Shown here in pieces: positions 1 through 64,000 of a stretch of 64,000 nucleotides of DNA. Numbering within the stretch: the first letter of the stretch is position 1; each line of letters begins with the position of its first letter. Under the pieces are notes generated by a model, which ran no database searches, had not been told where the DNA came from, and saw only the letters and a list, made by a program, of their open reading frames with translations. The stretch is taken from the NCBI GenBank assembly GCA_016125385.1, contig WGLV01000021.1:31429-95428 (forward strand). The letters run 5' to 3'. The DNA comes from a bacterium. Its GTDB lineage: Bacteria; Hinthialibacterota; Hinthialibacteria; Hinthialibacterales; Hinthialibacteraceae. Made by a program: the position numbers and the translations under genes.

Positions 1-249
1 GAGGCGTTACGCCCGCCGTAAGAAGCGATAGCGCGAAGTCATACAAGCGAACGCCGATCGTTACGGCGTATCTCCGCCGAAGGGAATCTTCGGGCAATTT
101 GTTTGTTGGCTGCATGTTTTTCCTGAAAAACCATTCAATCAATGACATGAAAGACTACGCGTCAATGCGAGCGATTCTGTTGATCGATAGAGGCGTTTAA
201 GGAATAATACGGCGGGCTTTTCATTCCACACGCGTATTCCCGGTGAACC

Positions 250-1083
250 ATGGCTGACGATGAAAACAAGAAATCCGCTGAAGTCCGTTTCGCATTCGGT
301 TCGAATTGGACCGAATTTTTACGGAAACTGAACGACGAACGTATTCAAGAAGCGGAAAAATCGATTCAAGACAAACTCAAACTCGAATCGCTCGCCGGGC
401 TTATATTCGTCGACGCAGGCTCTGGGAGCGGCTTGTTTTCTCTGGCGGCCAAACGGCTGGGCGCCGCAGTGCATTCTTTCGATTACGATATCCAGTCCGT
501 CGAATGCACCCGGGAATTGAAACGCCGTTTTTTCGCTGACGACGAACAATGGATCATCCAGCAGGGATCCGTTCTTGATTCCGACTTTCTGGCTTCGCTG
601 CCCCGCGCCGACGTGGTGTATTCATGGGGCGTGCTGCATCATACGGGCGCCATGTGGCAAGCTCTGGAAAACGTCACCGCTCTGGTCAAAGACGATGGGT
701 TTCTTTTTATTTCCATTTACAACGACCAGGGGTTGGAGAGCCGATTCTGGACGTGGATCAAAAAGCGATACAACCAGTCGCCCTTTTTTATCCGATGGGC
801 GTTTCTAGGCATCGCCTGGATACGATACTGGTTTCCCGCGCTGATTCACGATTTGAGACGCGGCCGGCTGTTTCCATCCTGGTATGAGTATACAAAAGAA
901 CGCGGCATGAGCCCGTGGCACGATCTGGTCGACTGGGTTGGAGGATATCCTTTTGAAGTCGCGATGCCCCACGAGATCGTCAATTTTTATATTGAGCGGG
1001 GTTTCAACCTGATACATCTGCACACGCTTTGCGGCGGTTCCGGGTGCAACGAATACGTATTCAAAAAAACGCCCGCGCGATAG
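250..1083 (+). CDS. Class I SAM-dependent methyltransferase
   Basis: 277-aa ORF with a glycine-rich SAM-binding motif I (VDAGSGSGLFSLAAKRLGA) near the N-terminus. It lies convergent to the downstream glycosyltransferase cluster. Confidence 0.7.
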   Translation: MADDENKKSAEVRFAFGSNWTEFLRKLNDERIQEAEKSIQDKLKLESLAGLIFVDAGSGSGLFSLAAKRLGAAVHSFDYDIQSVECTRELKRRFFADDEQWIIQQGSVLDSDFLASLPRADVVYSWGVLHHTGAMWQALENVTALVKDDGFLFISIYNDQGLESRFWTWIKKRYNQSPFFIRWAFLGIAWIRYWFPALIHDLRRGRLFPSWYEYTKERGMSPWHDLVDWVGGYPFEVAMPHEIVNFYIERGFNLIHLHTLCGGSGCNEYVFKKTPAR

Positions 1084-1096
1084 AGCACTGGCGAAA

Positions 1097-2200
1097 TTAC
1101 TCCGCCGGAGCAGCGCAAGCCAGCAGCTCATCCCATCGTTGCATGATGATATCGGGATGGAGCCGCCGCATCGAACGGCGCGCTTCAGCGCCAAGCCGTT
1201 CACGAAGCGGCGCGTCGCTCATCAACCGTTCCATCGCTTCCGCAAGCGCTTTCACATCGCCCGATGTAATCAGAAGACCATTTACGCCATGCTCGATAAT
1301 ATCGCCGGGGCCGCTGGGCGCGTCAAAACTCACCGCCGCGCACCCGCAGGCCATCGCTTCACACAACGCGTTGGGAAACCCCTCATAACGCGAACTCAAT
1401 GCGAAGATGGACGAAGTCATATACAAATCCAGCGGGTCCGCATCGCGTCCAGCAAACTCAGCGCGCCCACGCAACAACAGCCGGTCGCGCCGCGCTTCCA
1501 GCTCGGTTCGCAATGATCCCTCTCCCACGATCACCAGGTTCCAATCAGGGTGCTTTTCCGCCACCGAAGCGAAGGCTTCAAGCAGAAAATCGAATCCTTT
1601 TTGAGTTTCGAGCCGTCCCACCGCGGCGATCTTCATCTCTCGAACTCGCGGGCTGGATGCCCCTTCCGTAAGAAACCGAGGCGTCAGCGGATTGGGAATC
1701 ACGTAAATTCCGCAGGGAATCATGCGGTCAAAATACGCTTTCGCATTTTGAGTCTGGACCACCAGCGCATGACAAAAGCGGTATGAAAAATCGCGGATCA
1801 TCTTCCAGAAGTTTGAAATCGAAGCCGATCGGGGATCAATACGTTCGGAAACGATCACCGGGGCGTTCAAGCCTCTCGCGGCCCAGATCGTCACAACGTT
1901 CACTTGATCCATAAAACTTACGATGACATCCGGCGCCAGTGAACGTAATTCGTCACGGACTTTCCGTATGCGCCTCCAGTTATTCATCAGTCCGGCGATT
2001 GGATTCGAAGATGGTTTCAAAAGATTCAAAGGCGTCCAACTGATGTTTTCGTGCAACAGGTAAAAAGGCGCCGTTGAACCATCGTCAAGGGTTAGAATGG
2101 TCACATCCCGGCCACGTTCGGCCCAATAGTTCGCCATCAAACTCATGACGCGTTCCGCTCCACCGCTGGTCAACGATGAGATCACCATACAGATTTTCAT
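1097..2200 (-). CDS. Glycosyltransferase family 4 (GT-B fold)
   Basis: 367-aa ORF. It has an N-terminal SGGAERV motif and a C-terminal EGFPNALCEAMACG motif, as in GT4 (RfaG/WbuB-like) enzymes. Confidence 0.8.
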   Translation of the reverse strand: MKICMVISSLTSGGAERVMSLMANYWAERGRDVTILTLDDGSTAPFYLLHENISWTPLNLLKPSSNPIAGLMNNWRRIRKVRDELRSLAPDVIVSFMDQVNVVTIWAARGLNAPVIVSERIDPRSASISNFWKMIRDFSYRFCHALVVQTQNAKAYFDRMIPCGIYVIPNPLTPRFLTEGASSPRVREMKIAAVGRLETQKGFDFLLEAFASVAEKHPDWNLVIVGEGSLRTELEARRDRLLLRGRAEFAGRDADPLDLYMTSSIFALSSRYEGFPNALCEAMACGCAAVSFDAPSGPGDIIEHGVNGLLITSGDVKALAEAMERLMSDAPLRERLGAEARRSMRRLHPDIIMQRWDELLACAAPAE

Positions 2201-2202
2201 GG

Positions 2203-3330
2203 TTATGATTTCGATCTCGAGCGACCAGCGGCCGCTTCAAGTAACACAGCTTCCCACTGATCGAATACTCCGTCAGGATGAAAACGCTCCAACACATCAA
2301 CCGCGCGGGAACCTAAAGTGGAGCGGAGATCCGGAGAATTCATTAATTCAACCAGCGATTCGCGAAACGTTTCCCAATCCCCATCAGGAACCAGAATCCC
2401 ATCGATCCGATCTCGGATAATGTTTCGCGGGCCGGAGGGGCAATCCATGCTGACAGACGGCATTCCAAGCGACATCGCTTCCAGCAGGCTATTAGGAAAC
2501 CCCTCAAACTCGGAGGTCAGGGTGAAAATATCGGCTTTTTTCAAATATGGGAACGGCGTTTTTTTTTCGCCCAGCAGTAGTACTCTGTCCTGTATGCGCA
2601 ACTCGTCAATCTGGTTTTCAAGCGAGGATCGTTGAGGGCCCTCTCCGATGACGATCAATCTCCAATCAGGGAAATCAGAGGCGACGTCCTTGAAGACTGA
2701 GATCAGCCGATCGAATCGTTTTTCAGCGGACAAACGTCCCATAGCCACAATGTAACGATACTCGCCGGTCATTTCTTTGCATGGTTCAACTTCATCGACA
2801 TGGAGAGGGAACACAGGATTAGGAATGACGGCGACGTTCCGATGGTACCCTTTCGACTCGATCCAATTTTTCAGATCCGGCGTTTGCACGACAAGCTTGC
2901 GCGCTCGAGGATAATACCAGCGGCAGAGCATCTTCCAGCGCCAGTTCATTGGAAGCAGCCGGATATCGGTGCGTTCAGCCACCACGACCGGCGTGCTTTT
3001 CGATCGCAACGCGCTCATGACACGGACGCCTATTGGAGAGGTAAAACCTACCACGGCATCAGGCCGCGTTTGAAGAATCGACTCCCGCATGGAGCGAGAA
3101 CGACGTTCCTGTCCAGCGATGTCATACCAGGCGCAATCGGCGAAAGCCTCCGGCTCGAACATCTCGCGCCGCACTCCGGAAGGGACTGTATAAAAATCTT
3201 CGTCGATGTTGGAATGCGGCGTTATCAAAATGATTTCGTGCTTTCGCTTATACAAACCTTCCGCCAGCTGGATCACGGCGCGTTCCGCTCCCCCGCAAAC
3301 CAGATGGCTGGAAACAAGCGTTATTCTCAT
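2203..3330 (-). CDS. Glycosyltransferase family 4
   Basis: 375-aa ORF with CGGAERAV at the N-terminus and EGFPNSLLEAMSLG. It is tightly packed, with a 2-nt gap, to the downstream GT4 gene. Confidence 0.8.
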   Translation of the reverse strand: MRITLVSSHLVCGGAERAVIQLAEGLYKRKHEIILITPHSNIDEDFYTVPSGVRREMFEPEAFADCAWYDIAGQERRSRSMRESILQTRPDAVVGFTSPIGVRVMSALRSKSTPVVVAERTDIRLLPMNWRWKMLCRWYYPRARKLVVQTPDLKNWIESKGYHRNVAVIPNPVFPLHVDEVEPCKEMTGEYRYIVAMGRLSAEKRFDRLISVFKDVASDFPDWRLIVIGEGPQRSSLENQIDELRIQDRVLLLGEKKTPFPYLKKADIFTLTSEFEGFPNSLLEAMSLGMPSVSMDCPSGPRNIIRDRIDGILVPDGDWETFRESLVELMNSPDLRSTLGSRAVDVLERFHPDGVFDQWEAVLLEAAAGRSRSKS

Positions 3331-3340
3331 CAGCGCGCTC

Positions 3341-5242
3341 TCAATACGTTCCAGCGGAGCCGCCGTGCGTCAACCAGTCCTGCAACATCAGAATGGACCA
3401 TATCCGGTTAGAGAAATCGACCTGACCGCTTTTATGCCGCATCCAAAGCGATCGGACGGCGGCAGGAGAAAAGACGCCGGTTTGCTTCAGCGCGGATTCG
3501 GACAATAACTCTTCCGTCCAATCCAACAGGGCTGTCCTGATCCACTCTCCCACAGGGACGCCGAACCCCTGTTTGGGGCGTTCGAACATCGAGGCGGGGA
3601 CATAACGAGCCAACAGCCGCTTCAGTATTTTTTTTCCGGAGGCGCCATCATATTTCAGACTCAGTGGCAGAGTCCACGCCCATTCCACGATACGATGATC
3701 GAGCAGGGGTATCCGCGTTTCCAAACTGCACGACATCGCCGCACGATCCACTTTGACAAGAATATCGCCGGGCAAATACTGGAGCGAATCGCATGCCATG
3801 GCGAAGTGAACAGGCCCTTCCGCTTCAATCGAATTCCAATCGTCTTCGATGCCGGGAGGCGAGTCGAGTAAAGCATCTGACGCATAGAACTCATTGAACT
3901 GTCCGTGATACAGCGACTGATATGAATTAGAGGCGTATAAATGTTTTCGCCATCGAAATCGCTCGCTCCACCCGGCGAGATTCAGCACGTTGGCGCAACC
4001 CTCCCCGCATTTGAACGCGAAAGAAGCGGCGCGCGCCAGAGGCAGATATCGTTTACGCGCATTCCAGGCTCGTTCAAGAACTCGATAACGTGAATAGCCT
4101 CCAAACAACTCATCGCCGCCGTCACCCGAAAGCGCCACGGTTACTTTCTGTTTCGCCAGCCTGCATACAAGAACGGTGGGTACCGCGCTGCTATCGGCGA
4201 AGGGCTCGTCATAAATCGACGCGAGTTCGGGAATCACGTTCCAGGCTTCAGATGGAGAAACGATCAGTTCGGTGTGATCGGTGTGCAGATGGGACGCAAC
4301 CTCACGGGCGTAGTGCGACTCATCAAACGATTTTTCATGAAACCCGATCGAAAATGTTTTGACGTTAGAGCCGCCCAGCGATTGCATCAATGCCGTCACG
4401 CTGGATGAATCGATCCCGCCGGAGAGAAACGCGCCGACAGGCACATCCGCCTCTCGTTGTCCGCGAACCGCGTCCAACAAGAGCGTTTCCAACTCAGCCG
4501 CGGCATCGTCCTCACCGCCCCGAAAAGGCGTTTCCCGCCCCGCGCGGACAGCTTCAGCAAACGACCAGTATGGGCGGAACTCGCTTGTTCCATCCGGCTG
4601 AAGAACCGCAATGACGCCGGGAGTCAGTTTTTGAATCGATCGGTAAATGGAATACGGCGCGGGAATATACCCTCTGCGCATGAACAGGCGAATCGCCCGG
4701 CGATCGATTTCAAAATTCAGGCCCGGAACCGCGCGAAGCGATTTCAGCTCGCTCGCGGCCCACCAGGCGCCTTGATGCCAGCCATAGTAGAGCGGCTTTT
4801 CGCCCATCCGGTCACGAACGAGGTAAAGAACTTTGTTGACCCGGTCCCATGCCGCGAAGGCGAACATTCCAACGCATTTCCGGACCGTTGCGTCAACGCC
4901 ATGAAGCGCGACGCTTTCAAGCAGGACTTCCGTATCGGAGTTGGAATGGAATGCAACGCCCTTCTCCTCCAATTCACGGCGCAGGTCTCGCCAGTTATAT
5001 ACCTCGCCGTTATAGACCATCACCCAGCGTCCATCCCGCGAATGCATCGGCTGATGGCCGGCGGGCGACAGATCGAAAATAGACAATCGGCGATGGCCCA
5101 GCGCAATTCCTTTTTCAGAATCGCACCAGACGCCAGCGTCGTCAGGTCCACGATGGCTCATTTTTTCAAGCGCGCCATCAATCCAATCAGCTGGATTCAG
5201 CCATTCGGATTTTGGCGTCAACATGGCGAAAATACCACACAT
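3341..5242 (-). CDS. asnB: Asparagine synthase (glutamine-hydrolysing) family amidotransferase, AsnB-like (sugar-amidating type likely)
   Basis: The ORF track runs to 5389. The conserved class-II glutamine amidotransferase N-terminus MCGIFAML begins at residue 50 (ATG at 5242), one nucleotide after the stop of the upstream DegT gene. The PP-loop SGGIDSS is present. Confidence 0.8.
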   Translation of the reverse strand: MCGIFAMLTPKSEWLNPADWIDGALEKMSHRGPDDAGVWCDSEKGIALGHRRLSIFDLSPAGHQPMHSRDGRWVMVYNGEVYNWRDLRRELEEKGVAFHSNSDTEVLLESVALHGVDATVRKCVGMFAFAAWDRVNKVLYLVRDRMGEKPLYYGWHQGAWWAASELKSLRAVPGLNFEIDRRAIRLFMRRGYIPAPYSIYRSIQKLTPGVIAVLQPDGTSEFRPYWSFAEAVRAGRETPFRGGEDDAAAELETLLLDAVRGQREADVPVGAFLSGGIDSSSVTALMQSLGGSNVKTFSIGFHEKSFDESHYAREVASHLHTDHTELIVSPSEAWNVIPELASIYDEPFADSSAVPTVLVCRLAKQKVTVALSGDGGDELFGGYSRYRVLERAWNARKRYLPLARAASFAFKCGEGCANVLNLAGWSERFRWRKHLYASNSYQSLYHGQFNEFYASDALLDSPPGIEDDWNSIEAEGPVHFAMACDSLQYLPGDILVKVDRAAMSCSLETRIPLLDHRIVEWAWTLPLSLKYDGASGKKILKRLLARYVPASMFERPKQGFGVPVGEWIRTALLDWTEELLSESALKQTGVFSPAAVRSLWMRHKSGQVDFSNRIWSILMLQDWLTHGGSAGTY

Positions 5243-5243
5243 A

Positions 5244-6377
5244 TCAGGTATCGAGCCCGTTATAAAAGCGTGCGACGCAATCAACCACCCGGGCCTGCAT
5301 TTCCCCGGTGAGTTCGGGATAAATGGGCAGGGCCAGCGTGGTCTGAGCGGCCTCTTCACTGACAGGCAAATCGCCTGGCTTATAGCCAAGATCCGCGAAG
5401 CATTCCTGCAAATGAAGCGGAACGGGGTAATACACCTCGCACCCCACGCCGTTTTCAGAAAGAAAGCGCTTCAGCTCGTCTCGCCGCTGAACACGGATGA
5501 CGTATTGATTGAAAACATGGCGCGATTGCTTTACCGGCGGCGTGACGACCCGCCCATCGGTCAACCCCGCGTTATCGAACAGGCGGTCATAGCGTTCGGC
5601 GTTACGCTTGCGCGCGTCAGACCAGTCATCGAGATGGCGCAATTTGACGCGCAGCACGGCGGCCTGAATCGCATCGAGCCGGAAATTTCCGCCAACCATG
5701 GGGTGATAATATTTCGGCTCCATGCCATGCACACGCAACACGCGCAACTTTTCGGCGAGCGCGTCGTCATTCACCGTCACCATGCCGCCATCGCCGAATC
5801 CACCCAGATTCTTGGTCGGGAAAAACGAGAAGCATCCAACCGTTCCCATCGAACCGGCGCGGCGGCCCTGATATTCGGCGCCGATCGCCTGAGCTGCATC
5901 TTCGATGACGGGCAGTCCATGTTTTTCCGCCACGCCCAGAATGGGGGCCATCTCCGCGCACTGTCCATATAAATGAACAGGTATTATCGCTTTCGTTTTC
6001 GGCGTGATCGCCGCTTCGACCCGATCGGGGGAGATGTTGAACGTTTCCGGCTCAATGTCGACGAACACCGGCCGCGCGCCGAGGCGGTGAATCACCCCCG
6101 CCGTGGCGAAAAACGTGTATGCAGTCGTAATGACTTCATCGCCCGGGGCGACGCCCAACGCCATCAACGCGATCAACAGCGCATCGGTTCCCGAGGTGAC
6201 GCCGATAGCATGGCGGCATTGGGAATACGCCGCGATCTCGTCTTCGAGCGCTTGAACCTCCGGGCCGAGGACGAACATCTGCGATTCATACAATGGCTCA
6301 AGCGCACGGGCGATCTCATCTTTAATGAGCGCATACTGCGCCTTGAGATCAAGCAGAGGGACGGGCTGGAATTCCAT
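5244..6377 (-). CDS. DegT/DnrJ/EryC1/StrS family PLP-dependent sugar aminotransferase
   Basis: 377-aa ORF that begins [22 protein letters not shown]...GPEV..LE.E.A.Y, the typical family N-terminus. A Lys-containing PLP region is present. Confidence 0.85.
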
Positions 6378-6847
6378 GATTAAGGTTCGTTATTGAAGGA
6401 GGTTATACGAATCAGAAGCGGTTCGGGCAGGCTTCGCCCCTGTCAGCGGTTCCGAAGCAGGGAAGCGCATGCAGGATTATGCAATATTCAAATTATGAAT
6501 AAAGAATAATGCCGCAAGAACCGCTTTGTCAATACTTTTTTCAGGGGCAGGGCGATTTTTTCATACAAATACCATCACCCGAAGCCGCTGCCGAAGCCAA
6601 ATGGCCCTTCACCTCTGTGGAATATTGTCAAAACTCACTGCGCCACCACCACATCTTGTATCATGATCCATGATTCCACACTAGCGGCACGGCGTTAATC
6701 GTTCGAAATGAAGTAGCAATCCGTTCTGGAAAAAATCGGTACGGTTTTTCTCGTTGACGTTGATCGGGAATCCAGTATATTGCAGAACCATCTCTGAATT
6801 CTCATCATGTGGCGCTATCACCTGCTACCAAAAGGCGAAAACGAGCG
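6378..6847. promoter_or_regulatory. 470-bp divergent intergenic region between the DegT operon (minus strand) and xth (plus strand)
   Basis: It is AT-richer than the flanking genes. Both flanking genes start here in opposite directions, so it must carry two promoters. I could not map exact -35/-10 elements with confidence. Confidence 0.3.
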
Positions 6848-7600
6848 ATGAAACTGATTTCATGGAACGTAAACGGGATTCGGGCGGCGGTAAAGAAAGG
6901 CTTGCTTGATTTCGTGGCGGAAGCCGATCCCGACGTACTCTGCCTGCAGGAGACCCGCGCCATGCCCGATCAGGTCGAGCTGCCCTGGCCTCACTATCAC
7001 GCCTTCTGGAACCCGGCTGAAAAGAAAGGCTACTCGGGCGTGGCGATCTTCAGCAAAACCGAACCGCTGAAGGTCACTTATGGAATCAACCTGCCCGAAC
7101 ACGACAACGAAGGGCGGGTCGTCACCGCCGAGTATGACGATTTTTACCTGGTGAACGTCTATACCCCCAACTCACAACGCGGACTCACACGTCTGGAGTA
7201 TCGCACCCGGGAATGGGAGGGCGTGTTTCTGAAATACCTGAAGAAGCTGGAAAAAAAGAAGCCGGTGGTGTTTTGCGGAGACCTCAACGTGGCGCACACC
7301 GAGATCGATCTCGCCAACCCCAAAAGCAACGAGCGCAACGCGGGATTCACTATTGAAGAACGGCAATGCTTCGACAAGGTGCTCGCCGCCGGATTCATCG
7401 ATACGTTTCGTGAGTTTACCAAAGAAGGCGGTCATTACACCTGGTGGAGCAACTTCGGCCGGGCGAGAGAAAAGAACGTAGGGTGGCGCATCGATTATTT
7501 CTGTATCTCGCCCGCGCTGCGCCCGCGGCTGAAAGAATCGATTATTCTTCCTCACGTGATGGGGTCGGATCACTGTCCGATTCAGATTGTGCTGGATTAG
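6848..7600 (+). CDS. xth: Exodeoxyribonuclease III (AP endonuclease)
   Basis: MKLISWNVNGIRAA is the canonical Xth/APE1 N-terminus. An internal ATG at 6848 is preferred over the ORF-track start at 6809. The sequence ends with the SDHCPI motif. Confidence 0.85.
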   Translation: MKLISWNVNGIRAAVKKGLLDFVAEADPDVLCLQETRAMPDQVELPWPHYHAFWNPAEKKGYSGVAIFSKTEPLKVTYGINLPEHDNEGRVVTAEYDDFYLVNVYTPNSQRGLTRLEYRTREWEGVFLKYLKKLEKKKPVVFCGDLNVAHTEIDLANPKSNERNAGFTIEERQCFDKVLAAGFIDTFREFTKEGGHYTWWSNFGRAREKNVGWRIDYFCISPALRPRLKESIILPHVMGSDHCPIQIVLD

Positions 7601-8426
7601 CCGCCACGTATTGGTCAAGAAAGCGATCGATGCCTTCAAGGTATCGATCTTCGCTCAGCAGGAACCCTTCGTTGTGCAGCCCGGCGATTTCGAGAAATTC
7701 TTTCGGCGGGTTGGCGGCGGCGAAGATCTCGCGCCCGTGATGAAACGGGATCAACTCGTCATCCGGGCTGTGAATCACCAGCATGGGCGCTCGGACCCGG
7801 CTGATTTTGGCGAGATTGTCATAATGGATCGCCGACACCCATTTCACCGGAAGCATGGGATAAATCTCCCGCCCAAGCCCGGGGATTGATGTGAATCCAC
7901 TCTCAAATATCAGCGCATCGGGCCGTTGAGCCGACGCAACGTCAACCGCCGTCGCCGCGCCGAGCGAGCGGCCGAACACCACCAGCGGCAGCCCGGGCGT
8001 CTTCCCCTTAAGCCATTCATACGCGGCGGCCGCATCAAGGTACGTGCCTTTCTCGCTCAGCCGGCCCCGGCTCACTCCATAGCCGCGATAATCAAAAATG
8101 AACACGTTGAGCGCCAGCGAGTGAAACTGGCGCAGCGCTTCAAGACGATAACTGATGTTGCCCGCGTTGCCGTGACAGAAAAGCAGGGAGGCGCGCGCCT
8201 CGGGATGGGGCAGATACCACGCCGAAAGCGTTGCTCCATCAGCGGCGTGAAGCGTAACGATTTCGTACTCGAGGCCGATTTGAGACGGGTCGGCGATCAG
8301 ATCCCGCCGGGGAACCCAGACGTTCATGCGCTCAAACTGGCGCAACGCGAAAAACGCCGCCACACCGAGCGCCATGATGAACAGCAGGGTATAAAGCATC
8401 ATTCGTACAAACCGGCTCGAAGGCAT
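7542..8426 (-). CDS. Alpha/beta hydrolase (S9/S33-like), membrane anchored
   Basis: An N-terminal TM helix (MMLYTLLFIMALGVAAFFAL) is followed by an HGNAGN oxyanion region and a GRSLGAA nucleophile elbow (GxSxG). The 3' end overlaps xth convergently by about 59 nt. Confidence 0.7.
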   Translation of the reverse strand: MPSSRFVRMMLYTLLFIMALGVAAFFALRQFERMNVWVPRRDLIADPSQIGLEYEIVTLHAADGATLSAWYLPHPEARASLLFCHGNAGNISYRLEALRQFHSLALNVFIFDYRGYGVSRGRLSEKGTYLDAAAAYEWLKGKTPGLPLVVFGRSLGAATAVDVASAQRPDALIFESGFTSIPGLGREIYPMLPVKWVSAIHYDNLAKISRVRAPMLVIHSPDDELIPFHHGREIFAAANPPKEFLEIAGLHNEGFLLSEDRYLEGIDRFLDQYVAANPAQSESDSDPTPSREEE

Positions 8427-8475
8427 CGTGAAAACTCAACTGGAAATCGGAGAAGAGAATGAGGGAGGGAATTCA

Positions 8476-8573
<98 letters not shown>

Positions 8574-8651
8574 CTGATCCTGTTGTCAAAGAATACGCGA
8601 ATCAAATGCTTCGTGTTGAAACCCTCGCCGTCCGGTTTCGAGTCTTGAGAA

Positions 8652-8739
8652 CGGTGGGGGTGGGATTCGAACCCACGGTACGGTTCCCCGCACTCCGGTT
8701 TTCAAGACCGGCGCCTTAAACCAACTCGACCACCCCACC
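8652..8739 (-). tRNA. tRNA-Ser (anticodon UGA)
   Basis: Hand-folded from the sequence. The acceptor is GGTGGGG/CCCCACC, the T-arm is GTGGG-TTCGAAT-CCCAC and the anticodon loop is CTTGAAA. A long variable arm is present. No CCA is encoded. Confidence 0.8.
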
Positions 8740-9069
8740 AATGAGGTTCGTGAACCGGCATGGGTTTCAGCCTACGTTTATATCTCAGAACCGGCGTTCA
8801 TTCAAGGAATTCGACCGGCGCGAACCGGGTTTTCCGGCTGGATTCGCCGTTTTCACACGGAAACAGGCAAAGAGCCGGATTCAGAATTCAATTTCATTGT
8901 ACCATCGAAGAAGGTCATATCACGGTTACCGTCAATTCGCTTCAACCGTGTTTGTACAGAGGTTTTTTCACCGCTGGGATCGATGGCTCAGAAACGGCGT
9001 GGATGGTTAGTCATTTCATGGGATTCACTATATAATTAAAGAGCCTATATCAGAGACGAGAGAAGTACG

Positions 9070-10557
9070 TTGAAAGCCCGATTTATATTCACATCCCTGT
9101 TTTTCATCCTTGGCCCGATCAGTTGGGCTGGCGGCCCGCTCAAGGTCTATAACGACAAACCCGTCACATGGAATTCAAGCGATTATCCAATTCAATGCAA
9201 CATTGACATCGGCGGGCTGGGTTCATTTTCAAACGAAGACGCCCGCGCGCTGATCGTGAACGCTTTCGACGTCTGGCAGTCGGTGGACGGAACGGCGATC
9301 CGTTTTGAAGCCGGCCCCAACCTGCCTGACGACGTCAACGGGCAGAATTTCAATCTATATCTGGATGGGCGGATCGAGGGGCTGAATCCTATCATTTTCG
9401 ATTCAGACGGTTCAATCACCGACGCGATATTCGGACAGAACGCCAAGGATGACATTCTTGGGTTCGCCAGCATCACCCGCAGCAACCAGAACCGCATTCT
9501 CTCATCGCAGGCGATTTTTAACGGCGTTTACATCACCGAAAATCAGATCACTCCCCAGAGTTTTCACCCGACGATTCTGCATGAACTCGGTCACTGGATC
9601 GGACTCGATCACGCCCAGCTGTTCAGGCATCTCGCCACGGACGGCGTGGGCTGGAACGACTCGTGGGTTCCTATCATGTTCCCCACCACCACCGACGATG
9701 AAAGCGTTCGGCAAAGCCTGACCGATGACGACCAGCATGCCATCACCGTGCTATACCCCGCGCCGGGCGTGCTGGAGTCGAGAGCGGCCATCACCGGGCA
9801 TATCCTGCAATCGGCCAAGAACAAACCGGGTATGAACGTGATCGCGCGGCGGGTGGGCTCCGTGACCGACCAGATCTACAGCACGGTTTCGGGAACATAC
9901 AAAAACAACGGCGGCGATTTTGAATTCAGGGGATTGCCGCCGGGCGACTACCAGATTTACATCGAACCCATCGATCCGCTGTACCGGGGCAGTTCATCGG
10001 TCGGCCGATACGCCACCTCGATCAACAGCCCTTCGTTTCAAGATCCGCCGCCATCGCAGTTTTATCACGACCGCGACGATGGACTGGCGCGCAGTTCGTG
10101 GGAAACGATTCACGCCGGCGCGGGTGAAACAGTGGAGCACATCAACTTTCTGCTCGATAACGACGTGGCGCTGTTTGATGAAAACAACACGCAACTGATC
10201 GGGATCCCCGACGAACAGACCGGGGGGCTGCCGGGCGAGAGCATCTCTCAGTTTCAGTTCATCTTTGGAATGACCGGCGCCGAATACGGCGTCAAGATTC
10301 GCGTCACTGGAACTCCCGGCGTGCAGTACGACCTGCTGGTCGATATGGAACGCCGGCCAGGCCCCTTCGCGCCCGCGGCCGCGTCATGCCGGAACGGCGT
10401 CGCGGAATTCATTCTGAACGAAGACAGCGAGCCGCCTCTTCTGGGAGCGCGGTATTTCGTCGCCGTGCGGAATAATTCCAGGCAAGACCTGTCATACCGG
10501 ATCGAGACTCAATCCATTACGGCGTCAGCCGGCCCCGGCTATGAACTCTACCGCTAG
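9070..10557 (+). CDS. Secreted matrixin-like (metzincin, M10-like) zinc metalloprotease with a carboxypeptidase-regulatory-like beta-sandwich domain
   Basis: It has a signal peptide. HELGHWIGLDH matches HExxHxxGxxH, and a downstream Met-turn is present (VPIMFP). The GHILQS...GMNVIARRVGS...GDYQIYIE segment resembles a CarboxypepD_reg domain. It has lower GC (about 52%) than its neighbours. Confidence 0.7.
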   Translation: MKARFIFTSLFFILGPISWAGGPLKVYNDKPVTWNSSDYPIQCNIDIGGLGSFSNEDARALIVNAFDVWQSVDGTAIRFEAGPNLPDDVNGQNFNLYLDGRIEGLNPIIFDSDGSITDAIFGQNAKDDILGFASITRSNQNRILSSQAIFNGVYITENQITPQSFHPTILHELGHWIGLDHAQLFRHLATDGVGWNDSWVPIMFPTTTDDESVRQSLTDDDQHAITVLYPAPGVLESRAAITGHILQSAKNKPGMNVIARRVGSVTDQIYSTVSGTYKNNGGDFEFRGLPPGDYQIYIEPIDPLYRGSSSVGRYATSINSPSFQDPPPSQFYHDRDDGLARSSWETIHAGAGETVEHINFLLDNDVALFDENNTQLIGIPDEQTGGLPGESISQFQFIFGMTGAEYGVKIRVTGTPGVQYDLLVDMERRPGPFAPAAASCRNGVAEFILNEDSEPPLLGARYFVAVRNNSRQDLSYRIETQSITASAGPGYELYR

Positions 10558-10605
10558 GTTCAGCCCTGTTTCACGGCGAGTGTTGACCGCCAGACCGGCG
10601 GCGAT

Positions 10606-12510
10606 ATGAAAAAACGGCTGTTGTTGATCTGTTACGCGCTACTCGCGGCGATCGTTTCGGCGCCGGTTTACGCGGGCGGGCCGCTGGTCGTATATAATGG
10701 GCAGGCCGCCGTCTGGCCCAGCAGCCGCCTGCCCGCCGAATACGTGCTCGACACCGGTCCGCTGGGGCCTTTTTCAAACTCCAAAGCCAACAGCATGGTG
10801 GAGACCGCCTTCAACCAGTGGCAATCAGTCGACGGCGCGTTGATGAGTTTTCACCGGTCTTCCCGGTATTCATTTCTGAGCGACGTCAACTCATCCAACT
10901 ATCAAAGTTCGCTCAACTCGCTTCCTTCGTATATCAACCCGGTTATCTACGATGACGACGGCGAGATCATTGACCTCATTTTTGGTAACAACGCGAAGAA
11001 CAACGTGCTGGGCGGCTCAAGCCCGCAGACCTTCGGTTCGCAGATCACCCGCGTCATCACGATTTTCAACGGATACTTCTTCAAGCGCTACAACATCTCC
11101 GAGCAGGACGTGATGGTCACGCTGATGCACGAGTTCGGCCATTTCGCCGGGCTCGATCACTCGCAGCATTCACGCGCATTCGTGTTCAACAACATCCCCG
11201 AAGACGACGCCATTTTTTCGGCGATGTACCCGACGTCGTCGGACTCGGCCGAGTTCAGGCCGCTGCTCACTCTCGACGACCGCACCGCCATATCGAATCT
11301 ATACCCCACCAGCAACCATACCGCGTCAACGGGGCGCGTAACGGGTTCGGTCAAACGTGGCAGCACGCAGGTCCCCGGAGTAAACGTCGTATTAACCGGC
11401 GTGAGCGATCCGTTCAACACGCTCCTGACCACGGTAACGGGCACGTATGACGCCAATCAGGGGACGTTTGAATTCGAGGGCGTTCCGCCGGGCGACTACA
11501 GGCTCAGCATCGAGGCGATCGACCCGATCTTTTATGGAGCGTCGAGCGTGGGGCAATACGCATCAACAAGCAGCGGCCGCTCGTTCAAGACACCGGTGAA
11601 AACCGAATATTACAACGCCAGCGACGCCGCCAGCGAAGGACGCAGCCTGAACAAGGTCATCACCGTCAAGAAGAATCAGACGCTTTCTAACATCAACCTC
11701 AATCCAAGCAGCGGCAACGCGACCGACGACGAGCGCTTCTCAGCCCTGTTGCCGGTGGGCGGCCTGCTGAAAGCCTGGGCGGCGTCGGGTTTCGTCAATC
11801 CCGATATTCCCGGCGAGTTTCTGCTTGAACCGCAAGGCGATGAAAACCGGCTTGAGGTGCGGATCGATTTCGAGCGTTCGGTGAATTATTACATCGAAGC
11901 CAAACAGGAAACCAGCTCAAATTCATTCAGCACGAAAGAGTTTCGCGGAACGGGACAAAGCGTGTCAATCGAGTTAGGTCCAGGAGGCGACTTCGGGCTG
12001 GACCGCGATCGATATTTTTTCAACGTGGTGTCGTTTGAAGGCGAGGACCTGCCCTTCACCATCACAGTCGACGATCATCAGCAGCCCACGCCCACGCCAA
12101 CCGATACGCCGACGCCCGCGCCGACGGCGACGTTGACTCCAACCCGAACGCCCACCCCCACACGCACTCCGACGCCGACGAAGACGCCTACGCCGACCAG
12201 AACCCCCACGCCGACCCGGACGCCCACCGTCACCCCGGCGCCCACCGCAACGAAAACGCCCACGCCCGCTCCCAGCGCGACGCCCTACCCGATCTCGCTG
12301 GCCGACCTGAACGGAGACGGGACGCTCGACAAGTTCGATCTGTTCGCTTTTTCTTCAGATTGGGATATGACGGGCGCCGCACGCTTTTCAGGAGCGCTGG
12401 TGGACCAGAACGGCAAGCTCGACCGGGAGGGATTATTGCAATGGCTGGCGCGGCGGCGCGCCTGGCTCGACAGCCAGCAAAACTCGGCGCCCTCGGCCAA
12501 CGGCCAATAA
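10606..12510 (+). CDS. Secreted matrixin-like zinc metalloprotease paralog with a Pro/Thr linker and a C-terminal dockerin-like module
   Basis: It has a signal peptide. [12 protein letters not shown] plus SAMYPTS is a near-perfect MMP signature and Met-turn. It carries the same CarboxypepD_reg-like block as the upstream paralog. The [12 protein letters not shown] linker is followed by [18 protein letters not shown], a dockerin/EF-hand-like Ca-binding repeat. Confidence 0.7.
12075..12290. repeat. Imperfect tandem coding repeat (ACGCCSACS units) that encodes the Thr/Pro linker
   Basis: Directly visible as reiterated acgcccacgcc / acgccgac units. The antisense ORF GVGVGV at 12078..12263 is an artefact of this repeat. 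Confidence 0.6.
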
Positions 12511-12547
12511 TGTTGATTTCATCCGCGAACTGAACTTTTCGAAAGCG

Positions 12548-14047
12548 CTAGTCGTTTTCTTTGCGCAACAGATCGCGCAGTTTTTCTTTCTGAATCTTAC
12601 GGGTCGCGGTTTTGGGCAACTCGGGCAGGAACTGAAACCCGACGGGGACCTTATACTCGCCCAGATGCTGGCGGCAATGTTTGCGCAGAGCCGATTCGGT
12701 GACGCCTTCGGCGTTTTCATCCACCGCGATAAAGGCGAAGGGCGTTTCGGTGCGCAGGGCGTCAGCCTTCGCCACCACCGCCGCCTCGGTCACGCCGGGA
12801 AAGCGCATGAGCGTCTCTTCAATTTCACGCGGATAAATGTTTTCACCGCCGCAGAGAATCACGTCTTTGCTGCGGCCCACAATGCGCAGAAAGCCTTCAT
12901 CCAGTTTCATGCCCAGATCGCCGGTACGCAGCCAGCCGTCTTCAAAAAAGACCGCTTCGGTCGCGGCGGGATTTTTGTAATACCCCTTCATGACCAGATC
13001 GCCCTGGACGCATAATTCGCCAACTTCGCCGCCGGGAACGGGAGAGCCGTTTTCATCGCGCATCTCCACCTTCACGCCGGGCAGCGGAAGACCGATGGTA
13101 CCCACGCGGTTGATTCCCGGGCGGTTCACCGCGACGGCGGGCGATGTTTCGGTCAGGCCATAGCCTTCAAGAATGGGATGTTGAAAACGTGAATCGAAGT
13201 AGTGAAACACGTCTGACGGCAACGGTCCGCCGCCGGAGGCGACCACGCGCAGGTTGTGCTTTTCAGCCGCGTCAGGCGGCGCGAAACGCGCCGTCATCAT
13301 CAGCATCGGAGGAACCGCGAGCAAGATGATGTTGGGCTGGGTCATAATGGTTTCGACCAGTTTTTGCGGCGAAAACTGAGGAAACAGAACGATCCGCGCT
13401 CCATTCACCAGCGCGCCGAACAAGACCACCGTCATCGCGAAGGTGTGAAACAGCGGCAACACGCACGGGAATGTGTCTTTTTCATTAAAATCAAACACCT
13501 GACAGAACGAAATGACGTTGCTGTGGATGTTCTGGTGAGAGAGCATGACGCCCTTGGGGTCGCCGGTGGTACCCGAGGTGTACAGAATCATCGAGAGGTC
13601 GTCTTCGCCGGCGGCGGGAGCGAGCGGCGAGGGGTCGGGCTCGCCGTCCTGCAACAGCTCGGCGGCCGACACGGCGGCGACGTCAATCTGAGCCAGTTCA
13701 GCGGCCTGACGCGCCTTGTCTTCGAGCACGGGATCATATATCAGGACGCCGCATTCACCGTGAGAGAGCAAAACCGCCAGCTCTTCGGGATTGAGCAGCG
13801 GATTAAACGGAACCGCGACATGGCCCGCGCCCAGCAGACCGAACAGCGCCAGCGGAAAATACGGCGTGTTGGGGATCAACAGGGCGACGTTGCGGCGCTC
13901 GGCTCCAAACCGGCGCAGCAGGGCGTGGCCGAGCACATTCGACCGGCCGAACAGTTCAGCATACGTAAAGCGCCCCACGTCGCCATCAAGGGCGATGGAG
14001 TTCGCGTATTTTTGCGCGGCTTCAACGATCGTGGAATACAGTTCCAT
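12548..14047 (-). CDS. AMP-dependent synthetase / long-chain fatty acid--CoA ligase
   Basis: It has the AMP-binding signature LYTSGTTGDPKGV, GYGLTE, and a C-terminal PKTATRKIQK lysine motif. Confidence 0.8.
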   Translation of the reverse strand: MELYSTIVEAAQKYANSIALDGDVGRFTYAELFGRSNVLGHALLRRFGAERRNVALLIPNTPYFPLALFGLLGAGHVAVPFNPLLNPEELAVLLSHGECGVLIYDPVLEDKARQAAELAQIDVAAVSAAELLQDGEPDPSPLAPAAGEDDLSMILYTSGTTGDPKGVMLSHQNIHSNVISFCQVFDFNEKDTFPCVLPLFHTFAMTVVLFGALVNGARIVLFPQFSPQKLVETIMTQPNIILLAVPPMLMMTARFAPPDAAEKHNLRVVASGGGPLPSDVFHYFDSRFQHPILEGYGLTETSPAVAVNRPGINRVGTIGLPLPGVKVEMRDENGSPVPGGEVGELCVQGDLVMKGYYKNPAATEAVFFEDGWLRTGDLGMKLDEGFLRIVGRSKDVILCGGENIYPREIEETLMRFPGVTEAAVVAKADALRTETPFAFIAVDENAEGVTESALRKHCRQHLGEYKVPVGFQFLPELPKTATRKIQKEKLRDLLRKEND

Positions 14048-14126
14048 AAATCCGCTTCCCCCGTCATCTCAAATTCGCACAAGAAGCAATGTATTCAGGA
14101 AGAAAAAAGAATACCACATTCCATGC

Positions 14127-15038
14127 TCAGGTAAACGGAGCGGCGACGGGGAGCCCGTCATTCGGTCCGGGTTCACCCGCCCGGTTTTTGAAGCTCAGTT
14201 CAAACAAAACCGCCTCGGGAGGGCGAAACAGGCGGGGCCGGGTGATCCGGCTCGAACCTAACCCGCCGGAGGTATAGAAGAGCGTCCCGTTGAGTGCGGT
14301 GAGGCCATAGGCGTACGATCGGGGCGCGCGGGTGCGGGTGACGATGGGGCCGTAAAACGGCAGGCATATCTGACCGCCATGCGTATGGCCGCTGAAGACC
14401 ATGCTGGCGCCGGCGCGGGCGAGTTCACGATAGCGTTCGGGCGCGTGCGCCAGGGTCAGAATGACGCTCTCCGGATCGAGCCCGGCGAACGCCGCTTCGA
14501 TATCGTCACGTTCGAGATAGGGGTCGTCGACGCCCGCGACGGACAGCGGCGCGCCGTCGACCTCCAGCGTCACGCTCTGGTTGATCAGCACGTTGACGCC
14601 GATGTCACGCAACGAAGCGATCAGGCGTTCAGAATCGTTAAACCGCACCATGCGGTCTCTGAGTTCGCCTCGCGGGATGAAGTCATCGGAGCGAAACAGC
14701 ACGTAATCGTGATTGCCCAGCACGGCGTATACGCCCAGCGCGGGCTGAAACGGTTTCAGCGCCTCGACGCAGAGTTCGATGCCCGAATCGTCGTCGATCA
14801 TGTCGCCGGTGATGAAAACCAGGTCGGCGGGTTCTTCGGCGAGTTTCCACAAATAATCGCGCCGCGCGGTTCGCCCCTCGAAAAAGTGGAAATCGGAGAG
14901 ATGAAGCACGCGCAGGGTCCGTTGAAAGGGACCGTTCATTTCGAGCGGGATCCGCCGCAAGACGAAGCGGTTCGGTTCGATAAACCAGGCGTACCATCCC
15001 GCGCCCGCGATCGCCGCGGCCGCCGCGTAAATAAACAT
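14127..15038 (-). CDS. Calcineurin-like metallophosphoesterase, N-terminal TM anchor
   Basis: The motifs GDMIDDD, GNHDY and GHTHGGQ are spaced as in the YkuE/MPP family. Confidence 0.75.
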   Translation of the reverse strand: MFIYAAAAAIAGAGWYAWFIEPNRFVLRRIPLEMNGPFQRTLRVLHLSDFHFFEGRTARRDYLWKLAEEPADLVFITGDMIDDDSGIELCVEALKPFQPALGVYAVLGNHDYVLFRSDDFIPRGELRDRMVRFNDSERLIASLRDIGVNVLINQSVTLEVDGAPLSVAGVDDPYLERDDIEAAFAGLDPESVILTLAHAPERYRELARAGASMVFSGHTHGGQICLPFYGPIVTRTRAPRSYAYGLTALNGTLFYTSGGLGSSRITRPRLFRPPEAVLFELSFKNRAGEPGPNDGLPVAAPFT

Positions 15039-15187
15039 CGTGTTTCCGCTCTCCCATCCTGACGTAATTTCGACTTCATTCTCATTATTGTGGCGAACGC
15101 ACGGCGATCAATCCCACGGGCGGCGCTTGATTTCAACGCAAGGTTTTGCGAAGGTTATTGACCATGTCTATCGGGAGGAACCAAACG

Positions 15188-16378
15188 ATGAAGCGATTTC
15201 ACTGGATTCAATTTACGGCGATCACGGCGGGGCTGTGCCTGTTCGCGGCGGCGGCGTCAGCCGACGGCATGCTCGACGACCTCGTCATGAAAAAAGACTT
15301 CAAGAGCAAGCGCGTCTCGAGCTTCGACCGCAGCGGCGGCAACGCCGACCGCGCGGTGATCGAACCCGGCGCCACGCTGACGCTGGCCGAGATCGAGGGC
15401 GCGGGAATCATCAAGCACATCTGGGTGACGATCAACCATCCAGACCGGCTCTACCGGCGCAACCTGATTCTGCGCATGTACTGGGACGGCGAAGAAAACC
15501 CCAGCGTCGAATCGCCGATAGGCGATTTCTTCGGGCAGGGATGGGGCGAGGAATACAACTTCGTCTCCATGCCGCTGGTGGCGTCGCCTGGCGGCGGCAA
15601 GGCATTGAACTGTTTCTTCTCGATGCCCTTCTCCAAAGGGGCGCGCATCACGGTGGAGAACGACTCGGCCGAACCCTGCCGCGCGTTCTATTACTACATC
15701 GACTATCAGGAGCACAAGCGCATATCAAAAGACGCGTACCGCTTTCACGCCTGGTACAATCAGGAAATCACCGAGCCCTGGAAGGGCGATGAAAACGAAT
15801 GGGGCACGTTGCGCGACACGGACGACAACACCTCCAACGAACACAACTACCTGTTCGTCGACGCCGAGGGCGAAGGTCATTACGTGGGCGTGAACTACTA
15901 CGTCAACTGCCCGTCGCCGATGTGGTACGGCGAAGGCGACGACATGTTTCAGATCGACGGCGAACCGTATCCCTATTCGCTGCACGGTACCGGGACGGAA
16001 GATTACTTCTGCTCGAGCTGGTGCCCCAAAGAAGTCTTTCTGAGCCCATTCTTCGGGTATCCGCGCGTTAATAACAACCTCGGCTGGCTGGGCCGCACCC
16101 ATTGCTACCGGTTTCACATTCAGGACCCGATCGTCTTTACCAAGAGCCTGAACGCGAGCATCGAACACGGTCACGCCAACAACATGACGCAGGAAATGGC
16201 TTCGGTGGCGTACTGGTATCAGAAAGAGCCGCACAAGCCGTTCCCCGCCCTGCCGGACCGCGAGGCGCGCAAGCCGAAGCCGGAGATCAACGCCAGCGAC
16301 ATCCACATCTGGCGCGACGCATGGCGGCGCGACATGGGCGGCGGCGTCCTATGGGGCAACGAACGCAAAGAGAAATAA
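15188..16378 (+). CDS. Secreted DUF2961 family protein (GH172-related)
   Basis: The internal ATG at 15188 is preceded by a GGAGGAA ribosome-binding site and is followed by a signal peptide (MKRFHWIQFTAITAGLCLFAAAASA). The HIWVTINHPDRLYRRNLILRMYWDGEE region is as I recall for DUF2961. The family assignment is from memory. Confidence 0.5.
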   Translation: MKRFHWIQFTAITAGLCLFAAAASADGMLDDLVMKKDFKSKRVSSFDRSGGNADRAVIEPGATLTLAEIEGAGIIKHIWVTINHPDRLYRRNLILRMYWDGEENPSVESPIGDFFGQGWGEEYNFVSMPLVASPGGGKALNCFFSMPFSKGARITVENDSAEPCRAFYYYIDYQEHKRISKDAYRFHAWYNQEITEPWKGDENEWGTLRDTDDNTSNEHNYLFVDAEGEGHYVGVNYYVNCPSPMWYGEGDDMFQIDGEPYPYSLHGTGTEDYFCSSWCPKEVFLSPFFGYPRVNNNLGWLGRTHCYRFHIQDPIVFTKSLNASIEHGHANNMTQEMASVAYWYQKEPHKPFPALPDREARKPKPEINASDIHIWRDAWRRDMGGGVLWGNERKEK

Positions 16379-16413
16379 CGGGCCGCTTAACCGGCATCCC
16401 GCCTTCCCGTCAG

Positions 16414-16454
16414 TAAAAAATCCTCCTCGATCAAGGGGGAGGATTTTTGTTTTC
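16414..16454. terminator. Rho-independent (bidirectional) terminator after the DUF2961 gene
   Basis: The sequence AAAAATCCTCC-tcgatcaa-GGGGAGGATTTTTgtttt forms a perfect 11-bp stem. It is flanked by an A-tract and a T-tract. Confidence 0.7.
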
Positions 16455-16548
16455 AGATACGACGGGTAAACCGAACCGGCGGCCCGAGCGTACAACAGAA
16501 CAACGCCGCCGCTATTCACAGGGCGATGCGGCGCAATAAGATACAGGC

Positions 16549-17262
16549 ATGAATCCACTGATCGGCATTACGAAAGACATGCTGCACGAGATCGAACCGC
16601 TGCGCTTTTCGGCGCCGGTGACGCACGTGTACAACCCGCTGGTCTACGCCTGGGCGCCACATGAACTCTACCTGCGCAAGTTCGGCGAAGGGCGCAAGGA
16701 AGCCGTGCTGCTCGGTATGAACCCCGGCCCGTGGGGCATGGCGCAAACCGGCGTGCCCTTCGGCGAGATCGAACTGGTGCGCGACTGGATGGGGGTGGAG
16801 GCTCCGGTGGGCAAGCCGGAAATCGAACACCCCAAACGCCCCATCGAGGGCTTCGGCTGCGCGCGCAGCGAAGTGAGCGGACGCCGCCTGTGGGGCTGGG
16901 CGCGCGAGCGTTTTCAAACGCCGGAGGCGTTTTTCGAACGCTTTTTCGTCATCAACTTCTGCCCGCTGTGTTTCATGGAAGAGAACGGCCGCAACTTCAC
17001 GCCCGACAAACTGCCCGCCGCCGAAAGCGCGCCGCTGATCGACGCGTGTTCGCGCGCGCTGCGCCGCATGGTGGAGACGCTGGAGCCGCGTTGCGTGGTG
17101 GGTGTGGGCGGTTTCGCTGAAAAGCAGGCGCGCGCCGCGCTGGAGGGCGCGGGCGTGACCGTCGGCAAGATACTTCACCCCAGCCCGGCCAGCCCCGCCG
17201 CCAACAAGGGCTGGGCGCTCAAGGCCACGCGCGAGCTGCTTCAACTGGGGATCAAGGTGTGA
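16549..17262 (+). CDS. SMUG-type (family 3) uracil-DNA glycosylase
   Basis: LLGMNPGPWGMAQTGVPFGE closely matches the SMUG1 active-site motif GMNPGPFGMAQTGVPFGE as I recall it. Confidence 0.65.
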   Translation: MNPLIGITKDMLHEIEPLRFSAPVTHVYNPLVYAWAPHELYLRKFGEGRKEAVLLGMNPGPWGMAQTGVPFGEIELVRDWMGVEAPVGKPEIEHPKRPIEGFGCARSEVSGRRLWGWARERFQTPEAFFERFFVINFCPLCFMEENGRNFTPDKLPAAESAPLIDACSRALRRMVETLEPRCVVGVGGFAEKQARAALEGAGVTVGKILHPSPASPAANKGWALKATRELLQLGIKV

Positions 17263-17365
17263 TCGTCTATTTTTCATCCATTCGGGATACGATCATGTTG
17301 ATTTCATTCGGGCGTGCATTTATTTTCACCCACCCCGCCCAATTTTATGGAAAGATGAGTTCAGC

Positions 17366-18505
17366 ATGGGCGCGACGGTTTTGATCGTGTGGCATGGGGC
17401 GCTGTTCCCCTCGTACCGCAAGCCGTTCAGGCTGCTGCAGGAGCGGCACGGCTGGAACGTGCATCTGCTCGCGGCGCGATCGTGGAGCAAGGCCATGCCG
17501 CGCGCCACGCGCTTCGTCCCCGAGCCGGACGAGCCGATCACGTTGCACGTGCAACGCGCGTGGGGAGCGATTCACGGCGCGGTGCATCTTCACCCGTTGC
17601 TGCCCCTGCTGATGCGCCAGGTCAAGCCGGACGTGCTGTACGTCATCGAAGAACCGTTTTCGCTGATGGCGTGGTTATGCGCCTACATGGCCACGCGCGG
17701 GGCGCCGCCGATCCCTTACGCGCTGTACACTTTTCAGGACATCTACAAAAAATACCCGCCGCCGTTCCGCTGGATGGAGCGCTTTACCCTGCGCCATGCG
17801 GCGCGGGTGTTATGCTCGAACGCGCAGGCGGGCGGCGTGGCGGCGCGCAAGGGCTACACGAGCCAGTGGGACGTGCTGCCTCCGCCGGTGAATCTCGACC
17901 GCTTCACCTACCGGAGACCGCGCCCCGGAGACGGGATGTTTGCGGTGGGGTATGTGGGCCGGCTGGCCGACGAAAAGGGTCTCGACACGCTGCTGTGGGC
18001 GCTGTCATACCTCAATGACGAGGTGCGGCTGCGCATCGCGGGCGACGGACCGGCGCGTCACCGGCTGGACGTACTGGCGCGCGAGCTGGGCGTGGCCGAG
18101 CGAGTCGCCTTCATGGGGCCGCTGCCGCATGAAGAACTGGCGGCGTTTTATCATGAATGCGACGCGGTCGTGTTGCCCTCGCGCGCGCGCCCCAACTGGC
18201 AGGAACAGTTCGGCCGCGTGTTGATCGAAGCGATGGCGTGCGGCGCACCGGTGATCGGCTCGCAGAGCGGCGCGATTCCCGGCGTGATCGGCGACGCTGG
18301 GCTGTTGTTTCCTGAAGGAGACGCGCAGGCGCTGGCCGATAAAATCAGCTGGCTGGCTGACGACGCGCGGCTGCGCGACGATCTGTCGCTGCGCGGGCGC
18401 GTCAGAGCCGAACAGCAGTATTCGGCCGAGCGCATCGCGCAACGATTGAATGAACACCTGAGCGGCATTTTGAACGCGCCGGCTAAACACTCTCAAGCAG
18501 GATAA
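17366..18505 (+). CDS. Glycosyltransferase family 4
   Basis: The C-terminal GT-B domain carries GYVGRLADEKG....EQFGRVLIEAMACGAPVIGS, an EX7E-type motif. Confidence 0.75.
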   Translation: MGATVLIVWHGALFPSYRKPFRLLQERHGWNVHLLAARSWSKAMPRATRFVPEPDEPITLHVQRAWGAIHGAVHLHPLLPLLMRQVKPDVLYVIEEPFSLMAWLCAYMATRGAPPIPYALYTFQDIYKKYPPPFRWMERFTLRHAARVLCSNAQAGGVAARKGYTSQWDVLPPPVNLDRFTYRRPRPGDGMFAVGYVGRLADEKGLDTLLWALSYLNDEVRLRIAGDGPARHRLDVLARELGVAERVAFMGPLPHEELAAFYHECDAVVLPSRARPNWQEQFGRVLIEAMACGAPVIGSQSGAIPGVIGDAGLLFPEGDAQALADKISWLADDARLRDDLSLRGRVRAEQQYSAERIAQRLNEHLSGILNAPAKHSQAG

Positions 18506-18507
18506 TT

Positions 18508-19584
18508 ATGCACCTTGTCATCAACGCGCTCTGTATCAACAACCGCAGCGGAACGGGTCGCTACGTCCACGGCCTGCTGGATGGACTGATTCAACTCGGC
18601 GATCGCGGCACGCGCGTTTCAGCGTTAATCCCCGCCGATTTCCACTTGCCCTCAGCGTGGGGCGCGAGCGAGCGGGTCCGGTTTTACACCGTCGCGGTGA
18701 AAAGCGCGGCGGCGCGCGTCGCCTTCGAACAATTCGGTCTTGCGCGGATGGCGCGCCGGCTGAAAGCGGACGTACTTCACTCGCCCGCCTTCGTGGGACC
18801 GATCGTTACCGGCGGATCGTTTAAGCAGGCGGTGACCGTTCACGATCTCGCGTTTCTAAAGTATCCCGAAACGATTCCCTTCGCGCGGCGGGCGTATTAC
18901 CGCTGGGCGATTCCACGTTCGATCGCGCGGGCCGATCTCGTTATCACCGACGCGAACGCCATCGCCGATGAAGTGCGCGCGCGATGGCCAAAAGCGAACG
19001 TGCAGTCATCCGCGCTGGGGGTGAGCGAAACGTTCACTCCCGAGCCGTCGCCGGGCGATCGGGCCATTCTGGAAAAACATGCGCTGCGTGGGGGGTATGT
19101 TCTGTTTGTGGGGACGCGCGAACCGCGCAAGAATCTCAAGACATTGCTGGCGGCGTATTCCATCGCGCGGACGCGCGGCGTGAAGATGACGCTTGCGCTG
19201 GCGGGGCGGTATGGATGGATGCAGGACGATCTCTCGCTGGACGCGCCCGGCGTAAAGACACTGGGGTTCGTCGACGACACGGATCTACCCGCGCTGTATC
19301 GCGGCGCGCGGGCGCTGGCGGCTCCATCGCTGTACGAGGGGTTCGATCTGCCCGCCGCCGAGGCGCTCGCCTGCGGCGCGCCGCTGCTGGCGTCCGACAT
19401 CGCCGCACATCGCGAGATTCTGAAGGGGTGCGAATTGATCGACCCGCGCAATATGGCGGCGTGGGTGGAGGCGCTGGCGCGCGCGGCGGAAGGCGGCGTC
19501 AAAACGAAGGCCGTCTTCAACCGGAGTTGGAAGACGGCCGCGGAAGAGACGTTGAATCTGATGCGCGATCCGGCTGGCGATTAA
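18508..19584 (+). CDS. Glycosyltransferase family 4 (mannosyltransferase-like)
   Basis: It starts 3 nt after the previous GT4 gene. FVGTREPRKN...PSLYEGFDLPAAEALACGAPLLASD is the typical GT4 C-terminal motif. Confidence 0.75.
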   Translation: MHLVINALCINNRSGTGRYVHGLLDGLIQLGDRGTRVSALIPADFHLPSAWGASERVRFYTVAVKSAAARVAFEQFGLARMARRLKADVLHSPAFVGPIVTGGSFKQAVTVHDLAFLKYPETIPFARRAYYRWAIPRSIARADLVITDANAIADEVRARWPKANVQSSALGVSETFTPEPSPGDRAILEKHALRGGYVLFVGTREPRKNLKTLLAAYSIARTRGVKMTLALAGRYGWMQDDLSLDAPGVKTLGFVDDTDLPALYRGARALAAPSLYEGFDLPAAEALACGAPLLASDIAAHREILKGCELIDPRNMAAWVEALARAAEGGVKTKAVFNRSWKTAAEETLNLMRDPAGD

Positions 19585-19739
19585 TTTCGTTTTGCTGGAC
19601 CCAGAGCCCATTTCATGTAACGCGCCCTTGGGTAAAACTTTTCCCGCTCAAGAGACGCTCCGCCCAAAGTCTCATTCGCATGCAAAAGTTTCGCCCGGCG
19701 GGCGCAACCTACGCGATCGCTTTCAGCGGATTGGTTTCT

Positions 19740-19892
19740 TCAATGTTTCGTCATCTCGATGGTGACGACGTTTTTCTTATTCTTGCCGCAGTTGCAGCAG
19801 TCTTTTTTCGACGCCGAACCAATGAACGAGCGAACCACATACGCGGCGCAGGCCGCGACGATGAGCAGCGCGATGATTTCCTGAAAACCCAT
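19740..19892 (-). CDS. FeoB-associated Cys-rich small membrane protein (about 50 aa)
   Basis: An internal ATG at 19892 gives MGFQEIIALLIVAACAAYVVRSFIGSASKKDCCNCGKNKK.... A strong ribosome-binding site (AAGGAGGATAGG) is present. It lies immediately downstream of feoB. Confidence 0.6.
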   Translation of the reverse strand: MGFQEIIALLIVAACAAYVVRSFIGSASKKDCCNCGKNKKNVVTIEMTKH

Positions 19893-19903
19893 CCTATCCT
19901 CCT

Positions 19904-22273
19904 TCAGGCCCAGCCCAGCGCGGCGCCGATCTGGTAGGCGGCCAATGCGCCGATGTACGCCAGCGTGGTCATGTATACAAAAGTGACCACCGGCCAGGTC
20001 CATGAGTTGGTTTCACGCTTGATGACCGCGAGCGTAGAGACGCACTGGCTGCATAGCGCGAAGAACACCATGATCGAAATCGCCACCGCCAGGTTAAAGA
20101 GCGGCTTTCCGTCTTCAGAGCGGGCGTTGTGCAACGTAGCAACCAGGCTGTCCGACTCTTCATCCGCTTCGGACCCGAGGTTGAAGATCGTGCCCAGCGT
20201 CGAGATGATAACCTCGCGCGCGGGAAACGACGCCAGCGTCGCCATGCCGATGCGCCAGTCCCAGCCCAGCGGTTTGACGGCGGGCTCGATCAAATGGCCC
20301 AGCCGCCCGAGAAAACTGTTTCGAACCGATTCTCCATTTTCGCGCCAGTCGTATTCCTGAAGACTTTCGTCCAGCGTCCGGCGCAGCGAGACGATGGGCC
20401 GAACGGCGTCACTGACGGATTCGGCTTCATCTTCGGGAACCGCGAGGCGAGAGTCGGTCTCAACGGAATCCACCAATACTTTCGGCCCCATTCCGGCGTT
20501 GTATTTCACCGGATCAAACCGAATCAGCAAGGGCTGGGCCTGAGCGGCGAAGGCGGCCTGCGCCTCGGCGCGCAAGGCGTCGTACTTGAGCTCGATTTCG
20601 GTTGAATGGGGAAAATAGGCCAGAGCCCAAACCACCATCGTCGAAGCGAAGATGATCGTGCCGGCCCGCGCCAGAAAAGCGGTCACGCGTTCATACACGT
20701 ACAAGCCCACGTTGCGGACGGATGGCCATTTATAACTGGGCATCTCAAGCACGAACGCCGACGCTTCACCGCGAAAGACCAGTTTTTTCGCGATCCACGC
20801 GACGGGCACCGCCACCAGAATCCCCACCATGTACATGCCCAACAGCGCGAGCCCCTGCAGGTTGCCCCATGAGCCGAACAACGCCCGGTTGGGTACAAAG
20901 GCCGCGATGAAGAGCAGGTAAACCGGCAGGCGCGCCGAGCAACTCATCAGCGGGGCGACCAGAATGGTGACCAGCCGGTCGCGGCGGTCTTCAATGGTTC
21001 GGGTGGCCATCACGCCCGGCACGGCGCAGGCGAACGACGAAATCATCGGGATAAACGACTTGCCAGACAGGCCCAGCGCACGCAGCAGACGGTCCATCAG
21101 GTACGCGGCGCGCGGCAGGTAACCGCAGTCTTCCAGTATGGCGAGAAAGAAAAAGAGAATCGCGATCTGAGGGACGAAGATCACCACCGAACCCACGCCC
21201 GCGAAAACGCCGTCAACCACCAGGCTGTGTAACGCGCCTTCGGGTATCAGGCCTCCCACGAAGCTGGAGGCGGCGCCGACGACCGCGTCGATGGCGTCCA
21301 TAAACGGGCCCGCCCATGAATAAATCGACTGGAAAACCAGCGCCATGATGACGATGAAAATAAGCGTGCCCCAACCCCGGTGAGTCAACACCTCGTCAAT
21401 GCGGTCCGAGGTGGTTTTCACTTCGGCGGCGGGGCGGGTGAGGCATGGAGCGAGGACGCGCGACGCCCATTCATACCGGGTTTTGGTTTCGATCGCGGTC
21501 AGGGGCAGCCCGCCGCCGATGCCGTCACGCGCCTGGTTGAGCTCATCGGCGAAGGCGGCGCCATACCGGTCGATGAGACGCTTTTCGGTATAGGCGTCTC
21601 GGTCGATCAGAGCGCGTTCGAGTTCGAGATCATACAATCCCGCGCCCTTGCCGCGGGCTTCGATCCACCCGCGCAGCGATTTCACGGCCTGTTGAAACGA
21701 CTCAGGCATGACGGGCTTATTAAAGCAAGGCGCTTCGTCGCGCGCGAGCACTTCAGCGACGGCCTGCCGAACTTCATTCACGCCCTGACGTCGGCTGGCG
21801 CAGATCGGCACGACCGGCGCGCCAATGGCGTTCGACATCGCTTCGATGCATACCGAAAGACCGCGCGCCTCGGCGACGTCGATCATGTTGAGCGCGACGA
21901 CCACCGGGCGGCCCAGTTCGAGAATCTGCGAGAGAAAATACAGGTTGCGGTTGAGGTTGCTGGCGTCGATGATCGCCAGAATCAGATCGACGGGTTTTTC
22001 ACCCGCCTGCTTGCCGAGAAGAACATCGGTCACCACCACTTCATCCAGCGAACGCGCCGCCAGGCTGTAGCTGCCGGGCAGGTCGATCAGTTCGACGTTG
22101 CAGCCTTCAACCTGAAAACGGCCGGTTTTTCGCTCGACGGTGACGCCGGGATAATTGCCGACTTTTTGATTGAGGCCGGTCAACACGTTGAAGAGCGTGG
22201 TTTTGCCGGTGTTGGGGTTGCCGACCAGGGCGACGCGGACTTCTTTTGGCGGGGCCGGGGCTGTTATCGTCAT
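19904..22273 (-). CDS. feoB: Ferrous iron transporter FeoB
   Basis: The N-terminal G-domain carries a G1 loop, VALVGNPNTGKTTLFN, and is followed by a polytopic membrane domain. The protein is 789 aa. Confidence 0.9.
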   Translation of the reverse strand: MTITAPAPPKEVRVALVGNPNTGKTTLFNVLTGLNQKVGNYPGVTVERKTGRFQVEGCNVELIDLPGSYSLAARSLDEVVVTDVLLGKQAGEKPVDLILAIIDASNLNRNLYFLSQILELGRPVVVALNMIDVAEARGLSVCIEAMSNAIGAPVVPICASRRQGVNEVRQAVAEVLARDEAPCFNKPVMPESFQQAVKSLRGWIEARGKGAGLYDLELERALIDRDAYTEKRLIDRYGAAFADELNQARDGIGGGLPLTAIETKTRYEWASRVLAPCLTRPAAEVKTTSDRIDEVLTHRGWGTLIFIVIMALVFQSIYSWAGPFMDAIDAVVGAASSFVGGLIPEGALHSLVVDGVFAGVGSVVIFVPQIAILFFFLAILEDCGYLPRAAYLMDRLLRALGLSGKSFIPMISSFACAVPGVMATRTIEDRRDRLVTILVAPLMSCSARLPVYLLFIAAFVPNRALFGSWGNLQGLALLGMYMVGILVAVPVAWIAKKLVFRGEASAFVLEMPSYKWPSVRNVGLYVYERVTAFLARAGTIIFASTMVVWALAYFPHSTEIELKYDALRAEAQAAFAAQAQPLLIRFDPVKYNAGMGPKVLVDSVETDSRLAVPEDEAESVSDAVRPIVSLRRTLDESLQEYDWRENGESVRNSFLGRLGHLIEPAVKPLGWDWRIGMATLASFPAREVIISTLGTIFNLGSEADEESDSLVATLHNARSEDGKPLFNLAVAISIMVFFALCSQCVSTLAVIKRETNSWTWPVVTFVYMTTLAYIGALAAYQIGAALGWA

Positions 22274-22487
22274 GGTTGCTTAACTTGTCTCCTGCCAATG
22301 GGGCGTTTCGCCGAAACGGCGTGATTTCGCCTGAAAACGGCGATGAAAAAAGGGGGATGGCGAATGACTCCTCCCCCTTTTGTTTTCAATATGAAAAATG
22401 CACGAACCACGGCGCCGCATAAACGCTTGCGCGTTTTCCCCAAATCACCCCCGTGCGGCTAATGCGAACGTTATTACGCGGCGGCGA

Positions 22488-22787
22488 TCAGACGCGGCGC
22501 GCGGCTCCTGCGTAAGCCGAATCGCCGGCGTACACGCTCTCCAAACCGCCGAGCAACGTCGGATCGATGGGCGACACGCGGATTCCGTCGAGCTGATCGG
22601 GCCGCACGCAAAGCCGGGTATCGCCCACCTGGAGAATCAGCGGGGCGCCCGCGCGCACGATGCGAACCTGTTCGCCGGGGAGCAGGCCCATTTCAAGCAA
22701 TCGGGCGATGATCTGAGACTGGCCATCCATGCGGGTTATGACGCCTGTCGCGCCCTCGGTGCAGTCACAAAGTCGATGTTCCGTCAT
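22488..22787 (-). CDS. feoA: FeoA family protein
   Basis: The internal ATG at 22787 gives MTEHRLCDCTEGATGVITRMDG...LLEMGLLPGEQVRIVRAGAPLILQVGDTRL, an SH3-like FeoA domain. It lies directly upstream of feoB. Confidence 0.75.
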   Translation of the reverse strand: MTEHRLCDCTEGATGVITRMDGQSQIIARLLEMGLLPGEQVRIVRAGAPLILQVGDTRLCVRPDQLDGIRVSPIDPTLLGGLESVYAGDSAYAGAARRV

Positions 22788-22824
22788 GATCTGATGTCCT
22801 TTCAACGATGCGAAAAAATACGGC

Positions 22825-23493
22825 TTAGACGGCCGAACGTTTGCGTTTTCGGGTTTCATGCGGGGCGGGCGCGTCGATCGGAGTCAGCGAGAGACACTCG
22901 CCCACCGGTTCACAGAGCGGGCACCGGCCCGACTGGGTACAGATGGTTTCATCGCCGTTCATTTCGGCGATCAGCGCCTTGGTCAGTTTATCTTTTGACA
23001 GAAGCGCCTGAAGAAAGCGCAACAGCCCTTCCGACGACTCGGGGCTGAGCAGGTGCTCCATTTTGCAGGCGTCTTCCCGCGCGGTTTCGGCGGGCACGCC
23101 CAGAACGTCTTCGAAAAAGCGATGGAGCAGGACGAAATTATGTTCGATGGAGCGCGCGAGACGCTCGCCTTCTTCGGTCAACAATAAAAAGCGGTTGGGG
23201 TCTTCTTTGACAAGCCCCCGCTCTTTGAGCTGAGACAGAGCCAGTGAAGCCGCGCCGCGCGAAATGTTCAGATGACCGGCGACGTCGGTGACGCGGGCGT
23301 ATCCGTTGCTGGTGCGCAGGCTGTCGATCGCCATCAGATAATGAGCGACGGAATGGCTGACCTCATTATCGTCAAACGCTCGCCAGTGGGATGAGTCATT
23401 GGCTACCAGAACCACGATCGCCGGGCCTCCGAAAGAGGGTGCTTGAAGCGCGTGAGGATCGCTTTCTAAACGATGCTCCACGCTCACGTCCAT
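22825..23493 (-). CDS. DtxR/MntR-family metal-dependent transcriptional regulator with an atypical Cys-rich C-terminus
   Basis: The HTH region is HYLMAIDSLRTSNGYARVTDVAGHLNISRGAASLALSQLKERGLV. A CTQSGRCPLCEPVGEC cluster near the C-terminus replaces the usual SH3-like domain. The N-terminal extension of about 45 aa may reflect a wrong start codon. Confidence 0.7.
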   Translation of the reverse strand: MDVSVEHRLESDPHALQAPSFGGPAIVVLVANDSSHWRAFDDNEVSHSVAHYLMAIDSLRTSNGYARVTDVAGHLNISRGAASLALSQLKERGLVKEDPNRFLLLTEEGERLARSIEHNFVLLHRFFEDVLGVPAETAREDACKMEHLLSPESSEGLLRFLQALLSKDKLTKALIAEMNGDETICTQSGRCPLCEPVGECLSLTPIDAPAPHETRKRKRSAV

Positions 23494-23582
23494 TTGTTAA
23501 CTAAGCATAACATCTGTTCGCTGATTCCGGAAGCGGCTTTGCCGATTTTTTTTCGATTAATTTCATTTTTCGGAAGGGCGAG

Positions 23583-24215
23583 CTAATTCGCCAGGGCGCC
23601 GAGGCGTCGCAGGTCTTCGCGCAGGCGCTCGGGCGACTCAAAGCGGATGGCCTGCAGGCCCGCCGCGAGCGCGCCGTCGACGTTGTGTTGCATATCGTCG
23701 ATAAAGAGCGTCTCCGCCGCGCTTAACCCGTATTTCGTCAGGATGTTATCATAAATCTCGCGCTCGGGTTTCACGCATCGCACCTGATATGAAACCACCG
23801 CGCCATCGAACAGCGGCCAGAAGCCCCACCGGGGAATCAGACGCTGAAACGGCTCTTCCATGAAATTCGAAAGTATATATAACGGAGCGCCATTCGATTT
23901 GAGTTCACGGACGATATCCAGCGTGGCGGGGATCGGCTCAAACATGTCCCACCAGCGTTCAAACAGCCGATCGATCGCCGCGCCATGTTCAGGATAAAGC
24001 CGGTGGTAGAGCGAGATTCCATCGCTAAGCGGCAGGACGCCGCGATCCATCTCAATCCACTCCGGTCCGCCGAAGATCCGCTTCAGGACAAAATCACGAT
24101 CGGCGGGGTCGTCGAATAACCGCGCCGCGAAGCCCCCCGGATCGAAAGTCACCATAACGCCGCCGATATCAAAGATTACGTTGCGAATCGGGTGAGAGTT
24201 GCTACAATGACTCAA
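23583..24215 (-). CDS. HAD-superfamily hydrolase
   Basis: Motif I is VIFDIGGVM (DxG) and the motif IV-like block is LFIDDMQHN. Confidence 0.7.
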   Translation of the reverse strand: MSHCSNSHPIRNVIFDIGGVMVTFDPGGFAARLFDDPADRDFVLKRIFGGPEWIEMDRGVLPLSDGISLYHRLYPEHGAAIDRLFERWWDMFEPIPATLDIVRELKSNGAPLYILSNFMEEPFQRLIPRWGFWPLFDGAVVSYQVRCVKPEREIYDNILTKYGLSAAETLFIDDMQHNVDGALAAGLQAIRFESPERLREDLRRLGALAN

Positions 24216-24297
24216 TCTGGAAGCCCTCCAGTCCGGGAGACGTTTCGGCCACGGGCGGCCGTTCCGGCCTATTGTATATGGAAAGAGGAATTATGCG

Positions 24298-24681
24298 ATG
24301 AGCAGCAGCAGCAAGCGTTTTTTACGGGATAACACATTGGCCGAAATGCTGGATGAGATAAGGAATATCTCCTCCAAAGTCTCCGACAGCGAATTCCCCA
24401 CCATGATGTTCACCAAGTCGCTGTCTTCGATTTCAGAATTGTATGAGGTCAACATTCACGTGCTGCGGCGGCTTGAGAGCGCGATCGAACAGATTCGTGA
24501 TATTCCCGACACCAAAGACGTTCTCGAAGACATCGTCGACGCGGCGGCGCACGTGCAGATCGGCCTGGTGAGCGTTCATACCTCACTGAAAGCCGACATC
24601 GTGACCCTGATGGATTCGTTGCAGAATCTGAAAAACACCTTCACGGACGATGAAGAAGAACCGTCCGCGGCGAATAATTGA
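24298..24681 (+). CDS. Hypothetical acidic helical protein (orphan)
   Basis: 127-aa ORF at about 48-50% GC against the roughly 63% GC background. I recognise no motif. Confidence 0.35.
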   Translation: MSSSSKRFLRDNTLAEMLDEIRNISSKVSDSEFPTMMFTKSLSSISELYEVNIHVLRRLESAIEQIRDIPDTKDVLEDIVDAAAHVQIGLVSVHTSLKADIVTLMDSLQNLKNTFTDDEEEPSAANN

Positions 24682-24714
24682 AAAGAGCGCAGGCAGGCAA
24701 CGGCGAACGGCGGG

Positions 24715-25695
24715 TTATCGGACTTTGTATCCCGTCACCGATTTTTTGGCGCGATTATCCCAGATAAAATAATTGCGGTTTTGAAGCATCACTCGCTCAA
24801 GCACTTTGATCGGGTATGAACGCCCCAGACTCACCGGGTCGACGTTACCCGCCACCTCCCACTTACTCGAACCTTTCTTCATTGCCAGAGTCACCATATC
24901 GAGCGGAAGCGTCTCATACACGGCGGATCGCCCCATCTTGGTCGACACTTTTTTCACCTGATCGAGCGTCAGCGGCAGATCGTAGCTGTTATCGAGACCG
25001 GTTCCCTTGATCGGCCCCATAACGTAGACGGCGTTGCGATAGACGAAGTCTGAATCCTGGCTGCGTTTGGCCAGTTCTTTGATCGTAAAGTCGGCGTTTT
25101 TGGGGACCTGGCCCGCCAGCGCGGGGGCGCGGTGCACCAGTTTTTCAAGGTTGCGCGTCATGATGCGGATCTGATCGTCGGACGGCGTCCGGCGGGGATC
25201 GAACGTCCAGTCCTCCACCTGTACGGCGGCGGCCCGGGATCGGGGCGAGTAACTCCGGTCAAACAGCCCATAAATTCGCCGTCCCATCCACATCATCAGA
25301 TAAAACAGGGTGAGACAGAGCAAAAACCCCGCAATTCCCATGATAACAAAACCCAGCACCGGGTTTTGTTCGAGGAAGGGGTTGAGTTGAGTTTCGGCGA
25401 ACTCGCCCAGCCGGGTCATGGCGATCGCCCAGTACCTGGACCAGACTTCGATGGCGGCTTTGATCTGATTGTTGCTCCATCGGCCCAACTCACTCAACAG
25501 ACGGCCGCCGTCGTGCATCCGCAGGGCATAGTAAGGAGAGAACGAGTCAAACATCGACCGTCCCGTCATATAGTTTCGATACCCGGAATAAAAATACACG
25601 CCGCCGAAGACGCTCAAACCGATGATGGTTTTGAGGCCGATGAACTCTAAAAAGAGTTGAAAATCAGATTTTTGTGAACGGACCCGCTGTCTCAC
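24715..25695 (-). CDS. Hypothetical membrane protein (two or three TM helices in the N-terminal 150 aa, then a soluble C-terminal domain)
   Basis: 326-aa ORF at low GC. Hydrophobic stretches are IIGLSVFGGVYFY and VLGFVIMGIAGFLLCLTLFYLMMWM. An AT-rich promoter-like region lies upstream at 25700..25970. Confidence 0.45.
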   Translation of the reverse strand: MRQRVRSQKSDFQLFLEFIGLKTIIGLSVFGGVYFYSGYRNYMTGRSMFDSFSPYYALRMHDGGRLLSELGRWSNNQIKAAIEVWSRYWAIAMTRLGEFAETQLNPFLEQNPVLGFVIMGIAGFLLCLTLFYLMMWMGRRIYGLFDRSYSPRSRAAAVQVEDWTFDPRRTPSDDQIRIMTRNLEKLVHRAPALAGQVPKNADFTIKELAKRSQDSDFVYRNAVYVMGPIKGTGLDNSYDLPLTLDQVKKVSTKMGRSAVYETLPLDMVTLAMKKGSSKWEVAGNVDPVSLGRSYPIKVLERVMLQNRNYFIWDNRAKKSVTGYKVR

Positions 25696-25974
25696 AAAAA
25701 CGTCCTTTCATCCAGCGGCTTGATCTGCAAGCCTTGTCAATCTCTTACTTTATTATAACGTTTCGTTTTCGCTATTGTTGAATATCCGATAATCCGGTCC
25801 TTTTCTCTTAGAGACTCATATTCCCATATAAAATCAATCTATTTTATTTTTGTCAAATGGCAAGTTCAGTCAAAATCATCGAAAGCCCGTTGGAACCGCG
25901 CTATTTAAGCCGGTCAGGCTGAGTTTTTTTCGAACCATGACCCCTAACCCTGCCATTATCGGCCCCAAAACGAA

Positions 25975-26658
25975 ATGCTTAAATTCGGCGTGGTGACGCC
26001 AGCCCGTAACGAAGAAGCGAACATCGGCGACTGCCTGGCCTCGCTGCGGGATTTCATCGACGCGGGCGACGCCGTGCTGGTAGTCGACGCCTGTTCAAGC
26101 GATCAGACCTCGGCGGCGGCGAGCATGCCGGGCGTTGAAACCATTCGTCTTGAGACGTCATCACGCGGGATCGCGGTAAAGTGCGGCGTTGAACGGCTGA
26201 TGCAAGTGAGGCCCCGCGTTGACGCGATTCTCATCGCTCACGCCGATATGCGCTTTCAACCCGGTTCTCGCGATCGGCTGGCGCACGGGTTAATGGAGCA
26301 TCCCGAATCACCAGGCGGATCGTTCGGCCATCGGATCGACGATTCACGGGCGATTTTTCGTTGGATCGAGCGCGGCAACTCGTGGAGGGCCTCGGCGTTG
26401 CGGTTGCCGTACGGCGATCAGGCGCAGTTTTTCCGGCGGGAGGCGCTGGAGCGAATCGGCGGGTTTCCTCCATGCGACCGGCTGGAGGACCTTGAACTGT
26501 CATTGCGATTAAGACGGCTGGGCCGGATGATCGATCTCAATCATCCCGTTACGATTCCAAGCCGTCACTGGCGTAACGGCGTATTGCGCACCACCTTACG
26601 CAACTGGGGAACGCTGATCGCATATTTTAGATCGGGTGGAAATGGAACGGCGGCGTAA
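25975..26658 (+). CDS. Glycosyltransferase family 2-like protein
   Basis: The N-terminus FGVVTPARNEEANIGDCLASL is typical of GT2 proteins. A DAC..D acidic motif is present. Confidence 0.55.
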   Translation: MLKFGVVTPARNEEANIGDCLASLRDFIDAGDAVLVVDACSSDQTSAAASMPGVETIRLETSSRGIAVKCGVERLMQVRPRVDAILIAHADMRFQPGSRDRLAHGLMEHPESPGGSFGHRIDDSRAIFRWIERGNSWRASALRLPYGDQAQFFRREALERIGGFPPCDRLEDLELSLRLRRLGRMIDLNHPVTIPSRHWRNGVLRTTLRNWGTLIAYFRSGGNGTAA

Positions 26659-26670
26659 CGCCGGCGGCAA

Positions 26671-27048
26671 TCAGATCACCCAGTCCTGAACGTCTTCGGG
26701 CGGCAGCACGCGCTCGATGTAAATCATGACCGCCGCGTACATTTCATCGGGGGGATCGCCCTGGCGAACCTCGACAATGTTGCCCGCCTTGCGCATTCCG
26801 GACTCAGGGTTATGCAGTTCGACGCGCTTGCCCATGGGGTGACGTTCAACCCAGCCGTCGCGCTCCATCCGGCTGTTGAAGCGCTTGCAGCCAACCAGTA
26901 CGTTGTTAAACGTGATGATGGTGTGCTGGCGTTCGGCGGTTTCGAGGAACTCGTCCGGGGTCGCGTCGCGGCTGATTTCAGGCGCGTAGAGCTCTACCTC
27001 TTCGTCGATCAGGTTCCATCGTTCCATACCGGACATAACCGCCTCCAA
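26671..27048 (-). CDS. Hypothetical small protein
   Basis: 125-aa ORF with normal GC. I recognise no motif. It may start at an internal M (MERWNLIDEE). Confidence 0.35.
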   Translation of the reverse strand: MEAVMSGMERWNLIDEEVELYAPEISRDATPDEFLETAERQHTIITFNNVLVGCKRFNSRMERDGWVERHPMGKRVELHNPESGMRKAGNIVEVRQGDPPDEMYAAVMIYIERVLPPEDVQDWVI

Positions 27049-27149
27049 TGAGTGAACAGCCTACTGAATTGCGACTGGATGAATGACGCGCTCGCGCGGA
27101 CCGCCACGCGGCGCCGCTGGCGGGATAGTGACTCGTTGGGAGAAAAATG

Positions 27150-28709
27150 TCAACTTGAGACGGCGGAGGAGGGTGTCGGGGCCGTGAGTCCATCAGGCGT
27201 TTCGCTTACCGCCCATTGGGCGATGGCGTCAACCAGCGCGGCGGTCGCGGGTTCGTCAGGCTGAACGCGCACCTCAAACCCCAGTTCGCGCAATTCATCC
27301 GACGCGGCGGGGCTGACGCTGGCGGCGGGAACCGTCTCCGCCAGTTCGCGTAACGCTTCCGGGCTGATTTCACGAACCAGTTTTTTCACCATCGACGCGC
27401 AGGAAAAAGCGATCAGATCGTATCGGCGCGGAGGCGCGACCATGTCATGCGACGGAGGGAGCGAATCATGTTCAAGCGAGAGCGTCTCAACCCTCGCGCC
27501 CGCGCCGCGCAGCGACTTGAGCAGCCGGTCCGGCGCGGCGCCCGCCGCCAGTACGCGCTTGCCCGCCAGATCGAACGCCTGACGTAACTGGCGCACCTGA
27601 ACCGGCAGACACAGGGTCTCGGTCATGAAGTCGGGCTTGAGGCCGAACGAAGCCATCGCTTTTTCAACCACCGATCCAGCCGCGATCAATGCCGCGCCCG
27701 ATAAAGAACGCGCGTCGCCGCCGTGTTTGAACAACTCGCGCACGAACGAAGCGACCGACGGCGGCGAAGCGAACAACACGGCGTCATACTCACGCGGGTC
27801 TTTCCATCCGCAAGCAGAAGCCGGCGCTGGCGCGCGGCCATCGTGCGATTCGAGGGGCAGCTCAACCACCCGGGCGCCGAGCTCTTTCAGGCCGCTCGAC
27901 AGGCGCGATTCTTCATACCGGGAGCGGGGCGTCGCGATCACCCGGCCGAATAACGGCCTGCGTTCAAACCAGTTTAACTGCTCGCGCAGGCGAACCACCT
28001 CGCCCACCACGATCAGCCCCGGCGGGCGCAATCCCGCGCGCTCGGCCTCATCGGCGATCGATCGCAGCGGCGCGGTCAACGTGCGCTGCTCGGGAACCGT
28101 ACCCCAGCGGATCGCCGCGACGGGCGTCTCGGACGAGCGGCCATGCCGAATGAGCGCATCGGCGATGGAACGGAGCGTGGTGACGCCCATGAATATGACC
28201 AGCGTGCCTTCAAGCCCGGCGACGGCGCGCCAGTCGATCGAGGTTTCATCCTTGCAGGCGTGCTCATGCCCGGTGATCACGTGGAACGACGCCGCCAGTT
28301 CACGATGGGTCAGCGGGATGCCGGCGTAAGCAGGCACGGCGGCGGCGGCGGATACGCCCGGCACGATCTCAAACTCTACGCCGTTATCACGCAGATAGAC
28401 GCACTCTTCAGCCCCGCGTCCAAAAACAAACGGATCGCCGCCCTTCAGACGCACCACGCGGCGTCCGGACCGGGCCTCGCGGACGAGCAGCTCATTGATC
28501 GCCTCCTGCGGCATGGTGTGTTTGCCCGCCATCTTGCCGACGTAGATGCGTTCAGCGGCGGGTGGAGCCAGCGCGACGATCTCTTCGGAAACGAGATTGT
28601 CATATACCACCACATCGGCCCCAAGCAGGGCGTCGCGCCCGCGCAGCGTCAGCAGCCCGGGATCGCCCGGACCGGCGCCGATAAGAATCACTTTTGCATG
28701 ATGGGGCAT
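27150..28709 (-). CDS. cobA: Fused uroporphyrinogen-III C-methyltransferase / uroporphyrinogen-III synthase (CobA-HemD)
   Basis: The N-terminal SUMT motifs are VILIGAGPGDPGLLTLRG, VVVYD and GGDPFVFGRG. The C-terminal half of about 240 aa is HemD-like. The ATG at 28709 is preferred over the GTG at 28748. Confidence 0.8.
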   Translation of the reverse strand: MPHHAKVILIGAGPGDPGLLTLRGRDALLGADVVVYDNLVSEEIVALAPPAAERIYVGKMAGKHTMPQEAINELLVREARSGRRVVRLKGGDPFVFGRGAEECVYLRDNGVEFEIVPGVSAAAAVPAYAGIPLTHRELAASFHVITGHEHACKDETSIDWRAVAGLEGTLVIFMGVTTLRSIADALIRHGRSSETPVAAIRWGTVPEQRTLTAPLRSIADEAERAGLRPPGLIVVGEVVRLREQLNWFERRPLFGRVIATPRSRYEESRLSSGLKELGARVVELPLESHDGRAPAPASACGWKDPREYDAVLFASPPSVASFVRELFKHGGDARSLSGAALIAAGSVVEKAMASFGLKPDFMTETLCLPVQVRQLRQAFDLAGKRVLAAGAAPDRLLKSLRGAGARVETLSLEHDSLPPSHDMVAPPRRYDLIAFSCASMVKKLVREISPEALRELAETVPAASVSPAASDELRELGFEVRVQPDEPATAALVDAIAQWAVSETPDGLTAPTPSSAVSS

Positions 28710-28826
28710 GTGAAGCCGCCTCGTTTCCGTAATTGATACGATCTTCACCTGACATTATAGAACCGGTTTGCGGAAGCGAAGAGATTTCACCAGGCGCGGC
28801 GGCGGCAAGACGGGGAGATAAAACAA

Positions 28827-28857
28827 GCAGGGGGCGGGTTTCAAACCCGCCCCCTGC
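28827..28857. repeat. Hairpin-A palindrome (GCAGGGGGCGGGTTT-c-AAACCCGCCCCCTGC)
   Basis: Perfect 15-bp inverted repeat upstream of cobA. It belongs to the dispersed family that also occurs at 29165, 33737, 35743, 36172 and 58085. Confidence 0.8.
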
Positions 28858-28949
28858 GATCTGACGACTCTCATTTACCTGTCGAATCCGTGTTCCCCGT
28901 GTTTCTCATTCGCCAAAATTCAAAGGCGGTTCTCAATCACTGACCCGTC

Positions 28950-29345
28950 AGTGACCAGCGGGAGCGTTATACGCATACAGCCCAAAGACTCGCCACGGCC
29001 GCTGGCCGCGGCCAACGCGAGCGGTTTTGATTCTCCCACCGAATATCGGGGGGATTTAGAGGGGGGGGGGGGTGAGCGCACGATTGAAAGAGCCGCGCAT
29101 CCCGACAACCCCCTCCTTCGCCTCCCCCATCTTGGGGGAGGAAAACGACGTTCGATCACGCCTCAGGGGGCGGGTTTGAAACCCGCCCCTACGGCCGACC
29201 GTTTCTGATTTATCAATCGGTTATGTGTTTCCAGCGTTCCTGGTAAACCAAAAATCCGAAACCGTTTCTGCATCAGATCGCCTTAGCAACCAACGGGCGC
29301 GCTATACGCGTACAGCCCAAATACCGGGCAGCCGACACTGTCGGC
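28950..29345. repeat. Composite multi-hairpin intergenic repeat element (inverted orientation relative to the 35.4-36.2 kb copies)
   Basis: It contains a diverged R-unit at 28955..29020, a G/C homopolymer, and the GACAACCCCCTCCTTCGCCTC block. It also contains hairpin B at 29121..29141 (CCTCCCCCA-tct-TGGGGGAGG), hairpin A at 29165..29190, and an R-unit plus hairpin C at 29291..29345 (GCCGACA-c-TGTCGGC). Confidence 0.75.
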
Positions 29346-29352
29346 AGACCGC

Positions 29353-30672
29353 CTAGAGGCGCCAGGGGCGGCGGTAATCACGCGTAACCAGCTTATTGGC
29401 GCGGTAGTTGCCGATCACCTTTTCTTTTTCATCATCCCAATGCAGGGTTTCACCGACGCGGTAGGCGATGTTCGATAACAGCCCCGGTTTGGTCAGACGA
29501 AACGCGTACTCGGCGTTGCAGGTGGTGAGTTCACGCGATTTGATGCTGTTGAGAAACTCGCGGATATGGCCCGGCGAGTTGGGGATGGACTCGGGCGGAC
29601 GCTCGAAGTCTTTCGCTTCCTTGCCATCGACGAAGATTTTGTTCTGACCATAGTTCGTCACCAGAGTCGCGTCGCGGCCCTGGAAGACACAGCCGATGGA
29701 GCCGAATTCCTCGTAGCCGGGTAACCCATTGGGGTGAAGGTCCCAAGTCAGGGTCAGATCGGGGAAACGCATCAGCACATCCAACTGGTCGGGCGTCTCC
29801 GCGTTGTCGTCATTAAAGAAGCGGCCCCCCACCGCGCTGACAGTCTCAGGGCCGCCCAGATCGAGCGCCCAGAAGGCCACATCGGTAATATGGCACCAGA
29901 AGTCCATGAAATCGCCGCCGGAGTAGTCCCAGAAATAGCGGAAATTGAAGTGAGAACGGTTGGGGTTGTACGGGCGCTTTGGCGCTGGGCCCTGCCAGAA
30001 ATCGTAGTCGAGTTCCGCGGGCGGATCACAATCGGCGGGATGATCGAGGTTCTGGATATTGGCTCTTTTCCACAAGGCGACCTTGGTGATCTTACCGAGT
30101 TTACCCGATCGGACGACTTCAACCACACGCCGGTAATTATTGAGATCGTTATGGATGTGGTTGCCCATCTGGGTGATTCGCTTGTTGCGCTTTACCGCTT
30201 CGACCATGGCGCGCCCCTCGTTAATGGAGTGGCACATGGGTTTTTCGAAGAAGACGTCCTTACCGGCGTCGCAGGCGGTAACGGTGGGCAGGCAGTGCCA
30301 GTGGTCGGGCGTGGTGACCACTACCGCGTCGACGTCGTTGCGATCGATCAGTTTGCGGAAGTCGTGATAGGAATCGGGTTTATAGCCATTGCGCTTTTCG
30401 ACTTCGGCAACGGCGGCGGCGGCGTGACTTTCATCGACGTCGCAGATACCCACGCAATGCACGTCATCGTTCGCAATAAAGCTCTTGAGGCGGTTGGTAC
30501 CCATGCCGCCCACGCCAATGTGGCCCACGCGGATGGTATCACTGGGCGCGTTGGCCGCGAGGGCGCGGTAATTGGCCGCCGTCAGGCCCAGAGCGAGCCC
30601 GGCGCCGCCGCGCAGAAAGTTACGCCGGTTGACCGGCGTGGATTGATTTGATGATTTTTGTTCGGTCGCCAT
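29353..30672 (-). CDS. Gfo/Idh/MocA-family oxidoreductase with a twin-arginine (TAT) signal peptide
   Basis: An N-terminal RRNFLRGGAGLALGLTAANYRALA is followed by a Rossmann motif IRVGHIGVGGMG. Confidence 0.8.
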   Translation of the reverse strand: MATEQKSSNQSTPVNRRNFLRGGAGLALGLTAANYRALAANAPSDTIRVGHIGVGGMGTNRLKSFIANDDVHCVGICDVDESHAAAAVAEVEKRNGYKPDSYHDFRKLIDRNDVDAVVVTTPDHWHCLPTVTACDAGKDVFFEKPMCHSINEGRAMVEAVKRNKRITQMGNHIHNDLNNYRRVVEVVRSGKLGKITKVALWKRANIQNLDHPADCDPPAELDYDFWQGPAPKRPYNPNRSHFNFRYFWDYSGGDFMDFWCHITDVAFWALDLGGPETVSAVGGRFFNDDNAETPDQLDVLMRFPDLTLTWDLHPNGLPGYEEFGSIGCVFQGRDATLVTNYGQNKIFVDGKEAKDFERPPESIPNSPGHIREFLNSIKSRELTTCNAEYAFRLTKPGLLSNIAYRVGETLHWDDEKEKVIGNYRANKLVTRDYRRPWRL

Positions 30673-30900
30673 TTTTTAGCCTCCGCAAGTAAATGCCGGT
30701 CCATTGTAGCGAAATCATCCAGACGCGACTACTCTAAAAAGAGATTTTTTTTATCCATCCTTAAAAAAGCGAATCGATTCACCGATTCCTGCGGACCTGG
30801 CGAAAACTGTCAGGGAGATGCATTATCTCGCTTACTTTTTGAAAAAAAATAGCGTACTATTAAGGGTATCGAATGAATGACGTGAAGGAGCTCAGTTTTC

Positions 30901-31248
30901 ATGGATCGTGCTTTGGGACTCATTGAAACACGCGGCCTGATCGCCGGCATCGAAGCCAGCGACGCCGCAGTGAAAGCCGCCGAATCGGTCATCTCTCAAC
31001 TGGAATACAACGTTCCGGGTATGGTTACGGTGAAGTTGCGCGGCGGCGTGGCCGACGTGCAAGCCGCCGTCGAAGCGGGCGCATCGGCCGCGCGCCGGGT
31101 GGGAGAAGTAATTTCGGCGCACGTGATTCCCCGGCCGCATGAAGACGTGGAAGCCCTGATCGCGCATGAGCCCGAAAGCACCATGACCGGGCCTGATGTT
31201 TTGATGAAGCGAACCGGGGAGAAGAAAGACGGCAAGTCGAAGAAGTAA
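30901..31248 (+). CDS. Bacterial microcompartment shell protein, BMC-H (PduA/EutM-like) with a basic C-terminal tail
   Basis: ALGLIETRGLIAGIEASDAAVKAA......VTVKLRGGVADVQAAVEAGASAARRVGEVISAHVIPRPHEDVE is a canonical BMC-H (PF00936) sequence. A GAAGGAG ribosome-binding site is present. The C-terminal KRTGEKKDGKSKK tail is extra. Confidence 0.8.
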   Translation: MDRALGLIETRGLIAGIEASDAAVKAAESVISQLEYNVPGMVTVKLRGGVADVQAAVEAGASAARRVGEVISAHVIPRPHEDVEALIAHEPESTMTGPDVLMKRTGEKKDGKSKK

Positions 31249-31425
31249 ATTTTTCCTGCTCTTTTTTCTCTGCTGAACTGATTTTTTGTTATCTCATTGC
31301 AAGCGCCTCATCCAACTGGGGGATGGATGCGCCTGTTTCCGGAATGTTTGTATTGGCGGTTTCCGCCTGAATCATTTATGGGGTCGTACTCTGGTTTGAT
31401 TTTTTTCCTACAGGGAGGCAGTTTC

Positions 31426-32046
31426 ATGAAAAGGGAAGGTTTTACACTGATTGAATTGCTCATCGTCGTCGCCATTATCGGAATTCTGGCGGCCATCGCC
31501 GTGCCCAACTTTCTGAACGCTCAGATGAGGGCCAAGGTCGCCCGCGTGGTGTCGGACATGAAGGCGGTGGCGATGGGTGAAGAGCAGTATCGACTCGACC
31601 GCAACCAGTATACCTACGATGGCGATTGCGGCGTCGGCCAGGCCGAACACCTGTCGTATGTTCCGCTTACCACCCCCGTCGCGTATCTAAGCAGTTTCCC
31701 CGAAGACGCATTCGCCGGAATCGATCCGAAGTTTCAGAACCGTCAGACGATCAAAACCGGGTTGAAACCCGTGTACGAATACACCTCGCGTGTATCGTTT
31801 GGCCCGCAGGGCACGCCAAACTGCAAAAACAATACGACCACTTATAGCACTCTGGGCCGGATCGGCGTCGAATATCTCATGACCTCACTGGGTCCGGACG
31901 GCGATCAGGATTTCCCCTGGGGCGCGAACGATTACGTGATTCTTCGTGAGCGAAACGCCGGATTCATCTATCAGCCTTCAAACGGGCTTGTTTCAAACGG
32001 CAACATCTTCGTATTGAACAGCCAGATCATCGGCGGCAATAATTAA
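31426..32046 (+). CDS. Prepilin-type N-terminal cleavage/methylation domain protein (DUF1559-like pseudopilin)
   Basis: The internal ATG at 31426 has a GGGAGG ribosome-binding site. GFTLIELLIVVAIIGILAAIAVPNF is the class III signal peptide motif, in which G|FTLIE is the cleavage/methylation site. Confidence 0.7.
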   Translation: MKREGFTLIELLIVVAIIGILAAIAVPNFLNAQMRAKVARVVSDMKAVAMGEEQYRLDRNQYTYDGDCGVGQAEHLSYVPLTTPVAYLSSFPEDAFAGIDPKFQNRQTIKTGLKPVYEYTSRVSFGPQGTPNCKNNTTTYSTLGRIGVEYLMTSLGPDGDQDFPWGANDYVILRERNAGFIYQPSNGLVSNGNIFVLNSQIIGGNN

Positions 32047-32083
32047 GCGAATTATTCGCCGCGATTATCAATCAGCCTTTGCG

Positions 32084-32115
32084 ACGGGACGGTGAATACC
32101 GTCCCGTTTTTGTTT
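32084..32115. terminator. Rho-independent terminator after the pseudopilin gene
   Basis: ACGGGACGGT-gaat-ACCGTCCCGT is a 10-bp perfect stem followed by TTTTTGTTT. Confidence 0.65.
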
Positions 32116-32212
32116 ACCTCGCCGCGCGTAATGTGTTCCTTCACAGAGACGAACGCGGTTTGGTATCGTTGTACAAAGAAGCAAACCAGATGAAATACGA
32201 GGAGACGGTATC

Positions 32213-33721
32213 GTGAGTCTGCTTGGCATCGACGTGGGAACCACCGGCTGTAAAGCCGTCGCATTCAACGAAGAAGGTAACATTCTGGCCTCGGCGTACC
32301 GGGAGTATCCCCTGCACGCCCCCAACCCGGGCTGGGCCGAACTCGACAGCAACCAGGTCTGGCGCGACGTCAAATCGTGTCTGGGCGAGATCGTGGCGAA
32401 AACGGCGGCGGACCCGGTGAAAGCGCTGGCGGTCTCCTGTCAGGGCGAGGCGGTGACGCTCACCGCCGAAGACGGTTCGTTTCTCTCGAACTCGATCGTC
32501 AGTTTCGACACGCGAACCGAACCGTACATCCGGCAGTGGGAGGAACGCTTCGGCCGCGAGCGCATCTTCGGGGTCACCGGCCAGCCGCTGGCCTCGATCT
32601 TCACCGGGCTGAAATTGCAGTGGTATCGCGAAAATCAACCCGATGTGTTGAAGAAAACACGCTGGGTTTTGGGTTATGAAGACCTGATCAATTACAAACT
32701 GACCGGCGAGGCGGTGACCGATTATTCGCTGGCGGGCCGCACCATGCTCTTCGACGTAACCCGGCAGGACTGGGACGATGAGTTTCTCGGCTTCGCCGGG
32801 GTCTCGCGCGAGGTTATGCCCCGGCTGGCGCCCTCGGGAACGCTGGCGGGGACGATCGACGCGCTGGTGGCGGCCGAGATCGGTCTGCCGCAGGGCGTAC
32901 AGGTCGTCACCGGCGCACACGACCAGCCCTGCCAGACCCTGGGCGCGGGCGTCACGGAAGCGGGCGTCGCGGCCTACGGCGTGGGGACGGTGGAATGCGT
33001 GTGCGCGGCGTTCGGCGAGGCGCTGCTCAACGACGCCATGCTGTCGAATAATATATGCTGCTATCACCACGCCTGCCCCGAACACTACATCGCGCTGGTT
33101 TACAACTACACCGGGGCGGTTCTGTTCCGCTGGTACCGCGACCAGATGGCGAAGGACGAACTGCGCCGCGCCAACGAGAGCGAGCGCGACGTGTACGACC
33201 TGTTGACCAGTGAAGCCGCCGCCAAACCCACGCGGTTGCTGGTTTTGCCTCATTTCACCACCACCGGCGTGCCTCATTTCGATAACCGCAGCAAGGGCGC
33301 GATTCTCGGCCTGACGCTCGACACCACCAAAGCCGAACTGACGCGCGCCATTCTCGAAGGCGGAACGTATGAGATTCGTCAGGGAATGGAGCTGTTGAAG
33401 AACGCGGGCGGCGCGGTTGAAACCTACCGCGTCACCGGCGGCGGCGCCAAGTCGGATTACTGGATGCAGATCAAAGCCGATATTCTCGGCGCTCCGGTCG
33501 AGGTTCCCGCCGTACCGGAAGCGGGTTGTCTGGGCGCGGCGATTCTGGCGGGCGCGGCGACCGGATCGTATTCATCGATCCGCGAAGCGGCGCATCAGCT
33601 GGCGCGCACCGAAAAAACCTTCGAGCCCGATCCGGAAAACCAGAGGATCTACGACGAGCGCTTCGAGTGGTATAAAGAGATTTATCCGCGCAACAAAGAC
33701 CTGTTCCACAAGATGACCTGA
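32213..33721 (+). CDS. FGGY-family carbohydrate kinase (xylulokinase-like)
   Basis: The N-terminal LLGIDVGTTGCKAV sequence is an actin-fold phosphate-1 motif. The length of 502 aa and the C-terminal GGGAKS motif fit the family. Confidence 0.75.
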   Translation: MSLLGIDVGTTGCKAVAFNEEGNILASAYREYPLHAPNPGWAELDSNQVWRDVKSCLGEIVAKTAADPVKALAVSCQGEAVTLTAEDGSFLSNSIVSFDTRTEPYIRQWEERFGRERIFGVTGQPLASIFTGLKLQWYRENQPDVLKKTRWVLGYEDLINYKLTGEAVTDYSLAGRTMLFDVTRQDWDDEFLGFAGVSREVMPRLAPSGTLAGTIDALVAAEIGLPQGVQVVTGAHDQPCQTLGAGVTEAGVAAYGVGTVECVCAAFGEALLNDAMLSNNICCYHHACPEHYIALVYNYTGAVLFRWYRDQMAKDELRRANESERDVYDLLTSEAAAKPTRLLVLPHFTTTGVPHFDNRSKGAILGLTLDTTKAELTRAILEGGTYEIRQGMELLKNAGGAVETYRVTGGGAKSDYWMQIKADILGAPVEVPAVPEAGCLGAAILAGAATGSYSSIREAAHQLARTEKTFEPDPENQRIYDERFEWYKEIYPRNKDLFHKMT

Positions 33722-33736
33722 CAGCAAGCGATCGCA

Positions 33737-33774
33737 CGGGGGCGGGTTTCAAACCCGCCCCCGCGGCTTTTTTG
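33737..33774. terminator. Hairpin-A copy acting as an intrinsic terminator for the kinase gene
   Basis: CGGGGGCGGGTTT-c-AAACCCGCCCCCG has a 13-bp stem. It is followed by TTTTTTT. It starts 16 nt after the stop codon. Confidence 0.75.
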
Positions 33775-33897
33775 AAGTGGGGATTGAAGGCGCGAATAAC
33801 CGGCCCCCGAATTCTGAAAAAAAACTGAATATCTTGCTGAACCTCGCCGTAGTATGATTGATCCATCCATCCTGAACCGCTAGAAAGCGATACCGCC

Positions 33898-35436
33898 ATG
33901 ACGACTCGCCGGATCGACGCGGGCCTGATGATTCTGATCGGGCTGGCGGCGCTGAAACTCGCCCTGCACCTCTACGTCAACATCGCTCTCCCCGAACCGT
34001 ATGGAATTTTCCGCGACGAGCTGTATTACATCGCCTGCTCGGAGCGGCTCGACTTCGGCTACGTCGATCATCCGCCCTTGTGCGCGGTGACGCTGGCGGC
34101 GTCGCGCACCGTGCTGGGCGATTCGCTGCCCGCGCTCCGATTTTTACCGGGGCTGTTCGGCGCGGGGGTTGTCGTGCTGGCCGGGCTGCTGGCGCGCGAA
34201 CTGGGCGGCGGGACGCGGGCGATGGCGCTGGCGGGCGCCGCCGCGCTGGCGATGCCGGTGGCGATGGCGGTGGACAATTTTTATTCGATGAACGCGTTCG
34301 ATCATCTGGCGTGGATGACGGCGGCGTACCTGCTCGCGCGGCTCATCAGGCGCCCCTCCCTCGGTTTGTGGATCGCGCTGGGAGCCGCACTGGGGCTGGG
34401 GCTGCAAAACAAGATCAGCGTGCTGTTTTTCGGCTTCGGGCTGACGGCGGGTCTGGCGCTGACGCCGCTGCGCAAGTGGTTTGCCGACTGGCGGCTCTAT
34501 CTGGCGGGCGCGATCGCTCTGGCGATTTTCACGCCGCACATCGTCTGGCAGATCGCGCATGGCTGGCCCACGCTGGAGTTCATCCACAACGCGAAGACTT
34601 ACAAAAACCTGCCCATGACGCCGGCGGCGTTTTTCATACAAACCTCACTGGAAGCAAACCCGGTCTCACTGCCGCTGTGGCTGATGGGTCTCTGGTTTTT
34701 TATGTTCAGCCGCGCGGGGCGCGATTTTCGCGTATTCGGCTGGATCTTCGTCATTGTGACCGGCGTGTTTCTGATGCAGAACGCCAAGACGTATTACCTC
34801 GCGCCCGCCATGCCGATTCTGATGTCGGGAGGCGCGGTTTGGCTGGAGAGCGTATGCGCCACGCGATGGGCGCGCGCGATTCCACCCGGTTACGCCGCGT
34901 TGACGCTGATCTGCGGCGCGCTTCTGGCTCCGCTGGCGCTGCCCATCCTGCCGCCGCAAGCCTTTCTGGCGTACGCGAAAGCGGCCGGCGTGCAATCTCA
35001 ACCCGGCGAGCGCGGCGACTTCGGCGAGCTGCCGCAGGTATTCGCCGACATGATCGGATGGAAGCAAATGGCCGAAGAACTCGGCAAGGCGTATCAATCG
35101 CTCTCCCCCGAAGAACGCGAGCGCTGCGCGATCGTGCTCGATAACTATGGCCAGGCGGGCGCGGTGGAGTTTTACGGCAAACCTTACGGACTGCCCACCC
35201 CCATCTGCGGGCATAACAATTATTACTTCTGGGCGCCAGAGAATCCACCGTGGGACATCATTATCACGCTGGGAGCGCGCGAGGACGCTGAGGGAAAGGT
35301 TGAATCGATCGAGGAGGCGGGTGTTTTCACCATCCGCTATTCACGCGAGTTTCACAATCCATGCCCGGTGCTGATCCTGCGCGATCCAAAAATAACCTAT
35401 CAGGAAGCGCTGCAAGGTCTGAAACATTTCATCTAG
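33898..35436 (+). CDS. GT39/GT83 (ArnT / PMT-like) membrane glycosyltransferase
   Basis: It is a polytopic membrane protein of 512 aa. An early periplasmic loop carries DELYYIACSERLDFGYVDHPPL, the DE-like motif of ArnT/PMT-type enzymes. Confidence 0.65.
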   Translation: MTTRRIDAGLMILIGLAALKLALHLYVNIALPEPYGIFRDELYYIACSERLDFGYVDHPPLCAVTLAASRTVLGDSLPALRFLPGLFGAGVVVLAGLLARELGGGTRAMALAGAAALAMPVAMAVDNFYSMNAFDHLAWMTAAYLLARLIRRPSLGLWIALGAALGLGLQNKISVLFFGFGLTAGLALTPLRKWFADWRLYLAGAIALAIFTPHIVWQIAHGWPTLEFIHNAKTYKNLPMTPAAFFIQTSLEANPVSLPLWLMGLWFFMFSRAGRDFRVFGWIFVIVTGVFLMQNAKTYYLAPAMPILMSGGAVWLESVCATRWARAIPPGYAALTLICGALLAPLALPILPPQAFLAYAKAAGVQSQPGERGDFGELPQVFADMIGWKQMAEELGKAYQSLSPEERERCAIVLDNYGQAGAVEFYGKPYGLPTPICGHNNYYFWAPENPPWDIIITLGAREDAEGKVESIEEAGVFTIRYSREFHNPCPVLILRDPKITYQEALQGLKHFI

Positions 35437-35439
35437 CGG

Positions 35440-36200
35440 GCGGCGCCCGCGGCCAGTCTTTTGGGCTGTGCGCGCTTACCGCTCCCGTTGGTCGCAGGCG
35501 GACAGTGTCCGCTGCCGGGTCTTTGGGTCGTGCGTGTTTTGCGCGCCCGTTGGTTGCTGACGTATGCGTGATCGATATCCGTCTTCGGAATTTTGGGGAA
35601 TGAGAGACGTGGAGAATTTTTGAGCGTTTGATTTACGAGATGTGTCATGTTGCAGAGGCACGCCGCTCGCGCCGGTTTGCTTTTTTCGTGTCATTCATTC
35701 ATTTCGTGTTTTCGTGATTCTAAAAGAAACCATTCGGTTGCAGGGGGCAGGTTTGAAACCTGCCTCTACGGTGGGTGCGATCGAGCGAGCTTTCCTCCCC
35801 CAAAGTTTGGGGGAGGCGAAGGAGGGGGTTGTCCGATAAATCGCAAAGTTTGTTCGAGGCGCTCACCCCCCCTCTAACTCCCCCCGATCTTCGTGGGGAG
35901 AATTTTTCAACGCTCCCGTTGGTCGCTGGCCGACAGTGTCGGCGGCCGAGTCTTTGGGGCGGTGCGTGTTAAACGCGCCCGCTGGTTGCTGACGTATGCG
36001 TGATCGATATCCGTCTTCGGAATTTTGGGGAATGAGAGACGTGGAGAATTTTTGAGCGTTTGATTCACGAGACACGGCGGGTTGTAGGGGCATGTTGCAA
36101 CGCGCCCGTTTGCTTTTTTCGTGTCATTCATTTCGTGTTTTCGTGATTCTAAATGAAACCATTCGGTTGCAGGGGGCGGATTTGAAATCCGCCCTTGCGA
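35440..36200. repeat. Tandem duplication (about 430-bp period, two copies) of a structured repeat element with a 100-nt invariant core, bounded by hairpin A copies
   Basis: Copy 1 spans about 35481..35767 and copy 2 about 35911..36194. The segment gctgacgtatgcgtgatcgatatccgtcttcggaattttggggaatgagagacgtggagaatttttgagcgtttgatt is identical in both, apart from one change further on. Hairpins C and A differ between copies by compensatory substitutions. Hairpin B and the GAGGCGAAGGAGGGGGTTGTC block lie between the copies. Confidence 0.8.
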
Positions 36201-36253
36201 CGAGATTGAGCGGCGATTTTTTCCAAAATCAGGGTAGTTAAACCGCCAGCACG

Positions 36254-37996
36254 CTATTTTCCATCGCCCCAGTGTTGAATGAGGATGAGCAGGTCTTTCG
36301 CGTCGACGACGCCGTCGCCGTTGAGGTCGGGATCGCCCGCGACAGGCGTGGGCCGCATCGGCGTGGGAGTGACTTGAGGCGTGGGCGTGACCGTCGGGTC
36401 GGGAGGAAACAGAAACGGCGTCGCGGTGGGCGCGGGCGCGCCCGGCGTGGCGGTGGGCAGCGGCTGAAGCAGCGACGCCGTTACGATGACGTTATTCTTA
36501 GAATCGATCACCACCAACCCGACGCGGCCATCGCTGAAAAAACGCCCCGGCGCGGCGAAGACAGGGTTCTCGACGCTGAAGACGGTTTGCGTCCGCCCGC
36601 CGGTGGGGCCATCGGTGCGCTGAAAGGCGCGCACGCCGCCCGCCGCGGGAAAGACGAAATCGCTGAGGCCGTCGGCGTTGAGGTCGTATGCACGTAGAGG
36701 AAAGCCCACCGATCCCGCCGGCAGCCGCGCTTCATCGGTCGAGACGCTTCCATCGTCTTCGAGGCGGACGCGGCTGAAATACAGCGTGGGGTCGACCTCG
36801 CCGGTGGGAGAGAACGCGGCCAGCTCAACCCGAGCCGGGTCGATGGGGCGCGCGGCGAAGGCGCGTTGCAGCGTTGGATCGGTCAGCGTCAGTTTGATCG
36901 CGTTTAAGAAGTTGAGATCGGGGCTGCTGAACAGAATGTACGGATCGACGTTGGATGACGTACCGCCGCGCGAGCGGGTAATGAACAACTCGTCGCGGCC
37001 GTCACCGTCGAGATCGCCCTTCGCGAGGAAACGCCGCCCAAGGCCGATCAGGTCGCCCTCCAGCTTGAAGGTTCCATCGCCGACGCCGGTGAAGATTTTG
37101 GGGATGCCGCCCACGATCAGATCGAGCGCGCCGTCATCATTCACGTCAACCAGCGTAAGCGCGTCGAGCGCGGTGGTCAGCGATACGTCGGCCTGAAAGC
37201 CGGACGCGAAACCGCCCGCGTCATTGGCAAGAAACACGGTCAGGTGAACGGACGCCGACCCGGAGGCCTGCGACGCCGCCACGAAGTCAACCAGGTCATC
37301 ACCGTTGACGTCGCCCGTCGCGACCCGCGAGGGCGCGTCGATCTGCATGTTCAGCGGGATCGAGATCAGGCCCGAGCCGGACGAAGTGAAGAGGTCGACG
37401 CGGTTAGAGGCTTTGTAGAGCAGAAACAGGTCGTCGAGCCCGTCGCCGTTCATGTCGGCGGTTTCGACCCCCGTAACCGCCGCGCCCACGGTAAAGCGGC
37501 TTTGCTCGGCGAACAGCTCGGCGGGCAATGGAACCGGCGTGGGCGGCGGCGTCTGAAACGCCGAGGCGGGTTTTACCTTTAATCCCCAGCCGATCAATGT
37601 GCCGGTCGCGCCCTCGACGAGGTCGAGCACGCGCAGTTTCCATTCGCCCATCGGGCTTCGATTGAGAAAACGCGAGAGCGGTTCGGCGGGGGCGTCGAGC
37701 GTATCGTAAACGGGGTGAAAGGGCGCGTCATCGGACGGAGTCCGGTTGTGCAGAATAATGCTCTCGCCGCCGGGATGAACCAGCGAGACGATCAGCTGTT
37801 CAACGGCGGGGTGATCGATCTCGAACGAGACTTGCAGTTCTTCGAGCGGTTCGCCGCCGGGGACGTAAATCGAATACGCCGCGCCCGTGACGGCGTCGTT
37901 ATCGGGAATGGGCAGATCGGCGCGCACTTCGGCGACGGCGTACGGCGTTTCGGCGGTCTGGGCGCGCGCGAGCATGGGCGCCGCGAGGCAGACCAT
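36254..37996 (-). CDS. Secreted FG-GAP/VCBS-repeat protein with a Pro/Thr linker and a C-terminal dockerin-like module
   Basis: There are repeated DxNGDGxxD motifs (DMNGDGLDD, DVNGDDLVD, DLDGDGRDE, DLNADGLSD). A PT-rich linker is followed by DLNGDGVVDAKDLLILIQHWG at the C-terminus. The start is assigned to the ATG at 37996, just after the uvrB stop. The upstream part of the ORF track overlaps uvrB and is not believed. Confidence 0.6.
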   Translation of the reverse strand: MVCLAAPMLARAQTAETPYAVAEVRADLPIPDNDAVTGAAYSIYVPGGEPLEELQVSFEIDHPAVEQLIVSLVHPGGESIILHNRTPSDDAPFHPVYDTLDAPAEPLSRFLNRSPMGEWKLRVLDLVEGATGTLIGWGLKVKPASAFQTPPPTPVPLPAELFAEQSRFTVGAAVTGVETADMNGDGLDDLFLLYKASNRVDLFTSSGSGLISIPLNMQIDAPSRVATGDVNGDDLVDFVAASQASGSASVHLTVFLANDAGGFASGFQADVSLTTALDALTLVDVNDDGALDLIVGGIPKIFTGVGDGTFKLEGDLIGLGRRFLAKGDLDGDGRDELFITRSRGGTSSNVDPYILFSSPDLNFLNAIKLTLTDPTLQRAFAARPIDPARVELAAFSPTGEVDPTLYFSRVRLEDDGSVSTDEARLPAGSVGFPLRAYDLNADGLSDFVFPAAGGVRAFQRTDGPTGGRTQTVFSVENPVFAAPGRFFSDGRVGLVVIDSKNNVIVTASLLQPLPTATPGAPAPTATPFLFPPDPTVTPTPQVTPTPMRPTPVAGDPDLNGDGVVDAKDLLILIQHWGDGK

Positions 37997-38024
37997 CAGC
38001 GCCAGGGCGAGGACAGCCCAGCGG

Positions 38025-40142
38025 TCAGCGGCCCGGGCGGCGCTTGCGCGGGGCGGGACGGGGCGCGCGTTGCGGCGCGCCGCGATCGGGAGCCTCCATG
38101 CCGGCTTGTTCGAGTTCAGCGATTTTGTCACGGTATACCGCCGCTTTTTCGAATTCGAGATTTTTGGCCGCTTCCACCATGCGCCGTTTGAGTTCGGCGA
38201 CGGCGTCTTTGCTGCTGCGGGTTTTGACGATGACCGATTCGGAGATTTCGTACAGCAACTCCTCCGTCTCGCGCCGTTTAACCGAGCGCGCCTCGAGAAT
38301 CGAGCGCACCTTCTTCTGGATGGTTTTCGGAATGATTCCATGCTTTTCATTGTAGTCAAGCTGAATCCGGCGGCGGCGCTCCATCTCGGCGATGGCGCGG
38401 TCCATCGATTTGGTCGGCTTGTCGGCGTACATCACCACCTCGCCGGCGACGTTGCGGGCGGCGCGCCCGCAGGTCTGAATCAGCGAACGCTCGTCGCGCA
38501 GAAAGCCTTCGCGGTCAGCGTCGAGAATGGCCACTAGAGAAACCTCGGGCAGATCGAGCCCCTCGCGCAGCAGGTTGACGCCGACGATGACGTCGAACTC
38601 GCCGCCGCGCAGCCCCTCGAGTATCTCGGCGCGCTCAAGGGTATCGACCTGAAAGTGAAGCCAGCGCACCTTGATGCCCAGGTCCTGCATATAGCCGCTC
38701 AGGTCTTCGGCCATGCGCTTGGTGAGCGTAGTGACCAGCACGCGCTCGTTGCGCGCGATGCGCTCGCGCACGCGGGCGATGAGATCGTCGACCTGACCGG
38801 TGGCGGGCCGCACGGTGATCTTGGGGTCGACCAGACCGGTGGGACGGATGATCTGTTCGGCGATATTCTCGCTGTTTTTGACCTCGATCTCGGCGGGCGT
38901 GGCCGAGACGAAGATCGACTGGTTGATCGAGTTCCAGAACTCTTCAAAGGTGAGCGGGCGGTTATCGAGCGCGGAGGGCAGGCGGAAGCCGTAATCGACC
39001 AGCGTCTGTTTGCGGCTGCGGTCGCCGCCCGACATGCCGCGAATCTGGGGCAGCATGATGTGCGACTCGTCGACGATGAGCAGAAAGTCGTCGGGGAAAT
39101 AATCGATCAGCGTGCTGGGCGGCATGCCGGGGTCGCGGCCGTCGAGATGGCGCGAATAATTTTCAATGCCCTGGCAGAAGCCGGTCATCTCCAGCATTTC
39201 GAGATCGTAGGAGGTGCGCTGTTCGAGCCGTTGCGCCTCGACCAGCCTGCCCTCGCCGCGCAATTGCTGGAGGCGCTCGCGCAGCTCTTCGCGGATGGTT
39301 CCCACCGCGCGTTGCAGGCGCTCGGGCGCGGTGACGTAATGGCGCGCGGGGTAGATGGTGATGCGCTGATGTTCGCCCACCACTTCGCCGGTCAGCGGAT
39401 CCATGGCGAGGATGCGGTCGACGTCGTCGCCCCACATTTCGATGCGGTACGGGTGTTCGCCGTAACCGGGGAAGATTTCGATCACATCGCCGCGCACCCG
39501 CATGGTTCCGTGGTGAAAGTCCATGTCGTTGCGGTGATATTGCAGATCGACCAGGCGGCGCAGCAGGCGCTGGCGCGGGATACTGTCGCCCACCGCGATG
39601 GGGCAGATCATCTCGCGGTATTCTTCAGGCGAACCCAGACCGTAGATGCACGACACCGAGGCGACGATGATCACGTCGCGGCGCTCCATCAGGTTGGTGG
39701 TGGCCTCCAGCCGCAGGCGCTCGATCTCGTCGTTAATGGTGACTTCCTTCTCGATAAAGACGTCTTTGGAAGGGACGTAGGCCTCGGGCTGATAGAAGTC
39801 GTAATACGATACAAAGTAACCCACGGCGTTATTAGGGAAGTATTCCTTGAACTCGCTGTATAGCTGGGCGGCCAGCACCTTGTTATGGGACATGATGAGC
39901 GTGGGCTTGTTAACCCGCGCGATCACGTTGGCCATGGTGAAGGTCTTTCCGCTGCCGGTGACGCCCACCAGCGTCTGGTATTTCTTTTTTCCGAGCACGC
40001 CCTCGGCGAGCGACTCGATGGCGGCGGGCTGGTCGCCGGTCGGCTGGTACTCCGACGCCAGTTCGAAGGGGATCTCTTTGACGCCGTGTTCGTCGCGCCG
40101 CGCCGCACTCTCGGTAATCGCCTGGATTTTTTCAACTCGCAT
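38025..40142 (-). CDS. uvrB: Excinuclease ABC subunit B
   Basis: The protein is 705 aa. The Walker A motif is GVTGSGKT. Helicase motifs and a C-terminal UVR domain ([16 protein letters not shown]) are present. Confidence 0.95.
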
Positions 40143-40239
40143 GGTTACCCGCGTAAAAATTATTCGTTTGAATTGGTAATACGAACACGCGCGCCGCGTT
40201 ATTCATAGTGTATCGCCGTTTGATCACAACACCAACGCG

Positions 40240-40896
40240 GTGGACAAAGTCAGCCGCCTTGAAGCGAATCGCGGAAACATGGAGGGAATATTCAACATGA
40301 CTAACGAGGCGTATGACTATGAATCCGGTTTCTGGCGGCGGCAATTTGAAGAAAGAACGACGCCGTTGCAGCACCTGTTCGATGGGATATTCGGGGTACT
40401 GACGCCGCTCGGGCTTCTGCTGGTGAATCCTATCGCCCTGTACGAACTGTTGTTCTGGTTCATTCGAAGAAACCCCGTTCACGGGAGCGCGGGCGACGCG
40501 CCGTTTCCCTTCACGCCCTACCTGTTTCTGACTCTGTTTTCCGACTACGCCGATCCGAGTTACTCGTTCATCCTGCTGGAAACCAGCGTTCTGTGGGCGT
40601 GCATGGCGGGTTTCTGGCGCACACCCGTCTCGGCAGGCGTGCTGATACTCGGCGCGACGGGTTCATTTGTAATTGGAATTTCGATTCTGCCGTTTGCGCT
40701 GGTGGGTACGCAATACATCGTGGGGATATTGGGTTTCGCGCCGCTATTCTCCGCGTTTGTGTATTTCCGCAACGGCGTCCGGACTCTCAAGTCAGCGCCG
40801 CCGGAGAGCCGCTTGAAACGGAAATTGCGTTTTTTGTGCGGCGCGCTGCTCGCGGCGGCGATCCCTCTGACGATCTGGTGGATTGCATGCGAATGA
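40240..40896 (+). CDS. Hypothetical polytopic membrane protein
   Basis: 218-aa ORF with 4-5 hydrophobic helices. I recognise no motif. The start codon is uncertain. Confidence 0.4.
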   Translation: MDKVSRLEANRGNMEGIFNMTNEAYDYESGFWRRQFEERTTPLQHLFDGIFGVLTPLGLLLVNPIALYELLFWFIRRNPVHGSAGDAPFPFTPYLFLTLFSDYADPSYSFILLETSVLWACMAGFWRTPVSAGVLILGATGSFVIGISILPFALVGTQYIVGILGFAPLFSAFVYFRNGVRTLKSAPPESRLKRKLRFLCGALLAAAIPLTIWWIACE

Positions 40897-40943
40897 CTCG
40901 GCCTTTCCATCGCCCCAAAGCCCAGACGGGCTCATTGAGCTCG

Positions 40944-42329
<1,386 letters not shown>

Positions 42330-42505
42330 CCCAGTACCTCGTGAATATCATTTCATCGGCTGGTTCATTGTAGCAGCATTCAAAACGATCGCCGACCAGG
42401 GCGAACCGGCGCGCCGGTTCCGTTGCCGAAGACTCGGATGTTTTGATAGGATAAGCGGCGAACGAACCTATTTCATGAGCGACTGGATTTTTCGGGAGGA
42501 ACGCC

Positions 42506-44167
42506 ATGACAAAACGATACGCGCTTGGCATCGATTTCGGCACGGAATCGGGACGGGCCCTGCTGGTCGACGTGGAAACCGGCGAAGAGATCGCGACTCA
42601 CGTACACGCCTACGCGAACGGCGTACTGGACGAAACCCTGCCCGGCGGCGAAGCGCTGGGCCCCGACTGGGCGCTGCAAGACCCCAACGACTGGCTCGAA
42701 ACGCTGCGCGTCACCGTGCCCGCCGTCATGAAAGCGGCCGGAGCGAGCGCGGACGAGATCATTGGCATCGGCGTCGATTTCACCTCCTGCACGGTGTTGC
42801 CCGTCGACGCGAACGGCGAACCGCTCTGTAACGACCCCGCCTTGCGGAAGCGCCCCCACGCCTGGCCCAAATTATGGAAGCACCACGCGGCGCAGCCCGA
42901 AGCCGACAAGATCACCCAGGCGATCAGAGACGCGGGCGACCCCATTCTCGAACGCTACGGCGGCAAAATGTCGTCGGAATGGATCTTCCCCAAAATCTGG
43001 CAGGTTCTCGACGAAGATGAGTCAACCTTCGACGCCGCCGCGCGATTTATCGAAGGCGGCGACTGGATCGTCGAAAAACTGTGCGGCCAGGAAGCGCGCA
43101 GCGCCTGCATGGCGGGTTATAAGGGCATGTGGGGCGGCGATGAAGGCTTCCCCTCCAAAGACCTGCTGGCGCGGCTCCACCCCAGGCTGGGCGATCTGGT
43201 CGGAACCAAACTGTCGAACGATATCCGGCCGCTGGGCGGCAAAGCGGGCGAACTGACCGAAGAAGCCGCCGCCCTGATGGGTCTCAAGCCGGGCGTCGCG
43301 GTGGGCGTCGCCGTGATCGACGCCCACGCCGCCGTGCCGGGCGCCTCGGTGACGCAGTCGGGCCGCATGGTGATGGTGATGGGGACCTCAACCTGCCACA
43401 TGCTGCTTTCAGAAAAGAAAATCAACGTCCCGGGGATCTGCGGCTACGTCAAAGACGGCATTCTGCCCGGCTTTTACGGTTATGAGGCGGGGCAACCCGC
43501 GGTGGGCGACATCTTCGCCTGGTACGTGGAGCATTGCGCGCCGCGTTCGGTACATGAAGAAGCCGCGTCGCGCGGCGTCAGCCCGCATCAACTGCTTGAA
43601 GAGCGCGCCGCCGCGCTGAAACCCGGCCAGAGCGGGCTGATCGCGCTCGACTGGTGGAACGGCAACCGCTCGGTGCTGGTCGACGCGGAATTATCGGGCC
43701 TGATTTTAGGCATGACGCTGACCACGCGCCCCGAAGAGATTTACCGCGCGTTGATCGAAGCGACCGCCTTCGGCACGCGGCGCATCATCGAAGCGTTTGA
43801 AGAATCGGGCGTACCGATCGCGGAGATCTACGCGTGCGGCGGGCTCCCGCAACGCAACCGGATGATGATGCGGATTTATGCCGACGTGACCGGGCGGCCG
43901 TTTTACGTGGCGGCCTCGCAACAGGCGTCGGGGCTGGGCGCGGCCATTCTGGGCGCGGTGGCGGCGGGCAAGGCGGGCGGCGGGTATGACTCGCCCACGG
44001 AAGCGGCTCAGAAGATGGCGCGGCTGCTCGATGAAACCTATCAGCCCAGCGCCGAAGCGCATAAAACCTACTCCGCGCTGTATCAGGAATACCTGGCCCT
44101 GCACGATTATTTCGGCCAGGGTGAAAACAACGTCATGAAGCGCCTGCGCGCCATGAAACACGCATGA
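42506..44167 (+). CDS. araB: FGGY-family kinase, L-ribulokinase-like
   Basis: The protein is 553 aa. The N-terminal YALGIDFGTESGRAL and the length are typical of AraB. Confidence 0.7.
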   Translation: MTKRYALGIDFGTESGRALLVDVETGEEIATHVHAYANGVLDETLPGGEALGPDWALQDPNDWLETLRVTVPAVMKAAGASADEIIGIGVDFTSCTVLPVDANGEPLCNDPALRKRPHAWPKLWKHHAAQPEADKITQAIRDAGDPILERYGGKMSSEWIFPKIWQVLDEDESTFDAAARFIEGGDWIVEKLCGQEARSACMAGYKGMWGGDEGFPSKDLLARLHPRLGDLVGTKLSNDIRPLGGKAGELTEEAAALMGLKPGVAVGVAVIDAHAAVPGASVTQSGRMVMVMGTSTCHMLLSEKKINVPGICGYVKDGILPGFYGYEAGQPAVGDIFAWYVEHCAPRSVHEEAASRGVSPHQLLEERAAALKPGQSGLIALDWWNGNRSVLVDAELSGLILGMTLTTRPEEIYRALIEATAFGTRRIIEAFEESGVPIAEIYACGGLPQRNRMMMRIYADVTGRPFYVAASQQASGLGAAILGAVAAGKAGGGYDSPTEAAQKMARLLDETYQPSAEAHKTYSALYQEYLALHDYFGQGENNVMKRLRAMKHA

Positions 44168-44228
44168 AAGCGAATTTACAATTTCAGAAAAGCGATTACA
44201 ATCGAGTGAACGAAAGTTCATTGAGGAG

Positions 44229-45104
44229 ATGCGACCGTTGACTGCGGCAAAGATTTATAACCTCTTTTCCGAAACTGCTGTTTTCATGTCATGTGAAGAC
44301 AACTTGTCATTCATGCGTCCTTTACCCTGCGAGAGCATGAAGTTGATCGTGACATCTCCACCTTACAACATCGGGAAAAAATACGAAAAGAATTCTCCTC
44401 TCGATCAATACATCGATCAGCAAACAAGAGTAATTGATGAATGCGTCCGATTGCTTCACCCGAATGGTTCGATATGCTGGCAGATCGGTAATCACGTTCA
44501 GAAGGGCGAAATAATTCCGCTCGACGTGATTCTGTACCCAATTTTCAAAAGGCATGGTTTGCACCTTCGCAACCGTATAGTCTGGCACTTTGAACATGGA
44601 CTTCATTGTTCAAAGCGCTTGTCAGGCAGATATGAAACCATTTTGTGGTTTACAAAAAACGACGAGTACACGTTTAACCTTGATCCCATTCGAATTCCCG
44701 CCAAGTATCCTCAAAAAAAGTATTTCAAAGGTCCGAAACGAGGACAGTTATCGGGGCATCCGGACGGCAAAAATCCTGGCGATGTATGGGTGATTCCCAA
44801 CGTGAAAAACAATCACGTTGAAAAAACAATTCACCCGTGTCAGTTCCCCGTCGAATTAATTGAACGTCTAGTTTTAGCGCTAACCGAGCCAGGTGATGTC
44901 GTTTTTGATCCATATATGGGTGTTGGATCAAGTATAATCGCCGCCGCAAAGCATGACAGAATCGGTTATGGATGCGACACCGTTAAGGAATACGTTAAAA
45001 TCGCTTGGGAACGAGTTAATCAGCTTCAGGCAGGAACATTACGAACGCGCCCCATGGGGAAACCGGTATACGATCCTACGAAACCAAACGGCGGGCATTC
45101 ATGA
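44229..45104 (+). CDS. Site-specific DNA methyltransferase (beta-class N4-cytosine or N6-adenine; SPPY motif)
   Basis: The catalytic motif IV is VTSPPYN. The SAM motif I, DPYMGVGSS, lies near the C-terminus, which is the beta-class order. A GAGGAG ribosome-binding site is present. The GC content is markedly lower (about 45%) than the surroundings. Confidence 0.8.
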   Translation: MRPLTAAKIYNLFSETAVFMSCEDNLSFMRPLPCESMKLIVTSPPYNIGKKYEKNSPLDQYIDQQTRVIDECVRLLHPNGSICWQIGNHVQKGEIIPLDVILYPIFKRHGLHLRNRIVWHFEHGLHCSKRLSGRYETILWFTKNDEYTFNLDPIRIPAKYPQKKYFKGPKRGQLSGHPDGKNPGDVWVIPNVKNNHVEKTIHPCQFPVELIERLVLALTEPGDVVFDPYMGVGSSIIAAAKHDRIGYGCDTVKEYVKIAWERVNQLQAGTLRTRPMGKPVYDPTKPNGGHS

Positions 45105-45712
45105 AAATCGTTGAATTCTATTCACACCTGAACGGACATGAATACATTCTCGTTCATAAGCCCTCTCTATGGAATGAAATTGAATCCATCATCTATGGAA
45201 TCAATGCGGAAGAATGCAAAACGAAAATTTCCAAAGAAAAACGAATGATTGGGAAAACTTTGTATTCTCCGAAAGACATGAATAAAAAAATGCAATCTGG
45301 ATTTCAAAAAAAGCACTGGGAAGAAAAACGAATTTCGTACTGGGTAACCAGAGACGCGCAATTGATCAGGAAAACCCTTCACCTGTCCGCCGCCGAGCAA
45401 AAACAGGAGATCGAAGAGGCAGGCCAGGAAGCGATCTATTCGTACAACCAGACGGATTTCGTCAAAGACCGAATCGCGGTCGAAGTTCAATTCGGCAAAT
45501 ACGCATTTGTGGCGTTCGATCTATTCGTCAAGCATCTCGCGTTTTACGTCGGCGACATGATCGACGTGGGCGTCGAGATTCTCCCCATGAAATCGCTTCA
45601 ATCGCAAATGTCATCCGGCGTAGCGTATTATGAAGGCGAGTTGTACAACCTGATCCGAGAAGGACGCGGCGTACCCGCTGTTCCGCTGGTACTCATCGGC
45701 ATCGCTCCATGA
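45101..45712 (+). CDS. Putative type II restriction endonuclease partner (BglII/BstYI-like?)
   Basis: Its start is translationally coupled to the MTase stop by an ATGA overlap. It has the same low GC. DRIAVEVQ is a possible PD-(D/E)xK-type D...E-x-Q active site like that of BglII. The family call is tentative. Confidence 0.35.
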   Translation: MKIVEFYSHLNGHEYILVHKPSLWNEIESIIYGINAEECKTKISKEKRMIGKTLYSPKDMNKKMQSGFQKKHWEEKRISYWVTRDAQLIRKTLHLSAAEQKQEIEEAGQEAIYSYNQTDFVKDRIAVEVQFGKYAFVAFDLFVKHLAFYVGDMIDVGVEILPMKSLQSQMSSGVAYYEGELYNLIREGRGVPAVPLVLIGIAP

Positions 45713-46401
45713 CGACTCGCTTCTTCTTTCCATCGATCATTCTTTTCTTACCCCTAGCCATTTTCGCCCAGGGCGGCGGGGAGAGCGAGCACCTACAGCG
45801 GGCGATTCGCGGATGGACGTTGTTCGTCGAACGGGCGCTGGTCGAGCGAGAGCCCGCGCTGAGCGGCCGCGCGCTGGAGCTGCTCGACGCCAAACTGCTC
45901 GACATCGAACGCGCGCTGCCCGATGGACCGCTGGCGCGGCTGAAAGAGGTCCCGATCTGGATCGACCTGAACCACGAACCGTTCCCCGGGGCGGTGTATC
46001 ACCCCTCCGCCGACTGGCTGCGCGAACACGGCCACGACCCGCGCATGGCCGGCGCCGTCCACATCGCCAACGCGACGAATTTCATTGAGTGGAGCAAGCA
46101 TCAGTACGCGATGGTGCTGCATGAGATGGCGCACGCCTATCACCATCAGGTTCTCGGCTACGATCACGAGGGAATCAAGCAGGCGTTCGAGCATGCCAGG
46201 CGCGAGCATCTGTACGAATCGGTTCTGCTGTATAACGGAGAACACAAACGAGCCTACGCGCTGGAAAACGAGCAGGAATATTTCGCGGAATGCACCGAGG
46301 CGTTTTACGGCGTGAACGACTTTTACCCGTTCGTCCGCGCCGAACTGCAGGAATACGACCCCGTCATGTTCGAGACGCTGCAATCGGTGTGGGAGCCATA
46401 G
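45709..46401 (+). CDS. Secreted putative zinc-dependent peptidase (HExxH)
   Basis: It has a signal peptide (MTTRFFFPSIILFLPLAIFAQG). LHEMAHAYHH is an HExxH motif with further His and Glu residues downstream. It has normal high GC. Its ATG overlaps the stop of the REase-like gene. Confidence 0.5.
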   Translation: MTTRFFFPSIILFLPLAIFAQGGGESEHLQRAIRGWTLFVERALVEREPALSGRALELLDAKLLDIERALPDGPLARLKEVPIWIDLNHEPFPGAVYHPSADWLREHGHDPRMAGAVHIANATNFIEWSKHQYAMVLHEMAHAYHHQVLGYDHEGIKQAFEHARREHLYESVLLYNGEHKRAYALENEQEYFAECTEAFYGVNDFYPFVRAELQEYDPVMFETLQSVWEP

Positions 46402-46407
46402 CCGCGC

Positions 46408-46908
46408 TCACCATTTCAATGGAATAAAATCAAAACGCAGCAGATCGGTGGATTCGTTCCATTCCATCACGCAGACGGACGATTGCAGGTTAAAACGCGG
46501 GCGCGAGGCGGCCCCGGGGTTGACGATAAACGCGTTTTTCATGAACTCCAGATGCTGTTGATGGCTGTGTCCGGTGACGATCAGCCGCACCCCATCGCGC
46601 TCAAAATCGCGTAACATCTCGCGATGGCGCGTCTCTTTCGACTGGGAATACCGGTGTCCGTGCGCCAGCCCCGCCCGGCCGAAAGGCAGCGCAACCACCC
46701 GGGTAAGCGGAAGGGTCTCGCCCGGCGCATCGCAGTTGCCCGCCACCGCATACACGGGCGCGATCGTTTCAAGCGCGCGCAACACCTCGCCGCCCACCAC
46801 GTCGCCGCCGTGCAGAATCGCCTCGACGCCGTGGAAGATTTCACTTATTCGGGCGTGCACCGCGCCGTGGGTATCGCTGATGATTCCATATCGTTTTACC
46901 GCCGTCAT
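46408..46908 (-). CDS. YfcE/MJ0936-family metallophosphoesterase
   Basis: It carries the motifs ISDTHG, GGDVVGG and GHSHQ. The internal ATG at residue 9 of the track ORF is preferred, and the coordinate is approximate. Confidence 0.7.
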   Translation of the reverse strand: MTAVKRYGIISDTHGAVHARISEIFHGVEAILHGGDVVGGEVLRALETIAPVYAVAGNCDAPGETLPLTRVVALPFGRAGLAHGHRYSQSKETRHREMLRDFERDGVRLIVTGHSHQQHLEFMKNAFIVNPGAASRPRFNLQSSVCVMEWNESTDLLRFDFIPLKW

Positions 46909-47068
46909 ATTCAGGGCTCCTTCCGCAGACACAGCCAGTCATATCTTGATATCAACCCATCGCCTGTAAACAGGCGCGGAGCCTCGGCATCTCGATTTTG
47001 CTTGAGATTTTTACACAAAAAGATTATGCTGGCTGCCTGTAAAAAACCAGCTTGCGAGGGGGGACGTC

Positions 47069-47935
47069 ATGAGCGCGAAAAAATGGATCTTCATCGGATG
47101 CGGCGGCTGCCTGGGCGTACTCGTCCTGCTGATTCTGGTAGCGGGCGGCGGCTGTTATTTCTTTTTGAATAAAATGGGCAAGTTTACGGCGCGCATCGAC
47201 GAAGTGACCCGCCGCGTGAAGGAGATGAACGAAACCTACCCGTTCACGCCGCCCGATAACGGCGTAATGGACCCGGCCCGCTTTGACGACTATCTCTCGA
47301 TTCGCGAAACGGCGAATCAGGCGGGAGTAGATCATTTCAGCTGGTTGTTCGACATGGCGCGGGGCGATCAGCAAACCGAACGCCCCTCGGGCCTGCGGAT
47401 GGCCATGAAGTTCGCCAGCCTGCCGCAATCGTTCATCGACGCGACGGAAACCGAACTGGACGCGATGGACGAAAAAGAGATGTCGCCCAACGAGTTTATT
47501 TTTTATACGCAATCAACCGCGTCTGAAATCATCTCATGGCTCGACGAAGACGACGACGCATTGAAAAGCAAGGCGCAGGATTATCTGAAACGGATGACGG
47601 AAATGCAGGAGCGCATCCGCGAGCAGGAGAAGAAAAATCCCCATTCAAACATCAATGCCGGGGTGTTTGAGCGCGACGAGTTCGTGGCGGAGATGAAGAC
47701 GCACATCAACGGCGCTCACCCCAACCGCGATCTGATTCTCACCAACTTTGAGAGGATCAACTCCATGGAGTTGGGGGCGTTCGTCGACGCATGGTCGAAT
47801 ACGTTGCCTGATATCAACAGCGGAATGAACATGCACAATCAACCCGCTCCGTTTCCGCCGGATTCACCGAAGCCCGACGCCTCGCAAAGCGCTTCACCCG
47901 AGGACGTCAGCCCCGCCGCGGCGGACTCGTTTTAG
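47069..47935 (+). CDS. Hypothetical N-terminally membrane-anchored protein
   Basis: It has a single N-terminal TM helix (WIFIGCGGCLGVLVLLILVAGGGCYFF) and an acidic helical ectodomain. I recognise no motif. Confidence 0.4.
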   Translation: MSAKKWIFIGCGGCLGVLVLLILVAGGGCYFFLNKMGKFTARIDEVTRRVKEMNETYPFTPPDNGVMDPARFDDYLSIRETANQAGVDHFSWLFDMARGDQQTERPSGLRMAMKFASLPQSFIDATETELDAMDEKEMSPNEFIFYTQSTASEIISWLDEDDDALKSKAQDYLKRMTEMQERIREQEKKNPHSNINAGVFERDEFVAEMKTHINGAHPNRDLILTNFERINSMELGAFVDAWSNTLPDINSGMNMHNQPAPFPPDSPKPDASQSASPEDVSPAAADSF

Positions 47936-47973
47936 TTGGACTCATCGCATCCCCGGTCAGCGGGCCGCACCGA

Positions 47974-49395
47974 TCAGGCGGAGCCTTCGTAGCGTTTTTT
48001 GACGTCGCGATAGTTGATGTCGTATGAATAGATCGCGCCGTAGGCTTCGCGCGCGCCGGCCTTGTCGCCGCTTTCTTCGCGGGCGAGGCCGAGGTAGTAA
48101 TAGGCTTCTTTCAACTCGGGCGTGGGGACGTGAGAGTACCCTTTATTCTTGAAGAATTCCAGCGATTTTTCATACTGCTGAATCGCCAGCGGCAGGTCGC
48201 GCCGCGCGCGAAAACATTGCCCCAGCAGAAAGAATCCCTTGCCCGCCCATGACGGCTCGTGAATCAGGCGCTGAAGGGCGGTGATCGCCTCGTCGAGACG
48301 GCCATGTTTCAGCAACAGCTCGCCCAGTTCGGCGCGTTCGAGGTGGCGTTCGGGGTGCATGCGCATGACGCCCTCCAACACCTCGATGCGCGTTTTTTCA
48401 CGCTCGACCTTGAGCGTTTCGAGGCGGCGGAACTGTTCGGGCGTCAGTTTTCCGCTGTTTTTCAATTCGTTCATGTGGGCGATTTCGGCTTCGAGATACT
48501 CGTCGCGCAGGCCGGCGTCTTCCGGGTGAACGCGGACGAGGTCTTTGTAGAGCCCGAGGCAGATTTCCAGATCGCCGGTTCGCCGCCAGAGGCGCGCCTG
48601 TTCACGCTGAGCCGGTTCGAAGTGAGGATTTTTATCGAGAATGAGCCCCAACACTTTTTCGGCCTGTTTGAGGTGGCCGCCGCTTATGTAATGAGCGGCG
48701 ACGTCAACGCCGATGCCGTGGTTATCAGGCGAGGCCTTATACGCGGCCAGCATCTTGTCGAGTTTTTCCATAAACTCTTCGTTATCGAGCGCGTCCAGCT
48801 TTTCTTTTTCCATCGCGCGGCGCCGGGCCTTGAGATCTTCAGGCACGCCGACGCGGGCGTAGGCCAGAGCGGCGACATCGCGCAGGCGGTGCTCGATTTT
48901 GTCATCGCCGGGGCGCAACGCATGCAACCGTTGCAGCATCTCGGCTGCGCGCTCATGCTCGCCGAGTTGAACCAGCGTTTCAGCGCAGGCGCGCAGAGCG
49001 GGTTGATGAGTGGGTTTGAGTTTCAGCACGGCCTGGTACAGCTCACAGGCCTCTTCGGCATGATTGAGTTTTTCAGCGCATCGCGCGAGGGCGAACGCCG
49101 CCCCCGCGTGATCGGGTTTTACCCGGTGGATGAACTTGAACGATTTATACGCCGGCTCGGTCCGGCCGGCCAGCAGGGCGAGGGTTCCCGAAAGGTATTT
49201 GAGCCACCAGCCAACCGGCGTGCTTTTACGGCGCGCGCGTTCGACCTCGATGCTTTCCAGACCGTCGAGCGCTTCTTCATTGGATGGAAACTGAGCCAGA
49301 ACCTGGTGAAAATAGCGGTCGGCGAGTTCAAACTCGCCGTCTTTCACCGCCTGGCGTCCCCGGTTGATATAAGCCGCCACATCGATCGATGCCAA
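47974..49395 (-). CDS. Tetratricopeptide-repeat protein
   Basis: It has multiple TPR-like A/L/Y-rich 34-aa helical repeats, for example AEEACELYQAVLKLKP and YYYLGLAREESGDKAGAREAY. Confidence 0.7.
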   Translation of the reverse strand: MASIDVAAYINRGRQAVKDGEFELADRYFHQVLAQFPSNEEALDGLESIEVERARRKSTPVGWWLKYLSGTLALLAGRTEPAYKSFKFIHRVKPDHAGAAFALARCAEKLNHAEEACELYQAVLKLKPTHQPALRACAETLVQLGEHERAAEMLQRLHALRPGDDKIEHRLRDVAALAYARVGVPEDLKARRRAMEKEKLDALDNEEFMEKLDKMLAAYKASPDNHGIGVDVAAHYISGGHLKQAEKVLGLILDKNPHFEPAQREQARLWRRTGDLEICLGLYKDLVRVHPEDAGLRDEYLEAEIAHMNELKNSGKLTPEQFRRLETLKVEREKTRIEVLEGVMRMHPERHLERAELGELLLKHGRLDEAITALQRLIHEPSWAGKGFFLLGQCFRARRDLPLAIQQYEKSLEFFKNKGYSHVPTPELKEAYYYLGLAREESGDKAGAREAYGAIYSYDINYRDVKKRYEGSA

Positions 49396-49503
49396 AGCCC
49401 GGTCTCCCCTCCAGATGGCGTGTTTTCACCCTATAACAAGTAGTCTGAACCGCGCCCGGCGTCAATCCGCGGCGGCGATTTCAGCCGGGCGGGCGGAACG
49501 CAT

Positions 49504-52500
49504 TTACCGGGCGCGGGCTTCACGCGCGGGGATGCGAATCTCCACATCGCGCATGACCGGCGAGACGAAATCGGCGCCGGTCAGGCCGAACTGAGCCTGA
49601 AACTGGAGATAGTCGCCCTGGCCGCTGATGCGCATTTCACCCTCGGCGCCCTCGGTTTTTTTGGCCCAGGGGAAGTACTGAAGCGAGCCATCAGGCTGTC
49701 TCATCACCCAGCGCCCCCAGAGTTGAAGCGAGGCCGTCTCGGGGATGTCGGCGTCCCACGTGATGACGGCCGGTTTTCCGCCGGAGCCTTCCGCCGGATA
49801 AAGCGGCGAGATGTAGAGCGCGCTGACGGGCGCGCCCGGCGCGCGGATGAAGCGCACATCGGACACGCTGGTTGAATATGGCCCCGGCACGGCTTTGAAA
49901 TCGATGGTGAAATAATCGCTGAGCAGCCGCTGGGCGCCAAGCGAATAAAAACCATCATCGCCGCCGTCTTTGACGTGTTCGATGATTTTGTACTCTTGAT
50001 CGTTGGCGGTTTTCACCGCGATTTTCGCCGATTCGCCTTTGTCATACGCCGAGCTGTACAGCCTGACGGAGGTGTTATACACCCCCTGCGGCGTGGGCAG
50101 GCTGGCCTGAAGGACGGTATCTTTGCCCGTGGGGGTGACGAACAGATTGAAGCGGGTGAACCACATCCATTTGTCGCTGGACGAACTTAACCCAAAAAGG
50201 TCCTGATTGGCGACGAAGGCTGGAGCGACGCGTTGGCGAAACTCCATCACGCCGGGAATCAGCACGAGCCCCTCGAGTTTTTCGTCAAAGGTCAGGAACT
50301 CCATCTCACCGGCGGTGAAGTGGTCCTGATCGGTCACCGAGTAGACCCGTTCACGATTGACGATGGGCGCGGCGGGCATCTGCAGTTTGACGTCGAGCCG
50401 TTTGACCAGCGAGGCGTTATTGTTCTCGCCCGATTCTTCATCCTTTTCAGCGATCAGGTCGTATTTATCCACCTCAATCGAAAGCGTGTTTTTGCTGGAG
50501 ACCAGCGGCGTTTCAAATTCCGTTTCAGCAACGACGTTTCGCGGCACGCGGTCGAAGAAATGGATCAGTTCATTCTGATTCAACATCAGCGAAAGCCGGA
50601 CATAGGTCGCGTCTGAATCGCCCATGTTGCGAGTGCGGGCGTGAATCAGAAGAGGATCGCCCCAGATGGGAATCGGTTTCGGATCGCCCAGTTCCATCGA
50701 ATGATCGAGCCAGGCGTCGACCTGAAGATCGGGCAAACCGGCCAGATTCACCGAAGTGGTGATTCGATTATTGGTCTCGTCGAGCTCTTTGATTCCATCA
50801 TTGGGGTCGACGACGATGGAAATCTGGTTCGCGCCCAATCCGTCGTACGCGTCCGGATCCCAGACCAGTTCGATCTCTTTGCGCTCGCCGGGTTCCAGCC
50901 GGTCGATCACCGAACGCTGCGACTTATGAAACGGGAGCAGGCGTTTTTTCTCAGCCGGATCGCCGAGAAACGCTTCGACGCGCACGTCGTCAGCCGACCC
51001 GTCGCCGACGTTATAAACGTTGGTTTTGAAATAGACCGTATGCCCCACCTCGGGGCGATCGGGCTTAATCACAAGATCGCCCTCGGCCAACGCCAGGTCG
51101 GGCTTGCCCAGAACCTCGAACGCCATCGGGAACTCTTTCGCGTAGCCTCCCTCCGCCGTCACATTCAAAACGTAACTCGCGGTTCCGGCTTCTTCAGGCA
51201 ACTGGACGATAAAGTCAAGCGACTTGTCGACGTTGGGCTCCAGCGTAACGCTCTGTACCGCATCAGCCGCGCCGGGGCCGGTCAACCATGCGTTCAGGCT
51301 GGCGGGTCCGGAATCGCCGGTGTTGACGAACGGCAGACGCATGCGAACCGATGAGCCTTCGATCAGGTCATTCGTGTTAAAACTCACCGCGCCGGTTAAC
51401 GGAGTAACGGGATAATCGGGCTGATCAAGCATGACGCGCAGCGAATCTTTACCCCGGACCGATTTCAACCCGAGGTATGGATCGTCTTCCATCCTGACGA
51501 AAGCAAAGCGAGAGCCTTCGGGGATTTCTCCGCGCCATTCCACGTCAACGGTCGATTCGGCGGGGATATCGGCGATGGAGACGTACTGCGTCTCGCCGGA
51601 ATCGATGCGCAGTTTGCATTCGGCCTGATGAACGGGGAACCGCGTCGGGTTGGCGGCCTGAAATACAACGACGGTTTCACTTCCGTCACGGCTGGCCGCA
51701 CCGCCCGAGATTTCAATTTGCGGTTCATACAGCGGAAGCGTCACCGCGCCCCACGCGTCGGCGCGCCGCGATTCGTTCCAGGCGTACACGCGGATCGCGG
51801 CGGTGGAAGCGTTCAGGTTCGACGCCTGACCGGTGAAGGTATGACGAATGGGCAGCGAATCGAACACGAACGGTTTGCTCTCGTACACGGTTTCGTGACC
51901 GTCCGACATCGAGACGATCGCCATACCGGTCGTGAACGTGATGTCGTCCGCGCTGACGGCGAACTGCTGCTCTTCGTCCGCATAGTAATAAGGTTGATCG
52001 ACGCTGACATTGAGATGCTCTTCGGGTTGATTGATTTCGACCGCCGGATCGCCGAAGAGAATGTACTGATCGACCAGGTCGGTATTGGTGTAGGTCTGCA
52101 TGAACTCGGTTTTGCAGAAAGTAGTGGCTTCGCCGAGCCTCGTGACGCCGTCTTCAAACAGCAGGCGCATGAGGGTATGCGAGAGAATCATGTGCTGGTC
52201 GGTGGTTCCGCCGCCGCTGGGTCCCCACACCGCGATGCCGCCGCGATCGGGATAGCGCATCAGTTCTTCAGACAGGCAGACGTGAAACGGCGGACGATTG
52301 TAATTGAGCAACCCGGTCAGGCACGACCAGCTGAGAATAAAGGGAAAACGATCGTTGGGTTGCAGCTCGAGGACGTTGCTGGTGGGGCGCTCGGTTCCGT
52401 AGAAGATGCGCTCATGCGACCACAACTGGTTTCCGCCGTGGCCAATGTATTGCATCAGCAGCATGCCCTGATTCATGTGATCGAGAATGGAGAGGGTACA

Positions 52501-54936
52501 TTCAGGGCAATATTTTTTATTGGTGTATTCCTTCGCCTCGGGCGAGTCGTCATGCACGAAGCGGTGATACAGATACGGATTGGTGACCTCGGGATACTCG
52601 ATCTGATCGATGAACGCGTTTTCGATAAACGGCGGTACGCTGTCGCGCGCCTGTTCGGCGGCGTAGCGCTCGAACGAGTCGTCGCTGATGAACAGATTGC
52701 GCGCCTTCCAGGGGCCGACGGGCGCGTCGTATTCGTAGGTCAACACCTTCTGGATGTAGTTCGAGACTTCCTGGGGAGTGCGCACCGAGATGCGGCCCAG
52801 GATCACGTCGTAATAATAATCGTCGCCGGCGCCCCACAACATTCCGTAATATTCATCGGAGGCGAAACGCTGAGGATCGTTCAGCGGCGCGTAGGTGGGG
52901 ATCTGGTCGGTCATGCCGCCGCCTTCATTATCGCGGTGATCCCACGATGAGTCGCCGACGAAAACCACGAACTCGGGCGACAATCCCGTCCAGCGCGATT
53001 GAGCGTATTGAAGAAAACGCTTGATGGCGTCGAAGTCGGGGTAGCCATAGTTGAATTCATCGTAGATGTCCTGCACGTCGATCAGCTGAACGGAAAACCC
53101 TTCATCCGCGCGGTGTTGAGCGAGCACGCGCGCGCTCTCAAGCAGTTTGTGATAGGCGATGACGAGGTAGTTCGCCCCCTGATCGGCGCGATGCAGCGAC
53201 GAGGGGTAATCGAGATCGACGGTATACGGCCGCGGAACGCGATCGTCGCGCTCGATGACGAGAAAATCCCAGTCGCCGCCGGGCGCCTGAACGGGTTCGT
53301 CTTTCTGCATGACGGGAAGACGCAGCCATCCTGACAATTGCTCGTCCTTAACGGCGAATACGCTGGCTGAAACGCGCGTCGTCAGGCGAGCCACGCCCAG
53401 CTGAAAGGCGGCGGGCCGGTTCTCACCGCTTTCGACCACGATGGGGGTCTGCAACAGGCTGACCGTGCGCGGGTAATCGACGGTCAATCGATCGAAGAAC
53501 AGGTGAGGAATATCGCCGACTTTATCGCTGCCGCCGGCGGCCAGCTCATCGACGGGTTCGGGCTTTTTGTCGAGCCGAACCGCCAGCGTGGCGTTTTCAG
53601 CCACGCCCGAGGCGGGGACGACGAAGACGGCGGTGGTCGCCTCTTCAGGCCGGGCGTGGAAGTATTTTTTTTCGCCCGCCAGTTCCAGCGTAAAGCCGGG
53701 CAAGTCGCGCATTTTGTTATAGGTGTCGATCTTGATGACGATGTCGCCCTGGGGCGCGATTCCAGTCAGCGCGAGCGGGATGACGGTATCCTGCTCTTTC
53801 ATCTGGATGGCGTACCAGTCAAACGAACGCAGCCCTTTTTTGACGAGAATTTTGTCGCCGCCCTTTTCAAGGCTCGACCGGACGATTTCTTCTCCGCTTT
53901 GCGCGGCCCGCGCCTCCTGGGGTTCGATGCGCAACGGCGGCTCGGGATTGGGCGACCAGGTCAGAAAATACTGGCTGTACTGGGTAAAAGCCGAGTCGGA
54001 AGCCTTGCTGAAAAAATAGACGGCGTCTTTCTGATTCAACACGCCGTCGCCATTCTCATCCTGAACGGCGGCGGGCTGCTGAACGCCGCGCAGCCAGACG
54101 CGCACCTCGTCGAGTTTAACCACAGCGGGGTCGAGCCCCTGCTTTTTAAGATCGATCGGTCTGACCGCCACCACGCCGGCGCCAGACGTCAACACGCGGA
54201 CGCCATCGGTTCGAGGCGCGGGGTCTTTTTCAATCCAACCCGGCGCGGGCGCGTTTTCATCATACTGCAACACGGCCGGAGCGAAGCCCGCCGCCGCGTC
54301 TTCATCAGAAATCGAGCGTTTGCGGCGCAGCCCGGGCGTATCGGCGCCATTGATGCACATCTCGCGGAACAGGCGTGAATAGCCCGCGTCGAGACTGGAT
54401 CGCTGCGATGGAGCGGGCGCGCCGTTTTCCGTCCAACGGACGTCGAACACCACCCAGGCAAGGTTAACCTTGTCTCGCTTGTAGGCCGGCTCGGTGGCCG
54501 AGTTGGGCGCGTCGGACGACGGTTTGACGGATACGTCAAGAATATCGAGTTCCTGAAACTGCTTGCGGGCGGTCTCGATCGCGTCTTTCAGCAATTCGGC
54601 GCCGTCATCGGATGATGCCGGATTGTTTTCTTCTTTTATATACGGAACGGATCGGCCATCACGGCCATCGACCGTAAAATTCCAGCCAACAGCCTGCACT
54701 TCCACCGTCGCGCCAACGGGAACGCCCACGTAAATCGAAGACTCCCGATTGGCGTACGACGGGTCTTCAAGACGAGTATAACGGATCAGCGCGTGGCTCT
54801 CGCTGGAGGCCAGCAGTTCAAATTCTGGTTTGTTGGCGGGTGAAAAATCGTTTTTCGTGCGATAAGCATACGATGTACCGACAAACAGGCAAAAGAGGCT
54901 CAATGTCAGGGCCGCTCGGGTGATCGACAATCTCAT
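49504..54936 (-). CDS. Giant secreted peptidase C25 (gingipain/clostripain-like) family protein, about 1810 aa
   Basis: The signal peptide starts at an internal M (MRLSITRAALTLSLFCLFVGTSYA). The central block YLVIAYHKLLESARVLAQHRADEGFSVQLIDVQDIYDEFNYGYPD...FVVFVGD...YIGHGGNQLWSHE...ILSWSCLTGLL matches the C25 architecture with a His-Gly / Cys dyad. Long beta-rich regions lie on both sides. Confidence 0.55.
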   Translation of the reverse strand: MRLSITRAALTLSLFCLFVGTSYAYRTKNDFSPANKPEFELLASSESHALIRYTRLEDPSYANRESSIYVGVPVGATVEVQAVGWNFTVDGRDGRSVPYIKEENNPASSDDGAELLKDAIETARKQFQELDILDVSVKPSSDAPNSATEPAYKRDKVNLAWVVFDVRWTENGAPAPSQRSSLDAGYSRLFREMCINGADTPGLRRKRSISDEDAAAGFAPAVLQYDENAPAPGWIEKDPAPRTDGVRVLTSGAGVVAVRPIDLKKQGLDPAVVKLDEVRVWLRGVQQPAAVQDENGDGVLNQKDAVYFFSKASDSAFTQYSQYFLTWSPNPEPPLRIEPQEARAAQSGEEIVRSSLEKGGDKILVKKGLRSFDWYAIQMKEQDTVIPLALTGIAPQGDIVIKIDTYNKMRDLPGFTLELAGEKKYFHARPEEATTAVFVVPASGVAENATLAVRLDKKPEPVDELAAGGSDKVGDIPHLFFDRLTVDYPRTVSLLQTPIVVESGENRPAAFQLGVARLTTRVSASVFAVKDEQLSGWLRLPVMQKDEPVQAPGGDWDFLVIERDDRVPRPYTVDLDYPSSLHRADQGANYLVIAYHKLLESARVLAQHRADEGFSVQLIDVQDIYDEFNYGYPDFDAIKRFLQYAQSRWTGLSPEFVVFVGDSSWDHRDNEGGGMTDQIPTYAPLNDPQRFASDEYYGMLWGAGDDYYYDVILGRISVRTPQEVSNYIQKVLTYEYDAPVGPWKARNLFISDDSFERYAAEQARDSVPPFIENAFIDQIEYPEVTNPYLYHRFVHDDSPEAKEYTNKKYCPECTLSILDHMNQGMLLMQYIGHGGNQLWSHERIFYGTERPTSNVLELQPNDRFPFILSWSCLTGLLNYNRPPFHVCLSEELMRYPDRGGIAVWGPSGGGTTDQHMILSHTLMRLLFEDGVTRLGEATTFCKTEFMQTYTNTDLVDQYILFGDPAVEINQPEEHLNVSVDQPYYYADEEQQFAVSADDITFTTGMAIVSMSDGHETVYESKPFVFDSLPIRHTFTGQASNLNASTAAIRVYAWNESRRADAWGAVTLPLYEPQIEISGGAASRDGSETVVVFQAANPTRFPVHQAECKLRIDSGETQYVSIADIPAESTVDVEWRGEIPEGSRFAFVRMEDDPYLGLKSVRGKDSLRVMLDQPDYPVTPLTGAVSFNTNDLIEGSSVRMRLPFVNTGDSGPASLNAWLTGPGAADAVQSVTLEPNVDKSLDFIVQLPEEAGTASYVLNVTAEGGYAKEFPMAFEVLGKPDLALAEGDLVIKPDRPEVGHTVYFKTNVYNVGDGSADDVRVEAFLGDPAEKKRLLPFHKSQRSVIDRLEPGERKEIELVWDPDAYDGLGANQISIVVDPNDGIKELDETNNRITTSVNLAGLPDLQVDAWLDHSMELGDPKPIPIWGDPLLIHARTRNMGDSDATYVRLSLMLNQNELIHFFDRVPRNVVAETEFETPLVSSKNTLSIEVDKYDLIAEKDEESGENNNASLVKRLDVKLQMPAAPIVNRERVYSVTDQDHFTAGEMEFLTFDEKLEGLVLIPGVMEFRQRVAPAFVANQDLFGLSSSSDKWMWFTRFNLFVTPTGKDTVLQASLPTPQGVYNTSVRLYSSAYDKGESAKIAVKTANDQEYKIIEHVKDGGDDGFYSLGAQRLLSDYFTIDFKAVPGPYSTSVSDVRFIRAPGAPVSALYISPLYPAEGSGGKPAVITWDADIPETASLQLWGRWVMRQPDGSLQYFPWAKKTEGAEGEMRISGQGDYLQFQAQFGLTGADFVSPVMRDVEIRIPAREARAR

Positions 54937-55147
54937 TGTTTCGCTTCCAGTCTCCCCTGATTGGTCTTGATTGAGGATTTCAACGTTCTTATTCCGGCGT
55001 GGAACGCCGCGGCGCGTTGAAAACCGCTGGTTGCAGGGTATCAAATCGATTCAAAGATCCGCGAGAGGCCTTCTCCTCCCACAACTGACGTCGCCCTCCC
55101 TTTCGTGAATTCACCGGAGATCGCGGCCCGGTCAGGCATCGTCCCGG

Positions 55148-56221
55148 TCAGGAACAAACGCAATCCGGTTCGCGTTGCATCGCGATGGGTAAAAGCCCTT
55201 CCGTTTCAGGGAATCCCATGCGGACGTTCATATTCTGCACCGCCTGCCCCGCCGCGCCCTTCACCAGATTGTCTTCCGCCGAAGCGAAGATCACCTCGCC
55301 AGTGACGGCGTCTTGATGCAGCGAAATATCGACGAAATTGGAGCCGCGCACGGCATGCAGAGTCGGCGTCTCACCCAAGGGGTATAAACGAACGAACGGC
55401 TCGCCCCGATACGCCTCGTCATATAGCGCCCACAGGTCTTTCAGCGATATCTCTTTCGCTTTCGCCGCGAAGATCGTGTAAAAAATTCCACGCTGCAAGG
55501 GCAGCAGGTGAGGCACGAACGATAGCGAAACCGGTTTTTCGACCGCACGGCGCAGTACGCTGACGATCTCGGGCAGGTGTTGATGTTTGCCGATGCGGTA
55601 CGCGTAAAAATTCTGATCGAGCTCGGGATGATGTAGATTCTGTTTGGGTTTTTTGCCCGCGCCGGTCACGCCTGAAGCCGCGCTGATATGGACGCCCTCG
55701 TGTTTAAGCGCGCCCGATTTGAGCCCCGGATAGAGACTCAGAATCGCGCCAGTAGGGTAACAGCCGGGGTTGGCGATCAGATTCGCGCCTCGCACCTTGC
55801 CGCGAAACAGCTCGGGCAAGCCATACACCGCCTCGGCGCACAACCCGGGCGCGGTGTGTTCGCCTTCATACCAGCCCGTGCGCTCGGCGGGGTCGTTAAA
55901 GCGGAAATCGGCGGAAAGATCGATGGTCACGCATCCGGTTTGATGATACGCCGGGACGATCTCCATCGCCGCTCCATGCGGCGTGCAGACGAACACCACC
56001 TCGGCGCCGCCTTCACCGGGGACCTCTTTCGTCACCGGAACGGGAACCATCCCCCGCAACGCCGGCCAGAAGGTGTGTATCGGCTCGGGGCCGGTCACGC
56101 TCGACGCCGTGATGGCGGTGATTTCAACACGGGGATGATTGAGCAGCAGCGAAATCAGTTCGCCGCCGGAATACCCGGTGGCGCCCACGATTTTGACCTT
56201 GCATCTGGATGCGGCGTTCAT
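55148..56221 (-). CDS. argC: N-acetyl-gamma-glutamyl-phosphate reductase
   Basis: The NAD-binding N-terminus is VKIVGATGYSGGELISLL. A catalytic Cys region is present. The ATG at 56221 is preferred, and the GTG at 56245 is also possible. Confidence 0.85.
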   Translation of the reverse strand: MNAASRCKVKIVGATGYSGGELISLLLNHPRVEITAITASSVTGPEPIHTFWPALRGMVPVPVTKEVPGEGGAEVVFVCTPHGAAMEIVPAYHQTGCVTIDLSADFRFNDPAERTGWYEGEHTAPGLCAEAVYGLPELFRGKVRGANLIANPGCYPTGAILSLYPGLKSGALKHEGVHISAASGVTGAGKKPKQNLHHPELDQNFYAYRIGKHQHLPEIVSVLRRAVEKPVSLSFVPHLLPLQRGIFYTIFAAKAKEISLKDLWALYDEAYRGEPFVRLYPLGETPTLHAVRGSNFVDISLHQDAVTGEVIFASAEDNLVKGAAGQAVQNMNVRMGFPETEGLLPIAMQREPDCVCS

Positions 56222-56471
56222 ATTCGTCGTCTCGTCGTCTTTCACAGAATCACGCGGCTCAGTATACCGAAGCGGATTCAGGCTGTCAAAATTCGCCGGG
56301 GCATGCGGCGGCCGGTGATTCTCTCATTGTCCCCTCAAGAAGCGGAATCGCCAAGCGTTGATGAAGGGGGCTTACCGGAAGAGTGGATTTGCGTCACGCG
56401 CGCGCCTCTGATATCCTCAATGATTCAATGGACCTATTTCGATCCAACCTATCTTCAGGAGAACCGGTATC

Positions 56472-57017
56472 ATGAAACGACTCGCCCTGCTCAGCGCCTT
56501 TCTGATGGTATTCACCACTCTCGCCAAGGCGGCTCCCGATGAATTTTCCAGCAAGACCGTCCTGATCGGCATGATCGTGAGCGACATGGACGCCTCGGTC
56601 AAATTTTATAAGGACGTGGTCGGCTTTACGGAATATGAAGGTTTTTCGGTCGACGCCGATTTTGGCGAACGCTCGGGCCTGACCGATTCGCTGCCGTTGA
56701 CGGTGCGCGTGTTTAAACTCGGGCCCGGCGCCGATGCGACTCAATTGAAACTGATTGAATTTAAAGAAAAAGCCCAGAAGCAGCAAAACGATTTCATCCA
56801 CAGCCATACCGGCGTTCAGTATCTCACCATCCGCGTGACTGAATTGCAGCCGATTCTGGACCGGATCAAGAAGAACAACGTCAAAATGCTGGGCAAAACG
56901 CCGATTGAACTCTCAGGCCGCGATATGTTCGTCTTGATCAAAGACCCCGACGGTACATTCGTTGAGCTGATCGGCCCGTTGACCGCGAAAAAACGGTTTG
57001 ATTCGGTGTTTAAATAG
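56472..57017 (+). CDS. Secreted VOC (glyoxalase/bleomycin-resistance fold) family protein
   Basis: It has a signal peptide. Paired beta-alpha-beta-beta-beta modules are present (LIGMIVSDMDASVKFYKDVVGF and VQYLTIRVTELQPILDRIKK). Confidence 0.55.
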   Translation: MKRLALLSAFLMVFTTLAKAAPDEFSSKTVLIGMIVSDMDASVKFYKDVVGFTEYEGFSVDADFGERSGLTDSLPLTVRVFKLGPGADATQLKLIEFKEKAQKQQNDFIHSHTGVQYLTIRVTELQPILDRIKKNNVKMLGKTPIELSGRDMFVLIKDPDGTFVELIGPLTAKKRFDSVFK

Positions 57018-58020
57018 ACCGTTCCACCGCGCCGAGGCCGGGCCGGTTGGGAAGCGTCAGCCGGCCCGCCTCCATGCGCATTCCCTCGAAGGGGTCATCG
57101 CTCAACAAGGCGGCGCCGTCGAGATCGGCGTAATCAGCCAGCGGAGCCAGTTGGGCGGCGGCTGAAATCGCCAGCGAACTCTCCAGCATACACCCCAGCA
57201 GAACTTTCAACCCGCACGCCCGGGCGCGCTCGATGCAGCGGCGTCCCGGCCCCAGCCCCCCGCATTTGGCCAGTTTGACATTGATTCCATCAGCGCGGCC
57301 CGCCCAGCGCTCGACATCTTCAGGCCCCTGTACCCCTTCGTCCACGAAAAGTGGGATTCCGGTGCGATTGGCTTCGAACAGCCGCGCATATCCATCGAGA
57401 TCGGCGCGCGGCAACGGCTGTTCAAGCAACTCGACGCCCAGGCGCTTGAGTTCGGGCAGGCGGGCAATGGTTTCGTCGAGCGTCCACCCCTCGTTGGCGT
57501 CGATGTAGATCGACTGACTCGATCTCTCACGGATCGCTTCGAGTATCGCCACGTCGTCCACGCCGCCGAGTTTGACTTTAATGATGGGGTATTCGTTAAC
57601 CCGCTCGATTTTTTGCAGCATGACATCCAGAGAATCGAGGCCGATGGTGAACGATGAAAGCGGTACGGCGGTGGAATCGAGCCCCCAGAGTTCATGCAGC
57701 GGCTTTTTTTCGCGCTTGCCCCATGCGTCGTACAGAGCCAGGTCGACCGCCTCAGCCAGCGCGGTTTCGCCCGGATGACGCGCGAGCACCAGGCTCGCCG
57801 CTTCGGCTGGATCGGCGGCGGCGAGGTCCGGCGGCAGCGCACGCGCCAGAGCCAGCATGTCTTCGGCGTTCTGCCCCTTGTAATAGATGGGCGCGCCTTC
57901 GCCAAGGCCTTCTCCACAGCGGATGAACAGATTGCTTACCGCGCGGCGCGTTCCGCGCGACAGCCCGAAGGGGTCGCGGGTGTGGAGTTCACGCAATGTA
58001 CATTCAAACGAAAACGTCAT
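57010..58020 (-). CDS. Enolase-superfamily enzyme, dipeptide (L-Ala-D/L-Glu) epimerase-like
   Basis: It has KVKLGG, DANEGW and C-terminal acid residues with MR/MLE family spacing. Confidence 0.7.
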   Translation of the reverse strand: MTFSFECTLRELHTRDPFGLSRGTRRAVSNLFIRCGEGLGEGAPIYYKGQNAEDMLALARALPPDLAAADPAEAASLVLARHPGETALAEAVDLALYDAWGKREKKPLHELWGLDSTAVPLSSFTIGLDSLDVMLQKIERVNEYPIIKVKLGGVDDVAILEAIRERSSQSIYIDANEGWTLDETIARLPELKRLGVELLEQPLPRADLDGYARLFEANRTGIPLFVDEGVQGPEDVERWAGRADGINVKLAKCGGLGPGRRCIERARACGLKVLLGCMLESSLAISAAAQLAPLADYADLDGAALLSDDPFEGMRMEAGRLTLPNRPGLGAVERSI

Positions 58021-58084
58021 GAGGGGATTCCCTGATTGGATAGGGATGTTTTTTCAGACCGATCAGAATCAGAAAAGGCGTTTA

Positions 58085-58265
58085 ACAGCAGGGGCGGGTA
58101 TAAACCCGCCCCTGTTAATCTTTGAACTTCCCCCGTTTTGGGGGAGGAAACCCCTTTTGATCCCGCCTGCGTCGGCGACCAACGGGAGCGCTTGATGCGT
58201 ACAACCCAAAACCGGGCGGCGGGCACTGCCCGCCCAACGGGCGCGCTTGAAGCGCACAACCTGAA
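58085..58265. repeat. Another copy of the composite multi-hairpin repeat (hairpin A, hairpin B, then an R-unit with a hairpin C variant)
   Basis: Hairpin A, with an ataa loop, lies at about 58091..58112. Hairpin B (TTCCCCCG-ttt-TGGGGGAG) lies at 58127..58147. An R-unit (caacgggagcgcttgatgcgtacaacccaaaaccgggc) lies at 58180..58215. The hairpin C variant GGCGGGCA-c-TGCCCGCC lies at 58218..58234. It sits downstream of the transketolase gene. Confidence 0.75.
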
Positions 58266-58267
58266 TA

Positions 58268-59206
58268 CTAGCCCTGGGCGTTGGCCACGAATTGCTCGGC
58301 GGTTTCGGCGATGCCTTCGGCGTCGATCTTGTGGGCGCGGTACATATCTTCCGGCGTGCCCGATTCGCCGAACACGTCGAGAACGCCCCAGCGCTTGAGT
58401 TTGGCGGGCGCCCCCTCGGCGATGACCTCGGCCACGGCTGAACCCAGGCCGCCGATGATGCTGTGATCTTCCACCGTCATGAGCAGGCCGGTTTCGCGCG
58501 CGCATTTCGCGATGAGCTCGGCGTCGAACGGCTTGATGGTGTGGATGTTCACCACGCGGGCGTCGACGCCGCGCGCGGCGAGCAAGCCTTTCGCCTTGAG
58601 CGCGTGCGCCACGGTGCCGCCGGTGGCGATCAGCGTCAGGCCGGAGCCATCAGCCAGCGTAACGCCCTTGCCGACTTGAAACTCGTACGATGAATCGTTG
58701 ACGTCATCGAGTTTCTGGCGGGTAAGGCGAAGATAAACCGGGCCCTGATGTTCGGCGGCGAATTTCACCGCCTGGCGGGTTTCGATATCGTCGGCGGGCT
58801 GGATCACCACCATGCCGGGGAGAGAACGCATCAGCCCGAGGTCTTCGAGGCCCATCTGGCTGTGGCCGTCTTCACCGATGCCCACGCCGGCGTGCGTTCC
58901 GACGATCTTCACATTGGCGCGCGAATACGCGATGGAAATGCGGATGGTATCAAAGCGCCCCGAGATAAAGCAGGCGAAACTGCACACAAAAGGAACCTTG
59001 CCGGTCAACGCCATGCCCGCGCCCGCGCCCAGCATATTGGCTTCAGAGATGCCGAACTCAAAAAAGCGCTCGGGAAATTTTTCAGCGAAGTGACACGACA
59101 TCGTCGATTTGCTGAGGTCGGCGTCACACACCACGATGTTGGGATGACTCTCGCCCAGTTCAGCCAGCGCGAGTCCGAAGGATTGTCTTGATGCCACACT
59201 TGCCAT
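58268..59206 (-). CDS. Transketolase, C-terminal (pyrimidine-binding) subunit
   Basis: The protein is 312 aa and typical of a split transketolase B subunit (GEDGHSQ, pyrimidine-binding domain). Confidence 0.85.
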   Translation of the reverse strand: MASVASRQSFGLALAELGESHPNIVVCDADLSKSTMSCHFAEKFPERFFEFGISEANMLGAGAGMALTGKVPFVCSFACFISGRFDTIRISIAYSRANVKIVGTHAGVGIGEDGHSQMGLEDLGLMRSLPGMVVIQPADDIETRQAVKFAAEHQGPVYLRLTRQKLDDVNDSSYEFQVGKGVTLADGSGLTLIATGGTVAHALKAKGLLAARGVDARVVNIHTIKPFDAELIAKCARETGLLMTVEDHSIIGGLGSAVAEVIAEGAPAKLKRWGVLDVFGESGTPEDMYRAHKIDAEGIAETAEQFVANAQG

Positions 59207-59239
59207 GATCTCGTTCCCGTTCGATAAATTGGTTTGGTT

Positions 59240-60073
59240 TTACGCCGCCGACAATTCTTTAACCGCCGCCTCACACTGCTCGGCGGTCGGCGCTTTGCCG
59301 TGCCAGGTGTAATTGTTAGCCATAAACGAAACGCCCTGCCCCTTGATGGTTTTGGCCCAGATCAGGGTGGGGCGGCCTTTGGTCTGTTTCGCTTCGTCAA
59401 ACGCCGCCAGAATCTGCTCCATGTCATGGCCGTTGATGGCGATGACATGCCAGTTAAACGAGCGCCACTTGGCGTCGATGGGGTCGAGCGGCATAACCTC
59501 GTTAACGTAGCCGTCGATCTGGCCGTTGTTATTATCGAGCACGACCGTCAGGTTATCGACGCCGAATTTTCCAGCGGCGAGGGCGGCCTCCCAGATCTGG
59601 CCTTCCTGCGATTCGCCGTCGCCGATAGCGCAATAGACCCGCCAGTCCGCGTTGTCCATCTTGCCGGCCATCGCCATGCCCAGCGCGATCGACATGCCCT
59701 GCCCAAGCGAACCCGAGGCGGCCTCAATGCAATCGAGCTTGGCGCAATCGGGGTGTCCCTGCAGACGCGATCCGAATTCCCGCAGCGTCATCAGTTCTTC
59801 TTCAGGAAAATAACCCGCCTGCGCCAGCGCCGAATACCACGCCGGGACGCAATGGCCCTTCGACATGATGAAGCGGTCGCGATCGGCCCATCGCGGGGTG
59901 CGAGGATCATGGCGCATCACGCCGAACATCAGGGCGGAGCAGATATCCGCGATGGAGAGCGAGCCGCCGGGATGCCCCGATTTGGCCTTGGCGATCATCT
60001 TCAAACTATGAATTCGGATCTGGTTGGCGTGCTTTTTAAGCACATCGATGTCACGCGTGAGTGGATACGCCAT
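59240..60073 (-). CDS. Transketolase, N-terminal (TPP-binding) subunit
   Basis: GHPGGSLS and GDGE are the TPP-binding motifs. It lies directly upstream of the C-terminal subunit gene. Confidence 0.85.
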   Translation of the reverse strand: MAYPLTRDIDVLKKHANQIRIHSLKMIAKAKSGHPGGSLSIADICSALMFGVMRHDPRTPRWADRDRFIMSKGHCVPAWYSALAQAGYFPEEELMTLREFGSRLQGHPDCAKLDCIEAASGSLGQGMSIALGMAMAGKMDNADWRVYCAIGDGESQEGQIWEAALAAGKFGVDNLTVVLDNNNGQIDGYVNEVMPLDPIDAKWRSFNWHVIAINGHDMEQILAAFDEAKQTKGRPTLIWAKTIKGQGVSFMANNYTWHGKAPTAEQCEAAVKELSAA

Positions 60074-60214
60074 GATGAACCCTTCGTCTGAGTTTTTTCT
60101 TTTACGAATAAATGGAACGCTCAGTATAGTTTTTCCAGCCTGAAAATAAAACGTCCACAGTGTTCAGGCCACGTTAGAAACGTCCCGCAAGAATATTTTT
60201 CAGCCGGACCAACC

Positions 60215-61528
60215 CTACAGCGCCCGATTACTCTTGCAGAGATTGACCTGAATGATGGTATCGACCGGTTCAAGAAGGTCGTCCGGCACGAAGACCGCGC
60301 CGCTTTCGCCGCCGTTGATAATGCGCAGGCGTTTGCTGGCGCCATGATAGGGATGGGCGGATTTGATCACGTATCCCGTGATGTTGGGGATGGTGATCAT
60401 TCCGCCGGGAGACGAAAACACGTGAAGATACAGCGTTTCGCCGTCAATGGTTGATGTTCCCCAATCGGCTTTGCCGATCGGGCCGCCGCGAGTTCCGTAG
60501 ATGGTTTTGCCGTTTTTATCGAGCCACTGGCCCACTTGACGCAAACGCTCGACCGCCTCGGGCTGAATTTCACCCAGCGAGGTCGGCCCCACGTTGAGCA
60601 GCAGGTTGGCGTTCAACCCGGCCGCGTTCACCAGGTAGTGAATGATCTCTTCCGTTGATTTAAAGTTGTGGTCGTTCTGGTTATAGCCCCATGAATGGTT
60701 CATGGTCATGCACATTTCGAGCGGGAGATGGCTGACATCGGCCTCGTTAAAGCCGGCGGTGTTCTGTCCGGGCAGATCCTGCTCGAAATTCTGAAAGTTT
60801 TCGCCGGGGTTAGGCTTCTGATGATGGTTGTTGCCGATCAACGCGCCGGGTTGCAGTTCATGGATCATGGAGTACAGCTCGTTCAGCTTCCAATCGGCGC
60901 CGGGGCGGTCCCACCAGCCGTCGAACCAGATTCCACCGATATCGCCGTAATTGGTGCAGAGTTCACGGACCTGGCCGAAGTGATAATCGAGGTAGCGGTT
61001 CCAGTCGCCCCAGTCGGGCCGCCCGCTGGCCTGTCCGGTGCGGCCGCGAGGGTAGTAATCGGGATGATGCCAGTCGAGTTGCGAATAGTAGAAGAAGAGT
61101 TTCAAGCCATACTTGTCGCAGGCTTTTTTCAATTCGGCCATGACGTCGCGGCCAAACGGGGTGTTCATGATGTCATAATCGGTTAATTTCGAATCATACA
61201 TGCAGAAACCATCATGATGTTTTGACGTGATGGTAATGTATTTCATGCCGGCGTCTCTGGCGATTCTGCACCATTCATCGGCGTTGAAACGGACGGGATT
61301 GAACTGGGGATAAAGTTTTTCATATTCTTCGATGGTCATCTTGTCATTGTTCATCACCCACTCGCCCTTCGCCAGGATCGAGTAGACGCCCCAATGGATG
61401 AACATGCCGAATTTGGCGTCTTGAAACCATTCCTGCGATTTTTCAATCGCCTTCGTCTCTGAAAACGCGGTCCCCACGGACGCCATCGCGATCAGGCAGG
61501 CGGCCATCACAAGCATCATCCGTTTCAT
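60215..61528 (-). CDS. Alpha-L-fucosidase, GH29, secreted
   Basis: The signal peptide starts at an internal M (MKRMMLVMAACLIAMASVGTAFS). FGMFIHWGVYS is the hallmark GH29 motif. Confidence 0.8.
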   Translation of the reverse strand: MKRMMLVMAACLIAMASVGTAFSETKAIEKSQEWFQDAKFGMFIHWGVYSILAKGEWVMNNDKMTIEEYEKLYPQFNPVRFNADEWCRIARDAGMKYITITSKHHDGFCMYDSKLTDYDIMNTPFGRDVMAELKKACDKYGLKLFFYYSQLDWHHPDYYPRGRTGQASGRPDWGDWNRYLDYHFGQVRELCTNYGDIGGIWFDGWWDRPGADWKLNELYSMIHELQPGALIGNNHHQKPNPGENFQNFEQDLPGQNTAGFNEADVSHLPLEMCMTMNHSWGYNQNDHNFKSTEEIIHYLVNAAGLNANLLLNVGPTSLGEIQPEAVERLRQVGQWLDKNGKTIYGTRGGPIGKADWGTSTIDGETLYLHVFSSPGGMITIPNITGYVIKSAHPYHGASKRLRIINGGESGAVFVPDDLLEPVDTIIQVNLCKSNRAL

Positions 61529-61703
61529 CGAGTTACTCCTTACTTTTTTTGTGGATATATACAATGCAGAGCATGAAGTTTCCATTCAAACCGTGCTACA
61601 TTGTCCGCGAAATCGTCCAGCCGTCCAGACGCGGCGCGCAGCGAACCGGCATTCAACTTTACCACGGGCTCCCCGGTCCATCCAACAACGACGGAGACAC
61701 GCC

Positions 61704-62195
61704 ATGATCTTCCATATCGACGAAACCGCGCGCTGGAAGCCGCTGATCGATCACTCGCGCCGCACCGGGCTGACCATCGCCTCCACCAACGGGACGTTCG
61801 ACATCGTTCACGCCGGGCATATCCGCCTGTTGAGGGCGGCGCGCGCGCAAGGCGACCTGCTGGTCGTGGGGCTCAACAGCGACCGATCGGTAAAAGCCTA
61901 TAAAAGCGAAAAACGCCCCATCGTTCCCCAGCAGGAACGCGCGGAGATCATCGCCGCGATGCGTTACGTCGACATGGTGCTGATATTCGACGAACCGGAA
62001 AGCGCGCGTTTCGTGCGGGAACTGCAACCGGACGTTCACGTCAAGGATTCAACTTATGGATACGACCTGCTCGAAGCGCCCATCGTGGCTGAATATGGCG
62101 GGAAGATTCACCTGATCGACAAGGACGACCGCTCAACCACCAACATCATCAAAAAAGTGATCGAAATCTACCGCGACGACCCCGCCTGCCTCTGA
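61704..62195 (+). CDS. Cytidylyl/adenylyltransferase-family protein (RfaE domain II / TagD-like)
   Basis: The internal ATG at 61704 gives NGTFDIVHAGHIRLL, which matches the (H/T)xGH nucleotidyltransferase motif. The mature protein is about 165 aa. Confidence 0.65.
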   Translation: MIFHIDETARWKPLIDHSRRTGLTIASTNGTFDIVHAGHIRLLRAARAQGDLLVVGLNSDRSVKAYKSEKRPIVPQQERAEIIAAMRYVDMVLIFDEPESARFVRELQPDVHVKDSTYGYDLLEAPIVAEYGGKIHLIDKDDRSTTNIIKKVIEIYRDDPACL

Positions 62196-62217
62196 CGAAT
62201 TCTCATTTCAAATCAAT

Positions 62218-63564
62218 TTAAAAGCGGCTTTTTTCGGTTTTCCGTTTATAGGAGAGCAACTCACGGGCGGCGTTGATTCCGCTCACCACGGCGCCCTCGA
62301 TGGTCGCGGGCAGGCCGGTCTGCGTCCAGTCGCCCGCGAGAAAGAAGTTTTTCAATGCGGTGGGAGGCAGAGGACGTTTGGCCTCGTTGGCGGGCGTACA
62401 GGAGAAGGTGGCGCGCGGCTCCCAGAACACCGATGAAAGCACCGGCGCGGCGGGCGTGGAATCGGGATACACGCGTTGCAGGTCATCCATGGCGCGGCGC
62501 ACGATCTCGTCGCGCGTCAGCCCCTGCAGGCGGCGCGCGGCGCTGGCCACCAGGCATACGCAGGCGCTGGAATGCTCGCCCGCTTCCATGAAGTTGGCGC
62601 GGTGAAACGCCCACTCAAAAGTGCAGTTCTGTAAACAGCAGAACGCCTCGCTGGCGATGGGTGAATCAAACCACAGGTACACGCTGAGAATCGACGACTC
62701 GCCCAGCTGAGGCAGGCGGATGAGCGTCTCCAGCCCGGCGCGCAACAGCACCTTGCGCAGTTGTTCGGGCGTGGCCGCTGAAATCGCGAACCGGCACGGC
62801 AGGCGTTCGCCGCTGGCCAGCATCACCGCCTGCAGTTCGTTGTTGCGCCATTCCATCGAGGCCGCTTTTTCGCCCATCCGAACCGTTCCGCCGCGCTCTT
62901 CGAGATAGCGAACCGCCGCTTCGCCATGCAGCGCGGCGAGCCGCCTGACCGGCAGACCGATGCGCGAATCGCGAGCGGCGCCCATGAACCCCTGCTTCAT
63001 AACCCCGGCGAGCAGACTGGCGTCGGCGACGGAGGTTTCTTCATTCAGCGCGGAAAGAGCGATCGGATCCCACAGGCGCTGGCGTAAAGCGAGCGGTTGT
63101 TTCATCCGCGAGGCAAACTGGTGTACGGTTTCGTTTTTACGCGGCCCGGCGGTCCGTAACGCCAGGCCGTATTTCACCGCGGCCCACTTGTCTTTGGGCT
63201 TCAGCGTCTTCATGTTCGCCAGGCCGGCCAGCAGGTGCAACGGCCCCGGCAGCGCGGGGCAGCGCAGTTCGTCATACAAACCGCCGGGCCCGCGGTAAAT
63301 AACTTCGAGGCGCTTTTGAAAGTTCACGGCGCCGTCGGTTTTCAACTTGCGCAACAGCGCCATCGTTTTGTGATAACACCCCATCAGCACGTGCTGGCCG
63401 TTATCGATCCAGTCTCCGGTTTCGCGATGGGGAACGGAATACACCCGCCCGCCGAGATGCTCTTTCTGTTCGAGCAGACAGACCTGCAAACCCGCGTCGG
63501 CCAGTTGAACCGCCGCCGACACGCCCGCGAACCCGCCTCCAATCACGACGACGTCTACGACCAT
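62218..63564 (-). CDS. hpnE: FAD-dependent amine-oxidase-family desaturase, hydroxysqualene dehydroxylase (HpnE)-like
   Basis: The N-terminus VVVIGGGFAGVSAAVQLADAGLQVCLLE is an FAD dinucleotide-binding motif. Its start overlaps the stop of the upstream squalene/phytoene synthase family gene. Confidence 0.55.
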   Translation of the reverse strand: MVVDVVVIGGGFAGVSAAVQLADAGLQVCLLEQKEHLGGRVYSVPHRETGDWIDNGQHVLMGCYHKTMALLRKLKTDGAVNFQKRLEVIYRGPGGLYDELRCPALPGPLHLLAGLANMKTLKPKDKWAAVKYGLALRTAGPRKNETVHQFASRMKQPLALRQRLWDPIALSALNEETSVADASLLAGVMKQGFMGAARDSRIGLPVRRLAALHGEAAVRYLEERGGTVRMGEKAASMEWRNNELQAVMLASGERLPCRFAISAATPEQLRKVLLRAGLETLIRLPQLGESSILSVYLWFDSPIASEAFCCLQNCTFEWAFHRANFMEAGEHSSACVCLVASAARRLQGLTRDEIVRRAMDDLQRVYPDSTPAAPVLSSVFWEPRATFSCTPANEAKRPLPPTALKNFFLAGDWTQTGLPATIEGAVVSGINAARELLSYKRKTEKSRF

Positions 63565-64000
63565 GAGAGGGCGCCTTGCAGCCGGGCGGTCATCCAGATG
63601 CGGAGCGCGATGGCCATTTTGACCGGATTGGGCACACGCACTCGGGTTTCATACACGTTATAGTCGGCGGCGGCGATGCGCCGCAGCAGGCTGTGATAGA
63701 TTTTCCCCATGATTTCAGCCGGAAACAGAAACGGGTGATCGCGGCGTTCATACAGCCGCGCCGCTTCGGCGTAAAAGCCGGAAGCGCGCTGTTCCTGATA
63801 TTTCATCAGCTCGACGAAGTTCGGCGAGTAGGTCTCTTTCATCAAGTCATCCTCGGAATATCCGAAGCGTTCAAGGTCTTCGGCGGGTAAATAAATGCGC
63901 CCGTTGCGGGCGTCTTCGCCCACGTCGCGCATAATGTTGGTGAGTTGCAGCGCCATGCCCAGATTGACCGCGTAGTCTTTGGCGGTTTCGGAGCGATAGC
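63555..64000 (-). CDS. Squalene/phytoene synthase family protein (HpnD/HpnC-like), 3' part only; the gene continues beyond the window end
   Basis: The frame stays open to position 64000. YAVNLGMALQLTNIMRDVGEDARNGRIYLP matches the conserved QxTNIxRDxxED motif. Only the C-terminal part lies in the window. Confidence 0.7.
   Translation of the reverse strand, partial: YRSETAKDYAVNLGMALQLTNIMRDVGEDARNGRIYLPAEDLERFGYSEDDLMKETYSPNFVELMKYQEQRASGFYAEAARLYERRDHPFLFPAEIMGKIYHSLLRRIAAADYNVYETRVRVPNPVKMAIALRIWMTARLQGALSWS

Follow-up and report, generated by a model that had tools for sequence, protein, structure and literature searches.

A tandem pair of predicted exported matrixin-like metalloproteases, probably inherited vertically, in an uncultured Hinthialibacter-like bacterium

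The closest described systems for the gene pair analysed here are the matrixins (MEROPS M10A, PF00413), including karilysin of Tannerella forsythia, which are secreted, carry C-terminal accessory domains and combine the zinc motif HExxHxxGxxH, followed by Ser after the third His, with an M-[YF]-P Met-turn. In serralysins (M10B), the third His is followed by Pro and the SxMSY Met-turn contains a zinc-binding Tyr; these enzymes carry a C-terminal RTX beta-roll and leave the cell by type I secretion, with no signal peptide. The pappalysin/cytophagalysin family (M43) presents the metzincin motif in multi-domain secreted bacterial enzymes with a cysteine-switch pro-segment. For the accessory parts, the comparison is with the clostridial collagenases, whose catalytic domain is of the M9 type, and with the dockerin-bearing peptidases known in Ruminococcus flavefaciens (PMC2930009).

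Export signals, catalytic domain and family assignment

In the window (the whole stretch of DNA analysed, 64,000 nucleotides) we detected protease A (9070..10557, plus strand, 495 aa), with a TTG start that is kept in the orthologues, and protease B (10606..12510, plus strand, 634 aa), with an ATG start 48 nt after A. The two co-oriented ORFs form a tandem of paralogues that share 33% identity over 491 aa (E 7e-79), as the first-pass annotation had proposed. No terminator-like site was detected in a scan of the A-B gap, and the genes are probably co-transcribed as a two-gene unit from one promoter.

Both N-termini resemble Sec signal peptides by eye, in agreement with the earlier reading: that of A (aa 1-20) is MKARFIFTSLFFILGPISWA followed by GGPL, and that of B (aa 1-23) comprises 23 residues, again followed by GGPL. 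A GGPL-like motif was found in 132 of 192 family members, at a median position of 25 and about 159 aa before HExxH. The MMP-like catalytic domain (aa 21-232 in A, aa 24-236 in B) carries the metzincin signature that had been assigned to both ORFs, with the zinc motif and the Met-turns PIMFP and AMYP. The six-frame motif scan located the zinc-binding motif of A, HELGHWIGLDH, at 9580..9612 (H171, E172, H175, H181) and that of B at 11128..11163 (H175, E176, H179, H185, S186), and the Met-turns lie at 9670..9684 in A (PIMFP, with M203 and P205 invariant in alignment A5) and at 11218..11232 in B (SAMYP, with M207 and P209 nearly invariant in alignment A4), all on the plus strand. In 120 family members the H, E, G and H of the zinc motif show no variation, the Met is invariant or nearly so in 100-120 homologues, and MFP or MYP is the dominant Met-turn pattern (68 family members).

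The AF2 models (pLDDT 91.6 for A and 81.8 for B, the latter above 90 for aa 25-490) contain a metzincin fold in both proteins, composed of a twisted beta-sheet, an active-site helix and a C-terminal helix, with pLDDT above 90 across the catalytic domain. Foldseek placed A on MMP catalytic domains (TMt 0.60-0.70) and B on karilysin (TMt 0.66-0.71) and also MMP-3/9/11, each with probability 1.0, and over the pair the likeness extends to MMP-1/3/7/9/11/12/13 and karilysin (TMt 0.6-0.71). Sequence identity of A and B to matrixins is only 14-20%, with Pfam scores at or just below the cut-off. Peptidase_M10 (PF00413) matched B above the cut-off of 24 (30.3 bits, with only the 33 residues of aa 166-198 aligned), but A stayed 0.4 bits below it (23.6 bits over aa 53-229), and, of the other domains expected from the first reading, CarboxypepD_reg was below its cut-off in both proteins and Dockerin_1 gave no match in the window copy of the tail. 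Long A-type orthologues gave 30.0 and 24.1 bits for Peptidase_M10, one of them over model positions 19-158 of 159. On these models and motifs, A and B are metzincins of MMP-like fold, and both would be catalytically active.

It is very improbable that one or both proteins are catalytically dead and serve only for binding or structure. The score of A just under the M10 cut-off could be read in this way, as could its Ala in place of the usual Ser or Thr after the third His, where B has Ser; Ala is nevertheless found at this position in 10 of 98 family members (Ser in 67, Thr in 19), and A, B and all orthologues retain every zinc ligand, the catalytic Glu, the Gly and the Met-turn.

The pair differs from matrixins and karilysin in several features. 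A and B have neither the prodomain (PRCGxPD) nor a cysteine or aspartate switch, and the catalytic domain follows directly after the signal peptide; the structural-zinc site (three His and Asp, S-loop) is missing, the catalytic domain has about 210 aa versus about 165 aa, and the hemopexin domain of MMPs is absent. No conserved Cys was found in the A or B orthologues, several of which have no Cys at all. Ahead of HExxH, A and B contain one His apiece, which is not conserved, and no His column is conserved in that region.

Searching PDB sequences with the family profile gave serralysins as the best matches (E 4e-7, with a match that begins at the active-site helix, includes the Met-turn and reaches the last helix), followed by MMP-7 (E 1.5e-5) and karilysin (E 2e-4). 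Membership in the serralysins was rejected: A and B have Ala and Ser after the third His, MFP and MYP Met-turns and a signal peptide, and neither GGxGxD repeats nor a Pfam RTX match was detected in them. Membership in M43 was rejected as well: the PF05572 match is weak (21.3 bits for A and 20.0 bits for B against a cut-off of 23, in the motif region only), the cysteine-switch pro-segment is missing, and no M43 chain was found among the best 60 of 122 profile matches or the best 50 structural matches.

By sequence similarity, A and B are members of a large, uncharacterised M10-like family of environmental bacteria, comprising 1,667 clusters at E <= 1e-30, almost only from uncultured bacteria. 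The MAG labels in the family include Omnitrophota, Bacteroidota, Ignavibacteria, Thermodesulfobacteriota, Acidobacteriota and Proteobacteria, and its C-terminal modules vary (T9SS tails, PPC, CARDB).

Composition, conservation and upstream region

The protease block was described in the first-pass annotation as an acquired islet or a rapidly evolving locus of about 52% GC against a background of about 64%. We measured 57.4% for the block versus 58.5% for the window, which corresponds to the 30th percentile of equal-sized windows. Compared with 41 window genes, the z-scores of A and B are -0.38 and +0.06 for GC and +0.04 and +0.57 for GC3, and the tetranucleotide distance of the pair is at the 55th percentile. 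The composition of the pair is normal for the window in GC, GC3 and tetranucleotide usage, and the pair is not GC-poor in the syntenic relatives either.

The two tRNA-Ser genes reported beside the block were located by ARAGORN and Rfam on the minus strand: tRNA-Ser(gct) at 8484..8571 (Rfam tRNA 59.2 bits) and tRNA-Ser(tga) at 8651..8740 (60.6 bits). The order xth, alpha/beta-hydrolase, tRNA-Ser(gct), tRNA-Ser(tga), A, B is also present in four other Hinthialibacter-like genomes (L001, L002, L004/L005 and L006), and a fifth genome (L018) has the tRNA-Ser pair with A and B. The same tRNA-Ser(gct) gene occupies the same place in L001, L002, L004, L006 and L018, and the position of tRNA-Ser(tga) is likewise kept in the relatives. 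The flanks of the pair are housekeeping genes. On the right side, the window has an acyl-CoA ligase versus a protein of unknown function and ABC transporters in most relatives. In an alternative assembly of this organism, a GIY-YIG ORF lies next to tRNA-Ser(tga), on the 3' side of the tRNAs, so the tRNA region does vary.

In the neighbour-joining tree, all five genomes are represented in both the A and the B clade, which places the duplication before the split of these genomes and speaks against recent acquisition. A-B tandems were detected in about ten further lineages, including L011, L013, L014, L016, L019-L022 and L025, and tandems without the tRNAs occur in still deeper lineages. Among these further loci, a dockerin-like motif is present in the B protein of six, and seven of eight B proteins scanned have a PT linker; with the pair so widespread and B mostly bearing linker and tail, the duplication is ancient. 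Identity to the relatives is 54-55% for A, 49-50% for B and 56-58% for the neighbouring hydrolase, and by this comparison the pair diverges about as fast as the hydrolase. These comparisons point to an old, vertically inherited pair of an uncultured Hinthialibacter-like bacterium.

An islet acquired horizontally beside the tRNA genes, or a locus in rapid evolution, has hardly any probability left. The adjoining tRNA-Ser genes, the AT-richer spacer (47% GC), the differing right flank and the GIY-YIG variation would fit such an origin, but the composition is typical, the pair has diverged to a similar extent as the neighbouring hydrolase, and the locus is syntenic and GC-typical in relatives, an outcome that the first reading itself had named as contrary to an islet. 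The left flank, tRNA pair and A-B order are shared by the four genomes and the tRNA pair with A-B by the fifth, deeper lineages have the tandem without tRNAs, and the duplication predates the genome splits. The usual insertion point of integrative elements is the 3' end of a tRNA gene, the side on which the GIY-YIG variation is found, whereas A and B lie on the 5' (promoter) side; beside the pair we saw no integrase, no transposase and no flanking direct repeat. A tRNA-associated genomic island was rejected on these grounds. Taken as a whole, the protein-level reading of exported tandem MMP-like metzincins was retained and the evolutionary reading was not, and the main value of the analysis is this correction from a "tRNA-linked low-GC protease islet" to a compositionally normal, deeply conserved gene pair.

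The spacer between tRNA-Ser(tga) and A (8741-9069) is the sole AT-richer part of the block. Its length of 329 nt and 47.1% GC agree with the 330-nt AT-rich leader described earlier, but it looks like a divergent promoter region rather than a leader. A putative promoter facing the tRNA-Ser genes (8777..8805, minus strand; TTGAAT, 17 nt, TATAAA) contains the invariant plus-strand 12-mer TTCAAGGAATTC and is invariant or nearly so in five of five genomes, whose proteins are only about 55% identical. This block is missing from the consensus-scan list because its -10 hexamer ends in a base other than T. A second promoter-like site (9008..9036, plus strand; TAGTCA, 17 nt, TATAAT; 10 of 12 consensus matches), which ends 34 nt before the start codon, may drive the protease pair. 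It lies within a block GGATGGT...TATA kept just upstream of A in all relatives, whose version is TGGTCA, 17 nt, TATACT.

The two promoter blocks are 30 nt apart in L001, L002, L004 and L006 versus about 200 nt in the window, where a 188-nt segment found only in this genome (8813..9000) separates them. No second copy of the segment was found in the window or the loci, and no Rfam match was detected for it; folding gave z-scores of -0.61 (plus strand) and -2.41 (minus strand).

Accessory domains and the tail of B

The catalytic domain is followed by a CarboxypepD_reg-like beta-sandwich (aa 239-362 in A, aa 243-365 in B) and a PPC/collagen-binding-like beta-sandwich (aa 370-485 in A, aa 374-490 in B). 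The fold noted for the first of these in the first-pass annotation was modelled with high confidence by AF2 in both proteins, but the PF13620 scores (20.7 and 24.0 bits for A and B) do not reach the Pfam cut-off of 32.3. Precomputed matches to PF13620 exist for several homologues, and the first sandwich would work like a CarboxypepD_reg domain and is called CarboxypepD_reg-like rather than a member. The last sandwich resembles accessory domains of clostridial collagenases: that of A superposes on the PPC domain 5sv5 (TMt 0.77) and that of B on the ColG collagen-binding domain 1nqj (TMt 0.65), and more distant homologues of the pair carry PPC (PF04151) at the C-terminus. Unlike those collagenases, A and B have no Pfam PPC match, and their catalytic domain is M10-like and not M9.

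In B, the sandwiches are followed by the Pro/Thr-rich linker recognised in the earlier reading (12079..12285, plus strand, aa 492-560), which is predicted to be disordered (pLDDT 33-44). The linker has 12-45 aa in four Hinthialibacter-like orthologues, so it is expanded in the window copy. The C-terminal module (12295..12507, plus strand, alignment A2) consists of a canonical first calcium loop and helix and a degenerate second segment with no ligands at loop positions 5 and 12, and the AF2 model is of low confidence here. A profile of five tails matched solved dockerins via the first calcium loop only (E 1.4e-4 to 8e-3). The dockerin-like character proposed earlier agrees with the Pfam Dockerin_1 (PF00404) matches of four of the five orthologous tails (best E 4.7e-5), but the window tail has one loop only and no Dockerin_1 match, its EF-hand matches being sub-threshold, and the tail occurs across the B clade, contrary to the idea that linker and dockerin were additionally gained by the second paralogue. 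The tail of B is a weakly dockerin-like calcium-loop module.

As in the peptidases of R. flavefaciens, a linker joins the peptidase of B to a C-terminal DxNxDGxxxxxD loop and helix. Cellulosome dockerins differ in that both repeats are canonical versus only the first in B, with the window copy below Dockerin_1, and the host of B, presumably diderm and non-cellulosomal, is unlike the cellulosome Firmicutes. No cohesin was seen in the ORFs scanned in the 64-kb window, and we know of no cohesin in the host lineage. A PT linker and a calcium-loop tail like that of B are also found on another secreted protein of the window (36254-38359, FG-GAP and P-domain).

Proposed role of the pair

The evidence taken together is probably best explained by a vertically inherited pair of exported MMP-like proteases for extracellular or periplasmic protein breakdown. 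Each protein would be exported by its Sec signal peptide with no prodomain behind it, so that a zymogen form is presumably absent and the mature chain would begin at the conserved GGPL and lead directly into the catalytic domain. There, H-E-x-x-H-x-x-G-x-x-H would bind the catalytic zinc, with the Glu as general base and the Met-turn beneath the site. Binding of substrate or of the cell surface is the most likely function of the two beta-sandwich domains; A, which ends after them, is probably released, and the tail of B would tether the enzyme through its flexible Pro/Thr linker to a partner located at the cell surface or on a polymer. The host is presumably diderm, where the Sec signal peptide leads to the periplasm only, and extracellular action would involve passage of the outer membrane. 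Ca. Hinthialibacter antarcticus was described as a polysaccharide degrader with abundant proteases and peptidases (PMC9324843), and nutritional breakdown of protein substrates, outside the cell or in the periplasm, is the likely role in a polymer-degrading Hinthialibacter-like bacterium.

An unlikely alternative is that A and B are active metzincins with a specific task other than nutrition, such as maturing or shedding proteins that the cell itself secretes or bears on its surface, remodelling an extracellular matrix or attacking other cells. The strict conservation of A with B in many lineages, with differing C-terminal equipment, suggests divided specialised roles, the tail of B suggests a fixed location, and the similar linker and tail of the 36254-38359 protein hint at a shared surface assembly. 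In addition, L011 and L013 have type IV pilin-like (N_methyl) genes near the pair, and L012 has them near its single B-like gene. No candidate substrate gene conserved beside the pair was found in the flanks of the window and its relatives, where the neighbours are housekeeping genes, and the great size of the family, its wide taxonomic range and its varied C-terminal modules are what one would expect of general secreted hydrolases. General protein breakdown is therefore the role that we prefer.

A more far-reaching proposal, to which we give little credence, is that A and B act as a two-enzyme unit of a prodomain-less MMP-like clade, in which B would be anchored to the surface by a non-cellulosomal single-loop tail and activity would be switched on by signal-peptide removal exposing GGPL. 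If true, the latency and tethering logic of the pair would be unlike that of all characterised matrixins.

The family lacks the prodomain and the structural-zinc site that define animal MMPs and karilysin, and biochemical work on a single member would reveal how these enzymes are restrained. Annotation could improve because family proteins are now called "hypothetical" or "M43 family". The database protein identical to A is a hypothetical protein of a "bacterium" MAG, and the NCBI name of the Ca. Hinthialibacter orthologue is "M43 family zinc metalloprotease".

Gene content and composition of the protease locus

The tandem MMP-like protease genes A and B occupy the plus strand at 9070-10557 (495 aa, TTG start) and 10606-12510 (634 aa, ATG start), in the same orientation and 48 nt apart. 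To the left of A lie two minus-strand tRNA genes, tRNA-Ser(gct) at 8484-8571 and tRNA-Ser(tga) at 8651-8740. A six-frame scan of the 64-kb window detected HExxHxxGxxH just twice, in A (HELGHWIGLDH, plus strand, nt 9580, Met-turn PIMFP downstream) and in B (plus strand, nt 11128, Met-turn SAMYP downstream). The proteins share 33% identity across 491 aa (E 7e-79) and, judging from this alignment, are clear paralogues. The two motifs with their Met-turns and the paralogy place the sequence-level observations of the first-pass annotation far beyond chance, and the genes, motifs, tRNAs and linker it described were borne out.

The GC contrast in the same annotation, about 52% vs about 64%, was wrong: we measured 57.4% for the locus vs 58.5% for the window, the 30th percentile among equal-sized windows. 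GC content is 57.1% in A and 59.2% in B, and is lower only in the 329-nt spacer (47.1%). Against 41 putative window genes, the pair has z-scores of -0.38 and +0.06 for GC and of +0.04 and +0.57 for GC3, and in tetranucleotide usage 9070-12510 ranks at the 55th percentile of distance from the window average. Nothing at the A-B locus is compositionally foreign DNA.

Protein family, fold and predicted role

The Pfam Peptidase_M10 profile (cut-off 24) scored 30.3 bits with B, yet aligned over aa 166-198 only, and 23.6 bits with A; M43, CarboxypepD_reg and EF-hand matches in the pair were all sub-threshold. The Pfam search of both proteins gave no Dockerin_1 match and the NCBIfam search nothing above cut-offs; motif-level matches such as MXAN_2677/2678 (16.7 and 20.7 bits vs a cut-off of 250) were discarded. 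By phmmer against PDB sequences, the catalytic domain of B had no match, and the matches returned were set aside as low-complexity ones to its PT linker. Searched against PDB sequences, the profile of a 120-member alignment matched serralysins (E 4e-7), karilysin (E 2e-4) and several MMPs, MMP-7 (E 1.5e-5) among them. H171, E172, G174 and H175 are invariant in this alignment, H181 and the turn proline P205 nearly so, and the Met of the Met-turn is invariant among the twelve closest sequences; that catalysis has been lost is very improbable.

The AlphaFold2 model of A has pLDDT 91.6 and pTM 0.91, and that of B is above pLDDT 90 over aa 25-490. Foldseek against the PDB matched the N-terminal domain to the catalytic domains of MMP-1/3/7/9/11/12/13 and karilysin (probability 1.0, TMt 0.60-0.71, identity 14-20%). 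Its matches for the last domain were a PPC domain from a Bacillus collagenase (5sv5, TMt 0.77) and, from ColG, the collagen-binding domain (1nqj, TMt 0.65). The common architecture is a predicted signal peptide, an MMP-like catalytic domain of about 210 aa, a CarboxypepD_reg-like beta-sandwich and a PPC-like beta-sandwich; B continues with a Pro/Thr linker predicted to be disordered (aa 492-560) and a 71-aa tail. The protease identity proposed earlier holds. B was also considered as a lipoprotein, and this was rejected because Cys9 is too near the N-terminus, follows LLI, which is not a lipobox, and is not conserved.

Matrixins differ from A and B in having a prodomain, a cysteine switch and a structural-zinc site. 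The predicted cleavage sites are SWA|GGPL and VYA|GGPL, with the catalytic domain immediately after. Of 192 family members, 132 have a GGPL-like motif; its median position is 25, and HExxH follows about 159 residues later. No conserved Cys was found among the orthologues of A and B, several of which have no Cys at all; there would thus be neither prodomain nor cysteine switch. Family sequences also have no conserved His upstream of HExxH, which excludes a structural-zinc site of three His plus Asp as in MMPs. Directly after the third His, 67 family sequences have Ser, 19 have Thr and 10 have Ala; B has Ser there and A has Ala. These absences and the Ala of A are why we file the pair as M10-like metzincins that would work like MMPs, not as strict matrixins.

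Among 1.84 billion cluster representatives, a profile matched 1,667 proteins at E <= 1e-30, and 8,681 at the looser limit of E <= 1e-10. With a 12-sequence alignment as query, relatives were detected at 275 loci of GTDB species representatives; a search of genome contigs with protein A as the sole query gave no matches. The best 78 of the 275 loci are nearly all from metagenome-derived bins, labelled Omnitrophota, Thermodesulfobacteriota, Bacteroidota, Ignavibacteria, Acidobacteriota or Proteobacteria. C-terminal modules differ within the family, T9SS sorting domains, PPC and CARDB among them. The family is a big, modular and uncharacterised group of secreted hydrolases.

In the tail of B, the first segment has a canonical calcium loop plus helix and the second is degenerate. 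The profile of five orthologous tails found solved dockerins as best matches (E 1.4e-4 to 8e-3), always via the first loop, and all but one of the five match Pfam Dockerin_1 (best E 4.7e-5); for the window copy, Pfam gave no Dockerin_1 match and only sub-threshold EF-hand matches. The AlphaFold2 model of B has low confidence here and does not resolve the tail. "Dockerin-like" would be a fair description from sequence, and peptidases with attached dockerins are known from Ruminococcus flavefaciens (PMC2930009). The protein encoded at 36254-38359 (minus strand), which looks secreted and combines FG-GAP repeats with a proprotein-convertase P-domain, also ends in a Pro/Thr linker and one dockerin-like segment (DLNGDGVVDAKDLLILIQHWG); the C-terminal combination of PT linker and calcium-loop tail therefore recurs in this genome. 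A very large ORF at 49504-55044 (minus strand, 1846 aa), with a gingipain-like Peptidase_C25 domain (E 4.9e-76) and CARDB, encodes a second large, probably extracellular protease in the window.

We consider it probable that A and B serve protein degradation: both would be zinc-dependent endopeptidases exported via Sec and made from a single transcript, A as a free enzyme and B tethered through its linker and calcium-loop tail. The closest named relative of the host is described as a polymer degrader with abundant peptidases (PMC9324843). A specialised role is unlikely by comparison; it could be, for example, processing of surface proteins, remodelling of a matrix or attack on other cells.

Spacer and transcription of the pair

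The spacer, previously called a 330-nt leader, contains two blocks conserved in all five genomes. Block 1 holds the invariant TTCAAGGAATTC, with TTGAAT, 17 nt and TATAAA on the minus strand facing the tRNA genes. Block 2 (GGATGGT…TATA) has TAGTCA, 17 nt and TATAAT on the plus strand at 9008-9036, 34 nt ahead of the TTG of A. With two conserved outward-reading blocks, the spacer is most plausibly a putative divergent promoter region that leaves a short 5' UTR, which replaces the leader reading. We saw no terminator-like site between A and B, so their co-transcription is likely.

The blocks are about 30 nt apart in four relatives; in the window they are separated by a 188-nt insert (8813-9000) missing from those four. 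The insert has no repeat copies and no Rfam match, and its folding signal is mild on the minus strand (z -2.41, 4/200 shuffles; plus strand z -0.61), none of it convincing. Rfam detected nothing in the spacer apart from the tRNAs; "Plastid-psbl-rps4" matches were sub-threshold and antisense to the tRNAs, and were dismissed. Two small ORFs, 8741-9010 and 8760-9035, fall largely within the non-conserved insert and were not accepted as genes.

A starts with TTG in all five Hinthialibacter-like genomes (at 9070 in the window, 10001 in loci L001, L002 and L006, and about 10028 in L004), and B with ATG in all. The ATG called for A in L004 falls within the promoter block and is probably a wrong call. 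The conserved TTG may tune translation of A.

Synteny and ancestry of the pair

A protein identical to A is on record from a "bacterium" MAG, annotated as hypothetical, and the closest relatives of A, Candidatus Hinthialibacter antarcticus among them, have 52-55% identity. The order xth (an Exo_endo_phos gene), alpha/beta-hydrolase, tRNA-Ser(gct), tRNA-Ser(tga), A, B is kept in four independent genomes (L001, L002, L004/L005, L006), and the stretch covered in L018 has the two tRNA-Ser genes, then A and B. In the four genomes the pair has 50-56% GC within loci of 50-52% and is not GC-poor. In a neighbour-joining tree, 5/5 A copies form one clade and 5/5 B copies another, with further metagenomic sequences beside each.

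Tandems without tRNAs were detected in L011, L013, L014, L016, L019-L022 and L025. The eight B proteins scanned in these loci have about 615-730 residues, with a PT linker in seven and a dockerin-like loop in six (strict motif scan); for L013 and L011 the tail was identified in the protein sequence itself. The five-genome clades and the tailed B of these deeper tandems indicate that both the duplication and the B tail are ancestral. The proposal of an acquired islet therefore fails, with composition normal and the tRNA-A-B order common to relatives, and acquisition of the pair in this way is very unlikely. Recent gain of the linker and tail is likewise contradicted by their presence in most scanned B copies of deeper lineages.

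In the tRNA-less tandems A has 920-1010 aa, and it is also long in L018; two long copies compared have 40-41% identity to window A, closer than window B is. The long genes (e.g., L013:3058-5964, L011:5189-7954) carry a C-terminal extension of about 450 aa, without Pfam match in two copies scanned. Its loss in the clade of the window and Ca. Hinthialibacter is a derived state, as is the longer PT linker of B in the window's clade (69 aa vs 12-45 aa in Hinthialibacter-like orthologues). Between the window and Hinthialibacter-like genomes, A is 54-55% and B 49-50% identical, compared with 56-58% for the hydrolase and 73-75% for xth. With values near that of the neighbouring hydrolase, the pair does not evolve notably fast, and the suggestion of rapid evolution was not upheld.

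The right flank varies by ordinary rearrangement: a convergent acyl-CoA ligase in the window, apparently also in L012, and in most relatives an unknown protein, followed by ABC transporters in three of four. The order B, then AMP-binding gene in L012 agrees with the window. L012:6001-9526 has a B-like gene in two pieces (432 aa and 225 aa) and a fragmented downstream AMP-binding gene, which suggests frameshift errors of long-read assembly, or pseudogenes. In the left flank, the convergent xth-like (6809-7600, plus strand) and alpha/beta-hydrolase (7542-8426, minus strand) genes overlap as called by 59 nt at their 3' ends (7542-7600); those of relatives do not.

In L008, a contig of an alternative assembly of the same organism (Logan SRR10063241), positions 437-3342 match window 8652-11557 at 100% identity. 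L008:1-436, past the 3' end of tRNA-Ser(tga), differs from the window and holds a 78-aa GIY-YIG ORF (Pfam E 1.5e-12). The direct repeat on either side of this ORF resembles the tRNA 3' end (GTAGGGTGGCGGTGGG…GGGATTCGAACCC), and the contig begins at the repeat. Its tRNA-Ser(tga) encodes CCA, unlike the window copy. The difference reflects either strain variation or a small mobile element on the 3' side of the tRNA, or else sequences joined during assembly across tRNA-like repeats.

Follow-up and report, generated by a model that had tools for sequence, protein, structure and literature searches.

A likely BIME-like mosaic of repetitive extragenic palindromes in four intergenic gaps of a 64-kb bacterial sequence

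The BIMEs of E. coli are mosaics of palindromes (REP Y/Z) and conserved non-palindromic motifs (A, B, L, S, l and r), clustered extragenically at the 3' ends of genes in locus-specific module combinations. They are bound by IHF, gyrase and Pol I. The numbering of RAYT (REP-associated tyrosine transposase) groups, including the group 4 referred to here, reportedly goes back to Bertels et al. 2017. In subclass 2.4 of the TnpA_REP transposases, double-foot repetitive extragenic palindromes (REPs) of the form GT[AG]G...C[TC]AC, with three G-C pairs at the stem base, are placed in frame within the transposase's own tnpA_REP gene, and the supplement gives GTAGGGGCGGG...CCCGCCCCTAC-type REPs for this subclass (Quentin et al. 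2018, PMC6006769). For the GTAG-tagged REP superfamily, sub-families with complementary stems have been described at under 20 bp from the 3' ends of ORFs, where the gap is unidirectional or convergent, and their clusters repeat flanking sequence (Di Nocera et al. 2013, PMC3733652). REPINs, in turn, consist of two inverted REPs forming one long hairpin (Bertels and Rainey 2011).

Here we describe four intergenic loci of short, GC-rich palindromic repeats in a 64-kb stretch of DNA (the window), which likely represent a BIME-like mosaic of REPs, with one of their palindromes, hairpin A, being a partly decayed local family of double-foot GTAG REPs. The host lineage is close to Candidatus Hinthialibacter (78% amino-acid identity of the transketolase) and lies outside the coverage of the GTAG REP survey (PMC3733652). 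With the E. coli BIMEs the loci share the mosaic composition, the extragenic clustering at gene 3' ends and the locus-specific module combinations, but no sequence similarity. Moreover, R units run head-to-tail within each locus whereas the E. coli REPs alternate, and the blocks of the window are far longer (340-430 nt, with 100-190-nt spacers). As in the GTAG superfamily (e.g. the GTAG-23 blocks of T. roseum), short-looped stems (6-13 bp) form complementary sub-families at distances under 20 bp from ORF 3' ends, the TAG of a stop codon abuts the repeat and clusters reiterate flanking DNA in tandem; however, hairpins B and C lack a clear GTAG or CGTC tag, and the R unit has none. The likeness to REPINs lies in short palindromes, thought to be mobilised by RAYTs, that form families within a genome, yet the hairpins of the window are self-contained and its R units are direct repeats.

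Repeat modules and their arrangement

The window holds six copies of hairpin A, three of hairpin B, six of hairpin C and seven of the R unit plus one half copy, all modules being confined to four gaps separating ordinary genes (three unidirectional, one convergent) where shuffles predict approximately none. Hereby, the hairpin A pattern GGGGCGGGTTTNAAACCCGCCCC (at most three mismatches) matches at 28831, 29167, 33739, 35744 and 36173, with 0 matches expected from 100 shuffles. The R unit, 33 nt long with the pattern TTTGGGNNGTGCG(N7)CGCNCCCGTTGGT and 0 copies expected by chance, starts at 28954(-), 29289(-), 35460(+), 35522(+), 35954(+), 58178(-) and 58233(-); it is conserved by sequence, without structural covariation. 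An nhmmer search over the window gave no additional copies. The modules of the preliminary description are real and lie where it placed them or a few bases away, and they are multi-copy as claimed (3-7 copies per module against about 0 in shuffles). Its four hairpin C copies, at 35494 (here 35498), 35929, 29331 and 58218, are all present; it had missed two variants (35436-35450 and 28997-29013) and had located hairpin C inside the R unit, while it actually sits between R units. The features are as follows, a point standing in place of the strand for palindromes.

Locus 1 (28827-29345)
28827-28857 (.): hairpin A, perfect 15-bp palindrome GCAG...CTGC; last module in sense (-), then TTGTTTTATC
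28858-28953 (-): spacer S, copy 2 of the locus, about 96-100 nt
28954-28986 (-): R unit a, pattern match
28997-29013 (.): hairpin C variant GGCCGC-TGGCC-GCGGCC
29030-29078 (-): module P with C/G runs, G12 tract and GGGGGGATTTAGAG; 89% complementary to 35866-35903
29104-29141 (.): hairpin B CCTCCCCCA-TCT-TGGGGGAGG (29121-29141) plus flank; 29104-29129 is 100% complementary to 35808-35833
29164-29194 (.): hairpin A, exact core with 3' CTAC foot
29195-29288 (-): spacer S, copy 1 of the locus
29289-29321 (-): R unit b, pattern match
29331-29345 (.): hairpin C GCCGACA-C-TGTCGGC, 8 nt past the stop codon of gene 29353-30672(-)
Locus 2
33737-33775 (+): solitary hairpin A, exact core, 16 nt past the stop codon of an FGGY kinase gene; then CGGCTTTTTT, terminator-like
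Locus 3
35436-35450 (.): hairpin C variant GCGGGC-GGC-GCCCGC, overlapping the final base of the TAG stop of gene 33898-35436(+)
35460-35492 (+): R unit c, pattern match
35498-35512 (.): hairpin C GCGGACA-G-TGTCCGC
35522-35554 (+): R unit d, pattern match
35555-35740 (+): spacer S, copy 1 of the locus, 186 nt
35741-35771 (.): hairpin A variant GGCAGGTTT/AAACCTGCC, 3' CTAC foot
35794-35816 (.): hairpin B CCTCCCCCAAAGTTTGGGGGAGG
35855-35903 (+): module P, C7 run
35906-35927 (+): half R unit, 3' part only, from nhmmer
35929-35943 (.): hairpin C GCCGACA-G-TGTCGGC
35954-35987 (+): R unit e, 1-nt insertion, pattern match
35988-36169 (+): spacer S, copy 2 of the locus
36170-36200 (.): hairpin A variant GGCGGATTT/AAATCCGCC, final module
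Locus 4
58089-58114 (.): hairpin A indel variant CAGGGGCGGGTATAAACCCGCCCCTG
58127-58147 (.): hairpin B variant CTTCCCCC-GTTTT-GGGGGAGG
58178-58210 (-): R unit f, pattern match
58218-58234 (.): hairpin C GGCGGGCA-C-TGCCCGCC
58233-58265 (-): R unit g, starting 2 nt past the stop of the transketolase gene 58268-59206(-)

Read in the sense direction, loci 1 and 3 have a common module order, stop-C-R-(C-R)-S-A-B-P-C-R-S-A, and 28821-29206 is 69% identical to the reverse complement of 35725-36119. Locus 3 contains a tandem unit with a period of 431 whose copies are 85% identical, and in locus 4 the modules are rearranged to R-linker-B-A. All three composite arrays begin 0-8 nt past the stop codon of the upstream gene and are oriented in its sense. 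Hence, the earlier statement that copies occur in both orientations, always between genes, holds for the plus strand and the four gaps, but not relative to the upstream gene, where the composite arrays have a single orientation. Independent Logan contigs of the same organism terminate within the repeats at 58220 and 29292, which hints at more copies elsewhere in the genome; at these two ends no 25-mer recurs elsewhere in the window. Hairpins B and C, the R unit and module P are lineage-specific partners, copied together with hairpin A as blocks of 340-430 nt. Instead of the single family of three hairpins and R unit originally proposed, the loci are thus built of separable mosaic modules, of which only hairpin A is known outside the lineage; the R unit pattern matched nothing in the collections of genomes and metagenomes searched.

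Hairpin A in other genomes and in RAYT genes

Among the matches listed, more than 120 GTDB species genomes from many phyla contain the hairpin A core GGGGCGGGTTTSAAACCCGCCCC without change, as an exact 23-mer, and by our own estimate fewer than one occurrence is expected by chance in 596 Gb. Elsewhere the core usually has the GTAG...CTAC form, with a 5' GTA in 86 and a 3' TAC in 88 of the 123 copies among the matches listed, and related genomes contain double-foot GTAG palindromes (L123, 19548; L122, 20001). Moreover, hairpin A lies in frame (VGAGFKPAPT) within a large clade of RAYT genes. Exact copies are found inside RAYT-like ORFs of Dehalococcoidia (L089), Gemmatimonadota (L111) and Zixibacteria (L132, two copies), and one with a loop insertion in such an ORF of LCP-89 (L133). 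The Dehalococcoidia ORF matches the NCBIfam model REP_Tyr_transpos with E = 8e-20 and 71.2 bits, which is under the curated cut-off of 80. A search yielded at least 7988 homologues at E <= 1e-10, a lower bound because scoring covered just the 8000 candidates sharing most words.

Hairpin A is thus the same palindrome as the in-frame hairpin of these genes, and resembles the REPs of subclass 2.4 and RAYT group 4 in its GGG/CCC stem base and patchy distribution across phyla. The GTAG/CTAC feet of the cross-genome copies are, however, mostly altered in the window, where a CTAC foot is kept in only two of six copies and the others read GCAG/CTGC or worse; because of these changes the latter may no longer be substrates. 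Hairpin A also differs in sitting within a larger multi-module repeated block and in that tblastn with two RAYT queries found no cognate RAYT/Y1 gene in the 64-kb window. Since its core is pan-bacterial and occurs inside RAYT genes, and since a double-foot REP of this kind has been described, the family, which had been considered unplaceable in any repeat class, can be assigned to the REP/BIME-type mosaics, as one more example of a class already known, not as a class of its own. The REP/RAYT single-stranded DNA route suggested earlier is thereby supported for hairpin A.

The double-foot GTAG REP GTAGGGGCGGGTTTSAAACCCGCCCCTAC, of which hairpin A is probably a partly decayed local family, is the cognate of TnpA_REP subclass 2.4 (RAYT group 4), a widespread Y1/HUH clade, and we infer that RAYT activity may have mobilised hairpin A in this genome. 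By analogy with the biochemistry of E. coli TnpA_REP and IS200/IS605, the transposase would recognise such hairpins at the replication fork, cleave them in single-stranded form and copy them to new sites. Tandem duplication and whole-array copying to new gene ends would have spread the remaining modules (R unit, hairpins B and C, module P and spacers) along with hairpin A.

Stem compensation and competing explanations

In the hairpin C alignment all 35 of 35 cells pair, with five double changes at two of six pairs and none broken, a level reached in 0 of 500 shuffles; each left-arm change is indeed matched on the right, as had been reported. Likewise, the two compensatory double substitutions reported for hairpin A are confirmed; they lie at 35755 and 36184, and both replace G:C by A:T. 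If the transposase reads fold and foot, not stem sequence, only compensated stem changes would survive. The covariation does not in itself prove selection on structure, as had been concluded, because self-templated correction of palindromes would yield the same pattern, and there are only six copies per hairpin.

A different reading takes the arrays as structured cis-acting 3' UTR RNAs (mRNA 3'-end protectors, attenuators or precursors of 3'UTR-derived small RNAs), with selection acting on RNA and the REP likeness of hairpin A being secondary. The compensated stems, the sense orientation of all three composite arrays directly past stop codons, the terminator-like tails of two hairpin A copies in the sense direction and some G.U among the outer stem pairs at 35755 and 36184 on the sense strand agree with it, yet we consider it unlikely. 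At 29178 and, in hairpin B, at 58127 it is the antisense strand that carries the wobble pairs, so that G.T pairs show no consistent strand preference, and one shared orientation of three loci has a probability of about 1/8 by chance. Furthermore, no Rfam family was matched at E <= 1, folding of the composites is not clearly superior to that of shuffles (z +0.5 to -2.7), the hairpins are perfect palindromes with the loop included, a feature not required of an RNA hairpin, and hairpin A elsewhere mostly lacks T runs and also lies within ORFs. This RNA reading is compatible with the REP explanation, not exclusive of it.

That the hairpins are ordinary intrinsic terminators, alike because GC-rich stems were duplicated locally and converged, appears very improbable despite their position 3' of genes and the terminator-like scores at 28857-28827(-) and 33737-33763(+). 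The orthologous gap downstream of tkt in relatives does carry a canonical terminator (GGGGCGC..GCGCYCCG, then T's) that bears a loose likeness to the core of the R unit, GCGC..GCGCGCCCGTTGG, but most hairpin copies have no T tract, canonical terminators of this genome look different (32083-32108, then TTTGTTT), and two loci separated by 6 kb have a 385-nt stretch (28821-29206) in common, inverted in one relative to the other. In addition, different phyla share an identical hairpin A together with its GTAG/CTAC feet, and a T-rich tail follows only 7 of the 123 copies among the matches listed. To read the block of 340-460 nt as a MITE-like element, a transposon that is non-autonomous and belongs to a conventional (DDE) insertion sequence, would account for its presence as a whole in two loci, and the hairpin A pair flanking the B-P-C-R-S segment forms 26-nt perfect inverted repeats; we nevertheless regard this reading as extremely improbable. 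There are no terminal inverted repeats beyond the self-palindromic hairpin A, inspection of loci 1 and 3 revealed no target-site duplication, and no transposase gene was detected in those ORFs of the window that were examined (19 against Pfam, and tblastn with the two RAYT queries). Block homology, moreover, extends from precisely the stop codon to hairpin A, and the order of locus 4 fits a mosaic, not a defined element.

Under the preferred REP/BIME reading, the arrays are probably transcribed as 3' UTRs since they lie directly 3' of stop codons, and a terminal hairpin A with a T-rich tail probably serves as terminator or 3'-end stabiliser.

Architecture of the repeat arrays

The repeats represent a real family of a known kind, namely a mosaic resembling those referred to as BIMEs, in which repetitive extragenic palindromes (REPs) are mixed with other conserved motifs. 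Its modules are three palindromic hairpins (A, B and C), a 33-nt R unit, a module P consisting of a G or C run and a spacer S, which are distributed over four loci.

28827-29345: locus 1, composite array; neighbours cobA/hemD-like gene and GFO/IDH/MocA oxidoreductase gene
33737-33775: locus 2, a single hairpin A alone; neighbours FGGY kinase and PMT_2 genes
35436-36200: locus 3, composite array; neighbours PMT_2 gene and gene for an FG-GAP protein
58089-58265: locus 4, composite array; neighbours enolase-superfamily gene and transketolase gene

The copies had been described as always intergenic, and all four loci do lie in intergenic gaps, flanked by ordinary chromosomal genes whose products have clear Pfam domains. 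Three of the gaps are unidirectional and one is convergent, while none is divergent. Hereby, the array starts 0-16 nt past the stop codon at every locus (0-8 nt at the three composite loci), which is the extragenic site 3' of an ORF that is characteristic of REPs. Read along the upstream gene, loci 1 and 3 share the order stop codon, C, R, (C, R), S, A, B, P, C, R, S, A, and 28821-29206 is 69% identical to 35725-36119 read in reverse complement. Each of them contains a tandem repeat, with a period of 336 and 69% identity at locus 1 and a period of 431 and 85% identity at locus 3. At locus 4, the modules are fewer and rearranged (stop, R, C, R, linker, B, A). The combination of A, B, C, R, P and S thus differs between loci 1, 3 and 4, as is typical of BIMEs. 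Alternating REP orientation, likewise a BIME trait, is not seen: the R units of one locus all point the same way, and each of the three hairpins is palindromic in itself and has no orientation. The occurrence of copies in both orientations, stated in the preliminary description, applies to the plus strand, because the upstream genes differ in orientation; relative to the genes, the R units are in sense in all three composite loci. This shared sense orientation of the composite arrays (three loci; chance about 1/8) is no more than suggestive.

A search of the whole window for hairpin A (GGGGCGGGTTTNAAACCCGCCCC) returned five matches at up to three mismatches versus none expected, centred at 28842, 29178, 33750, 35755 and 36184. 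A sixth copy with a differing loop is located at 58089-58114, so that the density amounts to six copies at four loci per 64 kb. A perfect stem of 9-15 bp, i.e. the short GC-rich palindrome expected of a REP, is found in six of six copies, and the stem base is GGG/CCC (three G-C pairs) throughout. The copies at 29178 and 35755 carry a CTAC foot on one side only; a GCAG 5' foot is present in three of the other four (paired with CTGC only at 28842), and the copy at 33750 has neither. GYAG foot variants are known in some GTAG REP families (Di Nocera et al. 2013, PMC3733652), and the window copies without GTAG/CTAC feet may be relics or members of such a variant.

Hairpin B is present in three copies and the R unit in seven (versus none expected in the window search), plus a half copy at 35906-35927. 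The four hairpin C copies reported initially were all recovered, and two more variants were added (35436-35450 and 28997-29013). Neither an nhmmer profile built on the C-R unit nor a query with the 431-nt unit detected further copies elsewhere in the 64 kb. In the alignment of the six hairpin C copies, 35 of 35 cells are standard pairs; two of the six pairs are variable, five cells represent double changes and none is broken, a result equalled in none of 500 column shuffles. For hairpin A, two G:C to A:T changes, in the copies at 35755 and 36184, are both matched on the opposite arm (two of two compensated). Hence, both hairpins form sub-families set apart by complementary stem changes, as REPs do. 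The compensation noted earlier is therefore borne out, while the selection on structure deduced from it does not follow, since self-templated correction of quasi-palindromes is equally able to generate the pattern and six copies are too few to tell these origins apart. The R unit is conserved at the sequence level and lacks evidence for structure, because its sole consistent pairing consists of an invariant GGG/CCC and three weak inner pairs. The tract of module P is slippage-prone and varies in length, with a G12 homopolymer at 29061-29072 (locus 1) versus only C7 at the equivalent position 35866-35872 (locus 3). C-run/G-run hairpins with ACCCCC..CCTAAC flanks, which resemble modules B (CCCTCCCCC-loop-GGGGGAGGG) and P (CCCCTTAATCCCC), were seen in unrelated phyla (L086 5541-5559, L110 5406-5424 and L116 around 4836-4865, all stretches of genomes with hairpin A) and may be another palindrome type in wide circulation.

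Hairpin A in other phyla and within RAYT genes

The signature of a REP is a GTAG foot together with a GC palindrome. Among the matches listed from GTDB species genomes, the exact 23-nt core of hairpin A was found in more than 120 stretches, while by our own estimate less than one occurrence is expected by chance in 596 Gb. Those matches stem from Chloroflexota, Proteobacteria, Omnitrophota, Nitrospirota, Acidobacteriota, Actinomycetota, Planctomycetota, Patescibacteria and others, and the 29-mer GTAGGGGCGGGTTTSAAACCCGCCCCTAC is identical in many phyla (stretches L002-L121). Among 123 copies listed, the core is preceded by GTA in 86 and followed by TAC in 88; the compensated GCA...TGC form accounts for a minority of the cross-genome copies listed. 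At hairpin A loci of other genomes there are also sister palindromes with the same feet and other inner stems, e.g. GTAGGGGCGAGGCATGCCTCGCCCCTAC in two phyla. The cross-genome copies are flanked by housekeeping genes of unrelated kinds, which frequently terminate directly at the hairpin. Clustering of the ORFs around 120 of the copies listed gave no single linked gene family, a pattern that speaks against tight linkage to one gene and is consistent with dispersed REPs. A literature search by sequence strings returned nothing relevant.

The exact 23-mer of three window copies is found within ORFs of REP-associated tyrosine (Y1/HUH) transposases (RAYT, also TnpA_REP) in stretches L089, L111 and L132, i.e. 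the palindrome shares its sequence with a RAYT gene, as is the case for REPs. Hairpin A was located in the following RAYT-type genes.

L089 6412-6987, minus strand: Dehalococcoidia
L111 2540-3067, plus strand: Gemmatimonadota
L132 3316-3424: Zixibacteria
L133 about 3290-3345: LCP-89

In the Dehalococcoidia member, the hairpin lies within a 191-aa ORF with HuH (MPNHVHGI) and Y (WQRNYYE) motifs, which matches the NCBIfam family REP_Tyr_transpos with E = 8e-20 and 71.2 bits, under the curated cut-off of 80. A homologue from a Gemmatimonadota MAG, 55% identical to this ORF, contains the hairpin at the same place. A search for the RAYT family, in which the best 8000 candidates by shared words were scored, yielded at least 7988 matches at E <= 1e-10, many of which carry the source name "REP element-mobilizing transposase RayT". 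Translated in frame, hairpin A reads VGAGFKPAPT, and the motif VGAG[FL]KPAPT is retained by all 45 homologues aligned, being invariant or nearly so and often duplicated; other reading frames are seen at protein ends. The hairpin was confirmed in the DNA of the Zixibacteria and LCP-89 members, even in an AT-rich genome. In the 64-kb window itself, tblastn detected no RAYT gene.

Several hairpin A sites of other genomes show additional features. The Leptolinea sp. HRD-7 plasmid AP024711.1 (L130 3700-4100) harbours a unit of about 141 nt that occurs three times in tandem and combines a hairpin A variant with another GC hairpin, whose end is CCCCTAC. The array carries the annotation of a hypothetical protein and is an independent case of hairpin A in a composite tandem arrangement. 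In a Chloroflexi MAG (JACQUQ010000258.1, L071 196-218 and 4285-4307) two hairpin A copies are spaced about 4 kb apart, with the roughly 30 nt just inside each being an inverted repeat of the other, as if the segment were bracketed by a REP plus inverted-repeat ends. A stretch of about 30 nt, GCACCTGATATCCAGACAGACCTTCGTGTA, adjoins hairpin A in several Lamprocystis/Chromatiaceae contigs (L027, L061, L077, L085 and L114) and could be the end of an IS targeting the REP or a larger repeat containing it. Hairpin A is central in a perfect palindrome with AT-rich arms of at least 30 nt in a Patescibacteria MAG (L064 1383-1465), and in AT-rich plasmid DNA it appears as an isolated GC-rich island, in Gloeothece (L128 4001-4030) inside an annotated 85-aa hypothetical ORF and in Desulfosarcina BuS5 (L129 4001-4030), preceded by CTAC, with a PLD-like anti-phage gene on one side and a TIR-domain gene on the other.

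Placement among published REPs and alternative readings

REPs associated with TnpA_REP subclass 2.4 (RAYT group 4) are long, have three G-C pairs at the stem base and are "double-foot" REPs with 5' GT[AG]G and 3' C[TC]AC; they occur in frame within their own tnpA_REP gene between HuH and Y, the subclass is patchy across phyla, and its supplement lists REPs of the GTAGGGGCGGG...CCCGCCCCTAC type (Quentin et al. 2018, PMC6006769). The position of hairpin A, in frame and often duplicated within a very large RAYT clade, matches this description. GTAG REPs surveyed in eight phyla comprise sub-families with complementary stem residues, are located at a distance below 20 bp from the 3' end of an ORF where the gap is unidirectional or convergent, supply stop codons with the repeat end and occur with degenerate GYAG tags; their clusters contain tandem reiterations of units along with the adjoining DNA (Di Nocera et al. 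2013, PMC3733652). Since such features are reported in these two studies, all properties that made the repeats look unusual are published REP traits. The initial view that the family fits no known repeat class thus has to be abandoned, and an unrecognised repeat family of a little-studied lineage near Candidatus Hinthialibacter is now placed in the REP/BIME class. Hereby, hairpin A probably corresponds to the already described double-foot GTAG REP and the remaining modules are a new lineage-specific partner set. The hairpin A copies are most likely REPs of the subclass 2.4 type, which links one module with a particular RAYT clade travelling between phyla. If E. coli TnpA_REP and IS200/IS605 are taken as models, hairpin A would have been spread as single-stranded DNA hairpins by a RAYT. 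R, B, C, P and S are probably mosaic partners specific to the lineage and propagated as blocks with hairpin A.

We consider it improbable that the C-R array, in which conserved 33-nt R units alternate with the variable, always-compensated hairpin C, is a separate lineage-specific element and not a REP accessory, inserted or selected precisely at stop codons in sense and acting as RNA or via an unknown enzyme. A related and likewise improbable reading is that a RAYT moves the segment between two hairpin A copies as a passenger cassette, using the copies much as the ends of IS200/IS605 are used. That the C-R arrays begin strictly at the stop codon and run in sense is a small point of interest; pattern scans of genome and metagenome contigs gave no match to the R-unit pattern in 185,579 species genomes and the JGI metagenomes. 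Regarding RNA, folding of the composite arrays is not clearly better than that of shuffles (z from +0.5 to -2.7). At the gathering threshold, Rfam returned only two tRNAs in the window, none in the repeats, and at E <= 1 over 28700-36300 only a weak tfoR match (18.5 bits versus a gathering score of 70). As a whole, the repeats do not have the form of intrinsic (Rho-independent) terminators: a hairpin followed by a U tract occurs in only two of six hairpin A copies and in no hairpin B or C, and a T-rich tail in only 7 of the 123 cross-genome hairpin A copies listed. The two window copies with a T-rich tail and a terminator-like score are the last module of locus 1 (minus strand) and the lone copy of locus 2; canonical terminators of different look are present in the host genome, e.g. 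at 32083-32108. A function as RNA at the 3' ends of genes, in termination or in protecting the transcript end, would be plausible and compatible with the REP reading. G.U wobble as a strand indicator gave a mixed outcome.

The repeats do not have the form of MITEs, as homology spans from the stop codon to hairpin A and reading of loci 1 and 3 revealed no TIR or TSD. A small conserved ORF in the spacer was dismissed, as the frames differ between copies (4-nt indel) and database matches are lacking; translated repeat ORFs, compared with the protein database in the hope of spurious ORF calls at other copies, likewise retrieved nothing. Mimicry of a tRNA T-arm or minihelix by the hairpin A loop was rejected on the grounds that TTTSAAA is off the T-loop consensus and the loop is itself palindromic, and an operator or parS-like protein site on the grounds of random gene context. 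Annotators should be cautious before calling ORFs or new RNAs in these gaps, and GTAGGGGCGGGTTTSAAACCCGCCCCTAC or the peptide VGAGFKPAPT can serve as a marker for subclass 2.4 REP/RAYT systems.

Relatives of the host, assembly breaks and further features of the window

The transketolase subunit is 100% identical to an NCBI MAG protein, and the closest named relative is Candidatus Hinthialibacter antarcticus (78% identity). When the four loci were compared by BLAST with about 75 kb of sequence of three relatives, no real homology emerged and only the short motif GGGGGATTWAGAG was in common. The orthologous gap between tkt and the MR_MLE gene of these relatives contains a canonical terminator and C-run/G-run hairpins and none of the R, C and A modules; double-foot GTAG palindromes are present elsewhere in the relatives. 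Where the window has R-C-R, two of them show a terminator GGGGCGC..GCGCYCCG followed by T's (L122 10960-11095 and L123 10960-11110), the 3' half of which (GCGCCCCGTTG) resembles the 3' half of the R unit (GCGCGCCCGTTGG). The motif GGGGGATTAAGAG, common to both in this gap downstream of tkt, resembles module P. Common ancestry of this terminator and GGGGGATTAAGAG with the window R unit and module P is possible, going by these likenesses.

Logan contigs SRR10063241_29040 and _27682, which come from a separate short-read assembly of this organism, end inside the repeats at 29292, 35580 and 58220, and the repeats account for the breaks at these gaps. The break at 35580 is explained by the tandem repeat within the locus. 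At 58220 and 29292 there is no 25-mer that is repeated anywhere in the window, which hints at further repeat copies elsewhere in the host genome.

Cumulative GC skew over 1-64000 declines to its lowest value near 12-13 kb and increases steadily from there; no dnaA is found at this minimum, ORF 12548-14047 encoding an AMP-binding enzyme, and the minimum may merely reflect gene orientation. Two adjacent ORFs (291 and 203 aa) at 44229-45712 have a GC content of 0.45-0.52 and a GC3 of 0.46-0.54, compared to 0.60 in the surroundings, and may be horizontally acquired. Two tRNA-Ser genes with the anticodons GCT and TGA are located 80 nt apart on the minus strand (8484-8571 and 8651-8740).

Follow-up and report, generated by a model that had tools for sequence, protein, structure and literature searches.

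The 817-bp spacer between two convergent genes, encoding a GT39 glycosyltransferase and an FG-GAP protein, raises the question of why two copies of one sequence have diverged in their flanks and remained identical in their core. The initial annotation of the 64,000-nucleotide stretch of DNA that was analyzed (the window) attributed the invariant core to a functional element (a small RNA gene, a riboregulator, or a promoter) or, alternatively, to gene conversion. Pfam searches identified both neighbors of the duplication as previously annotated and established that the genes converge on the spacer. The GT39 product is 100% identical to the NCBI metagenome-assembled genome (MAG) protein GC154_09125, and its best non-self homologue is 49% identical. 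The FG-GAP open reading frame as called overlaps uvrB, and the true start of the gene is probably located downstream of 38359. The spacer (site A) and its borders contain the following features.

33898 to 35436, plus strand: GT39/PMT_2 glycosyltransferase gene (Pfam PMT_2, E = 4.5e-20), with a TAG stop codon at 35434 to 35436
35436 to 35497, plus strand: X0, a degenerate copy of module X, with hairpin 1 (GCGGGCGGCGCCCGC, 35436 to 35450) beginning at the G of the GT39 stop codon
35498 to 35559, plus strand: X1, comprising hairpin 1 (35498 to 35512), GGTCTTTGGG, hairpin 2 (35525 to 35548), and a CCCGTTGGTTGC tail; covariance-model score, 84 bits
35551 to 35633, plus strand: core copy 1, 83 nt, G/U rich and unstructured
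35634 to 35690, plus strand: T'1, a degenerate T-family hairpin that aligns with the T hairpins (-14.1 kcal/mol), followed by GTTTGCTTTTTTCG
35675 to 35748, plus strand: AT-rich linker 1, the first copy of a second near-identical block (74 nt) in the A1/A2 alignment
35740 to 35769, plus strand: T1, a REP-like palindromic hairpin GCAGGGGGCAGGTTTGAAACCTGCCTCTAC with a CTAC tail (-17.6 kcal/mol)
35775 to 35910, plus strand: module P, single copy, three hairpins made of runs of 5 to 8 G and 5 to 8 C (35794 to 35816, 35818 to 35878, and 35879 to 35901)
35929 to 35991, plus strand: X2, with hairpin 1 GCCGACAGTGTCGGC; covariance-model score, 80.6 bits
35983 to 36065, plus strand: core copy 2, 83 nt, identical to core copy 1
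36066 to 36123, plus strand: T'2, a degenerate hairpin that aligns with the T family, with a GTAGGGGC head (-16.8 kcal/mol), followed by GTTTGCTTTTTTCG
36108 to 36177, plus strand: AT-rich linker 2
36169 to 36198, plus strand: T2, hairpin GCAGGGGGCGGATTTGAAATCCGCCCTTGC (-25.1 kcal/mol), 55 nt from the stop codon of the FG-GAP gene
36254 to 38359, minus strand: FG-GAP/proprotein-convertase P-domain gene (Pfam), downstream and convergent

The two repeat copies, A1 (35480 to 35764) and A2 (35911 to 36193), are 87 to 88% identical. Both begin with the 16-nt direct motif CGCTCCCGTTGGTCGC (35480 to 35495 and 35911 to 35926), at the positions first proposed (about 35481 and 35911) to within one nucleotide. 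The duplication had been described as a tandem pair of about 430 bp. Two copies are indeed present with a start-to-start spacing of 429 to 433 nt, but each unit is only about 285 nt long, and the units are not arranged head to tail, being kept apart by a 146-nt single-copy stretch (35765 to 35910) that corresponds to module P.

The spacer is rich in hairpins. Module X consists of two hairpins and a CCCGTTGG tail, and modules T and T' consist of a GC-rich palindrome, G(T/C)AGGGGCGGGTTTSAAACCCGCCCC, which is often followed by a U-run. Predicted folding energies range from -17 to -32 kcal/mol for the T hairpins and from -12 to -15 kcal/mol for hairpin 1 of X. Across the X copies, the pairs of hairpin 1 are maintained in 97% of the cells of the alignment, with compensated double changes at two of the six pairs. 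Both T' hairpins are followed by UUUGCUUUUUU, and the GUUUGCUUUUUU tract that follows their stems is a feature of intrinsic terminators, which T'1 looks like on the plus strand. Module P as a whole folds better than shuffled sequence (z = -2.9), and its last hairpin is also terminator-like, being followed by AATTTTTC.

Alignment of A1 and A2 (293 columns, 38 of which differ) revealed that the 83-nt identical run is far above chance (permutation P = 4e-5). The invariant block first reported is therefore real, but it is shorter than the estimated 100 nt or so, with a length of 83 nt, or 89 nt if one mismatch is accepted. The AT-rich linkers differ by one substitution and a 4-nt TCAT indel. Apart from these two changes, the differences between A1 and A2 are confined to X (35496 to 35550), T' (35634 to 35674), and the T region (35749 to 35768), the last of these affecting the T stem and the bases immediately 3' of it. 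The T' segment is the site of 15 differing positions in 41 nt (37% different). The compensatory nature of the hairpin changes, also part of the original description, was borne out by the pairs GCGGAC..GTCCGC versus GCCGAC..GTCGGC and CAGG..CCTG versus CGGA..TCCG.

Unlike the hairpins that surround it, the core folds less stably than shuffled sequence on the plus strand (z = +1.9) and about as stably on the minus strand (z = +0.25). A long-range helix between the 3' part of the core and a U-rich block was predicted but rejected, since the region folds no better than its shuffles (z = +0.96 and -1.13). The minus-strand open reading frames that span the core had been considered probably noncoding, and our results support this view: a profile search detected nothing at E ≤ 10 among 5.8 billion proteins, and indels of 1 and 4 nt distinguish one copy from the other.

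A highly nonrandom identical run, predicted to be single stranded and followed in both copies by a hairpin that differs in sequence but is stable and precedes a U-run, is the architecture of many Hfq-type small RNAs. The spacer could accordingly contain tandem small regulatory RNA genes, or small RNAs derived from the 3' untranslated region, each unit producing a plus-strand RNA of about 140 nt that would end at T' and the U-run. The core would be the target-pairing domain, kept by purifying selection while the stems drift by compensation. Elsewhere, tandem small RNA paralogues whose functional cores are identical are exemplified by PrrF1/PrrF2 in Pseudomonas aeruginosa and OmrA/OmrB in E. coli. 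The units at site A resemble these pairs by the presence of two adjacent copies, the identical single-stranded segment, and the terminator-like hairpin with its U-run. They differ from them in that a sigma-70 promoter scan gave no site (weak evidence in this phylum), in that no conservation was seen in the other genomes searched, in that they form part of a repeat family dispersed over several loci, and in that the near-identical sequence extends past the putative terminator. This second block is not predicted by the small RNA model.

The dispersed family was revealed by the recurrence of the ordered modules, in gene orientation and right after stop codons, at three further loci of the genome (sites B, C, and E). 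The repeat found in the spacer is thus not confined to it. A lone T hairpin was found at site D.

28826 to 29352, minus strand: site B, a sister composite in the order X-core-T-P-X-core-T, following the TAG stop codon of a GFO/IDH/MocA oxidoreductase gene
58090 to 58267, minus strand: site C, two X copies (one truncated at its 5' end, then one complete) followed by the first of the P hairpins and a T hairpin (order X-X-P(a)-T), after the TAG stop codon of the gene for the C-terminal subunit of transketolase
33738 to 33762, plus strand: site D, a lone T hairpin (-29.8 kcal/mol) followed by TTTTTT, 16 nt past the stop codon of an FGGY kinase gene, with the sequence of a classical intrinsic terminator
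About 8.5 kb beyond the end of the window: site E, a 5'-truncated X abutting a TGA stop codon

In total, the approximately 92 kb of the genome that were read contain eight X copies at four loci, six T hairpins, and two T' hairpins, all of them intergenic. At all four loci, the X copies are co-oriented with the gene whose stop codon they adjoin, and within a locus they are all in direct orientation rather than alternating. The nearly palindromic T modules have an ambiguous orientation. The use of TAG at three of the four X-bearing sites could have suggested that the element supplies a rare stop codon; this was dismissed, as TAG terminates 13 of the 45 genes of the window and site E has TGA.

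Comparison of the loci separated the behavior of the core from that of the hairpins. The stretch T1-P-X2-core2 of site A is 72% identical to its counterpart at site B over 317 nt (E = 3e-32), and P occupies an equivalent position at both sites. Module X is 81% identical between A1 and A2 and 80 to 83% identical between sites A and B, indicating that A1 and A2 are no closer to each other than to a copy located 6 kb away; hairpin 1 of X2 is even identical to hairpin 1 of the first X at site B and not to that of X1 at site A. Among the modules, the core shows the lowest conservation across loci, with identities of 64% (A versus B2), 58% (A versus B1), and 62% (B1 versus B2). At site B, the units match each other at 60% identity, their longest identical stretch is 13 nt, and the AT-rich linker is missing from both. 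These low identities between loci, together with the divergence of the two site B units, indicate that the core is not conserved throughout the family.

Database searches had been proposed as a check of the functional element, and they revealed neither a known family nor a wider distribution of the core. Rfam gathering thresholds were passed in the window by two tRNA-Ser genes only, and neither these nor more permissive scans gave anything relevant for the core, the best match between 35300 and 36400 being sX13 (21 bits versus a threshold of 50), within module P. A degenerate 19-base pattern of the core gave no genuine match among 185,579 representative (GTDB) genomes or in JGI metagenomes: the single match among the former and the five among the latter are attributable to chance, and none was accompanied by module X. 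A blastn search against plasmids and phages gave no match. In light of the promoter scan, the Rfam and genome searches, the diverged site B cores, and the second near-identical block, we regard a pair of small RNA genes as unlikely. We hold equally doubtful the broader proposal that each unit specifies a plus-strand regulatory RNA, processed from the GT39 3' untranslated region or made independently, in which the 83-nt domain is functional, and that the X hairpins located 0 to 7 nt past stop codons tune translation termination or mRNA decay genome-wide. Perfect identity over 83 nt is, by itself, also expected from strong selection on a site-specific RNA.

The core might also act as DNA, as a duplicated protein-binding site, operator, or minus-strand promoter held identical by selection. 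It carries the short palindromes ATCGAT and GATATC and, on the minus strand, an IHF-like AATCAAACGCTCA, and the neighboring AT-rich block is conserved too. These motif matches are weak ones, read off the sequence itself. Furthermore, the promoter scan was empty, the site B cores have diverged, and a spacer located between two convergent 3' ends leaves a promoter or operator without a gene to regulate. We consider a DNA-level signal very improbable.

Alternatively, the whole composite could be a nonautonomous mobile element, with T mobilized by a REP-associated tyrosine transposase (RAYT) or another system and with a core that either comes from a recently active master copy or is needed for mobility. 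Two loci, oriented oppositely in the genome, carry the entire composite. Some of the T hairpins have GTAG or CTAC ends (T1 of site B, T1 and T'2 of site A), the others ending in GCAG or ACAG. Multiple copies of the T palindrome were found in unrelated high-GC IMG/VR contigs, and assemblies break at X modules. (Module X itself gave 19 pattern matches in IMG/VR, which were discarded because none showed wider similarity.) Against mobility, an inverted-repeat search found no terminal inverted repeats bracketing the units, which do not qualify as MITEs. No target-site duplication was detected around the units, whose boundaries are the 16-nt direct motif, and no RAYT/Y1 or other transposase gene is present in the window. 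The cores differ strongly between loci, and the edges at stop codons are ragged, the truncated X of sites C and E touching the stop codon without an intact first hairpin. A mobile element is accordingly, in our opinion, distinctly unlikely.

Since the sequence comes from a MAG and assemblers of short reads misjoin at repeats, the tandem arrangement could finally be a collapsed or expanded repeat. The independent Logan assembly of SRR10063241 does break in the spacer, with a contig that stops exactly 30 nt into the core (position 35580 of the window). However, this is expected for k = 31 where two left flanks join one shared sequence, and the break requires that two left contexts exist in the reads. 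In addition, the 38 differing columns are not those of a trivial doubling of one assembled path, and site B displays an equal dimeric order. An assembly artifact therefore has very little to recommend it.

Together, these observations lead us to favor, with somewhat more confidence than doubt, the interpretation of the spacer as a lineage-specific, modular, hairpin-rich mosaic repeat cluster of the REP/BIME or BOX type, located at gene 3' ends, in which recent duplication or gene conversion made the cores identical. For the 83-nt core itself, recent local copying is the most likely origin, rather than a conserved RNA gene. Between the two explanations first offered, functional element or gene conversion, the evidence leans to conversion: the core varies more between loci than any other module, is unstructured, has no Rfam or other database match, and is flanked by multicopy hairpin modules. 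The copies of about 285 nt may have been born by local duplication or recombination inside the composite. The core and the 74-nt AT-rich linker would be low-copy linker DNA that was recently duplicated or homogenized by gene conversion. The multicopy hairpin families X, T', and T would diverge or be overwritten quickly, either through exchange with further members of their family or through mutation templated by hairpins, and we propose that these fast processes account for the apparently compensatory changes. One simple conversion tract cannot explain two near-identical blocks on either side of a 41-nt segment with 37% divergence, and the mosaic interpretation consequently needs patchy conversion or a subsequent replacement of T'. 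Within the approximately 92 kb of the genome that were read, no donor sequence turned up for the proposed ectopic exchange of X, T', and T.

The modules follow one another in a set order, run in the same direction as the gene upstream, and start 0 to 7 nt past its stop codon. According to the mosaic interpretation, the hairpins would form the 3' end of the GT39 transcript, where they may act as serial intrinsic terminators and as barriers to 3' exonucleases and may insulate the two convergent genes from each other. The stop-proximal hairpin could also influence translation termination. REP elements located no more than 15 nt from a stop codon reportedly stall terminating ribosomes (Liang, Rudd and Deutscher, Mol Cell 2015), and the distance from the stop codon to the first X hairpin is 0 nt at site A and 7 nt at site B; here, such an effect on translation is no more than a possibility.

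A related organization was found outside this genome. In Candidatus Hinthialibacter antarcticus, the syntenic spacer is also occupied by a tandem array of hairpin modules. Relics of the GT39 3' end are preserved in frame within this array (P < 1/3,000), demonstrating that it was made by local duplication. The modules of the nearest relative are unrelated, and P0003 and P0004, tried as closer relatives, were not syntenic. We also considered whether the site A core derives from the end of the GT39 gene. This possibility was rejected, as a profile of 119 GT39 C termini matched the real gene only and local alignments of the core with the antarcticus relic or with either coding sequence end were not significant (P = 0.23 to 0.85).

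Similar to the REP elements and BIMEs of enterobacteria and Pseudomonas, the cluster brings together short GC-rich palindromes and additional conserved motifs whose order recurs (sites A and B), and its T and X modules form stable stem-loops from short imperfect palindromes. REP sequences are also extragenic, are mainly found at gene 3' ends, and are cotranscribed; here, the modules are likewise intergenic and next to gene 3' ends, and they would be transcribed with the upstream gene. Their roles in termination and in the protection of mRNA 3' ends are those that the site A hairpins may have. REPs carry a conserved GT[AG]G head, and part of the T hairpins have a GTAG/CTAC-type end. Homogenization and mosaicism would arise here, as in REPs, by recombination among copies. 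Unlike in these elements, however, the X copies are all direct, whereas REPs alternate in classical BIMEs, and no RAYT gene was seen in the DNA read here. The sequences are unrelated, the units are much longer (about 285 to 430 nt, including an unstructured 83-nt linker), and the host belongs to an uncultivated lineage with synteny to Ca. Hinthialibacterota (OLB16). The BOX elements of Streptococcus pneumoniae (boxA-boxB(n)-boxC) likewise assemble a few subunit types in variable copy numbers, are intergenic, have a strong predicted secondary structure, and do not encode proteins. They show no sequence similarity to the present modules, which also differ in kind and order, and they do not systematically adjoin stop codons.

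If the mosaic interpretation is correct, the locus is an ordinary but neat case of REP/BIME-like repeats colonizing gene 3' ends in a barely studied candidate phylum. It would also illustrate that recombination among multicopy modules can imitate diverged flanks around a conserved core, a caution for the discovery of noncoding RNAs, since an identical block within diverged duplicates is not necessarily under selection. Should the core be a transcribed regulator instead, it would be the first small RNA candidate for a lineage related to OLB16/Hinthialibacterota, and the hairpins abutting stop codons would form a testable system of 3'-end control. The X and core modules also matter for the assembly of MAGs because they break short-read contigs. 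Five of the eight Logan contig ends that were examined are located within X or core modules, which points to further near-identical copies of these modules elsewhere in the genome.

The GT39 and FG-GAP genes converge on a spacer of 817 bp (35437-36253), with a GC content of 55% versus 58% window-wide:

33898-35436, + strand: PMT_2/GT39 glycosyltransferase gene, 5' neighbor of the spacer
36254-38359, - strand: FG-GAP/P-domain gene, neighbor on the other side

The longest ORF of the FG-GAP gene begins with a TTG codon at 38359, and its first 335 nt (38025-38359) overlap the 3' end of uvrB. Its real start is probably located farther downstream, at a GTG (38131) or an ATG (37996) codon; the contig index lists none of the products from the starts tried.

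blastn analysis of this spacer (site A) revealed a unit of ~285 nt present twice, at 35480-35764 (copy A1) and 35911-36193 (copy A2), with 87.8% identity (E = 2e-97). The initial annotation had rightly located two copies between these genes but had described them as ~430-bp tandem units, whereas the copies are separated by a single 146-nt module and do not form two complete 430-bp periods. The identical block that it had reported, referred to as the core, exists but extends over 83 nt (35551-35633 and 35983-36065) rather than ~100 nt. This is the longest exact run between the copies, and an identical run of that length was obtained in 4e-5 of the permutations of the 293-column A1/A2 alignment, which contains 38 differing columns. 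A second near-identical block covers 35675-35748.

Self-comparison of the window identified relatives of site A at sites B, C, and D, and one more copy was found at site E:

28826-29352, - strand: site B
58090-58267, - strand: site C
33738-33762: site D, a lone T hairpin
far end of Logan contig L008, ~8.5 kb past the window: site E, a further copy

Comparison of the copies resolved the site A spacer into four modules:

X, ~62 nt: hairpin 1 (6 bp, AGT loop), then GGTCTTTGGG, hairpin 2 (GC), and CCCGTTGGTYGC as the tail
core: best-conserved part GAATTTTGGSGAATGAGARAC
T: palindrome G(T/C)AGGGGCGGGTTTSAAACCCGCCCC
P, ~135 nt: G- and C-runs that form three hairpins

The order of the modules is X0-X1-core-T'-AT-rich linker-T-P-X2-core-T'-AT-rich linker-T at site A and X-core-T-P-X-core-T at site B. 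The two sites align across T1-P-X2-core2 with 72% identity over 317 nt (E = 3e-32). Since this alignment runs through P, the apparently unique spacer between the copies is itself a module of the family, and the dimeric composite is present at two loci. Such a composite could be mobile, an explanation that we consider unlikely; no RAYT (REP-associated transposase) or other transposase was found within the window. The X covariance model recovered exactly the known copies, the five full copies scoring 74 to 85 bits, and detected none in the nearest relative, "Ca. Hinthialibacter antarcticus," or in the other loci compared.

In an independent assembly, a Logan contig of SRR10063241 stops at window position 35580, exactly 30 nt inside the core, as expected for a k=31 assembly at the point where two different left flanks meet one common sequence. 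Thus, the duplication at site A is not the artifact of one assembler, and an assembly artifact is hardly credible as an explanation for the array. Five of the eight ends checked in the short-read Logan contigs of SRR10063241 are inside X or core modules (window positions 29292, 35580, 58220, and 58240, and position 1 of L008), indicating that these repeats fragment assemblies of this organism. One more contig end, at 8511, is located within a pair of paralogous tRNA-Ser genes.

The hairpins covary. In hairpin 1 of X, 97% of the cells are paired, with double compensated changes at two of the six pairs and three pair types at one pair; hairpin 2 is less regular. The compensatory stem changes previously noticed between the copies are real. 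The "variable" 41-nt segment located 3' of each core aligns with the T family, with the common head GTTG(C/T)AG(A/G)GGCA, and was named T'; its hairpin, stable in both copies, differs between them and is followed by GUUUGCUUUUUU in each. The T hairpins are predicted to be very stable (-17 to -32 kcal/mol), and P is significantly structured at both loci (z = -2.9 and -2.0). The core, by contrast, folded worse than shuffled sequences on the + strand (z = +1.9), and its - strand (z = +0.25) showed no gain over them; whole units folded only modestly better than shuffled sequences (z between -0.8 and -2.9). A binding site acting at the DNA level is a very unlikely explanation for the core.

Except for one substitution and one 4-nt indel, the 38 differences between A1 and A2 are confined to X (35496-35550), T' (35634-35674), and 35749-35768, a T region that comprises the stem of T with the bases immediately 3' to it. 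These three are exactly the modules belonging to multi-copy hairpin families. As for the linkers, the core is identical at 83 of 83 positions, and the AT-rich block contains the remaining substitution and indel. The X modules of A1 and A2 are 81% identical to each other and 83% and 80% identical to X of site B, 6 kb away, so the tandem copies are no closer; hairpin 1 of X2 matches hairpin 1 of site B X1 exactly but differs from hairpin 1 of site A X1. Among the modules, the core shows the lowest conservation across loci (64% for A-B2, 58% for A-B1, and 62% for B1-B2), and the two units of site B share only 60% identity and no identical stretch of more than 13 nt. This divergence suggests that core conservation is not a property of the family and that the perfect identity is local to site A, in agreement with the AT-rich linker, which is present in both site A units and absent from both site B units. 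As judged from these comparisons, the simplest account would be that the low-copy linkers of site A were recently duplicated or underwent gene conversion. Of the two options initially considered, gene conversion is the likelier, and a functional core maintained by selection is the less likely, in view of the low identity of the core with its site B counterparts. The hairpin modules of site A would have been overwritten or mutated faster than the linkers, either through template switching templated by the hairpins or through exchange with further members of the family; paired "compensatory" changes are a natural product of both processes. The locus provides a worked example in which an identical block within diverged duplicates can be the neutral part, the "diverged flanks" being fast-turnover repeat modules.

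A terminator placed after an invariant, unstructured segment is also a familiar sRNA layout, and the copies could form a tandem sRNA pair. This explanation is possible but doubtful, since the core diverges at site B, the near-identical block runs on past the putative terminator, no promoter was detectable, and the core was absent from the other genomes and metagenomes searched. The search of other genomes proposed in the initial annotation, performed with a degenerate pattern of 19 core bases, yielded nothing beyond chance matches, none with module X, in 185,579 representative genomes and JGI metagenomes. No match was obtained by blastn in plasmid and phage collections. The minus-strand ORFs across the core had no homologues, in agreement with their assignment as probably non-coding. 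No Rfam family exceeded its threshold in the window except for two adjoining tRNA-Ser genes (8484-8571 and 8651-8740, - strand; anticodons GCT and TGA; 77.5% mutual identity), the best sub-threshold match being sX13, in P (21 bits versus a threshold of 50).

Each of the four loci with X carries its array in the same sense as the upstream gene, beginning 0 to 7 nt after the stop codon of that gene. The X hairpin begins at the G of the TAG stop at site A and 7 nt past TAG at site B, and a 5'-truncated X abuts the stop codon at sites C and E. The upstream genes are unrelated (GT39, GFO/IDH/MocA oxidoreductase, transketolase subunit, and Exo_endo_phos protein). The T hairpin of site D, located after the FGGY kinase gene and followed by TTTTTT, is a textbook intrinsic terminator. 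We infer that transcription of the upstream gene would extend into the array, making it the 3' end of the mRNA, that the T and T' hairpins with their U-runs would terminate transcription and, with X and P, block 3' exonucleases, and that the site A array would insulate the convergent GT39 and FG-GAP genes. Stop-proximal REPs have been reported to influence translation termination in E. coli, and, by analogy, a hairpin located 0 to 7 nt from the stop may have a similar effect. Recombination among copies would spread the family and keep it mosaic.

The site A spacer would work like REP/BIME clusters or pneumococcal BOX elements. Stable palindromes and a recurrent mosaic order are common to REP/BIME and the window family, but successive REPs alternate in orientation, unlike the X modules of the window. 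Strict REP/BIME membership, which also turns on the genome-wide copy number and on a GTAG head with a cognate RAYT, is not established, and we assign the family to the interspersed mosaic hairpin repeats, a known kind, as a new member specific to this lineage. The window contains six copies of the palindrome (GTA)GGGGCGGGTTTSAAACCCGCCCC(TAC) (28832-28852, 29168-29188, 33740-33760, 35745-35765, 36174-36194, and ~58098-58119), with GTAG/CTAC ends in some T copies. GGGGCGGGTTTSAAACCCGCCCC was also found in unrelated high-GC IMG/VR contigs (L030 to L039), often several times per contig (four in L035 and six in L039) and usually with GTAG...CTAC ends; its sequence was not found in the literature searched. 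These ends and the multiple copies in unrelated contigs suggest that the T palindrome may be a widespread REP-type element or terminator palindrome.

Among 5.8 billion proteins, the window GT39 protein (GC154_09125, from an NCBI MAG) had no relative with >49% identity, the 49% relative originating from "Ca. Hinthialibacter antarcticus" (candidate phylum Hinthialibacterota/OLB16; PMC9324843). The gene order GFO_IDH-BMC-N_methyl-FGGY-GT39 is common to both organisms; in the window, the genes for the BMC shell protein, the prepilin-type N_methyl protein, and the FGGY sugar kinase (30901-33721) adjoin the GFO/IDH/MocA oxidoreductase gene. The source of the window was placed close to the OLB16/Hinthialibacterota lineage on the strength of this common order. 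The spacer following GT39 in the relative (1014 bp; L010:10109-11122; GCA_030765645.1, JAVCCE010000012.1) is taken up by hairpin modules of its own, arrayed in tandem at periods of 97 and 327 nt and without detectable homology to the window modules. This array holds two in-frame degenerate copies (10282-10337 and 10609-10664; p < 1/3000) of the end of the GT39 coding sequence (56 nt, 10053-10108, ending in ...DPKTPIKDLWRDAKKFI*), which proves that it grew by local tandem duplication, the 3' end of the gene being repeatedly duplicated along with the downstream hairpins. Following the FGGY kinase stop in the same organism (L010:6918-7000), two inverted GTAGGGTGGGTC...GACCCACCC(TAC) hairpins 22 nt apart form a REPIN-like doublet of its own T-type palindrome.

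Elsewhere in the window, an N6/N4 DNA methylase gene (44229-45104) and a BglII-family restriction endonuclease gene (45101-45712), overlapping by 4 nt, form a type II restriction-modification pair. A very large ORF (49504-55044, - strand; 1846 aa) encodes Peptidase_C25 (gingipain-like) and CARDB domains.
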